Below are positions 1-64,000 of a stretch of 64,000 bases of DNA, piece by piece. Numbering within the stretch: position 1 is the stretch's first letter; the number at the start of each line of letters is the position of its first letter. The translations under genes were made by a program, and so were the position numbers. Under the pieces are notes generated by a model, which did no database searches, was not told where the DNA came from, and saw nothing but the letters and a program-made list of their open reading frames with translations. Source of the DNA: Lytechinus pictus. Lineage: Eukaryota. The DNA lies in the NCBI RefSeq assembly GCF_037042905.1, contig NC_087262.1:16740001-16804000 (forward strand). Reading direction: 5' to 3'.

Positions 1-285
1 AATATATTGATTCAATATGAACAAATTCTATTGTTAATTATGTAATACAAGATGATGTGTTGTGCCATGTTATAAGGTCATTTTTTAAATGTAATATAAG
101 AATACATAATCATCCGATAATAAAACATTGAATGATTATTAAAATATATTGATTCTATATGAACAAATTATATTGTTAATTATGTAATACAAGATGATGT
201 ATCTGAAATACTATAAGGTCTTTCTTTCAAAGGTAATGATAGCATGATGTACTCTGATGATAAAGCATTGAATAGTTGTTAAAAT
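1..285. repeat. Imperfect ~143-bp tandem duplication in spacer DNA
   Basis: aatatattgattc..tgaacaaatt..attgttaattatgtaatacaagatgatgt occurs at 1 and again at ~145. Confidence 0.7.
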
Positions 286-1616
286 GAATCAATGCACTAA
301 TTTGATATTCGCTTTTCTAAATTGATTACTTGCTAAATGTTGCATTGACATGTCTTGCATGTATATAGATATAATTATTCAAATGTACATTATTATATTA
401 TCTCTATGTTGCGCAGTTTGAACACTGTATGTATATGAACCTGATAAACTCTAATTTTAGATGCGCGCGCACATGCACACTTGCATAATGACATTTCCAT
501 TTCTTTGGTTACTTATTCAAAAGCATTTGAATTGTAAGTTTTTTTTTAGTTTTTTTTTATTCAGTTTGGTAAATAAAGTTATTTGTATTAAGGTTTATTA
601 AAGTATTAAGGTTTTTGTCGTTTGGAAATGGATTTCTGGCAAGTTAGTCTACAAGTCATTATGTTCGGTATTTTGTTCTGTGTCATGTGAAATATTGAGT
701 TTGACATTTTATTGCTTATACCATATTGGCATGATGACGAAGACGGATTTAAAGTGAGTGAATAAAACAAATGTATAGTTTTATAATATGGTTTCTAAAT
801 ATGTTTGTTCTACTATTCGCTGCCTGCACTGGCATAATGTTTCTCTCCCGCGGATATTATATTTTCATAATTCATTTTTGTACGTCATTCGTTTTAACTT
901 ATGATATTTACATTGATATTTTCAATGGGTGTCGTCATCCATCTCTCTATTGTAAACTGATTTTGTAAAATACATATATCGTAACTAAGACACAGGGGTT
1001 TGTTTCTCATACAAGCATGTGCTTTTTCGTGGCAAGCCCCTCCGTTCTGTTTAATTTAGTTTATTATCCAAAGTCACTTTTATTCACCTCAATTTCCTTT
1101 CATCCGAGTTTGTTTTATATATGTATACTATTATTAGCATTGAACTCTTTGTGGTATTTTTACAATGTACTCTGAGGGTACTTTGTTGTATTTTTAAAAA
1201 CAAAGAATGAATAACTCTCAAACATCTCAAATCCAATTAATCGGTCGATTTGAAAAAGAAAAGAAAAAAAGAAAGAGAACAGTACATCAAAGTAGGGTGC
1301 ATATCATTTTACCCACCGTTCTCTGATATGAATTATAATACCAACAGTTTGCGTCAATCTATTGTTGTCTATTATAGTTTGGAAATTTATTAGCTTAGAT
1401 TTCCCCTTTTTCGAGTTTGACGAATCGGACGGAAATTATTCAAGTCTCCAAAATGGCTTTCCTATTTTGCCAAATCATATTTTACATAATTATATGATAC
1501 GTTTTTAACGACATAACTATCAAGTTTGTTTATTATATCTCTTCATACACGCTGACTGATTTCCATCTGTGAAATACACAAATTTATTTCGATCATTATG
1601 GCCTTATATGATGTAG

Positions 1617-1759
1617 NNNNNNNNNNNNNNNNNNNNNNNNNNNNNNNNNNNNNNNNNNNNNNNNNNNNNNNNNNNNNNNNNNNNNNNNNNNNNNNNNNNN
1701 NNNNNNNNNNNNNNNNNNNNNNNNNNNNNNNNNNNNNNNNNNNNNNNNNNNNNNNNNNN
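1617..1759. other. Assembly gap
   Basis: Run of N. Confidence 1.
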
Positions 1760-2187
1760 CATATAATGAGTGAGAGGGGAATTGAGCGACGGAGAAGTCG
1801 AATGTACGAAATAATAAAATAAAATAAAATCGACAGTTTACATTTCTAAACCAATCGATTACTTTCCACTCACTTTTTTTCATGTATTTCAATTTTAATG
1901 ATATAATCAGGGCAGGCGCCAGGATATTTTGATGAGAGAGGGTGGAGGTGAGCGATACGACCTAAATGTGCCGTCACATATTTTCTATTTTGAATTATAT
2001 TGTATAGGTACCTGGTCCAGATCTTTCTATTTTTATTCTCTTCTCTTCCCTTTACTTTTTTCCTCATCTTTTTCACTACTTGAAAAATCGTAGGGGGCTG
2101 TCGCCCACTCCCCCTAACCCCGCCCCTGGTTATATCGTTTTATTATTATTATTTTCCCTGTTACATTCACTCAGTGAGCAGAAAGTA

Positions 2188-2426
2188 CACTGTAAAAACT
2201 GTGGTGTTAAAACTGACACCAATTGGTGTTAATAGAGGACCACACCCTGAGGTGTTAAAATAACACCCTAGAGATTGAACATAACACCAAATAGTGTAAA
2301 TGTAACAACCATATGTGTTGTTATAACACCTATGGGTGTAAAACTAACACCATAAATTTAACACCGGTGTGAAATAACTGGTGTGGTCGTCTATGTACAC
2401 CGGTTAACACCACAGTTTTTGCTGTG
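2188..2426 (+). mobile_element. 239-bp MITE with CACTG/CACAG termini and TA flanks (CMC/EnSpm-like non-autonomous)
   Basis: TIRs cactgtaaaaactgtggtgttaa ... ttaacaccacagtttttgctgtg, TA on both sides; second copy inverted at 30662-30900. Confidence 0.85.
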
Positions 2427-2902
2427 TATATAGTATTATGAATAAATTTGATGTTCTAGGAAGGTAAGAGAAATGGAGATTGATAGAAAGAAGGGAGGGG
2501 GATAGAAGGGGTAGAGGTTGGGAACTAAAGGAGATGCGAAAGAGGGCAATATTTAAAATGGAAGCATACTAATGAATAGTAAATTCAGAGATGGGAAGAG
2601 GGATGTAGAAAAGATGTGAGGGGGGAATAGAAAGAGAGATAGGGGGAAGGAAACTCATACACAGTATGGATTATGGAAATTATGTTAAAAAAACATTTAT
2701 AATACGCTGTGCTATAAGAATTTCACAGAAGTTGTTTAAAAAGCTTAAACATATTAAAAAAGAGTTTGAAATCTTAAACTTGGAGGAAATCAGAAATATG
2801 AGAAATTAAAGGAAAATATAAGATACTAAGTACACAAACAAATTGGGAGTTGAAGACAAAACCAGCAACTTTAAAGCAGGTTTACCAATTTGAAGATCCC
2901 CT

Positions 2903-3107
2903 TACAGTAAAAACGCTGACTTAAATTGACAGAATGCTGTTGACTGTGTACAGTGAACATTAACAATTAGGCTTAATTTATTGAGAAATCAATATACAAA
3001 ATATATATATATATATATATATATATTGTAATAATTACACACTTGTTTAAACTGTTCAAACAATACGATTCATACAGTAAACAGCATTGTACAGTGTTTT
3101 TACTGTA
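2903..3107. mobile_element. Old MITE relic upstream of TRIM copy 1, containing (AT)n; homologues lie upstream of all four genes
   Basis: tacagtaaaaac ... gtttttactgta inverted ends; homologues at ~25815-26015, ~39935-40135, ~49598-49797. Confidence 0.5.
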
Positions 3108-3198
3108 TAGAGATCTATCAATGATAAAAAAATTGATAAATCTAGTACGCCCTCTCTCGATAAGATGCCAAATGTTTCCATCAAGTTCAAAGGTAGCT

Positions 3199-3208
3199 GG
3201 GAAAAACC
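3199..3208 (+). promoter_or_regulatory. Rel/NF-kB-like site upstream of the TRIM ATG
   Basis: GGGAAAAACC; equivalents at 26133 (GGGGAAAACC), 40252 and 49914; motif match only. Confidence 0.25.
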
Positions 3209-3391
3209 AGTTCTATTTATAGTTTGGTTGAACTATACTCTGGCAGACGATCTTTTATTGTAATATATCACAGCTTGCTATTGTAGTATGAGTTTCGCAC
3301 ACACAGTCATTTCACAACGTGCATAATAATACATTTATGTGTACGTGTATATCATGGTGTCACGAGTAGATATCTCTTACAGCTACCCAGT

Positions 3392-3400
3392 TTCGTTGAA
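3392..3400 (+). promoter_or_regulatory. STAT/GAS-like site TTCN3GAA just upstream of the ATG
   Basis: TTCGTTGAA; also at 26340, 40451 and 50125; motif match only. Confidence 0.2.
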
Positions 3401-3429
3401 ATAGTTTTCTCTAGAGTTTATATATAGTA

Positions 3430-4059
3430 ATGGCTGAAAAGATTGAAATAGAGAAAGCCTCTAGTTCTTCACAGAACCTGATATGTCCGCTATGTCTTGA
3501 TATTTTTGATGAACCGACGATCCTGATGTGCGGACACACTTTCTGTCGAAAGTGTCTCAAGAAATATGATCTAACCCACCAGGACATTGACCACATGGTC
3601 TGCCCTCTCTGCAGGGAGATCACCAAGTTGTCTGCCAACCGTGTCGACGATCTCCGCCTCAATGTCTCCATTTACGGATTCGTAGACGATTACCACGCCA
3701 AGTGTGGAGGGATGAATTCTGTTCTAGAAATGAACCATAAATGCACAGCTTGCAAGTTTCAAGAAGACGCTGTCTCCTTTTGCAGAACATGTAATAACTA
3801 CATGTGTGATAAATGCATTCAATGTCATCAACGTCTTAGTCTGTTTGAGGGTCACGAGATTGTCTCCGTGGAGGATGTCATCGAAGGGAAGGTCAGCATT
3901 GGTCATCAATGCGAGAAATGCTCCATCCACAAACAAGAGAACAAAGATATGTTTTGTGATGATTGCAAGGTCCGTGTCTGTCACAAGTGCGTACTCGTTG
4001 GCCACAAGGCTCATGGTATCAAGAACCAGTCGGACTTCGAGCAGGAGTTGAGGCGAAAG
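3430..4059 (+). CDS. TRIM copy 1, coding exon 1: RING (C3HC4), B-box1, B-box2
   Basis: CPLC..CGHTFCRKC..CPLC RING; CTAC..CRTC..CDKC..H..H and CSIH..CDDC..CHKC..H..H B-boxes; donor AAG|GTAATG after 210 codons (phase 0). Confidence 0.93.
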
Positions 4060-4810
4060 GTAATGGTCATTTGAGATTTAGGGGTATCAAGTAGAAAACA
4101 ATATCTTAAAGAAGATGCTGATGAAGATTGTGCCGTTGAAGGAGAAGAAGATGATGATACTAGCTATTATTTTATTAATACCCCTGACTTCCTCGTCCTC
4201 CCCCTCAGTAGGGGACGCAGAACCAGTTGGGGTATACTTTTAGGCCTCCGATCTTTTTTTTTCAGTAAATTTGTACAAAAAATAAATGACAATATTATTG
4301 TGAAATGTTACATGCCCTCCCTTTTTGGATCAGCCCCCGCTCTCAAAACAATGCCACGACCCCCGTACCGTGTGAGTAAAAAAAATGAATCCTCATATTT
4401 TAACGAAAATATTATGCCATTTGCATAATCATATATGGCCTGAAAGAATATTTTCTCCCAAATAACTTAATACGTTATTTATGTGGACTGTGTTCACGCT
4501 TGAATGATCAAGATATATTATTTTATTCTTATTTGTATTGATGTAAATTTTGATTTGCGCTAAAGCAAGACATGGCTGCAATAAATTACTCCATATGTCA
4601 GTGATGTCATAATATATACAAGAGTTCCATCAAAATCCATTTCAGAATACGTTATCGATAATGTACATTTATTGTTTAATAACGACTTTTAAGTATTAAT
4701 TATCAAGTTGATTTCATTGAAGGGATTTGCAAATTAATATGTTTACTAATTCATGATGGATTATGACATCATTGGCATACGGATTCATTCATTGCAGTAA
4801 TGCCAAACTT

Positions 4811-5162
4811 TCGCGCAAATCAAGATTTGCATCACTGCAAAGAATACCAACTGATTATCTAAGCGTGAAGACATACAACATAAATATGGAATTAAATTTT
4901 GTTGAAGAAGATACTCTTTCCAAATCGTTCAAGATTTCCCTTAAATTGGGGACTTATGAGGTTTTTATTCACACGGTATACTGCTAATTGTGATATCAAT
5001 GTTAATAATAATAATGAAAAAATTATGATGATAATTATAAATAATAATGATATTGATAACAATAGTAATACTGATACTATTGTTAATTTTGACAAAATCT
5101 ATATTAATTCTAATAATAATAATGACGATAATGATCGTAACTAAAACTATCATTGATACATA
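4811..5162 (+). repeat. 352-bp intronic segment duplicated around the RTE insertion (copies at 6231-6582 and, partially, 7112-7248)
   Basis: tcgcgcaaatcaag...cattgatacata repeats with 1420-bp period; single copy in the introns of genes 3 and 4. Confidence 0.92.
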
Positions 5163-6230
5163 TCTCTCTCTTGGCTTGCTTCGCGAACGAAGATTTATAA
5201 AGGCAGTCCACGTCGACTGCAGGCACGCATGTGACTCACAAGGCCAATACGTGATAGACAGGCCCGGCCACAGCGGCCGCAGTCAAAAGTCACGTTTGGT
5301 GTGGCTGCTGAGGCTTCGCGATTCTTTCTGCGGCGACGTTTCTCCCTCAGGTGATCTTTTCGGGATTCCTCGAAAAAAGAGGCAGCCTGATGGACTATAT
5401 GTCGCCAGCTAGCACGGTCAGCAGCCAGAGTAGACCACTGGCAATGATCGATATGGCATGTACCGAGGGACTTCTTCAGGATGTCCTTGAAGCGTTTCTT
5501 TGGAGCCCCTCTGTCACGATTGCCAGTAGAAAGTTCGCCGTACAGGGCTATCTTGGGCAGGCGATGGTCTTCCATTCTTGAGATGTGTCCTGCCCAACGG
5601 AGCTGAGTCTTCAGCAGCATGGCCTCGATACTGGGGATCTCCGCCTGTTCAAGGACCTCAACATTTGTGACATAGTAGGTCCAGTGAATGTTGAGGATGA
5701 TCCGGAGACAGCGCTGATGGAAACGCTCCAGGAGTCGCATGTGGTGGCGGTAAGTTACCCACGACTCAGAACCGTACAGTAGGGTGGTGAGGACAACAGC
5801 TCTGTATACGCTGATCTTGGTGCCCCTTTTCAGATGCTTATTTCTCCAGACCCGCTTGTACAGTCTGCCGAAGGCACTGTTAGCTTTGGCCAGTCTGTTG
5901 TCTACTTCCCTGTCAATCTTGGCGTCTGAAGTAATTGTACATCCCAGGTAGGTAAACTGGTGAACGCTCTTCAACACAGTCTCGCCAATAGTGATGTGAG
6001 GAAGGCGGTACTCTTCCCGGGGTGCAGGTTGATGGAGGACTTCCGTCTTCTTCAAGCTGACTTCGAGTCCGAAGAGTTGAGCAGCCTCCGCAAAGCAGGA
6101 TGTCAAGCACTGCAGGGCTCTTTCGGTATGGGCAACGAGGGCAGCATCATCGGCAAAGAGAAGGTCTCTAAATATTTGCTCACAAGTTTTTGTGTGGGCC
6201 TGCAGTCTCCTGAGATTGAATAGACTGCCA
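5163..6230 (-). mobile_element. 5'-truncated RTE-clade LINE (RT C-terminal part plus zinc finger), antisense in intron of copy 1
   Basis: Open frame 5195-6238 with LFADD, YLG, LRWAGH, CxxC..H..C; short 3' end with (GA)n tail; absent from paralogous introns. Confidence 0.92.
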
Positions 6231-6582
6231 TCGCGCAAATCAAGATTTGCATCACTGCAAAGAATACCAACTGATTATCTAAGCGTGAAGACATACAACA
6301 TAAATATGGAATTAAATTTTGTTGAAGAAGATACTCTTTCCAAATCGTTCAAGATTTCCCTTAAATTGGGGACTTATGAGGTTTTTATTCACACGGTATA
6401 CTGCTAATTGTGATATCAATGTTAATAATAATAATGAAAAAATTATGATGATAATTATAAATAATAATGATATTGATAACAATAGTAATACTGATACTAT
6501 TGTTAATTTTGACAAAATCTACATTAATTCTAATAATAATAATGACGATAATGATCGTAACTAAAACTATCATTGATACATA

Positions 6583-7111
6583 TCTCTCTCTTGGCTTGCT
6601 TCGCGAACGAAGATTTATAAAGGCAGTCCACGTCGACTGCAGGCACGCATGTGACTCACAAGGCCAATACGTGATAGACAGGCCCGGCCACAGCGGCCGC
6701 AGTCAAAAGTCACGTTTGGTGTGGCTGCTGAGGCTTCGCGATTCTTTCTGCGGCGACGTTTCTCCCTCAGGTGATCTTTTCGGGATTCCTCGAAAAAAGA
6801 GGCAGCCTGATGGACTATATGTCGCCAGCTAGCACGGTCAGCAGCCAGAGTAGACCACTGGCAATGATCGATATGGCATGTACCGAGGGACTTCTTCAGG
6901 ATGTCCTTGAAGCGTTTCTTTGGAGCCCCTCTGTCACGATTGCCAGTAGAAAGTTCGCCGTACAGGGCTATCTTGGGCAGGCGATGGTCTTCCATTCTTG
7001 AGATGTGTCCTGCCCAACGGAGCTGAGTCTTCAGCAGCATGGCCTCGATACTGGGGATCTCCGCCTGTTCAAGGACCTCAACATTTGTGACATAGTAGGT
7101 CCAGTGAATGT
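6583..7111 (-). mobile_element. Second, shorter copy of the same RTE 3' end
   Basis: Appears identical to 5163-5691, with the same 3' junction. Confidence 0.92.
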
Positions 7112-7504
7112 TGATGATAATTATAAATAATAATGATATTGATAACAATAGTAATACTGATACTATTGTTAATTTTGACAAAATCTATATTAATTCTAAT
7201 AATAATAATGACGATAATGATCGTAACTAAAACTATCATTGATACATATAATATAACAGTAATAATACAACTACTCATATAATGGAAATAACTGTCCCTC
7301 ATATCATTCGTTGCCTCCCCTACCCCCCCCCCCTCCTCATCCAGAATAGAGATTAAAAAAATATCGATGTGACAACTTCCCGGATGTATTATGTTAAAAT
7401 TTATAATGGGTACATTCATTCGAAATTCTTCTAAACATTGTTTACGTGAATGATTATTTTACAGTAAACGGTTACTATTTTTTTTTTCTCTCTCTCTCTT
7501 TTAG

Positions 7505-8770
7505 GTGACAGACCTTGCCCAGCAATGTGCAGCTAAGAAAGCTGAGCTGGAAAAGAACATTCAGAATATAGAATTACAACGTCATGAGGTACACACTGCC
7601 ATGCAGAAACTACTAGCTGATGTCAGGCAGTCTTACAGCATCAAGGTCAAAGAGCTGGAAGGAAATCTTCAAGATCTCATCGAGCAAATAAATGAATTGA
7701 AGCGAGGTTTCGAGGATGATCTCAACATCTTAAAATCCAAGGATCGACAGAGGATCAAGAGCATTTGTAGTTCGATTACATTGGTAGATAATGACAGACT
7801 GGGTCATCTTGAGAGAGACAGTCTTTCTGCCCATAATTTGCTCTGTGATGAGCTAGGTACTATGCTGAAAGAGGTTACCGATCGCACTACTGCGGAAGTT
7901 ATTACAAAGAAAGCACATGAGAAGAGATTCAATCCTGCAGATGCCTCTTGTCTTGACCTCGGGTGCATCTCTGGATGGGATCCCAAGTTAGAAACCATGA
8001 AGTGTATAGATCTACGGGGACAAATGGTTGGAATGACAGCTTACACTCATACCAGTGTGGCCATCGTATATGGGATTAATACACGAGGTATTGATATCAT
8101 TGATACAGCTGGTGGAACGGAGCGGTATACAAACATACCACATGACATGCATGGTTATGGTGATATTGTGATTCAACGAGACAGTGAATCATGTGTCTCA
8201 ACTGGTACTACAGAAGCACACATGTATTCTCCCAATGGCTCCAGGAAAGCAACAATCAACGTGAGTCGGACTCGTTATTATCTCAAACTGAACAGAAGTC
8301 CATCAAATGAGATCATCATTGCTAACGGTGCCAACAAAGTCTACATCTATGACCCGACTGGATCCACTCTCAAACACACTGTTCCAACAAAGCACAAGAC
8401 ATGGCAGGTATCATCCACCAGGTCTGGTTTGATCATCACCAGTTCTTGTCATCTCACCAATCCAAACGTGGTGACGGTCTATGACAGGGATGGGAATGCT
8501 GGTGAGTCTCTGCAAGCTCCAAAGGATGTCTACCTGTATGCTGCCGTGGATGAGCAGGACAGGGTGTATATAGCGAGTGTTGATAGGAAGAATAGGAAGG
8601 TGGTGATCAGGCTCTATGATCTTGATGGTCTGAACCTGAAGGAAAGAGTTGAGTTTAATGCACTTGACATGACATTGGGTGATAATTGGTGTTACTTGGT
8701 GTCCCTCTCTCCGGACCTACTCGCCTTTGCTTGTATGAAGAAGTTATATTTCATCAAGGTATCGCTGTAA
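7505..8770 (+). CDS. TRIM copy 1, coding exon 2: coiled coil plus NHL-like beta-propeller (spliced product 631 aa)
   Basis: Polypyrimidine tract and ttttAG|GTG acceptor in frame with exon 1; heptad-rich N-terminal half; repeated beta-blade motifs (EIIIANGANKVYIYD, VTVYDRDG, AVDEQDRVYIAS). Confidence 0.9.
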   Translation: MTDLAQQCAAKKAELEKNIQNIELQRHEVHTAMQKLLADVRQSYSIKVKELEGNLQDLIEQINELKRGFEDDLNILKSKDRQRIKSICSSITLVDNDRLGHLERDSLSAHNLLCDELGTMLKEVTDRTTAEVITKKAHEKRFNPADASCLDLGCISGWDPKLETMKCIDLRGQMVGMTAYTHTSVAIVYGINTRGIDIIDTAGGTERYTNIPHDMHGYGDIVIQRDSESCVSTGTTEAHMYSPNGSRKATINVSRTRYYLKLNRSPSNEIIIANGANKVYIYDPTGSTLKHTVPTKHKTWQVSSTRSGLIITSSCHLTNPNVVTVYDRDGNAGESLQAPKDVYLYAAVDEQDRVYIASVDRKNRKVVIRLYDLDGLNLKERVEFNALDMTLGDNWCYLVSLSPDLLAFACMKKLYFIKVSL

Positions 8771-9005
8771 TAAAGAGTATACATGAACTATTGACTTTTA
8801 TGAGATTATTTATAGTGTATCTGAAATGAGAATCCAATATGTTTGTAAACACCTTTCTGAATTTGTTTACATTTTGTGGTGTGTATATACACATAAATCT
8901 TAACACGAATCGAAGAACGTTCATACACATAAAATAATTTAATGAATGTAACTCGAGTATCAAAAGACCATTATTTTTAATTATTTCGTGAATCTGAATT
9001 AACCA

Positions 9006-9211
9006 CACAGTAAAAAAAAAAAAACACGTTGTTTAAGCCTGTCACTCTAATAACAAGTTGTTTCACTTTCTTTGTAATTGTTTAAACATTTTAAAAAACT
9101 AGTTTTTAAGTTGTTTTTAAAATAAACAGATGTTTAAAGGGTTTAACAGTAGTCGTTAGAGTGTCGGGCTTAAACAACGTGCTTGAAATCGTAAATAGCG
9201 TTTTTACAGTG
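9006..9211. mobile_element. Palindromic MITE relic ~240 bp downstream of the TRIM stop; present behind all four genes
   Basis: Arms cacgttgtttaagcctgtcactcta / tagagtgtcgggcttaaacaacgtg, ends cacagtaaaaa..tttttacagtg; homologues at 33567-33783, 43960-44176, 53625-53827. Confidence 0.7.
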
Positions 9212-10131
9212 TATTGCTGTTGTTGTCATTCAACTCGTGTAATTAACATGATTAAGCCAGCGTTTAATATTTTGGGGTCTCTGTTATAGAGAATTCGATG
9301 AAAGGCTAATGTATTAAACGAACTTTATATTTTGTGAGTTATAAGATTTGCTTTTGGAAATTGTGTACAATCGATTTGCTGTTTTGTTGCAAGCCAGTCT
9401 ATATTATTTGTGGATATACGTAAATATGATCTCGAAATTTTAGATTTTTTCTGTCCAGTGTTATGATGTGAAAATTAAAGGCCTAATAATTACGGATATC
9501 AGCTGAATTCTTTCCTATTCGACCGTAAAACCATTAATCTGAATAGGCCTTAAGTTCTTCTTGTGTGGAATGTATAGTCCCCACAAACCACTTGATATAT
9601 TAATATTTTCATTTTATGAAATGTCCATAATTACAGGAATATTAATTTTGTATTAAAACACCCCGCTGAATGATTAATGTTTATAATCAGTCACTACAAA
9701 TACAAACTACGATGTTAAAATATTTCAATTTCACTAGTGCATCCATATACATGTTTTTATATCAAAGAACTTGTTATTCTTTTTTTTACTAGAATTTTTT
9801 TGGCCTTTATTCAGAATACAATACATCATAATATAACAAAGGTATAAGTAGTAATATTTTCGTGAATGGCACATTGTCATACGTTCTGTTTCACAAAATT
9901 CAGGTTAGCTTAATAAATGATTAAATTTCCATGAAATATAATAACAAAAACAACGAATCATATAAAGAAATAATACTTTGAACATTATTGAAATCAATAT
10001 AAATCATGATAATTTGAATAAGGAATTTCTTGTGAGAAAATATGAATGGTGTACATTAAGCCAATATAACACGGTGTATTTAATTAAATTTCTCAATATA
10101 AAAATGATTATGAATATTGGACTACGTGTTT

Positions 10132-13100
10132 TGTTTTTGTTTTGAATAATATTTTATTTTCTTCCTCTTTCAAATCAATAAGTTTACAATCACAATTCAT
10201 ATAAATAAAGATTATTTGTATGTATACAATCAATAAACAATCAAACAAATAAATATATCAATATCAATGAGATTACGAATATTTTTTAAATGATTACAAA
10301 TGAAATTAAACTGCCAAATTTCTCTTCTATAACAATGTGAAAGCAGAGGGGAAAAACCCGTATCAATCGACAAAATAAAAAAAAACGTACTTTGTAAAAA
10401 ATGACTTTTTCCCTGAATAGAATATAAATAATCTCTTTTGCACATATTAATTGTACAAGAAAATAAAAAAGGATAAAATATTATTTTAAAGGTTAATTAG
10501 AGGAAGGTTATCCTAAAACGTCCCTACACACTCACCTTACCCCCATACCCCTCCCCCCTCATCTCTCTCCCCAGACACTCACACAAGCTCACTTCAACTC
10601 ACCACCACTCACATCTCCCCCCCCCCCCCCTCTTCCCGTCACAAAACTCACACTTCCATCTACACACGTACACCCACACACAATGCATCCTGCTCTGGTA
10701 CAACTATCTGTATTTGAACAAATAAACAAAACAGAAACAAAATGAAGCAACCAATACATCCATAGTATTAAGAAAGGTATGCATTGATTTGTTCCCATTT
10801 CCTTAAGTGCACCCCCAGCTTCCCCTTTTTAAACGCTATTTGATATTCCGTATCTCTATACTCTTTAACCAAATGTGTCACTTTCTGTACGGTTGGTAAT
10901 ATTCCCTGTTTTCTTGAACTAAAAATGATATACTTAATTAAGAATATAATACAGTTTATTAAAGCTACTCTTGTAGTATTTCCAGATATCCCCATGAAAA
11001 TTGTTTTCCAAACGTCACTGCCAAGTTCATTCAGTTGAAATATTTTACTCATCTCTTCCCATAATCGCTTAACTTCAGGACAATACAAAAATAAATGTTG
11101 GTAAGACTCAACTTCTTTTTTACAAAAGGAACAGAAATTTTCTGTCTCAAAACCGAATTTAAAAAGTTCCCTTTTTGTGTACACAGCCCCTTGTAATTGT
11201 TTGTATTGAAATTCTCTGTGTTTATTGCATAGCATTGCACATTTCAGTCTCAAAAATACTTCTTTCAGTTCCCCCATTCCCAAATCATATTCGGATTGCC
11301 CATCTGTAACATGAAATACATAATCAATTTGAAAATTTTCAATGAAGTGGTCATATATTCGTCTAGATTTTATATCACATAGTTTCTGAACATGCCCACA
11401 TATCATCAATTGAATTTCAAAGTTGTCTGTATCCATTTCCATAAAATCATTTTGTATCCACTCTTCTGTTATTACTGAAAATATCTTTTGAATTTTGAGC
11501 AAGTTTTCAGATGAAAATTTCAAATTATACCAATATGAAACTGGTCTTAATTTACCTCCAACTATTATATCCGAGACCTTAACTATACCTTTCTGAAATA
11601 ATTCAATATAAAAAAAGGTCTTATTATTAAGGCATAGACGCTTGTTATTAAAAATAATGGGATTACTTTTCCCTCCAAAATGTCTACACTTATCCAATTC
11701 GTGCCATGCCTTCAGCATATCTATGTAAAATAATGGTATACCTTTTAAATTCATTCTACTCGTATCATAACCACACAGAAATATGATTCGACCGCCTAAA
11801 GATCTAAAAAAATATTCGAAGGTTGCTTTCCAACCCGAACTTTTCCCTCCATCATGTCCATCTAGCAAACGTTTAATCCACATTATTCGTTGGGTCTTAA
11901 CAAAGACCTCAAAATTTGGAGCTCTCAGTCCTCCAACAGAATAGTCTTGATATAGAACCTTGCGTTTTATTCTATCTCTTCCTCCCCAAATAAAATTAAA
12001 AGAAATTCTTTCTATTTCCTTAAAAACGTCTTTTGGGACTGTCATCAGGGAAGAAACATAATTTAATTTTGAAAATGCATACATTTTCAAAAGTTTTATT
12101 TTACCATACATCGTAAGATCTCTCTGCTTCCACCAACCAATAAGTCTTTTAATTTTACTCAAGATTTCCTTATAGTTCAAGTCATCTTTGACTTTACAAT
12201 CCCGTGCGAAATATACCCCTAAGATTTTAATATGTTGTAACCAATGTCAAAGAAGTGGTAAACCAGGTCTATCTCTTTCTTCTCCCAACCATAAAAAGTT
12301 TGTTTTATCCATATTAATCTTCAATCCACTTAAATTTTCAAAATCTGAAAATATTTTCTTTACTCTATGGATCGAGTTCATATCTTTTTAAAACAATGTA
12401 ATGTCGTCTGCATACAGAACTTGTTTTATTTCCCGTTTCCCAAATCCTATCCCTTTAATATTAACATCTCTCCTAATATAATGAGCTAATAATTCAATCG
12501 CTATGATAAATAAATATGGAGAGAGTGGACCCCCCTGCCTTACTCCTCTATTAACTTCAAAATATCCCGTAGAATGCCCCCCGTTCAACACGCAACTACT
12601 AACATTATAATAAAGAGTTTTGACCCAAGAACACAGATTTTTCCCAAACCCGAAATGTTCTAAAGTTTTGAATAAAAGTTTATGAGAGATACAATCGAAT
12701 GCCTTTTCAAAATCCACTGCAATTAAAAAACCTAAGGGTTGATACAAAGACTGAAAAAAACACATCATCAATTAACCGAACTGCTTCCCCAATATTACGA
12801 TCTTTGACATAACCCACTTGATCACAATAAATAATATCTCCCAAGACCTCTTTCACCCTTGTCGCTAACACTTTTGACAAAATTTTATAATCTACATTCA
12901 AAAGAGTTATCGGCCTATAATTTTTTATGTGCAAAGGATTTTTGCCTTCTTTTTCAATTAGAGTAATTACCCCCTGTCTCTGCGAATTTGACAACATTTT
13001 AACTTCAAAACTTTCATTGAAAGCTTCAACTATGATTTTCCCTAAAAGTGGCCAAAATGTAAAGTAGAACTCTGCGGTAAAACCATCATTGCCAGGCGAT

Positions 13101-13947
13101 TTATTCCATTTCATTTCCTTTAAAGCCTGAAAACATTCTTCATGTGTTATCGGATATTCACAAAACTCTCTATTTTCTTTACTCAATTTGGGTAAATCAC
13201 TAAAAAACATGTTTTCAATATCATCATTAGTTTCAAGATTTTTACATGCATATAAATTTTTATAAAACTCCCGAATGATTTTTATAATACCTTTGCAATC
13301 TCGCACCGTTTCCTGATTTTTATTATAAATCTCCTTAATCGCACTTCTCCTTTTATTGGATTTAAGTAATTGTTCAAAGAACTGTGAATTTCTTTCTCCT
13401 TCTTCAGACCATTGGGCTCTTGAACGGACCTTTAGACCTTGACGAGAATAGTCGAAAAGTTTATCTAGTTCCTCTTTTTTTAATTCAATTTCGTTTTGGA
13501 TATCAATATGAAAAGTGATCGTCAAGCGATATTCTAAATCTTTAATTTCTTTTTGTAATTTTTCAATGTGAATTTTTCGGAGTTTTGCTCTTTCACGGGA
13601 AAATGCCATTATATATTCTCTTAACTTCATTTTCATAAATTCCCAAAATTTAATCTTGCTTGTTATTTGGTCCCGCCATATTCTTTCTATTTCAGAAATC
13701 TTCATCTTTACCCCGTCTACAAAATCTTTATCAGAGCATAAACTGCTGTTAAACTTCCAGTACGATCTCCCATATGCAAAACTTTCGACTAAATTATCAA
13801 ACTCGACCTGAACTCCAGCATGGTCAGGAGTGATTGAGGGTAAAATGTCTGAACTTTTCACGTCTTTTTCTAATTTCGAGGAGATAAAAATATAATCCAA
13901 TCTGCTCTGAACGAAGGGATTATTTTGTTTGAAGGTAAATTATTTTT
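10132..13947 (-). mobile_element. 5'-truncated, frameshifted Tx1/L1-clade LINE (end of APE endonuclease, RT, C-terminal zinc finger, 3' UTR)
   Basis: ORF pieces 12707-13900 (DYIF, PDH, KSPGNDG, YRPITLLN), 12388-12771 (DFEKAFD, QGGPLSP, YADD), 10768-12180 (CSFC..HLFLYC); AATAAA plus (CAAAA)n tail; ~5-bp TGTTT duplication; empty site acgtgtttataaattg at ~34700 and ~45093. Confidence 0.92.
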
Positions 13948-14721
13948 TGTTTATAAATTGCCGTTTGTTTATACCGCCCTCTTTCGAGAGAATCAGGACA
14001 TGCTCTACCTTCGAACAACATGGAAATGGATCTATTGGAGACTGAATTATTTTCTGGAGAAAATCTTTCATCATATTCACCTTTTTAGAAAATGTTGATG
14101 GAAAGAAACAACACAAATGCACATACATACGGTTGACCACCCCCCCCCCAAAAAAAAAAAAAAGGATAATAAAAATCAATACAAATTTTAAACAGGAAGT
14201 GATTGGACTCTTTGTTTTTTTCTCAGGTTTGACATTTATCTTGTAGAAGTGACAGAATGACGAATGACGTACTGTGAAATAAGATAATTAATTGTGACAT
14301 CCTATAAGGTCTTCCTTTAAGTAAAAGAATAGCATATGCACTCTAATAATGGAACATTGAAAGGTTATTGATAGATATTGATTCAGTATCTATGTATTTT
14401 ATTTTCTAATTGAATTACTTGCGTGAAATTGCATAGACATAATGTGTATATAAATAATATTGAAATTTATATTATTATAACATTCTCTATATTATAGTGT
14501 GCATAATGTATGTATGGACACGTTTACCACAGAATATAAATTGTACACTTTTTAAAGTTTTAATTTGACCCATGTTTTGTTTCTAATACCTGTACATTCT
14601 CTTGATCTCATACATATCAAATCAATTTTAAAATGCGATTTCTATATGAATTATTATTGTATAATATAAAGTGCATGGATGTGTTGTGATTATTGTGGAT
14701 GGATGTCACCTTACAAGTCCC

Positions 14722-14879
14722 GGGCTCCGTAACACAAAGATTAGCGATCAATCGCTAAATGAATTGACCAATCAAGATCAATGTTACACGCGCATTTGTT
14801 GCAAAATACTGACTAGGAACCAATCAGAAGTATACTTTCATATTTGCTATTCATCGCAAACCTTTGTGTTACGGAGCCC
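14722..14879. mobile_element. MITE (Harbinger-like ends) gggctccgtaacacaaag...ctttgtgttacggagccc
   Basis: 18-bp perfect TIR; only a half element in opposite orientation survives in the other spacers. Confidence 0.75.
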
Positions 14880-14945
14880 AGGTCTGGGAGGAAGGCCTTT
14901 GGGCGGTAGTAATTTATTTTACGTTTTCCTTTCCCAGGCAACCTG

Positions 14946-15080
14946 GGTCCCGTAAATTAACACAAAGATTAGTGATTAATCGTACACTTGATTTTTTACG
15001 ATTGATTGTACATTGTAGTCAATGGAATCAATCGTAGAAAAATGTTCTACAATAATTGCTAAGCTCTGTGTTACGGGTCC
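14946..15080. mobile_element. Related MITE with CTG flanks, present in all spacers
   Basis: ctg|ggtcccgta..acacaaag ... ctctgtgttacgggtcc|ctg; homologues at ~35570, ~45963, ~55598. Confidence 0.6.
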
Positions 15081-17812
15081 CTGGAGATAAATTAGTAAAC
15101 ATCCTCGTCTCTTTTAATTTTGTCAAGTAAATTGCTTTTTGTTGAAATACTGAATAAAAATAATAATAACAATGTATATACATGTAGAGGACTCCTCGCA
15201 CGGAGTAAAACAAAAATCGTACACATGGATTTTGAAGTTACACCTTGTAGGACTATTGATACTAAAAAAAGGGGGTACTTTAAATATTTCGTTGATAGAA
15301 AACAATAACTGTCCCCATACAAATATCACTGATGTCTTCGGTTTGGTGAATAAAGTAATTTGTTCTCTTCGTGAATATTAAGGTTTTTGTCGTTTGGAAA
15401 TGTATACACATGGATTTCTGGCAAGATAGACTATAGTCTTACCACATAGGAAGGGGGATTTTAAGTGAATGAATAAAAAAAGATGTATAGTTTCATAATG
15501 TGATTTCTAAATATGTTTGTTCAACTATTCGCTGCCTGCACTGGCATAATGTTTCTCTCCCGCGAATATTATATTTCTATAATTTATTTTTGTACTTCAA
15601 CTTTTGATATTTATATTGTTTTTTTTGTTGGCGTCATGTTCCATCTCTATCCGTTATTGTAAATTGATTTTTAAAATGCATATATCGAAACAAAGACACA
15701 GGGGTTTGTTTCTCATACAAGCATGGACTTTTTCTTGGCAAACCCTCCGTTCTGTTCCATTTATTTTTTACCCAAAGTCACTTTTATTCACCTCAATATC
15801 CTTTCATTCGATTTTTTTCTTCTTAATTATGTATATTATAATTGGAATTGAACTCGTTGTGATATTTTTTACAATGTATTTTTTATATGAATATACTTAA
15901 GTGCATTTTAAGAACCAATAAGTAATAAATCAATCTCAAATCTCACTAAAATGATCAAATACCTTCTCACAGACGAATTACGTTTTTAGTAAATCCGTGG
16001 ATTTAAAGAAAGAGAGAACGTTGTATCAAATCAGGATGCAATTCGTTTTACCCACTGTTCTCTGAGATGAATTATAATATCAACATTTTGCGCCAATTTA
16101 GTGTCGTTTGTTTTAATTTGGACGTAATGAATGTTATCAATTCAGTTTGACAAATCGGACGGAAATTGTTTGTGTCAACGGAAATGGCTTTACACTGAGA
16201 GTATAGATTATTTTGCACAATCATAATTATTTTACCTGTTTTACATAACATATATCATTTCATGTTTTTAACGATATATATATCGCGTTTATGTAATCTC
16301 TTTATAATACGCTGTCTGATTTCCATCTGTGAAATACACAAAATTATTTCAACCATTGTTATAGCCTATTATGATGTAGCCAATAAAAACTAACGCTGTA
16401 AAGATTCAAATCATAATGATTTCATTATCATGTGTGAGAGGGGAGGAATTTACAGACTTAGTGTTAGCCCTACTCGAGAATGACATAATCAAAATCGACA
16501 ATTAAAATTTCCAAACCAACCGATTACTTTCCATTAATTTTTTTTTCATGGATTTCAATTTTTTAATGATGTAATCAGGGGCGGCACCATGATATTTTGA
16601 TTGGGAGGGGGGGGGGGGTGGCACCGAAAGATTACGTCATATATTTTCTCAATTGAACTATAGGGATGTTTTATATGTATATGGTCCAGACCTCTCCATT
16701 TTAATTCTTTTTCCTCAATTCTCTCATTTCCTTATTTTTCTCCTCCTTTGTCACTACGTACAAAATCGTAGGGAGCGGTAGCCCCTTCCCTTTTCTCTAT
16801 AAATAAATATAGGCAAAATGTTCATACCATTTGTTCCAGGAAAGGTAAGAGAAATGGAGATTGAAAGAAAGAAGGGAGGGGGTAGAAGGGGCAGGGCCGT
16901 AGCTAGAGGGGGGGTATGGGGGGTGTGACACCCCCCAACATTCGTGGCAGTCGGCAAAATCATGTACCAGTTNNNNNNNNNNNNNNNNNNNNNNNNNNNN
17001 NNNNNNNNNNNNNNNNNNNNNNNNNNNNNNNNNNNNNNNNNNNNNNNNNNNNNNNNNNNNNNNNNNNNNNNNNNNNNNNNNNNNNNNNNNNNNNNNNNNN
17101 NNNNNNNNNNNNNNNNNNNNNNNNNNNNNNNNNNNNNNNNNNNNNNNNNNNNNNNNNNNNNNNNNNNNNNNNNNNNNNNNNNNNNNNTTGAAGAAGGTTA
17201 CGACTTTTAGAGTAAAGACAACCAATTGGCAAATCCAAGTCCATGTAGCCAGGCTTAGAGCCCTATACTAGTCAGCAAAATACTAAGTACAAAACAGATG
17301 GAGCAATAATAACACACAAAGTAAGCCCCCGGTCCTCCCCCAATATGAACAAGCTTGTTAGTTTGCAAATTATACCACAATTATTGACGATTTAACAAAC
17401 ACATTAGTTTTGTAAAATTAGAGGCAAGACTAGGTACATAAATATTGGGTGGGGTGAATTTCCAAGGTTTAAGTTGAATAATCAAAGCCAAAGTATAGTT
17501 GGCAAATTATAAAGTGGGCCTATTAAAGTGGCAGAACACTATACGCTCTACCAGTCAGCAAAGTGATGTACAAGTACTGCCCCGTTTCAGATCTGAAAAG
17601 AACAGAACACAAGACTTAAAAAACTGGTAACTCTGCAGTTGGCAAATTCATGAAGACAAGTCTACAACTTGTAGACTTGTCTACAAGTTTGCAGTTGGCA
17701 AAAAACACAAAAATGTTCTAAGTTATTTTTACTAAACTTTTTTATTTATTTATGGTGTCAGAAGGTGCTTAGGGTGGGGATGGGGGCAGGTTGGGCTTGC
17801 ATCATTCCTGGT

Positions 17813-17977
17813 CACTAGCGTACCTACGGGGGGGGGGGCAGGGGGGGCACTCTGCCCCCCCTGACGAGTCACAAACCATGCAAAAACGTATCTTTGCCCC
17901 CCCTGACGGGCTTGAAAAACCTTTTTTGCCCCCCTGACGAGCTTTAAGACCTCTAATGCCCCTCTGACGAGCTTGAA

Positions 17978-18015
<38 letters not shown>

Positions 18016-18050
18016 TGTCAATTTTTTTTCTGGAACGAAATCCTTCAAGA

Positions 18051-18096
<46 letters not shown>

Positions 18097-18156
18097 TGTC
18101 AAATTTTTTGGCGGACGGTTTTGCCCCCCCTGTGGAAAATCCTAGGTACGCCACTG
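17813..18156. mobile_element. 344-bp hAT-like MITE with poly-T tracts
   Basis: Ends cactagcgtaccta / taggtacgccactg; 8-bp TSD ttcctggt; related partial inverted copy at ~62272-62449. Confidence 0.85.
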
Positions 18157-18164
18157 TTCCTGGT

Positions 18165-19091
18165 GCTCGCATTGTCTGACTAATGAGATACATAGTCCTG
18201 TTGTATTTTAAGTCCATGAAGATTATGCAAAAATCTATCTCCTCGCACTTCAAGTTATCATTGTTTTATGTAGTGACATATGCTTTTTTCATGACTATAT
18301 ACTTAAAGTGATTGCCCCCTTTTAAGGCCTTAATAAAACATTTCCAGTCTGTGCTTACGTTCGCATTTGTGTGGACCGATATAGATACCGGGCTGGTGTT
18401 AAATCAACACCGGCGTTTTTGCAGTGCACGAATTCCTAAAGACAGTCCTTAAAATGTCCCTTTTTGTGATCTAATTATAACAAATTTTCAGCTCGCGCTT
18501 CGCGCTCGCATCACTTAATTAGTGAAATAGTAAATTCCTACAAACAAGCCATTGAATGCCCCTCTTCAGGTCTGAATTTCAAAAATTGTCAGCTCGCGCT
18601 TCTCGCCCGCAATATTTCATTAGTGAAATACGTATCATGATTACAATGACCACAAAAATTGCTTCATGTGCCAGTGTAATTCTAACAAAATCAGCAAGCG
18701 CTTGGTGCTCGCATTAGATGACTATGATGAGATACGTACGCACTTCATAAATTCCAAAAGATAGTCCTGAAAATGTCCCTTTTTAGGGTTAAGTTATACA
18801 AAAAATGTCAACTCGCGCTTCGCGCTCGCATTGTTTGTTTTGTAAGACAGGTACGTATCATGATTACAAAACTTTGCTTATAATGTCCCTTTTAGGACTG
18901 AATATCAAACATTTTCAGCTTGCGCTTCGCGCTCGCATTATTCGATCACTAAGATACATATCCGTTTAATGGCACAGTCCACAGGTCATACCTGGCAATT
19001 AATGACTCTAAATTAATTTAATGACTTAATGACTCTAAATTTTTGCTGTTGCCCCCCCCCCCCCAATGCCGTGACCCACGGTACGCCACTG
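18165..19091 (+). mobile_element. Left-truncated member of the CAGTGGCGTA hAT-like family with periodic gctcgcgcttcgcgctcgc motifs
   Basis: Right end cacggtacgccactg and body homologous to 24100-24988. Confidence 0.75.
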
Positions 19092-20204
19092 TTAGCAGTA
19101 GCACTCTTGAAATTTTAGTTGAGACATCTTGCACAGAAGGTCAATTAAAAATTAACAAATCTTTGATTTTGATATTATTAATGCATAGGGTATATCATTA
19201 TACTGCAAGTTAGCAACTACGGCACACTAGCCTTTCTATTTTGATCCAAAATGTTTATTTTTAAAGTGCAAATATCTTTGTATATCTTTGTATAATTTAC
19301 TTTAAAGTATTCACCAAATGCCACCAATTCAATTCTAAAAATTCAAAATATTTTAGCATGTGATTATTGTAGGGGGGCACATCCCCCATCAGACTCCCCC
19401 TGTGCTCACGTTGGCGCTGTCACGCCAAATTTAGTTGGCAAATTTAGCTGGTACACCCCCCCAACAAAATGCTTCTGGCTACGGCCCTGAGAAGGGGTAG
19501 AGGTTGGGAGCTAAAGGAGGTGTGAAAGAGGGCAAGATGTAAAAGGGAAATTGAATAGTAAATTTAGAGAGGGGAAGAGCGAAATGGAAAAGATGTGAGG
19601 GGGAATAGAAAGAGAGATAGGGGAAAGGAAACTCATGCCGTTTGAAAGTACTTAGAATATCACATTACAAGACATAAGATAACAATTTTATTGTTATTCC
19701 GGATAAGATCATGATGTAGTATCAACGAAACCGACTCCAAACCGACCCCTGATACGGTGTGTACCATTCGAAAAAAAAACCGGTCAGACAGCCTTGAGGT
19801 CGGTTTTCTTTGTCATGCTACTGTCGAAATCGAGTCCAAACCGACTGATATGACACGGGGGGGGGGATACACAAACCGTAATAGCCCTGACCGGTTTTAG
19901 GTCGGTTTCATGGATGTGACTGTAGCATGACAAAGAAATTTAAAAAAAAATCCAAACCGATCGATAGAATGTCATTGGAAATTACGTATAGATTCAATAG
20001 ATCTGGATTCGATGTGACCGTGGCTAAGACTGTTTAACACTGATCACTAGACTGAATGTATCCTCAGAAACATTAGAATTAAAGTGAAATATCCAGGATG
20101 CGCCCGTGATGATTCAAAGATGAGTAGCAAACTGACGGAGCTAATAATCTCTTAGATTGAGCCCGGTATAAGAACTCCCAAATGCTGTTATCTCGCTCAC
20201 TTAA

Positions 20205-20812
20205 AGGGGTACTCTGTGCTGAAAATATTTATTTAAAAAAATAGATTTTAAATTCACAGAGCAAAACGCTGAAAATTTCATCAAAATATGATAACAAACA
20301 GCGAAGTTATTGAATTTTTAAGTTTAGCATTATTTTGTGAACAAAATAGGTAAATGCACGTCATCACGAATATCCATTACGTTGGTTGATGATGTCACAT
20401 CCTCACTTTCCTATTTCTTATGTTATTACATGAAATCATATTTGTTTATTTTTTTCATACATGTGTGAATATTATGTCTCCTCTATAATGAAATAAGTTA
20501 CAGCAATGAATTTCCAATGCACTAAATCAGTTGTCAATCCAAATTGTTCAGTTCTTGGTAGAAAAATGGGAATAAACCTAATTTCATATAACTGTATAAT
20601 AAACTACGAAAGAACAAGTGGGGATATGACATCAATTTGCTCATTGAATATTCATGAAGACATGCCTGGAATTGTTTCACCGGAATAATGCAAATCTTTA
20701 AAATGACATAACTTTGTTATTCGTTCCGATTTTGATCAAATTTTAAGTGTTTTGTTTGTCTGATTTTTCTTTATCTGTTTGAATCATATTATTTTCAGCC
20801 CGGAGCATCCCT
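20205..20812. mobile_element. ~600-bp TTAA-flanked non-autonomous DNA transposon (Kolobok-like)
   Basis: ttaa|aggggtactc..gctgaaaat ... attttcagcccggagcatccct; paralogous copy at 60193-60787 has TTAA on both sides. Confidence 0.7.
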
Positions 20813-22747
20813 TAAAGCTCAGGATTTGAACAAAAATAACAGTGTACCCCCAAAAAACCAATTATGCTCCAGCTTCTTACTAAGTCGGTTTAAAGGGGCC
20901 CATTCCAGGCTGAAAGTAAAATGATTTGAATAGATCCCTTGAACCACGAAATGCCATAAAATTGAAGTTTAAACTCTAGACCTGTCGTGTTTTGTTAAAG
21001 CGCTCCGAATTTTTGTCATTCGTTAGGATATTTTTCTTTAGGAAATGTCTCTGTCGTTATATACTCCCATAGAGGCGTAACTTAATGAAAACATATAGTT
21101 CAGAGTCAGTAGTGCTAACCCATGTTTTGGATGGCGAGAGGGGGTAAAGACAATGTCCAAAATATTTCGGGGAGCTCTGCGCGCCAAATTATAATGCAGA
21201 ATTTTGCACGTGATGCTCACCGAAAAGTTTAGTTTTATATGTTTAATAGTATTTTCATGTCAAGTCTGATGGTTTTATAGCGGTTTCATTTGTTCGTCAA
21301 ATACATTTTTGCAATGGATTCTTAACATTTTCAATCTGTCAAAATGTTTGGGCAAGGCAAATCGATATGTTTGCCGCAAAACTATTTCCTGCCTATCCAG
21401 TACTATACACCCCCCCCCTCCATTATCGTTAAATGCCCTCATCTACATCTGTAACACTAATCAGCCCCTGATTCATAATAATAGATGAACAACTCTCAAG
21501 CGTTTTGAAAATGTGAATTTTTAGCTAGGTCGCTACGCTCCCTCGCTTGATAGTACCCCTGGAAATCTGTCTGGTGTTAAAGAATGTCGAAATGTAACCA
21601 AAAGCACCGATATTTTGTAGTGCAATCCTTTATTATTATTATCATAATCATCATTATTATTATTATTATTATCATTATTTTTTGGCTTGGCATATATTTG
21701 TGCTCTGGACCAGAATAATCGTCATTTTGTAGTGAAACGCCTGTTGTTGGGTTTTATTTGTTTTGTTTTTGCTTGTCAAATTTACATCAGCACCCCCAGT
21801 AAAATAAAATTGTTTCCAGAGCCATGTGTGTCTTGGGTTTTCGACGAAGTTACCTCGGTGCTCTGGTGTCTAAAACATATCTACTGGTCCCTTCGGTAAA
21901 AAGAAAGAGTGACGTCTTGATTTTTACTTTTATCATGCTTCGTTTTGTACTTTAAAAATAATGCAATAGAAACGTGGAACCGGGGTACTCAAAAAGGCGA
22001 TTAAGGACGAGATTGCACTCTGCAAATGGGGGTACGTTGGGAACTGGAATTTAACATGAAATGAGGGTTTTCAAGAACTTGCGCCTGAAATTAGGGGCTT
22101 AGGGACGGGGAAGAACGAGTTGATCAATGAAAAGGGATGAAGAAGATATTCCTGGGAACTGATGACATGGCGTGAAAATGTAATAACCACTTATTGTTCA
22201 AATTTAGTAACCAATTCAGCATTGTTCAGCTTTGTGCATGGAATTCTGAAATATCTTATTGTATTCGAAGGCATATGACATCAAGAAAGTATGAGAAATG
22301 TTACAATCATTTCGAGAAAAAGAGATATAGGAATGAAATACAAAGACCTAGATAATGACAGAAAGGAATGATACAAACGGGCGAAATGGAAGCAGGTCTG
22401 GATGGGGGGGGGAGGGTGTATCTTTTTTTTTTTTAGGGGGGGCAACAAGCCACAAATTTTCAACGAGGATCTTAGTTCATCCTACACAGTGTTGTTTTTT
22501 CTTCAGGAGGGAACAGGTGATTTTTTGTTGAGAATCCTGAAAGTGATGGATTAAAGTAACTGAGTAATCACTAGTAGTTATAGAGGAACGTTTTGAGTTT
22601 GAATGGTAAAAAAAGGGATTAAGTGGATTATTATTTTGGTAAATTTGGATCAGATTTTCGGAAAAGTGTTAAGTTTTCACAATATCCCCCTTTAAAGGGG
22701 AAGGGCAATTGCCCATTTCTCATATAAAACTGAATAGCAGCCACTGA

Positions 22748-25126
22748 CATGGGTGTCGATCACGGGGGGGGGGGGATGGGGGGGATATATCCCCCCCAAT
22801 ATTTCAAGTGGGGGGGATGGCCTGTATTATCATACCCCCCAATAATTTAGGATAGAAAATTTATAATAATGATGACAAATTTGATCATGATGATTATAGT
22901 GATGATTATAGTATGCCATCAATCAGTTTGTTTCCCTCGCATTTTGTGTATATTGTTATTAAATAAAAACATTCTTTTCCAGGACTTTTAAACAGATGGA
23001 TGGAGGTTCAAGATGAAAAAGAATGAAATGTTTATGTATATGATATTTTTTAACACATGACATAAAAGGACCCCGACGAAAAACAACTTTTGTTGATAAG
23101 GTGTTCCATCCCACCAGTGGTAATATGATCATATTTTTACAATTTTTTAATAAGTGAAATCAATTAATGGTTTCAGAAAGAATAATCATATTTTCTCTCT
23201 AAAGCGTATCTTCGGATATGAACATCGGATGTTTTTTTGTTCATGTTATTCTTGTTATTGTTATGGACTTGAATAACTAAACTTTATTGACTTTTTCTTA
23301 TTTTGGCAAAAAGAAATCTCTTTTGAGTTTGGAAAGGGATGACAGTTTTGCATTCTATATGAGCACACTCATGCATGCGGTACGTAAATTTCATTTTAAC
23401 ACATAAAATTTATATTAGCTGATATTACACACTGATGGTTCAAGAAAATGTTGGAGAAATATCATAACATGACAGTTGAGTTTTGATTGTTTTTATGTTT
23501 GTTTTTGTTTCATGCACTTTTTAAGCATTTAAAACATGTTAAAATCCAGGGTTAAAATCGTCTAAGGAATGACGGTAAGCCCGATGGCGCACGAGTAATT
23601 TGTGCTAGTCTTAATTTGTCCGAATCTGCATTTTATCATCATGCATCAAGAAGACAAAAGATATTGCCAGTCGGGTTAGATTTAAGAGAGAAGTTGTATA
23701 CATCATGCTCAATAAACAGATCACTTTGTACATGGTCCACACAATTTTTGTCATTTTTTCTTTCGTATGAGTTTAGAAGAGGCTTACTTGTAACACAAAT
23801 TGAATTTTCAAAAAAATGATATAAGTACAGTACACTGCAACAATGAAGGAATTTCCAAGAACACAGTGGCGTAACTACGGGGGGGGGGCACGTGCCCCCC
23901 ACCCCCCAATCGGCTGGCCAAAAAAAAAATGGGGAAGAGGAGAAAAAGAGGGAGAAAGGAAGAGAAACGTAGTGGGAATGAAGAAATTATTGTTCATTAT
24001 AATGTTATATTATAATAATGTTATGTTATTATACAACAGAAACATTTTTTCATAACTTTATTTTGCTCAGGCCTAGATGTCTTCATTGTTCCCGGTACTC
24101 GCATTGTCTGTTTGACGTTTTTAAGTCAATAAACACCAAATATATTTCCTCGCACTTCGACTTATTATTGTTTTATGTAGTGACATATGGTTCTTTTTCA
24201 TGACTTCTTAAAGTGATTGCCCCATTTTAAGGTGTTAATATAAAACATTTCCTGTCCGTGCTTACGTTCGCACTAGTAGTAGATTGGTGAGATATGTCTG
24301 CTCTTCATGAATTCCTAAAAATCAGTCCCTTTTTCTGATCTGAATATCAAAAATTTCCAGCTCGCGCTTCGCGCTCGCATCATTTGTTTAGTGAAATACG
24401 TATCGTATATTTTTTTATGGTCTTAGTGAATTCTTCCAAACAGGCCTTAGAATGCCTCTCTTCAGGTCTGAATATCCTAAATTTTCAGCTCGCGCTTCGC
24501 GCTCGCAATATTTGATGAGTGAGATGTGTATTATCATGATTACAATGACTACATAAAGTGCTTCATGTGTTTAGATGTAGCAAAATCAGCAAGCGCTTTG
24601 CACTCGCATTAGATGATATGGTGAGATATGTATACTCTTAATGGATTCCTAAAATATAGTCCTTAACATGTCCTTGTTTGGGGTCAATATTTACAAAAAT
24701 TTCAGCTCGCGCTTCGCGCTCGCATTGTTTGTTTAGCGAGACAGGTATGTATCATGATTACAAAAAATTGCATATAATGTCTTTTTTGGTCTTCATATCA
24801 AAAAATTTCAGCTTGCGCTTCGCGCTCGCATTATTTGAGCAGTGAGATACATATCCGTTTAATGCCACTGTCCTTAAAATGTCCCTATTAGGTCAGTATA
24901 CCTGGCAACTGAGCGCTTCGCGCGCTCACTAAGTGACTCAAAAATTTTGCTGGTGCCCCCCAATGTCGTGACTCACGGTACGCCACTGCAAGAACACCAT
25001 GCATATCAACCACTCCCAAATGTCCTAACTTGTGATTTTAGTTGGGGTAATGTTGAAAGATCCCCATCCACAAGAACATTTGTGTCAATCATCCCCCCCA
25101 ACCAAGAATACCGATCGACACCCATG
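22748..25126. mobile_element. Non-autonomous hAT-like element
   Basis: TIR CATGGGTGTCGATC/GATCGACACCCATG; 8-bp TSD gccactga; empty sites gcagccactgaggtgg at ~39257, ~48919, ~63540. Confidence 0.92.
23864..24988 (+). mobile_element. Nested 1125-bp hAT-like element
   Basis: TIR CAGTGGCGTA/TACGCCACTG; 8-bp TSD caagaaca. Confidence 0.92.
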
Positions 25127-26376
25127 GCCACTGAGGTGGCCCATGTTTGAAAAAATAAGGTCTAATACCTATTTTTGATACAAAATTTTAAAAATGGCCC
25201 TGCTTCCCTAACAATGTAATCTGTATTAAGGTTTATCTATTAGTTTCTTCTTCATGTTCGCCTAGCTCTTTCCTATTTTTTCCCTTCCCTTTTTAAGGAG
25301 GGATCATCATCGAAAAATAACGGAGAAGGAATTCAAAATTCCTCATACTTCCAAATAGAGTAAATCAACAGCTGCAGATATCATTTTGTATACAGGCATG
25401 TTTATTATGAGCCTTTTGAATAAGTTGTTTTGCGAATTATTTTCAAACCGTTTTGATAAGATATTGGAAGTATACATTAAAGAACGCATCTTAAGTAAAA
25501 ACTAATTGTCTGATATTATAGGAAGTTACATCATGACCCGGACTGGGATCGATAATCAGTATGGATCATGGAAATTACGTTTAAAAAAACATTTATAATA
25601 CGGTGTTTACTATATGAACTTCACATAATTAAGTTGTTTAAAACAGCTTAAACATATTAAACAAGTTAGCGTTTTAAATCTTAAACAAGAGGGGGGAAAT
25701 CAGAGATATGAGAAATTAAACATGTTAAAGGAAAAGGTATGGTACTTTGTGTACAAACAAATAGAGAGTTAATCAGCAACTTCGAAGCAAGTTTGCCGAT
25801 TTGAGGATCCCCTTACAGTAAAACTGATACTTTAATTTTTACACAATGATGTTGACTGTATACATTACACTAGTTTAACATTTTAAACAATCATGCTAAA
25901 TTTATTGATAAATCAATATAGAAAAAATAAACGCTTATGTTGATTAAGATTTTACACACTTGTTTGAACAATAAGATTCATGGTGTAAACAGCGTTGTAC
26001 AGTGTTTTTACTGTGTAGAGATAATACAGTACGTGTATCTCTCAACATTGCTCAATGATCCAAAAATGGATTAGAATTGAACGCCCTCTATCGATAAGAT
26101 GACAAATACTTCCATCGAGTTCAAAGGTAGCTGGGGAAAACCAGTTCTATTTATAATTATACTATTATGCTATTGTAATATATCGCAGCTTCCTCATTCT
26201 TTATTAATGTGCACAAAGTCATATTATAATAGGAGTTTCGCGCACACAGTCATTTCACGACTGTGACGTGCACATAATTATGTCAATATTTACAGCGGTG
26301 TTACTCGTAGCTATCTCTCACAACTAAGTAGTACTCCGTTTCGTTGAAATAGTTTGACTGTAGAGTTTATGTAGCA

Positions 26377-27006
26377 ATGGCTGAAAAGATTGAAATAGAG
26401 AAAGCCTCCAGTTCTTCACAGAACCTGGTATGTCCGCTATGCCTTGATATTTTTGATGCACCAACGATCCTGACGTGCGGACACACTTTCTGTCGTAAGT
26501 GTCTCAAGAAATATGATCTGACCCACCAGGACATTGACCACATGGTCTGTCCTCTCTGCAGGGAGATCACCAAGTTGTCTTCCAACCGAGTCGACGATCT
26601 CCGCCTCAATGTCTCCATTAACGGATTCGTAGACGATTACCACGCCAAGTGTGGAGGGATGAATGCTGTCCTTGAGATGCGTACAAAATGTACTGGTTGC
26701 AAGTTTCAGCAAGACGCTGTCTCCTTCTGCAGAACATGTAATAACTACATATGTGACAAATGTTTACAATGCCATCACTACATGGAACTTTTTGAAGATC
26801 ACGAGATTGTCTCCATGGAGGATGTCATCGAAGGGAAGGTCAGCATTGGTCATCAATTTGAGAAATGCTCCATCCACAAACAAGAGAACAAAGATATGTT
26901 TTGTGATGATTGTAAGGTCCGTGTCTGTCTCAGGTGCGTGGTCGTTGGTCATAAAGTCCATAACATCAAGAACCAGTCTGACTTCGAGCATGAGTTGAGG
27001 CGAAAG
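26377..27006 (+). CDS. TRIM copy 2, coding exon 1 (RING, B-box1, B-box2)
   Basis: Paralogue of 3430-4059; donor AAG|GTAATG. Confidence 0.93.
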
Positions 27007-28165
27007 GTAATGGTCATTCCAAAAAATTGATATTAAGTAGAAAAAATATTTAAAAGAAGAAGCTGATGTAGATTGTGCCGCTGAAGGAGAAGGAGAAGAT
27101 GATGATACTAGCTATTATTTTACTAACACCCCTGACCTCCCCCCCCCTCATCTAGGGGACGCATAACCAGTTAGGGTATGATACTTATAGGCCTCTGATT
27201 TTCTTTTCAGTAAATGAGTACAAAAAACTAAATGACAATATTATTGTGATATGTTACATGTCCCCCCCCCCCTTCGGATTAGACCCCTCTGTCAAAACTA
27301 TTCCACGGCCCCGTGATATAACTACCGTGCGAGTAAAAAAAAAGAAGAAAAAATGACACATCACAAATCCCATGATTTAAGGGGAAAATATGCCTTTAAC
27401 AAAATCATATATGGCCTGAAAATAATATGATACCATATCTATGTGGTATATATATGTGTTAACGCTTGGATGATCAGTAGGTATTCTTTGCAGTGATGTA
27501 AATTTTGATTTGCGCCAAAGTAAAGACATGGCTGCAATAAATAAGCCAGATGTCAATGATGGCAGAATCTTACAAGAGTTACATCAAAATCCGTTTCAGA
27601 ATACGTTTTCAATAATTTTAATTATAATTGTATAATAACGATTTTATACTATCAATTATCAGGTTTATTTCATTGAAAATGGATTGTTTACTAACTCATG
27701 TGGCATCATAACATCATTGGCGTATGGATTCATTCATTGCAGTCATGCCTATTTTTGGTGCAAATCAAAATTTACATCACTGCAAAGAATACCTACTGAT
27801 TATCTAAGCGTAAAGACATTATGAGGAAGATCATGCGTTCAAGACGGGATCAGGACAACTACCCACCGGACAACTACCCCCGGACAACTACCCAGGACAA
27901 TTACCCCTCCCCCTCCCGAGGACAATTACCCCCCGGACAAATACCCCCCGGACAATTACCCCCAGAGGACAATTACCCCCCGGACAATTACCCCTGAACA
28001 ATAACCCCCGAAGACAATAACCCCCGAGGACAATTACCCCTAAACGAAAGGAGTGCACAGAGTCATACGTCGCCTGTACGTTTGGCGTAAGAAGTACTCA
28101 AGGCAATCTCGAGTATCTTGGAATCAAACGAACGCCGTAAGAAAGCTGTAAAAGTGAGCTCCATC

Positions 28166-29786
28166 CATAGGCGGATCCGGGGGGCCCGCTTCCCCCCCCC
28201 CCCCCCTATTGATGGAGCAAAAAAATGAAGAAAAAAAAAGAAAAAGAAGGGGAAAGAAAGGAAGGAAGAAAAAGAAGAGGTAAAATAAGAGGGAGACGAG
28301 TGAAAAAAAAGGTCAGGGAAAGACTTGGAAAATGATTTATGACAGTTTGCCAAAACTTTCGTCTCACGATTTGCGCTCGCATTTTTGTTAAAAATATATC
28401 AACTCACAAATCCTATTCATGATTACAAAAATGCTTAAAATATCCAGTTTTCAGGCCTCAGTGTCAACACATTTCACTCACTCCTTAGGCTTATTACATT
28501 AATAAATATGATAATAACATTTTCATGAATTCTTAATGACTAACTTGTCCCTTTTCATATGTTTCATATCGCGCTTATAGGAAGAGGAATAAGAAAGTTG
28601 ACATCATTTTCATATGATGACAAAATGTCCTTAGACCTAGAATGTCCAGGTCTTAGGTCAAAATAATAATGAAGATATCAGCTCGCGCTTCACACTCGCA
28701 TCATTTATTAAATGCTTTCCACATCCACTTCACAATTTCTTTACACAATGCTTTAGATAGTGCATAAATTCAAAATTTTCATACAGGAATATCAAGTATT
28801 TTGCATTATTGATTTTCGTGATAAAAATATCAGAATACCCAGATTCTATCTAACTCTAAAACACGCACACAACATTCAGAAACGCATGCAGCTTCATCTT
28901 TATTCAAACGTGCTAATATCGTCTAGTTTCAGATTAGATCGCGCTTTGCGCTCGCATAATTAATGTAGGAAGAACCCCAATTACCCATCCTTTTTCATGA
29001 TTTACAAAACATGATTAGAGTGTCCATTTTTAGGTTTGAAATCTAAATTTTTCTCCGCTTGCGCTTCGCGCTCGCATCAATTGTTTGGTTTTGTACCTAT
29101 ACTGTTAATGATTACAAAAAGTGCTAAGAATGTCATTTTTTTTAGGTCAGAATGTCAAAAAAAATTCAGCTCGCGCTTCTCCCTTTTCGATCAAGCCAGA
29201 AACCATATTAAAAATTTCTGTTCGCGCTTCGCGCTCGCAGTAATTATCTAGTTGCATACGCATCTTGTTCAGGTTCACAAACCTTGCCCAGAATAGTCAA
29301 TTTTCAGGTAAAAATATATACATGCAATTCCAAAAATTTTCAGCTTGCGCTTCGCGCTCGCACTATTTAAATAGGGTTTATAAGATAATTACACTTTTTA
29401 TGTTGTTTTATAAGAATAAAGCGTAGAAATGAATGTTAGGACATCGGTGTCCCCCCCCTTATTTTTCACGACCAAGAAAAAAAAAAAGAAAAAAAACGGT
29501 GAAAAATAGGCCTATTATTTTCGAAAAATGTTATGTCAAAATCTATCAAAACTTTGATTTTTTTGTAATAAAATTGTTAAAATCTTTACTCGCTTCGCTC
29601 GCTCGCAATTTATTAATTTTTACGTGATATGCTGTATTGAGCCCCCTCAAAAATTTTGGCTCATTACTCCACTGGGACAACCCCTTCAAAGAAACAAATT
29701 AAAATCAACTTTGAGCGGCCGATCTGGGTAAATATGGGTGAAAAATATTTCGGGCCCCCTATTGGCAAGAGCTGGATCCGCCCCTG
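28166..29786. mobile_element. Nested non-autonomous DNA transposon with 5-bp TSD
   Basis: Ends cataggcggatcc / ggatccgcccctg; ccatc on both sides; internal periodic gctcgcgcttcgcgctcgc motifs. Confidence 0.75.
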
Positions 29787-29872
29787 CCATCTGCAAATCT
29801 GTACGAAACCCAGAATTCGATCATAATTTGTATGCCACCGTAGCATAAGATCATTCGTTTTGGCAATCTTCG

Positions 29873-30290
29873 CAGTGGCGTAGTATACGGGGGGCCAGGG
29901 GGGCACGTGCCCCTCCCTGAGATTTGGTTTGCCCCCCCCCCCCCCTGAAAAAATTGACGGAGCAAAAAAAGGGGGAGAAAGAAAGAAAAAAAAAGAAGGG
30001 GAAAATAGAAGAAAAAAGAAGAGGAAAATGAAAGGAGGAAGAGGAGTGAATAATATAAGAGCTTAATGGAGCTTAAAATATCAAGTTTTGTAGTCAATAT
30101 ACAAAACATATTTCATCTCGAATATCGAGCTTTCATTATTTTTAGATTTACAAATTGATTTTTTCAAGTGCTCTGTAAAATGACCGTTTTATGGTCTAAA
30201 TATTAATATTTTCAGCTCACGCTGCTCGGTCGCAATATTTGATTTGCATAGGCCTACTTCTTTATAAATTCTTACAAACCGTCCTTAAAA
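29873..30290 (+). mobile_element. Left end fragment of a CAGTGGCGTA-family element
   Basis: cagtggcgtagtatacggggggcc..gcacgtgccc matches the left end at 23864; no right TIR seen, so the right boundary is approximate. Confidence 0.55.
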
Positions 30291-30446
30291 TGCACATTAA
30301 ACAAATTGTATACTATCATGATTGCCAATTTGTATAGAAAACACACTGTATTTGATTATGTCATTTTGTTTACAATTTAGTCATTTTGGTACTTAATTTC
30401 CTTCTTTAATGATTAATTGCTTTCACCCAAGAATAATACACACATA

Positions 30447-30499
30447 AACACCTTGTAATTTTACCATTTAGGGCCTAAATGGTAAAATTACAAGGTGTT
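30447..30499. repeat. Perfect palindrome with 26-bp arms and a 1-nt spacer
   Basis: aacaccttgtaattttaccatttagg-g-cctaaatggtaaaattacaaggtgtt; imperfect extension over 30433-30513. Confidence 0.95.
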
Positions 30500-30661
30500 C
30501 TTGTGTGTATTATCTTTGCATAAAGTTTTTTTTTAGCTTACTGTATTAAGTTATAAAGCCACATCTTAATCTTTAATGTGCACCAATTGTTTCATAATTC
30601 TTAGCTTCTTGTTGAATTGTTTTAAAATAACAGGTCCTACTTGACAGTGTTAGTGTTGATA

Positions 30662-30900
30662 CACAGCAACAACTGTGGTGTTAACCGGTGTACATAGATG
30701 ACCACACCAGTTATTTTACACCGGTGTTAAATTGGTGGTGTTAGTTTTACACCTATAGGTGTTATTACAACACCTTTTGTTGTTACATTTACACTCTTTG
30801 GTGTTATGTTTAATCTCTAGGGTGTAATTTGAACACCTCAGGGTGTGGTCCTCTATTAACATCAATTGGTGTCAGTTTTAACACCACAGTTTTTACAGTG
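30662..30900 (-). mobile_element. Inverted copy of the 239-bp MITE at 2188-2426
   Basis: Same TIRs, same length, TA flanks. Confidence 0.85.
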
Positions 30901-32048
30901 TAGTTGCGTTATCGACTTTCAATTTTTTACATCTTTATGAAGGTGTCTTTTTTACGTTTTATCTATTTGCCTGATTTCTTTCCTGAAATTAAACCCAAAA
31001 TAAATATTTAAAAAATCAGATCAGTTGGAATCAGAGATATTCAGCATTTGTGATTATTATGACTAATCGTGTTCAATTGTTCTATGAAAACTTAGTATGA
31101 GGGTCAGTTTACACATTTTCTGATGAATATATGTATAGCCAAACGGGGGGTTTCGGCTGCAAGCCCCCCCCCCCCATTTTTCATGATGCAGAAGGCGCCG
31201 CTAAACCAAAAAAAAAAAGAAAAAAAGAAGAAAGTGAGAGAACAGGAAAAAGAGTAATATAAAAGAAAAGAGAAAGAAAAAGTTATCAACGTAAGATAAA
31301 GTAGAAAGTATTTCGAAAACCTGTGCAACCGACCAAAACTTACAATGGGTCCCGCTTAATTCTAACATTGATGCTGGAGAGAAGGGGTATTTTCTGGGGG
31401 TAATTGTCCAGGGGGTAAATGTCCTCGGGGTTATTGTCCGGGGGGTAATTGTCCTCGGGGGTTATTGTCCAGGGGGTAATTGTCCGGGGGGTAATTCTCC
31501 GGGGGGGTAATTGTCCTCGGGGGGTAATTGTCCGGGGGGTAGTTGTCCGGGGGTAATTGTCCTCGGGGAGTAATTGTCCGGGGGTAGTTGTCCGGGGGGT
31601 AATTGTCCTAGAACCGTTCAAGACATATGTCCCCCTTAAATTGGGGACTTACAAGATTTTTTTTTACTCAGACGGTATACTGCGAATGATGATAATAATG
31701 CTAACGATATCAACATGATCAATGAGAAGAATGATAACTAGGAATAATAATATTATTAAGAATAATAGTAATACTGATACTATTATCAATTTTAATAAAA
31801 TCTATATCAATTTTCTAATGATAATAATGGCGATGATAATCATAATCAAAACCATCATTAATAAAGATAATATAACAATAATAATAAGACTACTCAGACA
31901 TCCAGAATAGAGATCGAAAATATTGATGTGACAACTTCCTGGGTGTATTATGTTATTACGGGTACATTCATTGGAAATTCTTCTAAACATTGTTTACGTG
32001 AATGATTATTTTACAGTTACTACTTTTTTACTTTCTCGATCTTTACAG

Positions 32049-33317
32049 GTGACAGAACTTGACCAGCAATGTGCAGCTAAGAAAGCAGAACTGGAGAAGA
32101 ACATTCAGAATATAGAAGAACAACGTCATGAGGTACACACTGCCATGCAGAAACTACTTGATGATGTCAAGCAGGCTTACAACATCAAGGTCACGGAGCT
32201 GGAAGGAAATCTTCAAGATCTCATCGAGCAAATAAATGAACTGAAGCGAAGATTCGAGGATGATCTCAACATCCTAAAATCCAAGGATCGACAGAGGATC
32301 AAGAGCATTTGTAGTTCGATTACATTGGTAGATAATGACAGACTGGGTCATCTTGAGACAGATAGTCTGTCTGCTCATAATTTGCTCTGTGGTGAGCTAG
32401 GTACCATGCTGAAAGAGGTTACCGATCGCACTACTGCGGAAGTTATTACAAAGAAAGCACAGGAGAAGAGTTTTAATCCTGGAGATAAATCTTGTCTTGA
32501 CCTCGGGAGCATCTCTGGATCAGATCCCAAGTTAAAAACCATGAAGTGTATAGATCTACGTGGGTGGATGGTTGGAATGACAGCTTACAGTCATACCAGT
32601 GTGGCCATCGTATATGGGAGTCATAATGCACGAGGTATTGATATCATTGATACAGCTGGTGGAACGGAGCGGTATACAAACATACCACATGACGTGGGTT
32701 ATGAAGATATTGGGATTCAACGAGACGGTGCATCATGTGTCTCAACTGTACGTGATACAGAAGCTCACGTGTATTCTCCCGATGGCTCCAGGAAAGCAAC
32801 AATCAACGTGAGTGGGACTGGTTATTATCTCACACTGAACAGAAGTCCATCAAATGAGATCCTCATTGCTAACGCTGCCAACAAAGTCTACATCTATGAC
32901 CCGACTGGATCTACTCTCAAACACACTGTTCCAACAAAGCACAGGACATGGCAGGTATCATCCACCAGGTTGGGTTTGATCGTCACCAGTTCATGTTATT
33001 TCACCAATCCAGGCGTGGTGACAGTCTATGACAGGGATGGGAATGCTGGTGAGTCTCTACAAGCTCCACAGGATGTCTACCTGTATGCTGCCGTGGATGA
33101 GCAGGACAGGGTGTATATAGCGAGTGTTGATAAGAAGAATAGGAAGGTGGTGATCAGGCTCTATGATCTTGATGGTCTGAACCTGAAGGAAAGGATTGAG
33201 TTTAATGCACTTGATATGACATTGGGCTGGGATTGGTGTTACTTGGTTTCCCTCTCTCCGGACCTACTCGCCTTTGCTTCTGGCAAGAAGTTATATTTCA
33301 TTAAGGTATTGCTGTAA
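32049..33317 (+). CDS. TRIM copy 2, coding exon 2 (coiled coil plus NHL-like propeller; product 632 aa)
   Basis: tttacAG|GTG acceptor; paralogue of 7505-8770; the ORF-track start at 31950 is intronic. Confidence 0.9.
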   Translation: MTELDQQCAAKKAELEKNIQNIEEQRHEVHTAMQKLLDDVKQAYNIKVTELEGNLQDLIEQINELKRRFEDDLNILKSKDRQRIKSICSSITLVDNDRLGHLETDSLSAHNLLCGELGTMLKEVTDRTTAEVITKKAQEKSFNPGDKSCLDLGSISGSDPKLKTMKCIDLRGWMVGMTAYSHTSVAIVYGSHNARGIDIIDTAGGTERYTNIPHDVGYEDIGIQRDGASCVSTVRDTEAHVYSPDGSRKATINVSGTGYYLTLNRSPSNEILIANAANKVYIYDPTGSTLKHTVPTKHRTWQVSSTRLGLIVTSSCYFTNPGVVTVYDRDGNAGESLQAPQDVYLYAAVDEQDRVYIASVDKKNRKVVIRLYDLDGLNLKERIEFNALDMTLGWDWCYLVSLSPDLLAFASGKKLYFIKVLL

Positions 33318-36300
33318 TAAAGAGTATCTCACTAGTGTGTATAACATGAACTATTGCTTTTCATGCAATTACTCATAGTGTATCTGAAATGAGAATCCAA
33401 AATGTTTGTAAACACCTTTATTAATTTGTTTACATATTGTGTATATATACACAGAGATTTTAACATGAATCGAAAAAACACGTTCATTACATAAAATAAT
33501 TTCATCATTGAAAATCAAGTATCAAAGACCATTATTTTTATTTATTTCGTGAATCTGAATTAACCACACAGTAGAAAAAAGATAATCACGTTGTTTAAGC
33601 CTGCCACTCTTATAATAAGTTGTTTCAACTTCTTTTTGTAACTGTTTAAACATTTTAAACATCTTGTTTAAAAAGCTGTAAGTTGTTTTAAAATAGACAG
33701 ATGCTTAAAAAGTTTAAACAGTAGTTGTTAGAGTGACGAGCTTAAACAACGTGCTTGACATTTTAGACAGCGTTTTTACAGTGTAATGCTTTTGTTGCCA
33801 TTCAACTGGTGTAATTAAGCTAGCGTTTAATATATATTTTGGGGTCTCTAGCTGTTATAGAGATTTCGATAAAAGACTATTATACTCATTCGAACTCTAT
33901 ATTTGTGAGTGTCAAGATTAGTCTTTATGAAATTGTGTACAATTGATATGCTGTTTTCTTGCAATTCAGCCTATTAGTTGTGGAGATACGTCAATGATCT
34001 CGAAATCTTAAAATTTTCTGCCCAGTGTTTATATGATGTGAAGGAAAAACCTAATAATCACGGATAATTATCAGCTCATTTCTTTCCTATTCGACCGTAA
34101 AATCTGAATCTGAATTAATCTGAATAAGGCTATATTTCTTTTTACGTGGAATGTATCCCCACAAACCGATTGATATATCAATATTTTCATATTATGAAAT
34201 GTGCATAATTACAGGAATTTTCATTTTGTATTAAAACACCTCGCTGAATGATTAATGTTTATAAACAGTCACTACAAATACAAACTACGATATTAACATA
34301 ATTTCAATTTCACTAGGGCATCCATAGAAATGTATTTATATCGAAGAACTTGTTATTGTTTTTTTTTTTATTGTTTTGCCTTTATTCAGAATACAATACA
34401 TCATAATATAACAAAGGTATAATAGTAATATTTTCTTGCATTGCACATTGCAATACGTTCTATTTTACAAAATTCAGGTTAGCTTAATAAATGATTAAAT
34501 TTCCATGAAATATAATAATAAAAACAACGAATCATATAAAGAAATAATACTTTGAACATTATTGAAATCAATATAAATCATGATAATTTGAATAAGGAAC
34601 TTCTTGTGAGAAAAGATGAATGGTGTACATTAAGCCAATGTAACACGGTGTATTTAATTAAATTTCTCAATATAAAAATGATTATGAATATCGGACTACG
34701 TGTTTATAAATTGCCGTTTGTTTATACCGCCCTCTTTCGAGAGAATCAGGACATGCTCTATCTTCGAACAACATGGAAAGGTATCTATTGGAGACTGAAT
34801 TATTTTCTGGAGAAAATCTTTTATCATATTCACCTTTTTAGAAAATGTTGATGGAAAGAAACAACACAAATGCACATACATACGGTTGTCCACCCCCCCC
34901 CCCAAAAAAAAAAGGATAATAAAAATCAATACAAATTTTAAAAAGGAAGTGATTGGACTCTTTGTTTTTTCTCAGATTTGACATTTATCGTGTAGAAGTG
35001 ACAGAATGACGAATGACGTACTGGAAAACATGATAATTAATTGTGACATCCTATAAAGTCTTCCTTTAAGTAAAAGAATAGCATTTACACTCTAATAATG
35101 AAACATTGAAAGGTTATTGAAAGATATTGATTCACTATCAATATATTCTATTTTCTAATTGAATTACTTGCTTGAAATTGCATATACATAATGTGTATAT
35201 AAATAATATTGAATTTATATTGTTATTACATTCTCTATAATATAGTGTGCATATGTATGTATGGAAACGTTTACCATAAAATATAAAATTAACACTTTTT
35301 TAAAGTTTTAATTTGACCCATATTTTGTTTCTAATACCTGTACATTCTCTTGATCTCATACATATCAAATCAATTTTAAAATGCGATTTCTATATGAATT
35401 ATTATTTTATGATATTAATTGTATGAATGTGTTTTTATTATTGATATTGATTGGTCAGTTCATTTAGCGATTAATCGCTAATCTTTGTGTTACGGAGCCC
35501 AGGTCTGGGTGGAAGGCCTTTGGGCGGTAGTAATTTATTTTAGGTTTTCCTTTCCCAGGCAACGCATGGGTCCCGTAACACAAAGATTAGTGATTAATTG
35601 CATATTTGATTTTGCGATTAATTATATATTGTAGTCAATGCAATCAATCGTAGAGAAATGATCTACAATAATTGCTAAGCTGTGTGTTACAGGCCCCTGG
35701 AGATTAATTAGTAAACATCCTCGTCTCTTTTGTTTTTGTATTTGTGTTCTCTTTGAAAATGTCATTTTGTTGATATACTGAATAAATGTATATACATGTA
35801 GAGGACTCCTCGCACGGAGTAAAAGATAAAATTGTACACATGGATTTTGAATTTCCACCTTGTAGGACTATTGATACTAAAAAAAGGATACTAAAAAGGG
35901 GGTACTTTAAATATTTCGTTGATAGAAAACAATAACTGTCCCCATACAAATATCATTGATATCTTTGGTTTGGTAAATAAAGTAATTTGTTCTTTTCGTG
36001 AATATTAATGTTTTTGTCGTTTGGAAATGTATACACATGGATTTCTGGCAAGATAGATTATAGTCTTACCACATAGTAAGGGGGATTTTAAGTGAATGAA
36101 TAAAAAAGATGTATAGTTTCATAATATGATTTCTGAATATGTTTGTTCAACTATTCGCTGCCTGCACTGGCATAATGTTTCTCTCCCGCGAATATCATAT
36201 TTTCATATTTTATTTTGTACTCCATTTTCAACTTTAGATATTTTTATTTTATAGTGTTATTCTTTTGGTAGGTGTCGTCTTTCGTCTCTATCCGTTATTG

Positions 36301-38261
36301 TAACCTGATTTTGTAAAATGCATATATCCAAACTAAGTCACAAGTTTTGTCTCTCATACAAGCATGAGATATTTCTTAACAAGCCCATCCGTTCCATTTC
36401 ATTTATTTTTTTTACCAAAAGTCACTTTTATTCACCTCAATATCCTTTCATCCGAGTTTTTTTTTCTATATTATGTACATTATAATTGGAATTGAACTCG
36501 TTGTGATATTTATGTACAATGTATTTTTGATATGAAAGTACTTTAATGCATTTTAAGAACGAAGAATTAATAAATCTTAAATATGATCAAATACCTTCTC
36601 ACAAACGAATTTCATTTCTAGTAAATCCGTCGATTTAAAGAAAGAGAGAACGGTGTATCAAACCAGGGTGCAATTTGTTTTACCCACTGTTCCCTCATGT
36701 TTGAATTATAATACCAATATTTTGCGCCAATTTATTGTTGTTTGTTATAATTTGGACTTAATGAATGTTAACAATTCAGTTTGACAAATGGAACGGAAAC
36801 TGTTTGCGTCATCAAAATTGCCTTCACTCTGAGAGTATAGATAATTTTGCACAAATATAATTATTTTATATGTTTCACATAACATATATAGTATATCATT
36901 TCATGTTTTTAACGACATATCTATCGAGTTTATGTCATCTCTTCATAATACGCTGACTGATTTCCATCTGTAAAATACGAAGAATTATTTCACCCACTAT
37001 TATATCCTATTATGGTGTAGCCAATAAAAACTAACGCTGTAAATATTCAAATCATAATAGAAGCGAATAATTTCATTATCATGTGAGTGAGGGTAGGAAT
37101 TGACAGACAAAGTGTTGGCCCTACTATAGAATGACATAATAAAATTCGACAATTAAGATTTCTAAACCAACTGATTATTTCCATTGATTATTAATGATAA
37201 TAATAATCAAGGGCGGCGCCATGATATTTTGATGGGGGGGGGGCACCGAAAGATAGAATTATAGGGATGTTTTATAGGTACATGGTCCAGACCTCTCCAT
37301 TTTAATTCTTTTTCCTCAATTCTTTCATTTCCTTCCATATTTTTCTCCTCCTTTGTCACTACGTACAAAATCGTATAGGGAGCGGTAGCCCCTACCATTT
37401 TCTCGATAGATAAATATAGGCAAAATGTTCATACCATTTGTTCCGGGAAGGGTAAGAAAAATGGAGATTGAAAGAAAGAAGGGAGGGGGCAGAAGGGGTA
37501 GAGGTTTGGAACTAAGGAGATGCGAAAGAGGGCAAGATGTAAAAGGGAATTATAATAATGAATAGTAAATTCAGAGAGGGGAAGAGGGAAATAGAAAAGA
37601 TGTGTGGGGAGATAAAAAGAGAGATAGGGGGAAAGGAAACTCATGCTGTTTGAAAGAATATCACATTACAAGACATCAGATAATTTTATTGTTATTCCGG
37701 ATAAAATCTATATAATATAAGGCCTAGTTAAGATCACGCAGCAGTATCAACGAAACCGACTCCAAACCGACCGACTGATACCCACCATTCGAAAAGAAAT
37801 GGTCAGACAGCCCTGGAGTCGGTTTTTTGTTACGTTGCAGTCTTTCGAACGAAACCGACTCCAAATAAACTATTATGCCATTTGAAATTAAAAAAAAATC
37901 CGTAATAGCCATGACCGAGTCCAAACCCACTGATACCATTTGAAAAAACAAATGGTAGACCTGACCGGTTTGATGTCTATTTCATTTGTGTGAAAGAATT
38001 AGCATAACACAGAAAAAAAAAATCAATGCTCCATGCAGTCATACCAACAAAACCGACTCCAAACCGATTGATTTCACATTTGAAAAACAAAAACAAACCG
38101 TTATAGCCCTGATCGGTTTTAAGTCGGTTTCATCAATGTGACTGTAGCGTGACAAAGAAATTACAAAATCAATGCACCAGTCACACTAACGAAACAAACC
38201 CCAAACCGACTGATGATAATATCATTGAAAATAACGTACAGATATATCTGGATTCGATGTT

Positions 38262-38520
38262 GACCCTTCTTACAAAGAATTGTGACTGATCCGATTAACA
38301 AAACTCTAGAAACCCAGCAAAATCAACAGATAAAATGCACGTTTGTTCACAATTTCTAAATATGATTCATATACATTCTTAGTTTTCTTGAAAATTCGGT
38401 GTGCTTCTCTTTCTTTACAAAGGGACATTGTGAAACTCAACTGTAGAAAATGACATAATATGGATTACAATACATTTAAGGTTGATCGGATCAGTCGTAA
38501 CTCTTTGTTAAGACGGGTCC
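38262..38520. mobile_element. ~260-bp MITE
   Basis: gacccttcttacaaagaattgtgactgatccgat ... atcggatcagtcgtaactctttgttaagacgggtc inverted ends. Confidence 0.65.
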
Positions 38521-40487
38521 CTGAAGTTTCTTATGAAATGAGGGGGTTAAGAATTTACTCTGCAAATGGGGGTGCTTGGGAAGTGGAATTCAACAAGAAA
38601 TTGGGGTCTTCAAGAACTGGCGGCTGAAATTAGGGGCTTAGGGACGGGAAGAACGAGTTGATCAATGAAAATGGATGAAGATTATTCTTTGTAACTGATG
38701 ACATGGCGTGAAAATGTAATAAACACTTATTGTTCAAATTTAGTAACCCTTTCAGCATTGTTCAGCCTTGTGCAAGGAATACTGAAATATCTTATTGCAT
38801 TCGAAGGCATATGACATATGAGAAATGTTACAATCATTTCGAGAAATAGAGATAAAGGAATGAAATACAAAGAAAGACATAGATAATGACTGAAAGGAAT
38901 GATACAAACGGGCGAAATGGAAGCAGGTCTTGATGGGGGGGTGTTATCATTTTTTAGGGGGGGCAACAAGTCACAAATTTTCAACGAGGATCTTAGTTCA
39001 TCCTACACAGTGTTGTTTTTTCAGGAGGGTACAGGTACTTTTTTGTTGAGAATCCTGAAAGTGATGGATTGAAGTAACTGAGTAATCACTAGTAGTATAT
39101 AGAGGAACGTTTTGAGTTTGAATGGTAAACAAAGGATTAAGTGGGTTATTATTTTGGTAAATTTTGATCAGTTTTCCAGGGAAGTGTAAGTTTTCAAAAT
39201 TTTCCCATCTAAAGGGGACGGGCAATTGCCCATTTCTCATATAAAACTGAATTGCAGCCACTGAGGTGGCCCATGTTTGAAAAAATAAGGTCTAATACCT
39301 ATTTTTGATACAAAATTTTAAAAATGGCCCTGCTTCCCTAACAATGTAATCCGTATTAAGGTTTTTTTTTATTAGTTTCTTCTTCATGTTCACCTAGCTC
39401 TTTCCTATTTTTCCTTCCCTTTTTTAAGGAATGATCATCATCGAAAAATAACGGAGAAGGAATTCAAAATTCCTCATACTTCCAATAAAGTAAATCAACA
39501 GCTACAGATATCATTTTGTATACAGGCATGTTTATTATGAGCCTTTTAAATAAGTTGTTTCGCGAATTATTTTCAAACCGTTTTAATAAGATATTTGAAG
39601 TATACATTAAAGAACGCATCTTAAGTAAAAACAAATTGTCTGATATTATAGGGAGTTACATCATGACCCGGACTGGGATCGATAATCAGTATGGATCATG
39701 GAAATTATGTTTAAAAAAACTTTTATAATACGCTGTTTACTATATGAACTTCACAGAATTAAGTTGTTTAAAACAGCTTAAACATATTAAACAAGTTAGT
39801 GTTTGAAATCTTGAACAAGAGGGGAGAAATCAGAGATATGAGAAATTAAAGGAAAAGGTATGGTACTTTGTGTACAAACAAATAGAGAGTTAATCAGCAA
39901 CTTTGAAGCAAGTATGCCAATTTGAGGATCCCCTGACAGTAAAACTGCTGCTTTAATTTTTACACAATGATGTTGACTGTATACACTAGTTGTTTAACAT
40001 TTTAAACAATCATGCTAAATTTATTGATAAATCAATATAGAAAAAATAAACGCTTATGTTGATTAAGATTTTACACACTTGTTTGAACAATAAGATTCAT
40101 GGTGTAAACAGCGTTGTACAGTGTTTTTACTGTGTAGAGATAATACAGTACGTGTATCTCTCAACATTGCTCAATGATCCAAAAATGGATTAGAATTGAA
40201 CACCCTCTATCGATAAGGTGACAAATGCTTCCATCAAGTTCAAAGGTAGCTGGGAAAAACCAGTTCTATTTATCATTATACTATTATGCTATTGTAATAT
40301 ATCGCAGCTTCCTCATTCCACAAAGTCATATTGTAATAGAAGTTTCGCGCACACAATCATTTCACGACCGTGACGTGCACAATAATTATTATGTACATAT
40401 TTACAGCAGTGTTACTCGTAGCTATCTCTCACAACTAAGTAGTACTCAGTTTCGTTGAAATAGTTTGACTGTAGAGTTTATGTAGCT

Positions 40488-41117
40488 ATGGCTGAAAAGA
40501 TTGAAATAGAGAAAGCCTCCAGTTCTTCACAGAACCTGGTATGTCCGCTGTGTCTTGATATTTTTGATGAACCAACGATCCTGACGTGCGGACACACTTT
40601 CTGTCGAAAGTGTCTCAAGAAATATGATCTGACCCACCAGGACATTGACCACATGGTCTGTCCTCTCTGTAGGGAGATCACCAAGTTGTCTTCCAACCGA
40701 GTCGACGATCTCCAACTCAATGTCTCCATTAACGGATTCGTAGACGATTACCACGCCAAGTGTGGAGGGATGAATTCTGTTCTTGAAATGAACCATAAAT
40801 GCACAGCTTGCAAGTTTCAGCAAGACGCTGTCTCCTTCTGCAGAACATGTAATAACTACATATGTGATAAATGTTTACAATCTCACCAGTGTATGACAAT
40901 GTTTGAAGATCACGAGATTGTCTCCATGGAGGATGTCATCGAAGGGAAGGTCAGCATTGGTCATCAATTTGAGAAATGCTCCATCCACAAACAAGAGAAC
41001 AAAGATATGTTTTGTGATGATTGTAAGGTCAGTGTCTGTCTCAGGTGCCTGGTCGTTGGTCACAAGGTCCATAACATCAAGAACCAGTCGGACTTCGAGC
41101 AGGAGTTGAGGCGAAAG
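40488..41117 (+). CDS. TRIM copy 3, coding exon 1
   Basis: Paralogue with intact RING and B-boxes; donor AAG|GTAATG. Confidence 0.93.
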
Positions 41118-42444
41118 GTAATGGTCATTTGAGATTTAGGGGTATCAAGTAGAAAACAATATCTTAAAGAAGATGCTGATGAAGATTGTGCCGCTGAAGG
41201 AGAAGAAGATGATGATACTAGCTATTCTTTTATTAATACCCCTGACTTCCTCGTCCTCCCCCTCAGTATAGGGACGCAGAACCAGTTGGGGTATACTTTT
41301 AAGCCTCCGATCTTTTTTTTTCAGTAAATGTGTACAAAAAATAAATGACAATATTATTGTGAAATGTTACATGCCCCCCCCCCCTTCTTGGATCAGCCCC
41401 CGCTCTCAAAACAATGCCACGACCCCAGTACCGTGTGAGTAAAAAAAAATGACACCTCATATTTTAACGAAAATATTATGCCATTTGCATAATCATATAT
41501 GGCCTGAAAGAATATTTTCTCCCAAATAACTTAATACGTTATTTATGTGGACTGTGTTCACGCTTGAATGATCAAGATATATTATTTTATTCTTATTTGT
41601 ATTGATGTAAATTTTGATTTGCGCTAAAGCAAGACATGGCTGCAATAAATTACTCCATATGTCAGTGATGTCATAATATATACAAGAGTTCCATCAAAAT
41701 CCATTTCAGAATACGTTATCGATAATTTGCATTTATTGTTTAATAACGACTTTTAAGTATTAATTCTCAAGTTGATTTCATTGAAGGGATTTGCAAATTA
41801 ATATGTTTACTAATTCATGATCTGATGATGGATTATGAATGACATCATTGGCATACGGATTCGTTCATTGCAGTAATGCCAAACTTTCGCGCAAATCAAG
41901 ATTTGCATCACTGCAAAGAATACCAACTGTATCTAAGCGTGAAGACATACCACATAAATATGGAATTAAATTAAATCAAGATTTCCCTTAAAATGGGGAC
42001 TTATGAGGTGTCAAGTTTTTATTCACACGGTATATGGCTAATTGTGATATCAATGTTAATAATAACAATGAAAAATTGATGATGATAATTATAAATAATA
42101 ATGATATTGATAACAATAGTAATACTGATACTATTGTTAATTTTGACAAAATCTAAATTAATTCTAATAATAATAATAAAAAACTATCATTAATACATAT
42201 AATATAGCAGTAATAATACGACTACTCATATAATGGTAATAACTGTCACTCATATCATTCGTTGCCTCCCCTACCCCCCCCCCCTCCTCATCCAGAATAG
42301 AGATTAAAAAATATTGATGTGACAACTTCCCGGGTGTATTATGTTAAACTTTATAATGGTTACATTCATTCAAAATTCTTCTAAACATTGTTTACGTGAA
42401 TGATTATTTTACAGCAAACGGTTACTATTTTTTTTCTCTCTTAG

Positions 42445-43710
42445 GTGACAGACCTTGCCCAGCAATGTGCAGCTAAGAAAGCAGAACTGGAGAAGAACAT
42501 TCAGAATATAGAATTACAACGTCATGAGGTACACACTGCCATGCAGAAACTACTAGATGATGTCAGCCAGGCTTACAGCATCAAGGTCAAAGAGCTGGAA
42601 GGAAATCTTCAAGATCTCATCGAGCAAATAAATGAACTAAAGCGAAGTTTCGAGGATGATCTCAACATCCTAAAGTCCAAGGAACGACAGAGGATCAAAA
42701 GCATTTGTAGTTCGGTTACATTGGTAGATAATGACAGACTGGGTCATCTTGAGACAGATAGTCTGTCCGCTCATAATTTGCTTTGTAAGGAGCTAGAAGC
42801 TATGCTGAAAGAGGTTACCGATCGCACTACTGCGGAAGTTATTACAAAGAAAGCACAGGAGAAGAGTTTTAATCCTGGAGATAAATCTTGTCTTGACCTC
42901 GGGCGCATTTCAGGATCAGATCCCAAGTTAGAAACCATGAAGTGTATAGATCTACGAGAGCGGATGGTTGGAATGACAGCTTACACTCGTACCAGTGTGG
43001 CCATCGTATATGGGAATAATACACGAGGTATTGATATCATTGATACAGCTGGTGGAACGGAGCAGTATACAAACATACCACATAACGTGCATGGTTATGT
43101 CGGTATTGTGATTCAGCGAGACGGTGTATTATGTGTCTCAACTGGTTCTACAGAAGCACACGTGTATTCTACCAATGGCTCCAGGAAAGCAACAATCAAC
43201 GTGAGTCGGACTCGTTATTATCTCACACTGAACAGAAGTCCTTCAAATGAGATCCTCATTGCTAATAGTGCCAACAAAGTCTACATCTATGACCCGACTG
43301 GATCCACTCTCAAACACACTGTTCCAACAAAGCACGTGACGAGGCAGGCATCATCCACCAGGTCGGGTTTGATCGTCACGAGTTCATGTTTTCTCACCAA
43401 TCCAAGCGTGGTGACGGTCTATGACAGGGATGGGAATGCTGGTGAGTCTCTGCAAGCTCCGGAGGGTGTCTACCTGTATGCTACCGTGGATGAGCGAGAC
43501 AGGGTGTATGTAGCGAGTGTTGATTGGAAGAATAAGAAGGTGGTGATCAGACTATATGATCTTGATGGTCTGAACCTGAGGGAAAGAGTTGAGTTTAATG
43601 CACTTGATATGACATCGGGTTGGTGTTGGTGTTACTTGGTTTCCCTCTCACCGGACCTACTCGCCTTTGCTTGTTACATGACGTTATATTTCATCAAGGT
43701 ATCGCTGTAA
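42445..43710 (+). CDS. TRIM copy 3, coding exon 2 (product 631 aa)
   Basis: ctcttAG|GTG acceptor; 1327-bp intron lacking the large insertions of copies 1 and 2. Confidence 0.9.
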   Translation: MTDLAQQCAAKKAELEKNIQNIELQRHEVHTAMQKLLDDVSQAYSIKVKELEGNLQDLIEQINELKRSFEDDLNILKSKERQRIKSICSSVTLVDNDRLGHLETDSLSAHNLLCKELEAMLKEVTDRTTAEVITKKAQEKSFNPGDKSCLDLGRISGSDPKLETMKCIDLRERMVGMTAYTRTSVAIVYGNNTRGIDIIDTAGGTEQYTNIPHNVHGYVGIVIQRDGVLCVSTGSTEAHVYSTNGSRKATINVSRTRYYLTLNRSPSNEILIANSANKVYIYDPTGSTLKHTVPTKHVTRQASSTRSGLIVTSSCFLTNPSVVTVYDRDGNAGESLQAPEGVYLYATVDERDRVYVASVDWKNKKVVIRLYDLDGLNLRERVEFNALDMTSGWCWCYLVSLSPDLLAFACYMTLYFIKVSL

Positions 43711-46700
43711 TGAAGAGTATCTCACTAGTGTGTATAACATGAACTATTGCTTTTCATGCAATTACTCATAGTGTATCTGAAATGAGAATCCAAAATGTTT
43801 GTAAACACCTTTATTAATTTGTTTACATATTGTGTGTATATACACAGAGATTTTAACATGAATCGAAAAAACACGTTCATTACATAAAATAATTTCATCA
43901 TTGAAAATCAAGTATCAAAGACCATTATTTTTATTTATTTCGTGAATCTGAATTAACCACACAGTAGAAAAAAGATAATCACGTTGTTTAAGCCTGCCAC
44001 TCTTATAATAAGTTGTTTCAACTTCTTTTTGTTATTGTTTAAACATTTTAAACATCTTGTTTAAAAAGCTGTAAGTTGTTTTAAAATAGACAGATGCTTA
44101 AAAAGTTTAAACAGTAGTTGTTAGAGTGACGAGCTTAAACAACGTGCTTGACATTTTAAACAGCGTTTTTACAGTGTAATGCTTTTGTTGCCATTCAACT
44201 GGTGTAATTAAGCTAGCGTTTAATATATATTTTGGGGTCTCTAGCTGTTATAGAGATTTCGATAAAAGACTATTATACTCATTCGAACTCTATATTTGTG
44301 AGTGTCAAGATTAGTCTTTATGAAATTGTGTACAATTGATATGCTGTTTTCTTGCAAGTCAGCCTATTAGTTGTGGAGATACGTCAATGATCTCGAAATC
44401 TTAAAATTTTCTGCCCAGTGTTTATATGATGTGAAGGAAAAACCTAATAATCACGGATAATTATCAGCTCATTTCTTTCCTATTCGACCGTAAAATCTGA
44501 ATCTGAATTAATCTGAATAAGGCTATATTTCTTTTTACGTGGAATGTATCCCCACAAACCGATTGATATATCAATATTTTCATTTTATGAAATGTGCATA
44601 ATTGCAGGAATTTTCATTTTGTATTAAAACACCTCGCTGAATGATTAATGTTTATAAACAGTCACTACAAATACAAACTACGATATTAACATAATTTCAA
44701 TTTCACTAGGGCATCCATAGAAATGTATTTATATCGAAGAACTTGTTATTGTTTTTTTTTTTATTGTTTTGCCTTTATTCAGAATACAATACATCATAAT
44801 ATAACAAAGGTATAATAGTAATATTTTCTTGCATTGCACATTGCAATACGTTCTATTTTACAAAATTCAGGTTAGCTTAATAAATGATTAAATTTCCATG
44901 AAATATAATAATAAAAACAACGAATCATATAAAGAAATAATACTTTGAACATTATTGAAATCAATATAAATCATGATAATTTGAATAAGGAACTTCTTCT
45001 GAGAAAAGATGAATGGTGTACATTAAGCCAATGTAACACGGTGTATTTAATTAAATTTCTCAATATAAAAATGATTATGAATATCGGACTACGTGTTTAT
45101 AAATTGCCGTTTGTTTATACCGCCCTCTTTCGAGAGAATCAGGACATGCTCTATCTTCGAACAACATGGAAAGGTATCTATTGGAGACTGAATTATTTTC
45201 TGGAGAAAATCTTTTATCATATTCACCTTTTTAGAAAATGTTGATGGAAAGAAACAACACAAATGCACATACATACGGTTGTCCACCCCCCCCCCCCAAA
45301 AAAAAAAAGGATAATAAAAATCAATACAAATTTTAAAAAGGAAGTGATTGGACTCTTTGTTTTTTCTCAGATTTGACATTTATCGTGTAGAAGTGACAGA
45401 ATGACGAATGACGTACTGGAAAACATGATAATTAATTGTGACATCCTATAAAGTCTTCCTTTAAGTAAAATAATAGCATTTACACTCTAATAATGAAACA
45501 TTGAAAGGTTATTGAAAGATATTGATTCACTATCTATATATTCTATTTTCTAATTGAATTACTTGCTTGAAATTGCATATACATAATGTGTATATAAATA
45601 ATATTGAATTTATATTGTTATTACATTCTCTATAATATAGTGTGCATATGTATGTATGGAAACGTTTACCATAAAATATAAAATTAACACTTTTTTTAAG
45701 TTTTAATTTGACCCATATTTTGTTTCTAATACCTGTACATTCTCTTGATCTCATACATATCAAATCAATTTTAAAATGCGATTTCTATATGAATTATTAT
45801 TTTATGATATTAATTGTATGAATGTGTTTTTATTATTGATATTGATTGGTCAGTTCATTTAGCGATTAATCGCTAATCTTTGTGTTACGGAGCCCAGGTC
45901 TGGGTGGAAGGCCTTTGGGCGGTAGTAATTTATTTTAGGTTTTCCTTTCCCAGGCAACGCATGGGTCCCGTAACACAAAGATTAGTGATTAATTGCATAT
46001 TTGATTTTGCGATTAATTATATATTGTAGTCAATGCAATCAATCGTAGAGAAATGATCTACAATAATTGCTAAGCTGTGTGTTACAGGCCCCTGGAGATT
46101 AATTAGTAAACATCCTCGTCTCTTTTGTTTTTGTATTTGTGTTCTCTTTGAAAATGTCATTTTGTTGATATACTGAATACATGTATATACATGTAGATGA
46201 CTCCTCGCACGGAGTAAAAGATAAAATTGTACACATGGATTTTGAAGTTCCACCTTGTAGGACTATTGATACTAAAAAAAGGATACTAAAAAGGGGGTAC
46301 TTTAAATATTTCGTTGATAGAAAACAATAACTGTCCCCATACAAATATCATTGATATCTTTGGTTTGGTAAATAAAGTAATTTGTTCTTTTCGTGAATAT
46401 TAATGTTTTTGTCGTTTGGAAATGTATACACATGGATTTCTGGCAAGATAGATTATAGTCTTACCACATAGTAAGGGGGATTTTAAGTGAATGAATAAAA
46501 AAGATGTATAGTTTCATAATATGATTTCTGAATATGTTTGTTCAGCTATTCGCTGCCTGCACTGGCATAATGTTTCTCTCCCGCGAATATCATATTTTCA
46601 TATTTTATTTTGTACTCCATTTTCAACTTTAGATATTTTTATTTTATAGTGTTATTCTTTTGGTAGGTGTCGTCTTTCGTCTCTATCCGTTATTGTAACC

Positions 46701-49700
46701 TGATTTTGTAAAATGCATATATCCAAACTAAGTCACAAGTTTTGTCTCTCATACAAGCATGAGATATTTCTTAACAAGCCCATCCGTTCCATTTCATTTA
46801 TTTTTTTACCAAAAGTCACTTTTATTCACCTCAATATCCTTTCATCCGAGTTTTTTTTTCTATATTATGTACATTATAATTGGAATTGAACTCGTTGTGA
46901 TATTTATGTACAATGTATTTTTGATATGAAAGTACTTTAATGCATTTTAAGAACGAAGAATTAATAAATCTTAAATATGATCAAATACCTTCTCACAAAC
47001 GAATTTCATTTCTAGTAAATCCGTCGATTTAAAGAAAGAGAGAACGGTGTATCAAACCAGGGTGCAATTCGTTTTACCCACTGTTCCCTCATGTTTGAAT
47101 TATAATACCAATATTTTGCGCCAATTTATTGTTGTTTGTTATAATTTGGACTTAATGAATGTTAACAATTCAGTTTGACAAATGGAACGGAAACTGTTTG
47201 CGTCATCAATATTGCCTTCACTCTGAGAGTATAGATAATTTTGCACAAATATAATTATTTTATATGTTTCACATAACATATATAGTATATCATTTCATGT
47301 TTTTAACGACATATCTATCGAGTTTATGTCATCTCTTCATAATACGCTGACTGATTTCCATCTATGAAATACACAGAATTATTTCAACCATTATTATAGC
47401 CTATTATGGTGTAGCCAATAAAAACTAACGCTGTAAATATTCAAATCATAATAGAAGCGAATAATTTCATTATCATGTGAGTGAGGGTAGGAATTGACAG
47501 ACAAAGTGTTGGCCCTACTATAGAATGACATAATAAAATTTGACAATTAAGATTTCTAAACCAACCGATTATTTCCATTGATTATTAATGATAATAATAA
47601 TCAAGGGCGGCGCCATGATATTTTGATGGGGGGGGGGCACCGAAAGATAGAATTTGAGGGATGTTTTATAGGTACATGGTCCAGACCTCTCCATTTTAAT
47701 TCTTTTTCCTCAATTCTTTCCTTTCCTTCCATATTTTTCTCCTCCTTTGTCACTACGTACAAAATCGTATAGGGAGCGGTAGCCCCTACCATTTTCTCGA
47801 TAGATAAATATAGGCAAAATGTTCATACCATTTGTTCCGGGAAGGGTAAGAAAAATGGAGATTGAAAGAAAGAAGGGAGGGGGCAAAAGGGGTAGAGGTT
47901 TGGAACTAAAGGAGGTGCGAAAGAGGGCAATATTTAAAAGGGAATTATAATAATGAATAGAGTAAAGTCAGAGATGGGAAGAGGGAGGTAGAAAAGATGT
48001 GAGGTGGGGATAAAAAGAGAGATAGGGGAAAGGAAACTCATGCCGTTTGAAAGTATATCACATTACAAGACATCAGATAATTTTATTGTTATTCCGGATA
48101 AAATCTATATAATATAAGGCCTAGTTAAGATCACGCAGCAGTATCAACGAAACCGACTCCAAACCGACCGACTGATACAATGTACACCATTCGAAAAAGA
48201 AATGGTCAGACAGCCCTGGGGTCTGATTTTTGTTATGTTGCAGTCTTACGAACAAAACCGACTCCAAATAAACTATTATGCCATTTGAAATTTTAAAAAA
48301 AATCCGTAATAGCCCTGACCGAGTCCAAACCCACTGATACCATTTGAGAAAAAAAAATGGTAGACCTGACCGGTTTGATGTCTATTTCATTTGTGTGAAA
48401 GAATTAGCATAACACAGAAAAAAAAATCAATGCTCCAGTTATACCAACAAAACCGACTCCAAACCGATTGATTTGACATTTGAAAAACAAAAACAAACCG
48501 TTATAGCCCTGATCGGTTTTAGGTCGGTTTCATCGATGTGACTGTAGCGTGACAAAGAAATTACAAAATCAATGTAATGGAAACAGGTCTTGATGGGAGG
48601 TGTTATTATTTTTTTAGGGGGGGGGGGCAAGTCACAAATTTTCAACGAGGGTCTTAGTTCATCCTACAGTGTTGTTTTTTCTTCAGGAGGGAACAGGTGA
48701 TTTTTTGTTGAGAATCCTGAAAGTGATGGATTAAAGTAACTGAGTAATCACTAGTAGTATATAGAGGAACGTTTTGAGTTTGAATGGTAAAAAAAGGATT
48801 AAGTGGATTATTATTTTGGTAAATTTGGATCAGTTTTCCAGGGAAGTGTAAGTTTTCAAAATTTTCCCATCTAAAGGGGACGGGCAATTGCCCATTTCTC
48901 ATATAAAACTGAATTGCAGCCACTGAGGTGGCCCATGTTTGAAAAAATAAGGTCTAATACCTATTTTTGATACAAAATTTTAAAAATGGCCCTGCTTCCC
49001 TAACAATGTAATCCGTATTAAGGTTTTTTTTTATTAGTTTCTTCTTCATGTTCACCTAGCTCTTTCCTATTTTTCCTTCCCTTTTTTAAGGAATGATCAT
49101 CATCGAAAAATAACGGAGAAGGAATTCAAAATTCCTCATACTTCCAATAAAGTAAATCAACAGCTACAGATATCATTTTGTATACAGGCATGTTTATTAT
49201 GAGCCTTTTAAATAAGTTGTTTCGCGAATTATTTTCAAACCGTTTTAATAAGATATTTGAAGTATACATTAAAGAACGCATCTTAAGTAAAAACAAATTG
49301 TCTGATATTATAGGGAGTTACATCATGACCCGGACTGGGATCGATTATCAGTATGGATCATGGAAATTATGTTTAAAAAAACTTTTATAATACGCTGTTT
49401 ACTATATGAACTTCACAGAATTAAGTTGTTTAAAACAGCTTAAACATATTAAACAAGTTAGTGTTTGAAATCTTGAACAAGAGGGGAGAAATCAGAGATA
49501 TGAGAAATTAAAGGAAAAGGTATGGTACTTTGTGTACAAACAAATAGAGAGTTAATCAGCAACTTTGAAGCAAGTATGCCAATTTGAGGATCCCCTGACA
49601 GTAAAACTGCTGCTTTAATTTTTACACAATGATGTTGACTGTATACACTAGTTGTTTAACATTTTAAACAATCATTCTAAATTTATTGATAAATCAATAT

Positions 49701-50161
49701 AGAAAAAATAAACGCTTATGTTGATTAAGATTTTACAAACTTGTTTGAACAATAAGATTCATGGTGTAAACAGCGTTGTACAGTGTTTTTACTGTGTAGA
49801 GATAATACAGTACGTGTATCTCTCAACATTGCTCAATGATCCAAAAATGGATTAGAATTGAACGCCCTCTATCGATAAGGTGACAAATGCTTCCATCAAG
49901 TTCAAAGGTAGCTGGGAAAAACCAGTTCTATTTATCATTATACTATTATGCTATTGTAATATATCGCAGCTTCCTCATTCTTTATTAATGTGCACAAAGT
50001 CATATTGTAATAGAAGTTTCGCGCACACAATCATTTCACGACCGTGACGTGCACAATAATTATTATGTACATATTTACAGCAGTGTTACTCGTAGCTATC
50101 TCTCACAACTAAGTAGTACTCAGTTTCGTTGAAATAGTTTGACTGTAGAGTTTATGTAGCT

Positions 50162-50791
50162 ATGGCTGAAAAGATTGAAATAGAGAAAGCCTCCAGTTCT
50201 TCACAGAACCTGGTATGTCCGCTATGTCTTGATATTTTTTATGAACCAACGATCCTGACGTGCGGACACACTTTCTGTCGAAAGTGTCTCAAGAAATATG
50301 ATCTGACCCACCAGGACATTGACCACATGGTCTGTCCTCTCTGTAGGGAGATCACCAAGTTGTCTTCCAACCGAGTCGACGATCTCCAACTCAATGTCTC
50401 CATTAACGGATTCGTAGACGATTACCACGCCAAGTGTGGAGGGATGAATTCTGTTCTTGAAATGAACCATAAATGCACAGCTTGCAAGTTTCAGCAAGAC
50501 GCTGTCTCCTTCTGCAGAACATGTAATAACTACATATGTGATAAATGTTTACAATCTCACCAGTGTATGACAATGTTTGAAGATCACGAGATTGTCTCCA
50601 TGGAGGATGTCATCGAAGGGAAGGTCAGCATTGGTCATCAATTTGAGAAATGCTCCATCCACAAACAAGAGAACAAAGATATGTTTTGTGATGATTGTAA
50701 GGTCAGTGTCTGTCTCAGGTGCGTGGTCGTTGGTCACAAGGTCCATAACATCAAGAACCAGTCGGACTTCGAGCAGGAGTTGAGGCGAAAG
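50162..50791 (+). CDS. TRIM copy 4, coding exon 1
   Basis: Two amino-acid differences from copy 3 exon 1; donor AAG|GTAATG. Confidence 0.93.
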
Positions 50792-52123
50792 GTAATGGTC
50801 ATTTGAGATTTAGGGGTATCAAGTAGAAAACAATATCTTAAAGAAGATGCTGATGAAGATTGTGCCGCTGAAGGAGAAGAAGATGATGATACTAGCTATT
50901 CTTTTATTAATACCCCTGACTTCCTCGTCCTCCCCCTCAGTATAGAGACGCAGAACCAGTTGGGGTATACTTTTAAGCCTCCGATCTTTTTTTTTCAGTA
51001 AATGTGTACAAAAAATAAATGACAATATTATTGTGAAATGTTACATGCCCCCCCTTCTTGGATCAGCCCCCGCTCTCAAAACAATGCCACGACCCCAGTA
51101 CCGTGTGAGTAAAAAAAAATGACACCTCATATTTTAACGAAAATATTATGCCATTTGCATAATCATATATGGCCTGAAAGAATATTTTCTCCCAAATAAC
51201 TTAATACGTTATTTATGTGGACTGTGTTCACGCTTGAATGATCAAGATATATTATTTTATTCTTATTTGTATTGATGTAAATTTTGATTTGCGCTAAAGC
51301 AAGACATGGCTGCAATAAATTACTCCATATGTCAGTGATGTCATAATATATACAAGAGTTCCATCAAAATCCATTTCAGAATACGTTATCGATAATTTGC
51401 ATTTATTGTTTAATAACGACTTTTAAGTATTAATTCTCAAGTTGATTTCATTGAAGGGATTTGCAAATTAATATGTTTACTAATTCATGATCTGATGATG
51501 GATTATGAATGACATCATTGGCATACGGATTCGTTCATTGCAGTAATGCCAAACTTTCGCGCAAATCAAGATTTGCATCACTGCAAAGAATACCAACTGT
51601 ATCTAAGCGTGAAGACATACCACATAAATATGGAATTAAATTAAATCAAGATTTCCCTTAAAATGGGGACTTATGAGGTGTCAAGTTTTTATTCACACGG
51701 TATATGGCTAATTGTGATATCAATGTTAATAATAACAATGAAAAATTGATGATGATAATTATAAATAATAATGATATTGATAACAATAGTAATACTGATA
51801 CTATTGTTAATTTTGACAAAATCTAAATTAATTCTAATAATAATAATAAAAAACTATCATTAATACATATAATATAGCAGTAATAATACGACTACTCATA
51901 TAATGGTAATAACTGTCACTCATATCATTCGTTGCCTCCCCTACCCCCCCCCCCCCCCCCCCTCCTCATCCAGAATAGAGATTAAAAAATATTGATGTGA
52001 CAACTTCCCGGGTGTATTATGTTAAACTTTATAATGGTTACATTCATTCAAAATTCTTCTAAACATTGTTTACGTGAATGATTATTTTACAGCAAACGGT
52101 TACTATTTTTTTTTCTCTCTTAG

Positions 52124-53389
52124 GTGACAGACCTTGCCCAGCAATGTGCAGCTAAGAAAGCAGAACTGGAGAAGAACATTCAGAATATAGAATTACAACG
52201 TCATGAGGTACACACTGCCATGCAGAAACTACTAGATGATGTCAGCCAGGCTTACAGCATCAAGGTCAAAGAGCTGGAAGGAAATCTTCAAGATCTCATC
52301 GAGCAAATAAATGAACTAAAGCGAAGTTTCGAGGATGATCTCAACATCCTAAAGTCCAAGGAACGACAGAGGATCAAAAGCATTTGTAGTTCGGTTACAT
52401 TGGTAGATAATGACAGACTGGGTCATCTTGAGACAGATAGTCTGTCCGCTCATAATTTGCTTTGTAATGAGCTAGAAGCTATGCTGAAAGAGGTTACCGA
52501 TCGCACTACTGCGGAAGTTATTACAAAGAAAGCACAGGAGAAGAGTTTTAATCCTGGAGATAAATCTTGTCTTGACCTCGGGCGCATTTCAGGATCAGAT
52601 CCCAAGTTAGAAACCATGAAGTGTATAGATCTACGAGAGCGGATGGTTGGAATGACAGCTTACACTCGTACCAGTGTGGCCATCGTATATGGGAATAATG
52701 CACGAGGTATTGATATCATTGATACTGCTGGTGGAACGGAGCAGTATACAAACATACCACATAACGTGCATGGTTATGTCGGTATTGTGATTCAGCGAGA
52801 CGGTGTATTATGTGTCTCAACTGGTTGTACAGAAGCACACATGTATTCTACCAATGGCTCCAGGAAAGCAACAATCGAAGTGAATGTGGCTTGTTTTTAT
52901 ATCACACTGAACAGAAGTCCATCAAATGAGATCATCATTGCTAACGGTGCCAACAAAGTCTACATCTATGACCCGACTGGATCCACTCTCAAACACACTG
53001 TTCCAACAAAGCACAAGACATGGCAGGTATCATCCACCAGGTCTGGTTTGATCATCACCAGTTCTTGTCATCTCACCAATCCAAGCGTGGTGACGGTCTA
53101 TGACAGGGATGGGAATGCTGGTGAGTCTCTGCAAGCTCCAAAGGATGTCAACCTGTATGCTACCGTGGATGAGCAGGACAGGGTGTATGTAGCGAGTGTT
53201 GATTATAAGAATAAGAAGGTGGTGATCAGGCTCTATGATCTTGATGGTCTGAACCTGAAGGAAAGAGTTGAGTTTAATGCACTTGACATGACATTGGGTG
53301 ATAATTGGTGTTACTTGGTGTCCCTCTCTCCGGACCTACTCGCCTTTGCTTGTATGAAGAAGTTATATTTCATCAAGGTATCGCTGTAA
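52124..53389 (+). CDS. TRIM copy 4, coding exon 2 (product 631 aa; chimeric)
   Basis: ctcttAG|GTG acceptor; 5' part like copy 3, 3' part like copy 1. Confidence 0.9.
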   Translation: MTDLAQQCAAKKAELEKNIQNIELQRHEVHTAMQKLLDDVSQAYSIKVKELEGNLQDLIEQINELKRSFEDDLNILKSKERQRIKSICSSVTLVDNDRLGHLETDSLSAHNLLCNELEAMLKEVTDRTTAEVITKKAQEKSFNPGDKSCLDLGRISGSDPKLETMKCIDLRERMVGMTAYTRTSVAIVYGNNARGIDIIDTAGGTEQYTNIPHNVHGYVGIVIQRDGVLCVSTGCTEAHMYSTNGSRKATIEVNVACFYITLNRSPSNEIIIANGANKVYIYDPTGSTLKHTVPTKHKTWQVSSTRSGLIITSSCHLTNPSVVTVYDRDGNAGESLQAPKDVNLYATVDEQDRVYVASVDYKNKKVVIRLYDLDGLNLKERVEFNALDMTLGDNWCYLVSLSPDLLAFACMKKLYFIKVSL

Positions 53390-56300
53390 TAAAGAGTATA
53401 CATGAACTATTGACTTTTATGAGATTATTTATAGTGTATCTGAAATGAGAATCCAATATGTTTGTAAACACCTTTCTGAATTTGTTTACATTTTGTGGTG
53501 TGTATATACACATAAATCTTAACACGAATCGAAGAACGTTCATACACATAAAATAATTTAATGAATGTAACTCGAGTATCAAAAGACCATTATTTTTAAT
53601 TATTTCGTGAATCTGAATTAACCACACAGTAAAAAAAAAACACGTTGTTTAAGCCTGTCACTCTAATAACAAGTTGTTTCACTTTCTTTGTAATTGTTTA
53701 AACATTTAAAAAAACTAGTTTTTAAGTTGTTTTTAAAATAAACAGATGTTTAAAGGGTTTAACAGTAGTCGTTAGAGTGTCGGGCTTAAACAACGTGCTT
53801 GAAATCGTAAATAGCGTTTTTACAGTGTATTGCTGGTGTTGTCATTCAACTCGTGTAATTAACATGATTAAGCCAGCGTTTAATATTTTGGGGTCTCTGT
53901 TATAGAGAATTCGATGAAAGGCTAATGTATTAAACGAACTTTATATTTTGTGAGTTATAAGATTTGCTTTTGGAAATTGTGTACAATCGATTTGCTGTTT
54001 TGTTGCAAGCCAGTCTATATTATTTGTGGATATACGTAAATATGATCTCGAAATTTTAGATTTTTTCTGTCCAGTGTTATGATGTGAAAATTAAAGGCCT
54101 AATAATTACGGATATCAGCTGAATTCTTTCCTATTCGACGATAAACCCATTAATCTGAATAGGCCTTAAGTTCTTCTTGTGTGGAATGTATAGTCCCCAC
54201 AAACCACTTGATTTATTAATATTTTCATTTTATGAAATGTCCATAATTACAGGAATATTAATTTTGTATCAAAACACCTCGCTGAATGATTAATGTTTAT
54301 AATCAGTCACTACAAATACAAACTACGATATTAAAATATTTCAATTTCACGAGGGCATCCATAGACATGTTTTTATATCAAAGAACTTGTTATTCTTTTT
54401 TTTTACTAGAAATTTTTTGCCTTTATTCAGAATACAACACATCATAGTATAAGTAGATAAGAACTTATATTTTCTTGCATTGCACATTGGCATACGTTCT
54501 TTTTCACAAAATTTAGGTTAGCTTAATAAATGACTATATTTCCATGAAATATAATAATCAAAACAATGAATCATAATAAAGAAATGATACTTTGAACATT
54601 ATAGAAATCAATATAAATCATGATAATTTGAATAAGGAACTTCTTATGAGAAAAGATGAATGGTTTACATTAAGCCAATATGACACCGGTGTATTTTATT
54701 ACAATTTATCAATATAAGAATGATTATACAACATGAATATCGGACTATGTGTTTATAAATTGCCGTTTGTTTTATAATGCCCTCTTTCGAGAGGATAATG
54801 ACATGCTCTTCAAACAACATGGAAAGGTATCTATTGGAAACTGATTCTATCCAAAGATTATACAATGAATAATTTTCTGGAAAAAAATCTATTATCATAT
54901 TCACCGCTTTAGAAAATGTTGGACAGAAACAACACAAATACACATAGATACGCTTGTCCACCCCCCCCCCAAAAAAAAAGGAAGTGATTGGTCTCTTTAT
55001 TGTTTTTGTTTCTTAGATTTGACATTAATCTCTTAAAAGTGACAGAATGACGATTAGTACTGTAAATTATTTAATATAAGATAATACTGATAATTGTGAC
55101 ATCCTATAAGGTCTTACACTCTAATAATGAAACATTGAAAGGTTATTGAAATATGTTGATTCAGTATCTATATATTCTATTTTCTAATTGAATTACTTGC
55201 GTGAAATTGCATAGATATAATGTGTATATGAATAATATTGAAATTTATATTGTTATTACATTCTCTATATCATAGTGTGCATAATGTATGTAAGGAAATG
55301 TTTACCATAGAATATAAATTTTACACTTTTTAAAGTTTTGATTTGACCCATATTTGTTTCTAATACCTCTATATTATCTGGATCTCATACATATCAAATT
55401 AAGTTTAAAATGCTATTTCTATATGAATTATTATTGTATAATATTAAATGTATGAATGTGTTTTTATTATTGATATTGATTGGTCAGTTCATTTAGCGAT
55501 TGATCGCTAATCTTTGTGTTACGGAGCCCTGGTCTGGGAGGAAGGCCTTTGGGTGGTAGTAATTTATTTTAGGTTTTCCTTTCCTAGGCAACCCATGGGT
55601 CCCGTAACACAAAGATAAGTGATTAATTGCATATTTGATTTTTACGATTAATTGTATATTGTAGTCAATGCAATCAATCGTAGAATAATGTTCTACAATA
55701 ATTGCTAAGCTCTGTCTTACGGGCCCATGGAGATGAATTGGTAAACATCCTCGTCTCTTTTGTTTTTGTATTTGTGTTCTCTTTGAAAATTTCATTTTGT
55801 TGATATACTGAACAAAAATAATAATAACAATGTATATACATGTAGAGGACTCCTCGCACGGATTAAAAAAAGTTGTACATGCATGGATTTTGAAGTTCAA
55901 ACTTGTATGACTATTGACACTAAAAAAAGGGGATACCAAAAAAAAGGGGGTACTTTAAATGTTTCGTTGATAGAAAAACAATAACCGTCCCCATACAAAT
56001 ATCATTGATGTCTTCGGTTCGGTAAATAAATTAATTTGTTCTCTTCGTGAATATTTAGGTTTTTGTCGTTTGGAAATTTATACACATGGATTTCTGGCAA
56101 GATAGACTATGGTCTTACCACATAGGAAGGGGGATTTTAAGTGAATGAATAAAAAAGATGTATAGTTTCATAATATGATTTCTAAATATGTTTGTTCAGC
56201 TATTCGCTGCCTGCACTGGCATAATGTTTCTCTTCCGCGAATATCATATTTTCATATTTTATTTTGTACTCCATTTTCAACTTTAGATATTTTCATTTTA

Positions 56301-57426
56301 TAGTGTTATTCTTTTAGTAGGTGTCGTCTTTCGTCTCTATCCGTTATTGTAGCCTGATTTTGTAAAATGCATATATCCAAACTAAGTCACAAGTTTTGTC
56401 TCTCATACAAGCATGAGATATTTCTTAACAAGCCCATCCGTTCCATTTCATTTATTTTTTTACCAAAAGTCACTTTTATTCACCTCAATATCCTTTCATC
56501 CGAGTTTTTTTTCTATATTATGTACATTATAATTGGAATTGAACTCGTTGTGATATTTATGTACAATGTATTTTTGGTATGAAAGTACTTTAATGCATTT
56601 TAAGAACGAATAATTAATAAATCTTAAATATGATCAAATACCTTCTCACAAACGAATTTCATTTCTAGTAAATCCGTCGATTTAAAGAAAGAGAGAACGG
56701 TGTATCAAACCAGGGTGCAATTCGTTTTACCCACTGTTCTCTCATGTTTGAATTATAATACCAATATTTTGCGCCAATTTATTGGTGTTTGTTATAATTT
56801 GGACTTAATGAATGTTAACAATTCAGTTTGACAAATGGAACGGAAACTGTTTGCGTCATCAAAATTGCCTTCACTCTGAGAGTATAGATAATTTTGCACA
56901 ATTACAATTATTTTATATGTTTCACATAACATATATAGTATATCATTTCATGTTTTTAACGACATATCTATCGAGTTTATGTCATCTCTTCATAATACGC
57001 TGACTGATTTCCATCTGTGAAATACGAAGAATTATTTCACCCACTATTATAGCCTATTATGGTGTAGCCAATAAAAACTAACGCTGTAAATATTGAAATC
57101 ATAATAGAAGCGAATAATTTCATTATCATGTGAGTGAGGGTAGGAATTGACAGACAAAGTTTTGGCCTTACTATAGAATGACATAATAAAATTCGACAAT
57201 TAAGATTTCTAAACCAACCGATTATTTCCATTGATTATTAATGATAATAATAATCAAGGGCGGCGCCATGATATTTTGATGGGGGGGGGGGGCACCGATA
57301 GATAGAATTTGATGGATGTTTTACAGGTACATGGTCCAGACCTCTCCATTTTAATTTTTCCCTCAATTCTTTCCTTTCCTTCATTTTTTTCTCCTCTTTT
57401 GTCACTACGCACAAAATCGTAGGGAG

Positions 57427-59460
57427 CGGTAGCCCCTTCCCTTTTCTCGATAAATAAATGTAGGCAAAATTTTAATACCATTTGTTCTAGGAATGGTAAG
57501 AGAAATGGAGATTGGAAGAAAGAAGGGAGGGGGGCAGGAGGGGTAGAGGTTGGGAACTAAAGGGGATGCGAACGGTAGCCCCTTCCCTTTTCTCGATAAA
57601 TAAATATAGGCAAAATTTTAATACCATTTGTTCTAGGAAGAGTAAGAGAAATGGAGATTGGAAGAAAGAAGGGAGGGGGGCAGGAGGGGTAGAGGTTGGG
57701 AACTAAAGGGGATGCGAACGGTAGCCCCTTCCCTTTTCTCGATAAATAAATATAGGCAAAATTTTAATACCATTTGTTCTAGGAAGAGTAAGAGAAATGG
57801 AGATTGGAAGAAAGAAGGGAGGGGGGCAGGAGGGGTAGAGGTTGGGAACTAAAGGGGATGCGAACGGTAACCCCTTCCCTTTTCTCGATAAATAAATATA
57901 GGCAAAATTTTAATACCATTTGTTCTAGGAAGAGTAAGAGAAATGGAGAGTGGAAGAAAGAAGGGAGGGGGCAGGAGGGGTAGAGGTTGGGAACTAAAGG
58001 GGATGCGAACGGTAGCCCCTTCCCTTTTCTCGATAAATGAATATAGGCAAAATTTTAATCCCATTTGTTCTAGGAAGAGTAAGAGAAATGGAGATTGGAA
58101 GAAAGAAGGGAGGGGGCAGGAGGGGTAGAGGTTGGGAACTAAAGGGGATGCGAACGGTAGCCCCTTCCCTTTTCTCGATAAATAAATATAGGCAAAATTT
58201 TAATACCATTTGTTCTAGGAAGAGTAAGAGAAATGGAGATTGGAAGAAAGAAGGGAGGGGGGCAGGAGGGGTAGAGGTTGGGAACTAAAGGGGATGCGAA
58301 CGGTAACCCCTTCCCTTTTCTCGATAAATAAATATAGGCAAAATTTTAATACCATTTGTTCTAGGAAGAGTAAGAGAAATGGAGATTGGAAGAAAGAAGG
58401 GAGGGGGCAGGAGGGGTAGAGGTTGGGAACTAAAGGGGATGCGAACGGTAGCCCCTTCCCTTTTCTCGATAAATAAATATAGGCAAAATTTTAATACCAT
58501 TTGTTCTAGGAAGAGTAAGAGAAATGGAGATTGGAAGAAAGAAGGGAGGGGGGCAGGAGGGGTAGAGGTTGGGAACTAAAGGGGATGCGAACGGTAACCC
58601 CTTCCCTTTTCTCGATAAATAAATATAGGCAAAATTTTAATACCATTTGTTCTAGGAAGAGTAAGAGAAATGGAGATTGGAAGAAAGAAGGGAGGGGGCA
58701 GGAGGGGTAGAGGTTGGGAACTAAAGGGGATGCGAACGGTAGCCCCTTCCCTTTTCTCGATAAATAAATATAGGCAAAATTTTAATACCATTTGTTCTAG
58801 GAAGAGTAAGAGAAATGGAGATTGGAAGAAAGAAGGGAGGGGGGCAGGAGGGGTAGAGGTTGGGAACTAAAGGGGATGCGAACGGTAACCCCTTCCCTTT
58901 TCTCGATAAATAAATATAGGCAAAATTTTAATACCATTTGTTCTAGGAAGAGTAAGAGAAATGGAGATTGGAAGAAAGAAGGGAGGGGGCAGGAGGGGTA
59001 GAGGTTGGGAACTAAAGGGGATGCGAACGGTAGCCCCTTCCCTTTTCTCGATAAATGAATATAGGCAAAATTTTAATCCCATTTGTTCTAGGAAGAGTAA
59101 GAGAAATGGAGATTGGAAGAAAGAAGGGAGGGGGCAGGAGGGGTAGAGGTTGGGAACTAAAGGGGATGCGAACGGTAGCCCCTTCCCTTTTCTCGATAAA
59201 TAAATATAGGCAAAATTTTAATACCATTTGTTCTAGGAAGAGTAAGAGAAATGGAGATTGGAAGAAAGAAAGGAGGGGGCAGGAGGGGTAGAGGTTGGGA
59301 ACTAAAGGGGATGCGAACGGTAGCCCCTTCCTTTTCTCGATAAATAAATATAGGCAAAATTTTAATACCATTTGTTCTAGGAAGAGTAAGAGAAATGGAG
59401 ATTGGAAGAAAGAAGGGAGGGGGGCAGGAGGGGTAGAGGTTTGGTACTAAAGGAGATGCG
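57427..59460 (+). repeat. Tandem array of 14 x 145/146-bp units
   Basis: Unit cggtagccccttccc...aactaaaggggatgcgaa starts at ~57427, 57573, 57719, 57865, 58010 ... 59318. Confidence 0.95.
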
Positions 59461-60192
59461 GAAAAGGGCAAGATGTAAAAGGGAAATATAATAATGAATA
59501 GTAAATATAGAGAGGGAAAGAGGGAGGTAGAAAAGATGTAAGGTGAGGATAGAAAGAGAGATAGGGGGAAAGGAAACTCATGCCGTTTGAAAATACTTAG
59601 AATATCACATTACAAGACATAAGATAACAATGTTATTGTTATTCCGGATAAAATCTATAAGATCATGCTGCAGTATCAACGAAACCGACTCCAAACCGAC
59701 CCCTGATACAGTGTATACCATTCGAAAAAAAACCGGTCAGACAGCCTTGATGTCGGTTTTCTTTGTCATGCTACTGTCGTACCAACGAAACCGACTCCAA
59801 ACCGACTGATATGACACTGGGGGATACAAACCGTAATAGCCCTGACCGGTTTTAGGTCGGTTTCATCGATGTGACTGCAGCATGACAAAGAACTTTTAAA
59901 AAAAATCAATGTCCCAGTCACACTAACGAAACAATCCCCAAACCGATCGATGGAATGTCATTGTAAATAACGTATAGATTCAGTACATCTGGAGTCGATG
60001 TGACCGCGGCTAAGACTGTATAACACTGATCACTAGACTGAATGTATCCTCAGAAACATTAGAATTAAAGTGAAATATCCAGGATGCGCCCGTGATGATT
60101 GAAATAGTATCAAACTGAGCTAATAATCTCTTACACTGAGTCGATTGAGCCCGGTATAAGAACTCACAAATGTTGTTATCTCGCTCACTTAA

Positions 60193-60787
60193 AGGGGTAC
60201 TCCGTGCTGAAAATTTATCTTTTAAAAAAATAAATTCACAGAGCAAAATGCTGACAATTTCATCAAAATCCGATACAAAATAGCGAAGTTATTGAATTTT
60301 AAAGTTAAGCATCATTTTGTGAAAATAGATAAATGTACGTCATCATGAATATTCATTTATAGGTGGGTTGATGATGTCACATCCCCACTTTCCTATTTCT
60401 CATGTTATTACATGAAATCATAGTTGCTTCATTTTTTCGTACACGTGTGAATATCGTGTCTCCTCTATGATGAAATAAGTTACAGCAATGAATATCCAAT
60501 GCACTAAATCAGTTATCAATCCAAATTGTTAAGTTCTTGGTAGAAAAAATGTTAATAAACCTAATTTCACATAATAAACTACAAAAGAACAAGTGGGGAT
60601 ATGACATCAATTTGCTCATTGAATATTCATGAAGACATGCCTGGAATTGTTTCACCTGAATAATGCAAATCTTTAAAATGACATAACTTTGTTATTCGTT
60701 CCGATTTCGATCAAATTTTCAGTGTTTTGTTTGTCTGATTTTTCTTTATCTGTTTAAATCATATTATTTTCAGCCCGGAGCATCCCT
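60193..60787. mobile_element. TTAA-flanked non-autonomous element (duplicate of 20205-20812)
   Basis: TTAA on both sides, imperfect TIRs. Confidence 0.72.
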
Positions 60788-61919
60788 TTAAGCTCAGGAT
60801 TTGAACAAAAGTAACAGTGTACCCAACGAGATTTTGAAAAAAAATTATGCTCCAGCTTCTCACTAAGTCGGTTTAAAGGGGCCCATTCCAGGCTGAAAGT
60901 AAAATGATTTGAATAGATCCCTTAAACCACGAAATGCCATAAAATTGAAGTTTAAACTCTAGACCTGTCGTGTTTTGTTAAAAGCGCTCCGATTTTTTTG
61001 TCATTCGTTAGGATATTTTTCTTTAGAAAATGTCTCTGTCGTTATATACTCCCATAGAGGCGTAACTTAATGAAAACATATAGTTCAGAGTCAGTAGTGC
61101 TAACCCATGTTTTGGATGGCGAAAGGGGGTAAAGACAATGTCCAAAATATTTCGGCGAGCTCTGCGCGCCAAATTATAATGCAGAATTTTGCACGTGATG
61201 CTCACCGAAAAGTTTAGTTTTTATATATTTAATAGTACATTTTCATGTCAAGTCTGATGGTTTTATAGCGGTTTAAGATGTTCGTCAAATACATTTTTGC
61301 AATGGATTCTTAACATTTTCAATCTGTCAAAATTATTGGGCAAGGCAAATCGATATGTTTGCCGCAAAACTATTCCTGCCTAACGAGTACTACACCCCCC
61401 CCCCCCCCCCCATTATCGTTAAATGCCCTAATCTACATGTGTAAAACTAATCAGGCCCTGATCCATAATAATAGATGAACAATTCTCAAGCGTTTTGAAA
61501 ATGTGATTTTTAGCTCGGTCGCTACGCTCCCTCGCACGATATTAGTAATATTTTTTACAGGAGGGGGAATAGCTATTTGGTGTGTATAAGGCTATCCACA
61601 ATCGGTCATTTTCATTGTATTGAAAAAAAAACCAACGTCGAAAATTTGTCATGCCCCCAGAAGCCCCTCCCCAAAAAAACTTTTAATCTAGAACCGCGCC
61701 TGGTGCTGGGGGTCTTAAAGCACCCCCAAGATTTTCCTTGGGGGTGCATGCAGCGTGTATTATTCTCCATAATTTTATGTGGCACCCCTGGAAATCTGTT
61801 TGGTGTTAAAGAATGTCGAAATGTAACCAAAAGCACTGATATTTTGTAGTGCAATCCTTTATTTTTATTATTATTATCATCATCATTATTATTATTATCA
61901 TTATTATTTGGCTTGGCAT

Positions 61920-62146
61920 TTATTCAAATTCAAATTCAAATTCATTTATTTCACTTCCATCAAACAAAAACAAATTGTATACCATATATAAACATAAATA
62001 TTTGTATCCGTTGCAAACAAAATTAATAATACATATGTAGTGAAAAAAAAAAAAAAAAAAAAACACTTAAGACGATTTGGGCAACACATTGTAGGTTTTA
62101 AATATATATACTATTTTTCAATAGAAATTAAATTAATAAAATTAAA
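61920..62146 (-). mobile_element. Probable LINE 3'-UTR fragment with AATAAA and (TTTGAA)n tail
   Basis: Insertion relative to the paralogous site at ~21690; ttcaaa repeats followed by tttatt. Confidence 0.5.
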
Positions 62147-62540
62147 TATATCTGTGCTCTGGACCAGAATTATCGTCATTTTGTAGTGAAACTCCTGTTG
62201 TTGGTTTTTTTTTGTTTTGATTTTGCTTGTCAAATTTACATCAGCACCCCAGTAAAATAATTTTTTTCCAGAGAAAATTCGTCCGCCCAAAAATTTGACA
62301 ATCAAAAGAAAAGTGGCTCGTCAAGGGTCAGTTTTGACTCGTCAGCGGGGGGGGGGGGGGGGGGGCAGGGATACGTTCCTTGCCTGTGTTGTGACTCGTC
62401 AGGGGGGCAATATACCCCCCCCCCCCCCCCCCCCTTAGGTACGCTAATGTTGCTTCGGTACTCTGGTGTCTAAAACATATCTACTGGTACCTTCGGTAAA
62501 GAGGAAGAGAGACGTCTTGATTTTTACTTTTATCATGCTT

Positions 62541-62720
62541 CATCATCATCATCATCATCTGCTATAATCTTCAAAGGGCTCTGCAGCCTATCACGAAGAT
62601 GAACTGAAACTTGGACGCACGTTATGAGGAGGAGTGAGGGATATTTTCAAGGTGATTTTGCAGCAGCTTTTGAAAGCTGTCAAGCGAGACTGCATTAACT
62701 ATTTGGAGAGGGAGTTTAGG
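62541..62720 (-). mobile_element. 3' end of a CR1/L2-type LINE with (GAT)n tail
   Basis: Minus strand reads KLPLQIVNAVSLDSFQKLLQNHL*, typical of the ORF2 C-terminus; absent at the paralogous site ~21940. Confidence 0.65.
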
Positions 62721-63539
62721 GTACTTTAAAAATAATGTAAAAGAAACGAGGAACCGGGATACTCAAAAGGCCCCAAAATCCCAAATCTGAAACCAAACCA
62801 CTAAGAACTGAAGTTGCTTATGGAAAAGGATAATTAGGAGTTTAAGGACTAGATTGCATTCTGCAAATGGGGGTACGTTGGGAACTGGAATTTAACATGA
62901 AATGGGGGTCTTCAAGAACTTGCACTTGAAATTAGGGGCTTAGGGACGGGAAAGAACGAGTTGTGATCAATGAAAAGGGATGAAGAAGATATTCCTGGGA
63001 ACTGATGACATGGCGTGAAAATGTAATAAACACTTATTGTTCAAATGTAGTAACCAATTCAGCATTGTTCAGCTTTGTGCAAGGAATACTGAAATATCTG
63101 ATTGTATTCGAAGGCATATGACATCAAGACAGTATAAGAAATGTTACCATCATTTCGAGAAATAGAGATATAGGAATGAAAGACAAATGACCGAAATGAA
63201 TGATACAAACGGTCGAAATGATGAAAGCAGGTCTTGATAGGGGGGGTGCTATAATTCTTTTTTTTTTGGGGGGGGGCAAGTCAAAAATTTTCAACGAGGA
63301 TTTTTTTTTCAGGAGGGAACAGGTGATTTTCTTTTGAGAATCCTGAAAGCGATGGATTGAAGTAACTGAGTAATTACTAGTGTAGAGGAACTTTTTGAGT
63401 TTGAATGGTAAAAAAGGGATTAAGTGGATTATTATTTTGGTAAATTTTGATCAGATTTACAGGGAAGTGTAAGTTTTCACAATTTTCCCCTCTAAAGGGG
63501 ACGGGCAATTGCCCATTTCTCATATAAAACTGAATTGCA

Positions 63540-64000
63540 GCCACTGAGGTGGCCCATGTTTGAAAAAATAAGGTCTAATACCTATTTTTGATACAAAATT
63601 TTAAAAAAGGCGTAACAACGTAATCTGTATTAAGGTTTATCTATTAGTTTCTTCTTCACGTTCGCCTAGCTCTTTCCTATATTTTTTCCTTCCCTTTTTA
63701 AGGAAGGATCATCATCGAAAAATAACGGAGAAGAAATTCAAAATTCCTCATACTTCCAAATAGAGTAAATCAACAGCTGCAGATATCATTTTGTATACAG
63801 GCATGTTTATTATGAGCCTTTTGAATAAGTTGTTTTGCGAATTATTTTCAAACCGTTTTGATAAGATATTTGAAGTATACATTAAAGAACGCATCTTAAG
63901 TAAAAATAAATTGTCTGATATTATAAGGAGTTACATCATGACCCGGACTGGGATCGATAATCAGTATGGATCATGGAAATTATGTTTAAAAAAAACATTT
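63540..64000 (+). repeat. Upstream flank of a predicted fifth TRIM copy
   Basis: Colinear with 25127-25594, which ends ~780 bp before the copy 2 ATG. Confidence 0.8.

What the first reader, a model, noticed from the sequence alone, without database searches (positions are those of the whole stretch)
3430..53389. Tandem TRIM array with a hypervariable beta-propeller face: candidate diversified intracellular immune receptor/E3 ligase family
Seen: four intact RING-Bbox-Bbox-CC-propeller genes. Propeller differences recur at short sites between conserved strands: LR[GQ/GW/ER/ER]M, YG[I/SH/N/N]N, GY[GD/ED/VG/VG]I, ST[GT/VRD/GS/GC]TE, AN[G/A/S/G]AN, KH[KTW/RTW/VTR/KTW]Q, SSC[HL/YF/FL/HL], SVD[R/K/W/Y]K (codons agg/aag/tgg/tat), G[DN/WD/WC/DN]WC, FA[CMK/SGK/CYM/CMK]. 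Many changes are multi-nucleotide or radical, and all indels keep frame. Established: NHL propellers bind ligand on their top face, and TRIM5alpha and fish finTRIM arrays diversify their C-terminal B30.2 recognition domain. Inference: this is an analogous invertebrate system, with a variable propeller sensor fused to a conserved ubiquitin-ligase module.
Basis: partly seen in the sequence, partly recalled or inferred. Interest (0 to 1): 0.82.

Follow-up and report, generated by a model that had tools for sequence, protein, structure and literature searches.

The report
Hypervariable-propeller TRIM ligase array, sea urchin
Four neighbouring sea-urchin genes, part of a far larger array, encode ubiquitin ligases whose propeller-shaped binding domain keeps a constant scaffold but has been pushed by natural selection to differ on one face, which is the signature of a diversified intracellular recognition (probably defence) family not yet described for this kind of domain.

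Summary
The window is Lytechinus pictus chromosome CM073243.1, about 16.81-16.88 Mb. It holds four intact two-exon genes of 631-632 aa: RING, two B-boxes, coiled coil and a C-terminal domain. Pfam does not recognise that domain. AlphaFold2 models it confidently (pLDDT 93.6) as a six-bladed beta-propeller, closest in 3D to the NHL domains of Thin, Brat, TRIM2 and Lin41.

I added nine neighbouring paralogues, giving 13 coding sequences. All ten positions with five or more residues lie in the twelve D-A/B-C ("top") loops, and the opposite face and the strands are nearly constant.

Partitions were defined by structure, not by variability:
- Top loops: omega 2.3-2.5 (LRT against omega=1, p about 1e-5).
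- Rest of the propeller: about 0.7-0.9.
- Coiled coil: 0.3.
- RING/B-box exon: 0.21.

Tree-free counts, a stricter intron-based neutral rate, and a second array on another chromosome (omega 2.6, p=0.007) all agree.

The copies are mosaics. Copy 4 is copy-3-like at its 5' end and copy-1-like at its 3' end, with the switch inside the propeller.

The N gap is intergenic. Every named relative is a sea urchin.

The immune role is still an inference. Two S. purpuratus relatives appear in a coelomocyte stress data set.

Verdict: a new variant of a known kind.

The parts
3430..4059 (+). W1 exon 1: RING (aa 19-61), B-box 1 (aa 105-142), B-box 2 (aa 164-195), start of the coiled coil
   Evidence: Pfam RING E about 1e-10 and B-box E about 6e-8. 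Zinc ligands are conserved in 68 relatives. Donor GTAATG.
7505..8770 (+). W1 exon 2: coiled coil and linker (7505-7984), six-bladed propeller (7985-8767), stop
   Evidence: The spliced product equals P0001. AF2 pLDDT 93.6. Foldseek top hits are NHL domains. The full-length model has a helix at aa 200-305.
26377..27006 (+). W2 exon 1 (RING, two B-boxes)
   Evidence: Differs at only 3 of 630 nt from the exon 1 of a paralogue about 70 kb away.
32049..33317 (+). W2 exon 2; propeller at 32529-33314
   Evidence: The spliced product equals P0009. Blades 3-6 differ at 1 of 507 nt from a paralogue about 175 kb away, while the rest of the exon differs by 5-8%.
40488..41117 (+). W3 exon 1
42445..43710 (+). 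W3 exon 2; propeller at 42925-43707
50162..50791 (+). W4 exon 1
   Evidence: Differs at 3 of 630 nt from W3.
52124..53389 (+). W4 exon 2; propeller at 52604-53386
   Evidence: 99.5% identical to P0004, which comes from a second L. pictus annotation.
49359..52826 (+). W3-like part of the chimeric unit 4: upstream region, exon 1, intron, coiled coil, blades 1-2
   Evidence: About 265 informative sites agree with W3, with a handful of exceptions. There are 0 differences per 150-bp window from the intron into exon 2.
52877..52901 (+). Patch of 9 substitutions in 25 nt, all amino-acid changing, in the D2-A3 top loop of W4
   Evidence: No donor was found in about 300 kb of fetched loci or among the fetched proteins, apart from the same gene in the other assembly.
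52921..54260 (+). W1-like part of unit 4: blades 3-6 and about 0.9 kb of 3' flank
   Evidence: About 140 informative sites agree with W1. There are 0-5 differences per 150 bp against W1.
16973..17187 (.). Assembly gap in the intergenic spacer between W1 and W2. It is not part of any gene.

Best explanation
WHAT IS SHOWN. The window is a slice of a tandem array of at least 14 genes spanning about 300 kb. The array belongs to a family of hundreds of TRIM (RING, B-box, B-box, coiled-coil) E3 ubiquitin ligases found only in sea urchins.
- The C-terminal domain is a divergent, NHL-like six-bladed beta-propeller.
- The ligase module and the propeller scaffold are conserved.
- The twelve loops that make up one face of the propeller are hypervariable among paralogues. 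They have fixed amino-acid changes about twice as fast as silent changes.
- The copies are mosaics made by unequal crossing-over or gene conversion. The exchanged units are the RING/B-box exon, the coiled coil and groups of blades, so loop sets are recombined into new combinations.

WHAT IS INFERRED.
- The variable face is the ligand-binding face. Each paralogue recognises a different, fast-changing target, most likely a pathogen or other parasitic-element protein or RNA in the cytosol.
- The coiled coil dimerises the protein as in other TRIMs. Binding brings the RING domains to the target or to each other, so the target is ubiquitinated for degradation or a signal is raised.
- In short, it would work like TRIM5alpha or fish finTRIMs, with a propeller in place of the B30.2 domain.
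For: GENES AND MODULE. Intact gene models match annotated proteins. RING, B-box and conserved zinc ligands are present. The full-length model has the usual TRIM helix pattern.

FOLD. Propeller model pLDDT 93.6, pTM 0.90. Best fold matches are the NHL domains of Thin, Brat, TRIM2 and Lin41, TM 0.67-0.74.

PLACEMENT OF VARIATION. Variable sites are confined to the D-A/B-C loops. The same holds family-wide: 24 of the 30 highest-entropy positions are in those loops.

SELECTION, ML omega by partition:
- Top loops 2.3-2.5.
- Bottom loops 0.7-1.0.
- Strands 0.9.
- Coiled coil 0.3.
- Exon 1 0.21 (NG86).
The LRT against omega=1 for the top loops gives 2dlnL=19.2.

ROBUSTNESS.
- Tree-free ratio 2.19, bootstrap 95% interval 1.35-3.9, with a uniform synonymous rate across partitions.
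- Ratio 2.0 when each new amino-acid state counts as one event.
- The top-loop rate still exceeds the intron rate.
- Replicated in a second array, omega 2.56, p=0.007.

EXCHANGE BETWEEN COPIES. Mosaic structure.

TAXONOMIC RANGE. Relatives are restricted to echinoids.

RESIDUES AND EXPRESSION. Variable positions are enriched in W, R, K, G, N and Y. S. purpuratus members LOC115921689 and LOC105446105 are listed in coelomocyte differential-expression tables (with for their identity). The paper reports TRIM45/71-like genes induced in phagocytes.

ANALOGUES. finTRIM (PMC2657112) and fungal HET-D/E WD40 (PMC1805685).
Against: - There is no expression, infection or binding data for these four genes or for L. 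pictus. The only expression link is to UVB stress in another species, not to infection.
- 'Same face' rests on strand order in a predicted model. I could not obtain coordinates to measure exposure.
- One variable pair (aa 437-438) lies in a bottom loop. Strands and bottom loops show omega 0.7-0.95 by ML, so constraint on the rest of the propeller is only moderate.
- Synonymous divergence in the propeller (0.06-0.12) is lower than intron divergence (0.21). Measured against the intron rate, the excess in top loops is smaller (0.77 against 0.58 per site, p about 1e-3).
- The comparisons are among recombining paralogues, and 13 sequences give limited power at single sites.
- The ligand could be RNA, an endogenous protein or a transposon product rather than a pathogen molecule.
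Confidence: 0.6

Rival explanations
1. The family consists of diversified RNA-binding TRIM-NHL-type regulators. The variable face reads RNA motifs, as Brat and Lin41 do. The paralogues repress different RNAs, for example transposon or viral transcripts or sets of endogenous mRNAs. Ubiquitination is secondary.
For: The best fold matches are RNA-binding NHL domains, including Brat bound to RNA. Variable positions are enriched in R, K, W, Y, G and N. The RING is closest to TRIM2/3/32.
Against: Identity to the NHL domains is 12-14%, and the Pfam NHL model fails. I could not compute surface charge. The RING zinc ligands are strictly conserved and exon 1 has omega 0.21, so the ligase is being kept. 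This rival overlaps the main explanation if the RNAs are foreign.
Confidence: 0.2
2. The paralogues are substrate adaptors for endogenous protein turnover and have no defence role. They have divided up, or chase, fast-evolving host proteins, for example in gametes or through intragenomic conflict.
For: Positive selection and tandem expansion also occur in reproductive and conflict-related families (my own knowledge). The induction reported in S. purpuratus is by UVB, a stress and not an infection.
Against: The combination seen here is typical of non-self recognition families. It comprises hundreds of copies, a constant scaffold with extreme variation at about 20 surface-loop sites, and shuffling between copies. 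The family members seen in the expression tables come from coelomocytes.
Confidence: 0.12
3. There is no adaptive diversification. The loops are merely unconstrained and drift, while gene conversion homogenises the scaffold and lowers local dS, which mimics omega above 1.
For: The propeller framework has dS of 0.064-0.08 against 0.21 in the intron. Mosaicism is pervasive.
Against: Synonymous sites inside the same loop codons are the local control, and they give a ratio of 2.0-2.2. The whole loop class, conserved positions included, exceeds even the intron rate. Single sites carry 7-9 different residues among 13 copies, p about 3e-6 to 5e-5. A second array replicates the result. Conversion affects silent and replacement sites of a tract alike.
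Confidence: 0.04
4. The tandem copies are an assembly artefact, that is, haplotypes laid side by side or a wrong scaffold join.
For: Sea urchins are highly heterozygous (my own knowledge). One N gap separates W1 from W2-W4.
Against: W2, W3 and W4 lie on uninterrupted sequence (17188-64000). The units differ by 5-15% and have different intron contents. Further copies continue on both sides in the same record. W4, including its odd patch, is found at 99.5% identity in a protein from a second annotation.
Confidence: 0.03

Closest known systems
TRIM-NHL proteins (TRIM2, TRIM3, TRIM32/Thin, TRIM71/Lin41, Brat)
   Same: [quoted passage not shown] These are the best fold matches. The RING is closest to TRIM2/3/32. 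A weak profile match to TRIM2/3/Brat NHL exists, E about 1e-9.
   Different: Identity is only 12-14%. The Pfam NHL model is not matched, and there is no filamin domain. Canonical TRIM-NHL genes are few, conserved and developmental, and are not known as hypervariable arrays (my own knowledge; nothing found). Here there are hundreds of copies with a positively selected face.
Fish finTRIMs and primate TRIM5alpha
   Same: These are TRIM ligases multiplied in arrays, with positive selection concentrated in the loops of the C-terminal recognition domain and with recombination between copies (PMC2657112). This is the same logic as proposed here.
   Different: Their recognition domain is B30.2/PRY-SPRY, a beta-sandwich. 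Here it is a propeller, and no SPRY is detected. finTRIMs were found as virus-induced transcripts; no such evidence exists here.
Fungal HET-D/HET-E (HNWD) NACHT-WD40 non-self recognition genes
   Same: A beta-propeller whose interaction-face positions are under positive diversifying selection while the rest of the repeat is homogenised by exchange between family members (PMC1805685). The low framework dS and the mosaic copies here look alike.
   Different: Those are NLR-type proteins (NACHT plus WD40, 7-8 blades) in which near-identical repeats are exchanged within a gene. Here the blades of one gene are not similar to each other, the effector is a RING ligase, and exchange is between genes.
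Expanded innate-immune gene families of sea urchins (TLR, NLR, SRCR, Sp185/333)
   Same: Large lineage-specific tandem families in the same animals (my own knowledge of the S. purpuratus genome papers). A 2026 paper counts 140 genes annotated as TRIM in S. purpuratus and reports TRIM45/71-like genes induced in coelomocytes (PMC13043383).
   Different: That paper treats them by their automatic names. It describes neither the propeller, nor its variable face, nor selection. In the library searched I found no paper that does.

Membership tests
TRIM / RBCC E3 ligases | N-terminal C3HC4 RING with all eight zinc ligands | tested here: met
   Pfam zf-RING_UBOX and zf-C3HC4, E 1e-8 to 1e-10, in all four genes. 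C19, C22, C34, H36, C39, C42, C58 and C61 are at least 90% conserved in 68 relatives.
TRIM / RBCC E3 ligases | One or two B-box zinc fingers after the RING | tested here: met
   PF00643 matches in two stretches per protein, and PF22586 matches on B-box 1. The ligands of both boxes are conserved.
TRIM / RBCC E3 ligases | Long coiled coil after the B-boxes | tested here: met
   The AF2 full-length model has a helix at aa 200-305 followed by helices at 314-332 and 338-349, pLDDT 80-93. This is a prediction only; dimerisation was not tested.
TRIM / RBCC E3 ligases | Ubiquitin-ligase activity | not testable with these tools
   Needs an in vitro autoubiquitination assay.
TRIM-NHL (class VII / subfamily C) | C-terminal six-bladed beta-propeller of NHL type (fold) | tested here: met
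   24 strands in six blades, closed by the N-terminal strand. The top Foldseek hits are NHL domains, TM 0.67-0.74.
TRIM-NHL (class VII / subfamily C) | NHL repeat sequence signature (Pfam PF01436) | tested here: not met
   No NHL hit at E up to 1 in any of the four exon-2 products. Single-sequence phmmer against PDB finds nothing.
TRIM-NHL (class VII / subfamily C) | Detectable sequence homology of the propeller to NHL domains | tested here: inconclusive
   The family profile hits TRIM2/3/Brat/Thin NHL at E 1e-9 to 2e-8. It scores a repetitive WD40 protein much higher, at 3e-46 over 9 stretches.
TRIM-NHL (class VII / subfamily C) | Filamin/Ig domain between coiled coil and propeller (TRIM2/3/45/71; absent in TRIM32) | tested here: not met
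   There is no filamin hit. Only a short linker lies between the helices and the propeller.
TRIM-NHL (class VII / subfamily C) | Ligand (RNA or protein) bound on the top face | not testable with these tools
   Inferred only from where the variation lies.
Diversified antiviral TRIMs (TRIM5alpha, finTRIM type) | B30.2 / PRY-SPRY recognition domain | tested here: not met
   No SPRY or PRY hit. The fold is a propeller.
Diversified antiviral TRIMs (TRIM5alpha, finTRIM type) | Lineage-specific multigene arrays | tested here: met
   At least 14 genes lie between 16.64 and 16.95 Mb on one strand. A second array lies on CM073239.1. At least 248 protein clusters were found. All named relatives are echinoids.
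Diversified antiviral TRIMs (TRIM5alpha, finTRIM type) | Positive selection concentrated in loops of the recognition domain | tested here: met
Diversified antiviral TRIMs (TRIM5alpha, finTRIM type) | Induction by infection, or antiviral activity | not tested
   The only evidence is UVB-stress data for S. purpuratus relatives.
Fungal HNWD (NACHT-WD40) recognition genes | NACHT NTPase with a hypervariable WD40 propeller | tested here: not met
   There is no NACHT; the N-terminus is RBCC. The resemblance is in mode of evolution only.

The most novel reading that the evidence does not exclude
The family is a germline diversity-generating system for cytosolic receptors. Hundreds of paralogues with a nucleotide-identical scaffold would act as a cassette library. 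Short-tract conversion, or a loop-targeted mutational process, would rewrite only the top-loop codons, and blade groups would be swapped between genes, giving combinatorial specificities. This would be an animal, E3-ligase counterpart of the fungal HET-D/E repeats.

Two observations hint at it. W4 has a patch of 9 substitutions in 25 nt, all replacements. Codon 571 changes at all three bases. Both sit inside tracts that are otherwise about 99-100% identical to a sister copy.
Probability: 0.2. Interest if true: 0.85.

Novelty: new variant of a known kind. Interest (0 to 1): 0.72.

Why it matters
Diversified TRIM ligases are a textbook arm of vertebrate intrinsic immunity, but always with a B30.2 sensor. 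NHL-type propellers are known from a few conserved developmental regulators. If this family is what it looks like, two things follow.
- Sea urchins independently built a very large cytosolic recognition repertoire by making one face of a propeller hypervariable on a ligase chassis. That would add a fourth big family to the TLR/NLR/SRCR expansions for which these animals are known.
- It would show that the 'variable sensor fused to a constant TRIM module' solution is not tied to one sensor fold.

It is directly testable. L. pictus is a genetically tractable urchin. The roughly 20 selected positions are defined. Natural chimeras such as W4 already provide loop-swap controls.

Tried and rejected
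- Pfam on the C-terminal domain gave nothing, and single-sequence PDB search gave nothing. Only the family profile and the fold search identified the domain.
- Model coordinates cannot be reached from scripts. I therefore could not compute solvent exposure or a 3D clustering statistic, and used strand topology instead.
- Look-ups of P0004 and P0017 found no contig, so their DNA could not be added.
- A single tree for exon 2 is star-like with low support, because of recombination. I therefore did not rely on tree-based per-site reconstruction and used tree-free minimal counts.
- I considered local hypermutation of the loops. Synonymous rates are the same in the loops (0.35) and elsewhere (0.29-0.37), so there is no sign of it at silent sites.
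- I searched for a donor of the W4 patch in the window, in 10 loci and in about 260 proteins, and found none.
- I looked for upstream regulatory motifs. AGTTTCGTTGAAAT lies before each ATG. The whole upstream region is conserved by recent duplication, so I draw no conclusion from it.
- Eight literature searches found no description of this family beyond a gene count; one search was used to find the fungal WD40 analogue. The library is partial, so this is not proof of absence.
- The pairwise omega of 1.71 for W1-W4 rests on 6 silent differences in a chimeric comparison. I do not use it as evidence.

Full report
WHERE THE WINDOW COMES FROM AND WHAT IT HOLDS

The exon-2 product of the first gene is 100% identical to a Lytechinus pictus protein annotated 'TRIM71-like'. 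A locus fetched for a neighbouring protein overlaps the window. That places the window on chromosome CM073243.1 of assembly GCA_037042905.1, at about 16,814,024-16,878,023.

ORF listing and splice-site inspection give four genes on the + strand, W1 to W4. Each has two coding exons joined by a phase-0 intron with donor GTAATG and acceptor AG, and each gives 631, 632, 631 and 631 aa without stops. W1 and W2 are identical to the annotated proteins P0001 and P0009. The same extraction rule reproduced seven further annotated proteins in neighbouring loci, so the gene models are sound.

THE ASSEMBLY GAP (TESTED FIRST, AS ASKED)

The Ns at 16973-17187 lie in the spacer, 8.2 kb after W1's stop and 9.2 kb before W2's start. 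No TRIM-like coding fragment lies near them. The only 'ORF' across the gap is an artefact of the unread letters.

The sequence just left of the gap is one copy of a 145-bp unit. In unit 4 that unit forms a 14-copy satellite at the equivalent spacer position (57427-59460). The flanks on both sides are collinear with the other units. Frame continuity is therefore irrelevant to the finding.

What does depend on the join is only the W1-W2 distance and whether further copies hide there. W2-W4 sit on uninterrupted sequence.

THE TANDEM UNIT AND THE LARGER ARRAY

A self-comparison shows a unit of about 10 kb repeated four times. The head of a fifth unit starts at about 62.8 kb and the tail of a preceding unit lies at the window start.

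Fetching seven flanking loci showed that the array runs at least from 16.64 to 16.95 Mb, all on one strand. It has 13 complete exon 2 sequences, one more cut by a locus end, and four exon-1 fragments. All 13 are intact and share the same splice sites. Some have a 33-aa duplication in the linker.

The family is very large. At least 248 protein clusters (at 90% identity) were found in L. pictus, L. variegatus and S. purpuratus. In a library of 1.8 billion representatives it forms only 98 clusters at 50% identity. Every one of the 20 more distant clusters I looked up that carries a name is from a sea urchin: Lytechinus, Strongylocentrotus or Diadema.

THE DOMAINS

Exon 1 encodes a C3HC4 RING and two B-boxes. 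All zinc ligands are conserved across 68 relatives. The closest solved sequences are TRIM28 for the B-boxes and TRIM2/TRIM3/TRIM32 for the RING.

A full-length AlphaFold2 model (pLDDT 83.6) shows a 106-residue helix followed by two shorter ones, which is the usual TRIM coiled-coil region.

The last roughly 270 residues match no Pfam family, neither NHL, WD40 nor SPRY, and no PDB sequence. With an alignment of 76 relatives, AlphaFold2 gives a confident all-beta model (pLDDT 93.6, pTM 0.90) with 24 strands. Foldseek ranks the NHL domains of Drosophila Thin, Brat, human TRIM2 and zebrafish Lin41 first, at TM 0.67-0.74 and 12-14% identity.

The family profile also reaches TRIM2/3/Brat NHL at E about 1e-9, but scores a highly repetitive WD40 protein higher.

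So 'propeller' is confirmed, and 'NHL' holds at the level of fold and architecture but not of sequence signature.

WHERE THE VARIATION LIES

From the strand order I assigned six four-stranded blades. The N-terminal strand closes blade 6. In any propeller the D-to-A and B-to-C connections lie on one face (by convention the top) and the A-to-B and C-to-D connections on the other. This partition was made from the model, not from variability.

The other two top loops (aa 463-470 and 548-551) vary as well.

Among the 13 array paralogues:

| Residues at a site | Top loops | Rest of propeller | p |
|---|---|---|---|
| 4 or more | 18/74 | 4/186 | 8e-8 |
| 5 or more | 10/74 | 0/186 | 2e-6 |

The only clear exception is aa 437-438, in a bottom loop. 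Across the 76-sequence family alignment, mean entropy is 2.30 bits in top loops against about 1.4 elsewhere, and 24 of the 30 most variable positions are top-loop positions. Variable positions are enriched in W, R, K, G, N and Y.

SELECTION

For the four window genes alone, pairwise dN/dS is 0.21-0.27 in exon 1, 0.25-0.41 in the coiled coil and 0.74-1.07 over the whole propeller. That is suggestive but not decisive.

With 13 coding sequences and the structural partitions:

| Partition | ML omega (GY+F3X4) | Pooled NG86 dN | dS |
|---|---|---|---|
| Top loops | 2.3-2.5 | 0.204 | 0.118 |
| Bottom loops | 0.68-0.96 | | |
| Strands | 0.93-0.95 | | |
| Non-top propeller (combined) | 0.70-0.87 | 0.044 | 0.069 |
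| Coiled coil / linker | 0.30-0.33 | 0.033 | 0.115 |
| Exon 1 | | 0.038 | 0.180 |

Fixing omega=1 in the top loops costs 2dlnL=19.2, p about 1e-5.

Because the copies recombine, I also used a tree-free lower bound: a minimum spanning tree over the codon states at each site.
- Replacement changes are 0.77 per site against 0.35 silent in the top loops, a ratio of 2.19 with bootstrap interval 1.35-3.9. Elsewhere the ratio is 0.38-0.58.
- The silent rate is uniform at 0.29-0.37 across partitions, so there is no sign of locally raised mutation at silent sites.
- Counting each new amino-acid state once, so that multi-nucleotide changes cannot inflate the count, still gives 2.0 (p=0.0025).
- Against the harsher neutral yardstick of intron and 3' flank (0.58-0.59 changes per site), the whole top-loop class is still faster (p about 1e-3).
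- Five sites pass Bonferroni correction against the silent rate: aa 429, 445, 571, 604 and 621. The next seven are also top-loop sites.

As an independent replicate I fetched a second array on chromosome CM073239.1, which yielded five propellers. Top loops give omega 2.56 (LRT p=0.007) and the rest 0.70.

MOSAIC COPIES

Sliding comparison of the four units shows sharp switches in relatedness. Informative-site analysis makes W4 a chimera:
- 49359-52826: W3-like, about 265 sites. This covers the upstream region, exon 1, the intron, the coiled coil and blades 1-2.
- 52877-52901: a patch private to W4 with 9 substitutions, all replacements, in the D2-A3 loop.
- 52921-54260: W1-like, about 140 sites. 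This covers blades 3-6 and the 3' flank.

Nearest-neighbour analysis by segment shows the same for the other genes. W2's exon 1 differs at 3 of 630 nt from a gene about 70 kb away. Its blades 3-6 differ at 1 of 507 nt from a gene about 175 kb away. Its coiled coil has no close relative.

In the recently exchanged tracts the few differences are almost all replacements. W1 against W4 gives 6 of 6, including AGG to TAT at aa 571.

The propeller framework has a lower silent divergence (0.064-0.08) than the intron (0.21) or exon 1 (0.18). This fits homogenisation of the scaffold by exchange while the loops are kept different.

HOW IT MOST LIKELY WORKS

Shown:
- A conserved ligase chassis.
- A conserved propeller scaffold.
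- One face diversified by positive selection.
- Modules and blade groups shuffled among many tandem copies.
- A family restricted to echinoids.

Inferred, in three steps:
1. The variable face binds the ligand. This is by analogy with NHL and WD40 propellers, whose top face binds RNA or protein; the Brat-RNA complex is among the fold hits.
2. The different paralogues bind different, fast-changing targets.
3. Binding leads to RING-dependent ubiquitination of the target or to signalling, as in TRIM5alpha and as proposed for finTRIMs.

There is no signal peptide or membrane segment in the sequence (read directly from the N-terminus), so the proteins should be cytosolic or nuclear.

Support for an immune setting is indirect. 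A 2026 study reports TRIM45/71-like genes among the most induced genes in UVB-stressed S. purpuratus coelomocytes and counts 140 genes annotated as TRIM. Two members of this very family, LOC115921689 and LOC105446105, identified through, are in its differential-expression tables.

COMPARISON WITH WHAT IS KNOWN, AND NOVELTY

By architecture and fold the genes belong with the TRIM-NHL group. They fail its sequence signature and lack the filamin domain. Their evolutionary behaviour is that of finTRIM/TRIM5alpha, which use B30.2, and of the fungal HET-D/E WD40 propellers, in which interaction-face residues are selected and repeats are homogenised and exchanged.

Literature searches of the held library found no description of a hypervariable or positively selected propeller in animal TRIMs, nor of this echinoid family beyond a gene count. 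The library is partial.

I therefore rate it a new variant of a known kind.

CAVEATS
- The face was assigned from topology in a predicted model.
- The paralogue comparisons involve recombination and only 13 plus 5 sequences.
- ML omega for strands and bottom loops is only moderately below 1.
- There are no expression or functional data for these four genes.
- The clustered multi-nucleotide changes are unexplained. Either short-tract conversion from unsampled paralogues or an untemplated process could produce them.

Noticed in passing
window 52877-52901 (W4) and the codon for aa 571 of W4, at about 53204-53206: Clustered multi-nucleotide replacement changes sit inside tracts otherwise about 99-100% identical to a sister copy: 9 changes in 25 nt, and AGG to TAT. 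No donor was found in the sequence I could fetch. They could be short conversion tracts that are visible only at loop codons, or an untemplated clustered process.
   Followed up: partly
window 7985-8767, 32529-33314, 42925-43707, 52604-53386 (propeller scaffolds): Silent divergence of the propeller framework (0.064-0.08) is 2.5-3 times lower than that of the adjacent intron and flank (about 0.21) and of exon 1 (0.18). This suggests homogenisation of the scaffold by conversion, or constraint on silent sites.
   Followed up: partly
window 57427-59460; single units near 16800-16972, 37380-37917 and 47774-48321: A 145-bp satellite of 14 copies at 98% identity lies in the spacer after W4. The same unit occurs once at the equivalent place in other spacers. 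The N gap starts right after one such copy, so the gap probably marks an unresolved repeat.
   Followed up: partly
window 4811-7181, inside the W1 intron: A reverse-transcriptase fragment lies on the minus strand (5195-6238 and 6615-7181). It carries an 891-bp direct duplication (4811-5701 and 6231-7121) at 99.7% identity. This explains why the W1 intron is 3.4 kb rather than 1.3 kb.
   Followed up: partly
window 10768-13900, minus strand: Broken open reading frames of a non-LTR retrotransposon (RVT_1, zf-RVT) lie in the spacer between W1 and W2. They account for part of the longer W1-W2 distance.
   Followed up: partly
window 31396-31609 (W2 intron): A G-rich tandem repeat with a period of 15/31/46 bp lies about 440 bp upstream of W2 exon 2.
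   Followed up: no
window 3389-3402, 26337-26350, 40448-40461, 50122-50135: AGTTTCGTTGAAAT, which contains a TTCNNNGAA palindrome, lies 28-41 nt upstream of each start codon. The whole upstream region is conserved by recent duplication, so this alone says nothing about regulation.
   Followed up: partly
loci L002, L004, L006, L007 (same chromosome, outside the window): Some array members are 'long' forms (662-665 aa) with a 33-aa duplication of the linker just before the propeller. The array also contains four isolated exon-1 fragments, which look like pseudogene debris.
   Followed up: no
loci L008-L010 (chromosome CM073239.1, 20.92-21.15 Mb): A second tandem array of the same family lies on another chromosome, about 70-73% identical to the window genes. 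It has the same loop-restricted variation and omega above 1.
   Followed up: yes

Follow-up and report, generated by a model that had tools for sequence, protein, structure and literature searches.

The window analyzed here, a 64,000-nucleotide stretch of the Lytechinus pictus genome (C18:16740001-16804000), contains four two-exon genes, all on the + strand, that encode TRIM-like ubiquitin ligases (RING/B-box/coiled-coil followed by an NHL-like six-bladed propeller). The third of these genes raises the question of how the 3' end of a coding exon can diverge from the neighboring copy while the DNA on both sides of it is almost identical to other parts of the array. The sequence-only reading of the locus had called this segment an island of divergence, with a propeller end that behaves as an exchangeable cassette or resists homogenization. 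The gene copies are placed as follows.

Copy 1, exon 1 at 3430-4059 and exon 2 at 7505-8770, + strand: equal to XP_063969373.1; partner of the copy 4 end.
Copy 2, exon 1 at 26377-27006 and exon 2 at 32049-33317 (422 codons plus stop), + strand: XP_063969461.1 (632 aa).
Copy 3 exon 1, 40488-41117, + strand: 210 codons with a GT donor, equal to the first 210 residues of XP_054773260.2.
Copy 3 exon 2, 42445-43710, + strand: 421 codons plus stop, after an AG acceptor.
Copy 4 exon 1, 50162-50791, + strand: equal to the N-terminal part of XP_054773803.2.
Copy 4 exon 2, 52124-53389, + strand: a chimera, copy-3-like to ~52820 and mostly copy-1-like from ~52896.

Exons 1 and 2 were searched and compared separately, and the exon junction was judged from the match of each exon to the RefSeq proteins. 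In this exon-by-exon check every exon translation of copies 1, 3 and 4 equals the corresponding part of its RefSeq protein, and by local alignment XP_063969461.1 is matched in full by exon 1 of copy 2 together with both parts of its exon 2, the start of which (32049) is derived from the length of this protein. All four copies are modeled as intact genes in RefSeq, which names family members TRIM71-like, TRIM45-like and similar. A search of the whole 812-Mb assembly with the divergent segment of copy 3 found 20 copies within 16.62-16.96 Mb of C18 and at least 20 more on C14. Beyond the window, the array was sampled as alternate 10-kb pieces; among the 30 loci read, the exon-2 frame is open in 28 and not open in two. 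A twin of copy 4, found 74 kb downstream, carries the same exon 2 without a difference and matches copy 4 at 99.4% over a stretch of at least 10 kb. Relatives are present in L. variegatus and S. purpuratus, placing the family in at least three sea-urchin species, and a literature search found no paper describing this RING/propeller family in echinoderms.

The divergent segment of copy 3 is delimited by two repeat blocks.

Repeat block U3, 33318-43139, + strand: copy 2's 3' spacer, followed by the first exon, the intron and the exon-2 front of copy 3.
Repeat block U4, 43711-52819, + strand: copy 3's 3' spacer, followed by the first exon, the intron and the exon-2 front of copy 4.
Island, 43140-43710, + strand: codons 232-421 and the stop of copy 3 exon 2, private to copy 3.

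In a MAFFT alignment of 33318-43710 with 43711-53389, the blocks differ before 43140 by 88 substitutions in 9070 aligned bases (0.97%), and the island differs between copies 3 and 4 at 51 of 571 positions (8.9%; Fisher p = 8e-28 against the preceding block). The difference between the blocks is uneven, at 0.49% over 33318-36815, 2.95% over 36816-38175, 11.9% over 38916-39050 and 0.37% over 39051-43139. The blocks ~33318-43140 and ~43711-52820 had been described from the letters as near-identical apart from a ~750-bp deletion near 48575, a description that the alignment confirms with a single indel of 740 bp.

740-bp segment, 38176-38915, + strand: present in U3 and missing from U4 at 48575.

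This indel is probably a deletion in U4, because part of the segment recurs in other units: in self-BLAST, 38557-39264 matches 22017-22747 and 38559-39719 matches 62860-63994. At the protein level, copies 3 and 4 differ at two residues in exon 1 and two in the exon-2 front (4/441) and at 28/190 in the last part, in agreement with the initial manual count of about 4 differences in the first ~440 aa and about 28 in the last ~190. None of the other three copies in the window is close to copy 3 in the island, the nucleotide divergence being 8.1% from copy 1 and 8.9% from each of copies 2 and 4; its best non-self match genome-wide is 93%, with no recent donor in the assembly, and it carries many synonymous variants found in no other copy.

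With one comparator held throughout, the profile of copy 3 against copy 4 is a step and not an island. We compared four successive segments, namely the intron end, the exon front, the island and the first kilobase past the stop. Copy 3 differs from copy 4 by 0.0, 0.4, 8.9 and 12.3% in these segments (the last being 114/927 plus 87 gap columns) and from copy 2 by 13, 6.4, 8.9 and 0.7% (the last 7/988), while copy 4 differs from copy 1 by 4.2, 7.9, 3.7 and 0.9%. The first kilobase of U4, lying directly after the copy 3 stop, matches the corresponding flank of copy 2 at 0.7% difference. The segment looks like an island because the comparator switches, the left flank being read against copy 4 and the right flank against copy 2. 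The near-identity of both flanks consequently holds with these two different partners and is lost with a single one. The related proposal, that coding sequence is here more divergent than the adjacent non-coding DNA, is likewise true of the mixed-partner flanks only; with copy 4 throughout, the 12.3% and gaps found downstream exceed the 8.9% of the island, and the coding end is therefore less divergent than its true homologous non-coding flank. On the left, identity between copies 3 and 4 stops sharply at the codon at 43147, and on the right copy 3 becomes equal to copy 2 from between 43703 and 43721, at the stop codon (43708-43710).

Copies 4 and 2 also carry ends whose nearest relatives lie elsewhere in the array.

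Copy-1-like tract of copy 4, 52896-54336, + strand: ~490 bp of coding end and ~950 bp of 3' flank, matching 8277-9720.
Private patch of copy 4, 52877-52903, + strand: 27 bp, hypervariable loop 9.
Tract of copy 2 shared with locus L014, 32766-33355, + strand: 590 bp with 1 mismatch.

The copy 4 tract shows 0-3 differences per 100 bp from copy 1, against 5-14 elsewhere, and continues through the 1 kb after the stop at 0.9% (strict tract at L009 1897-2824). The tract is patchy, and a few copy-3-like residues lie between ~52820 and its start. In the private patch of copy 4, nine base changes fall in 7 of 9 codons and all are non-synonymous; an exact match to the patch is found only in copy 4 and its twin. 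Loop variants related to this patch are seen in locus L008 and in version-1 RefSeq models. Over the whole island, copies 1 and 4 are separated by 21 non-synonymous and 0 synonymous changes. We rejected this 21:0 contrast as proof of a burst of selection, since nine of the changes belong to the one patch and others are copy-3-like residues in a patchy tract. The segment shared by copy 2 and L014, which lies ~98 kb upstream, is almost exactly the equivalent of the island: it starts at the equivalent of ~43159 and stops ~38 bp beyond the stop codon, with divergent sequence on either side. Ordinary recombination does carry propeller ends from one copy to another, as in the copy 2/L014 segment and the copy-1-like end on copy 4.

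Further combinations of fronts and ends are found among RefSeq proteins with version-1 accessions, which are held in NCBI nr only, with no genome record listed, and presumably come from an earlier annotation; a look-up of the encoding contig returned no record for the copy-3 protein or for XP_054773627.1. One version-1 protein carries the copy 3 end (exon-2 residues 271-421 identical) on another front, and two carry a copy-3/4-type front with other ends. The current and version-1 models together present one end on two fronts and one front with three ends, combinations that may represent haplotype variation, with genuine shuffling of ends, or else an inconsistency between assemblies, one of which would be wrong here.

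Exon 1 encodes a RING domain (Pfam zf-RING_UBOX, E 5.9e-11, and zf-C3HC4, E 8.8e-9; residues 19-61) and B-boxes (an ANCHR-like B-box at residues 105-144 and Pfam zf-B_box, E 1e-8, at residues 163-198). The AlphaFold2 model of exon 2 (mean pLDDT 79.7, propeller mostly >90) is laid out as a long coiled coil after the B-boxes, with predicted helices at exon-2 residues 2-91, 96-127 and 130-139, then a short linker predicted to be disordered and, beginning near residue 160, a beta-propeller with 24 strands in residues 161-420. A Pfam scan of exon 2 at E <= 0.01 found neither an NHL repeat nor a filamin domain, and a PDB sequence search with the C-terminal 261 aa gave matches only at E > 0.2. The best compact Foldseek matches are the NHL domains of TRIM2, TRIM3, Brat, Thin and Lin41 (E 7e-10 to 1e-8), with target-normalized TM scores of 0.66-0.72 and sequence identities of 11-16%. 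The C-terminal domain is predicted to be an NHL-like six-bladed propeller by fold, not by sequence profile, and the label of propeller given to it at the outset was right in this sense. The island accounts for roughly four blades at the end of the propeller and for 9 of the 12 hypervariable loops, the other three lying in the shared front. As the propeller starts at about exon-2 residue 160 and the island at residue 232, with 3/12 loops outside it, the island is not a domain-level module.

The loops of the propeller alternate in their variability. Across 28 copies, 12/12 odd-numbered loops are hypervariable (5-10 residue types) and 11/11 even-numbered loops are conserved (Mann-Whitney p 7e-5). 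Because alternate loops of a beta-meander lie on opposite faces, the 12 variable loops would share one face of the propeller, an assignment made from strand order and not from coordinates. In pairwise counts, as distinct from a recombination-aware codon model, pN/pS in the C18 array rises from 0.28 in the coiled coil to 1.04 in the first blades and 1.16 in the island. In this array the coiled coil has the higher mean pS (0.114, against 0.066 for the island), so the end is not simply older or shielded from exchange, and differs mainly at amino-acid-changing sites. Hypervariable sites were defined in one array and measured in the other to avoid circularity: those defined in C14 have a pN/pS of 4.1 in C18, and those defined in C18 have 4.4 in C14, against 0.87 and 0.69 for the rest of the propeller in the same cross-validation. 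These ratios indicate that the propeller loops are under diversifying selection, and the hypervariable face appears to evolve like a recognition surface, which may bind ligands. What is found for copies 3 and 4 is seen again in several other pairs, whose fronts are identical and whose ends differ mostly at non-synonymous sites.

Selection of this kind could in principle account for the whole of the island, if copies 3 and 4 had once been fully identical and the island had diverged in place by positive selection alone. The diversifying selection on the loops would favor such a history, as would the absence of synonymous changes between the islands of copies 1 and 4 and the wholly non-synonymous patch of copy 4. 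Synonymous sites argue against it. By the NG86 method, copies 3 and 4 have a dS of 0.007 and a dN of 0.004 in the exon front, and a dS of 0.107 and a dN of 0.092 in the island, corresponding to one synonymous difference in the front and 13 in the island. The sequence-only reading had named this comparison beforehand, taking a dS as elevated as dN to point to old recombined tracts rather than selection, and the values came out against selection alone: the island appears to be an old recombined tract. Divergence also persists, and rises, in the non-coding DNA past the stop, so that the shift in dS across 43140 is accompanied by a downstream non-coding divergence of 12.3%, and the divergences of coding and non-coding sequence change together.

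Maximum likelihood trees give neighboring segments significantly different nearest relatives. The front tree places copy 3 with copy 4 and its twin, as (c3,(c4,twin)) at 100/100, while in the island tree copy 4 and its twin join copy 1, as (c1,(c4,twin)) at 100/98, copy 2 joins L014 at 100/99, and copy 3 stands alone on a branch of 0.047. AU tests on the island data reject copy 3 with copy 4 (p 0.012) and copy 3 with copy 2 (p 0.0004), and on the front data reject copy 1 with copy 4 (p 5e-5). The rejection of a copy 3 and copy 4 clade in the island, and the grouping of the copy 4 end with copy 1, 950 bp of flank included, are both contrary to divergence in place, which we regard as very improbable.

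We scanned all pairs of copies for near-identity tracts of at least 300 bp, on a scale in which the island occupies locus positions 1501-2071. In pair counts, which do not represent independent events, ~25 tracts cover the intron and exon front, all ending at positions 900-1534, and ~12 run downstream, most starting at 1986-2074. Whole-unit twins aside, the island is covered only by the tract of copy 2 and L014, and in part by that of copies 1 and 4. Per 95-nt bin, the distance to the nearest neighbor is 0-1 across the intron and front, rises to 2-6 in most bins of the propeller, and is 1-3 downstream. The suggestion that the propeller end resists homogenization can be kept in a softened form, in that tracts usually stop at the variable propeller, with its loops at a pN/pS of ~4, as would be expected if selection opposed homogenization; the island itself is an old tract. 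The tract ends may be set by selection for private faces or by mismatch-limited extension of heteroduplex, either of which would give this pattern.

Recurrent borders of this kind might also be expected if the propeller end were a mobile module with defined borders, swapped among fixed fronts by a specialized or programmed process, in the manner of antigen or receptor variation from donor cassettes. The left border of copy 3 at 43147, the start of the copy 2/L014 tract at the equivalent of ~43159 and the start of the copy-1-like end of copy 4, within ~100 bp, do recur, and the current and version-1 RefSeq models present the same end on two fronts and the same front with three ends. These borders nevertheless lie inside blade 2 and not at a domain edge, leaving three variable loops outside the island, and they fall on the first hypervariable codons, at which every identity tract must seem to stop since these are the first variable codons that it meets. 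The tract ends of other pairs scatter over positions 900-1534, and a motif marking the borders was not found. None of the 30 loci read showed a silent or stand-alone end, the island being downstream of exon-2 sequence of the same locus in 30/30. A dedicated exchange system of this type is highly unlikely; what survives of the exchangeable cassette is that ends are shared between copies (copies 2 and L014, copies 1 and 4), and what does not is a stand-alone cassette or a domain unit.

Taken together, these results make it probable that copy 3 is a three-part mosaic, produced by unequal crossover and gene conversion in a tandem array, together with diversifying selection, with no dedicated cassette system. 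The sequence to the left of ~43140 would be a very recent duplicate of the unit carrying copy 4, and that to the right of the copy 3 stop would have been duplicated very recently from copy 2's 3' spacer. Both near-identical stretches would represent the two ends of one ~9.8-kb repeated block. The intervening 571 bp would be an older paralogous tract, with the divergence usual in the array from every other copy. One unequal crossover between neighboring paralogues would have created the extra ~9.8-kb unit, and at least two later gene conversions would have given copy 4 its copy-1-like end with ~950 bp of flank, and copy 2 and L014 their shared end. We infer the order of these events, and two orders fit equally well, with three events each and similar border coincidences. 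In the first, the crossover would have taken place at the stop codon, copies 3 and 4 would at first have shared the copy 3 end, and the end of copy 4 would then have been overwritten by copy-1-like sequence. In the second, copy 2 and the ancestor of copy 4 would have been the partners of the crossover, with its breakpoint near 43140; copy 3 would have inherited the original end of copy 2, and the end of copy 2 would subsequently have been overwritten from L014. The coding end differs more than the neighboring non-coding DNA of its mixed partners because it encodes most of a propeller with loops under diversifying selection, a reason that holds throughout the family: the propeller face of each copy would stay its own, whereas the spacers, the introns and the coiled coil undergo homogenization again and again.

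The tandem near-identical blocks are known from the assembly alone, and we considered that units 3 and 4, and perhaps also copy 4 and its twin, could be haplotypes of one locus placed falsely in tandem, which would make the island an allelic difference at a false junction. Sea urchins are highly heterozygous, and the differences between the blocks, of ~0.4-3% with indels, are within the allelic range; the 99.4% identity of copy 4 and its twin over at least 10 kb and the differences of the version-1 RefSeq proteins in this array are consistent with such an error. False tandem duplications usually abut gaps, however, and here there is no gap within 26 kb of the junctions, runs of N being absent from 17188 to 64000. 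At the stop codon the private end of copy 3 meets a spacer of copy 2 type, a pairing that a chimeric join would need to create from nothing. Mosaics of this kind are seen again in many further copies on two chromosomes, and RefSeq has four intact gene models for the window. We therefore find an assembly artefact unlikely and prefer the three-part mosaic.

The island itself would be an ordinary product of unequal crossover and gene conversion, for which a new mechanism is unneeded. The signal worth following is at the level of the family, where an NHL-like propeller that is hypervariable on one face is carried by E3 ligases encoded in large arrays. Its pattern of evolution is that of a recognition repertoire, and it is found among animals known for huge families of innate receptors and in a type of propeller domain otherwise known from conserved single-copy RNA-binding regulators. 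The array offers a tractable case in which to study how selection for diversity and recombinational homogenization partition a gene, and what these ligases recognize.

Mosaics formed by gene conversion between loci or by unequal crossover, with diversity kept in the recognition part, are familiar from the MHC, KIR and plant NLR clusters. The array shows the same sharp switches of nearest relative, with recent tracts beside old ones, and does not differ from these clusters in principle. In the sea urchins themselves, the Sp185/333 and TLR expansions form tandem clusters shaped by segmental duplication, recombination and diversifying selection (PMC5103432, PMC3367398). The genes described here share with them the animal group, the tandem clustering and the combination of recombination with diversifying selection; the Sp185/333 and TLR genes encode secreted effectors or membrane receptors, whereas the present genes presumably encode a cytosolic E3 ligase with a propeller. 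The canonical TRIM-NHL proteins (TRIM2, TRIM3, TRIM32/Thin, TRIM71/Lin41 and Brat) are single-copy, conserved developmental regulators (PMC9634614). Their NHL domains supply the best compact structural matches to our model, but the present family has at least 40 copies and a hypervariable face, and an NHL sequence profile is not detected in it.

The closest likeness in organization is to the finTRIM, btr and hltr families of fish and the TRIM5-type genes of primates, which are clustered RING-B-box-coiled-coil E3 ligases with hypervariable recognition loops, positive selection and recombination (PMC3137616). Clustered and multiplied RBCC genes, C-terminal variable loops under selection and recombining copies are common to both. 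The variable domain of the finTRIM and TRIM5-type proteins is B30.2 (PRY/SPRY), whereas here it is an NHL-like six-bladed propeller with 12 variable loops on what would be one face, in an echinoderm. We put forward tentatively, as a possibility short of an even chance, that the at least 40 genes of the two arrays form a diversified repertoire of cytosolic E3 ligases, each with a 12-loop recognition face that selection would keep private while the rest of the unit is constantly homogenized. Groups of loops would be shuffled among copies and haplotypes by recombination in the conserved framework between them, and new binding faces would arise in this way in the germ line. If so, the echinoderms would have, with an NHL-like propeller in place of B30.2, a counterpart of the TRIM restriction-factor families of vertebrates.

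The two near-identical repeat blocks on the copy 3 side (unit 3, 33318-43139) and the copy 4 side (unit 4, 43711-52819) diverge by 3-12% across 36816-39050 of unit 3, compared with 0.4-0.5% elsewhere. This stretch surrounds a 740-bp segment (38176-38915 in unit 3) that is absent from unit 4, at position 48575. Since 36816-39050 is far more divergent than the remainder, the 'young' unit 3/4 block is therefore itself a mosaic.

Copy 4 and its surroundings (window 49975-60700) are repeated 74 kb downstream in L041 (G000:C18:16864001-16874000) with 99.3-99.4% identity, the length of at least 10 kb being a lower bound for this twin duplication. Exon 2 is identical between copy 4 and the twin, and the pair is represented in RefSeq by one protein under two accessions. 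A satellite with a 145-bp unit lies 4 kb 3' of copy 4 (57427-59460; 14 copies, 98% matches), and its copy number in the twin locus is not the same as that beside copy 4. At the other end of the window, LINE-type reverse-transcriptase ORFs occupy the minus strand at 4811-7181 and 10768-13900, in the copy 1 intron and the spacer after copy 1; here 4811-5698 recurs at 6231-7118 with 99.8% identity.

The exon 2 reading frame is interrupted in two array members, L008 (C18:16831298) and L012 (C18:16958994), which are probably pseudogenes. The private patch of copy 4 (52877-52903, plus strand), which lies in hypervariable propeller loop 9, has a related variant in L008. A stretch of ~33 residues is duplicated in the linker that joins the coiled coil to the propeller (exon 2 residues ~145-178) of several copies, such as L002, L004, L006, L007, L010, L011 and L015, giving proteins of ~663-667 aa; roughly half the C18 copies and some on C14 have this duplication.

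The second large array of this family, on another chromosome, lies at G000:C14:20.70-21.13 Mb (plus strand) and 26.94-27.11 Mb (minus strand) and includes loci L021-L030. Hypervariable sites are common to the C14 and C18 arrays, and synonymous divergence between them falls from 0.40 in the coiled coil to just 0.20 in the propeller end.
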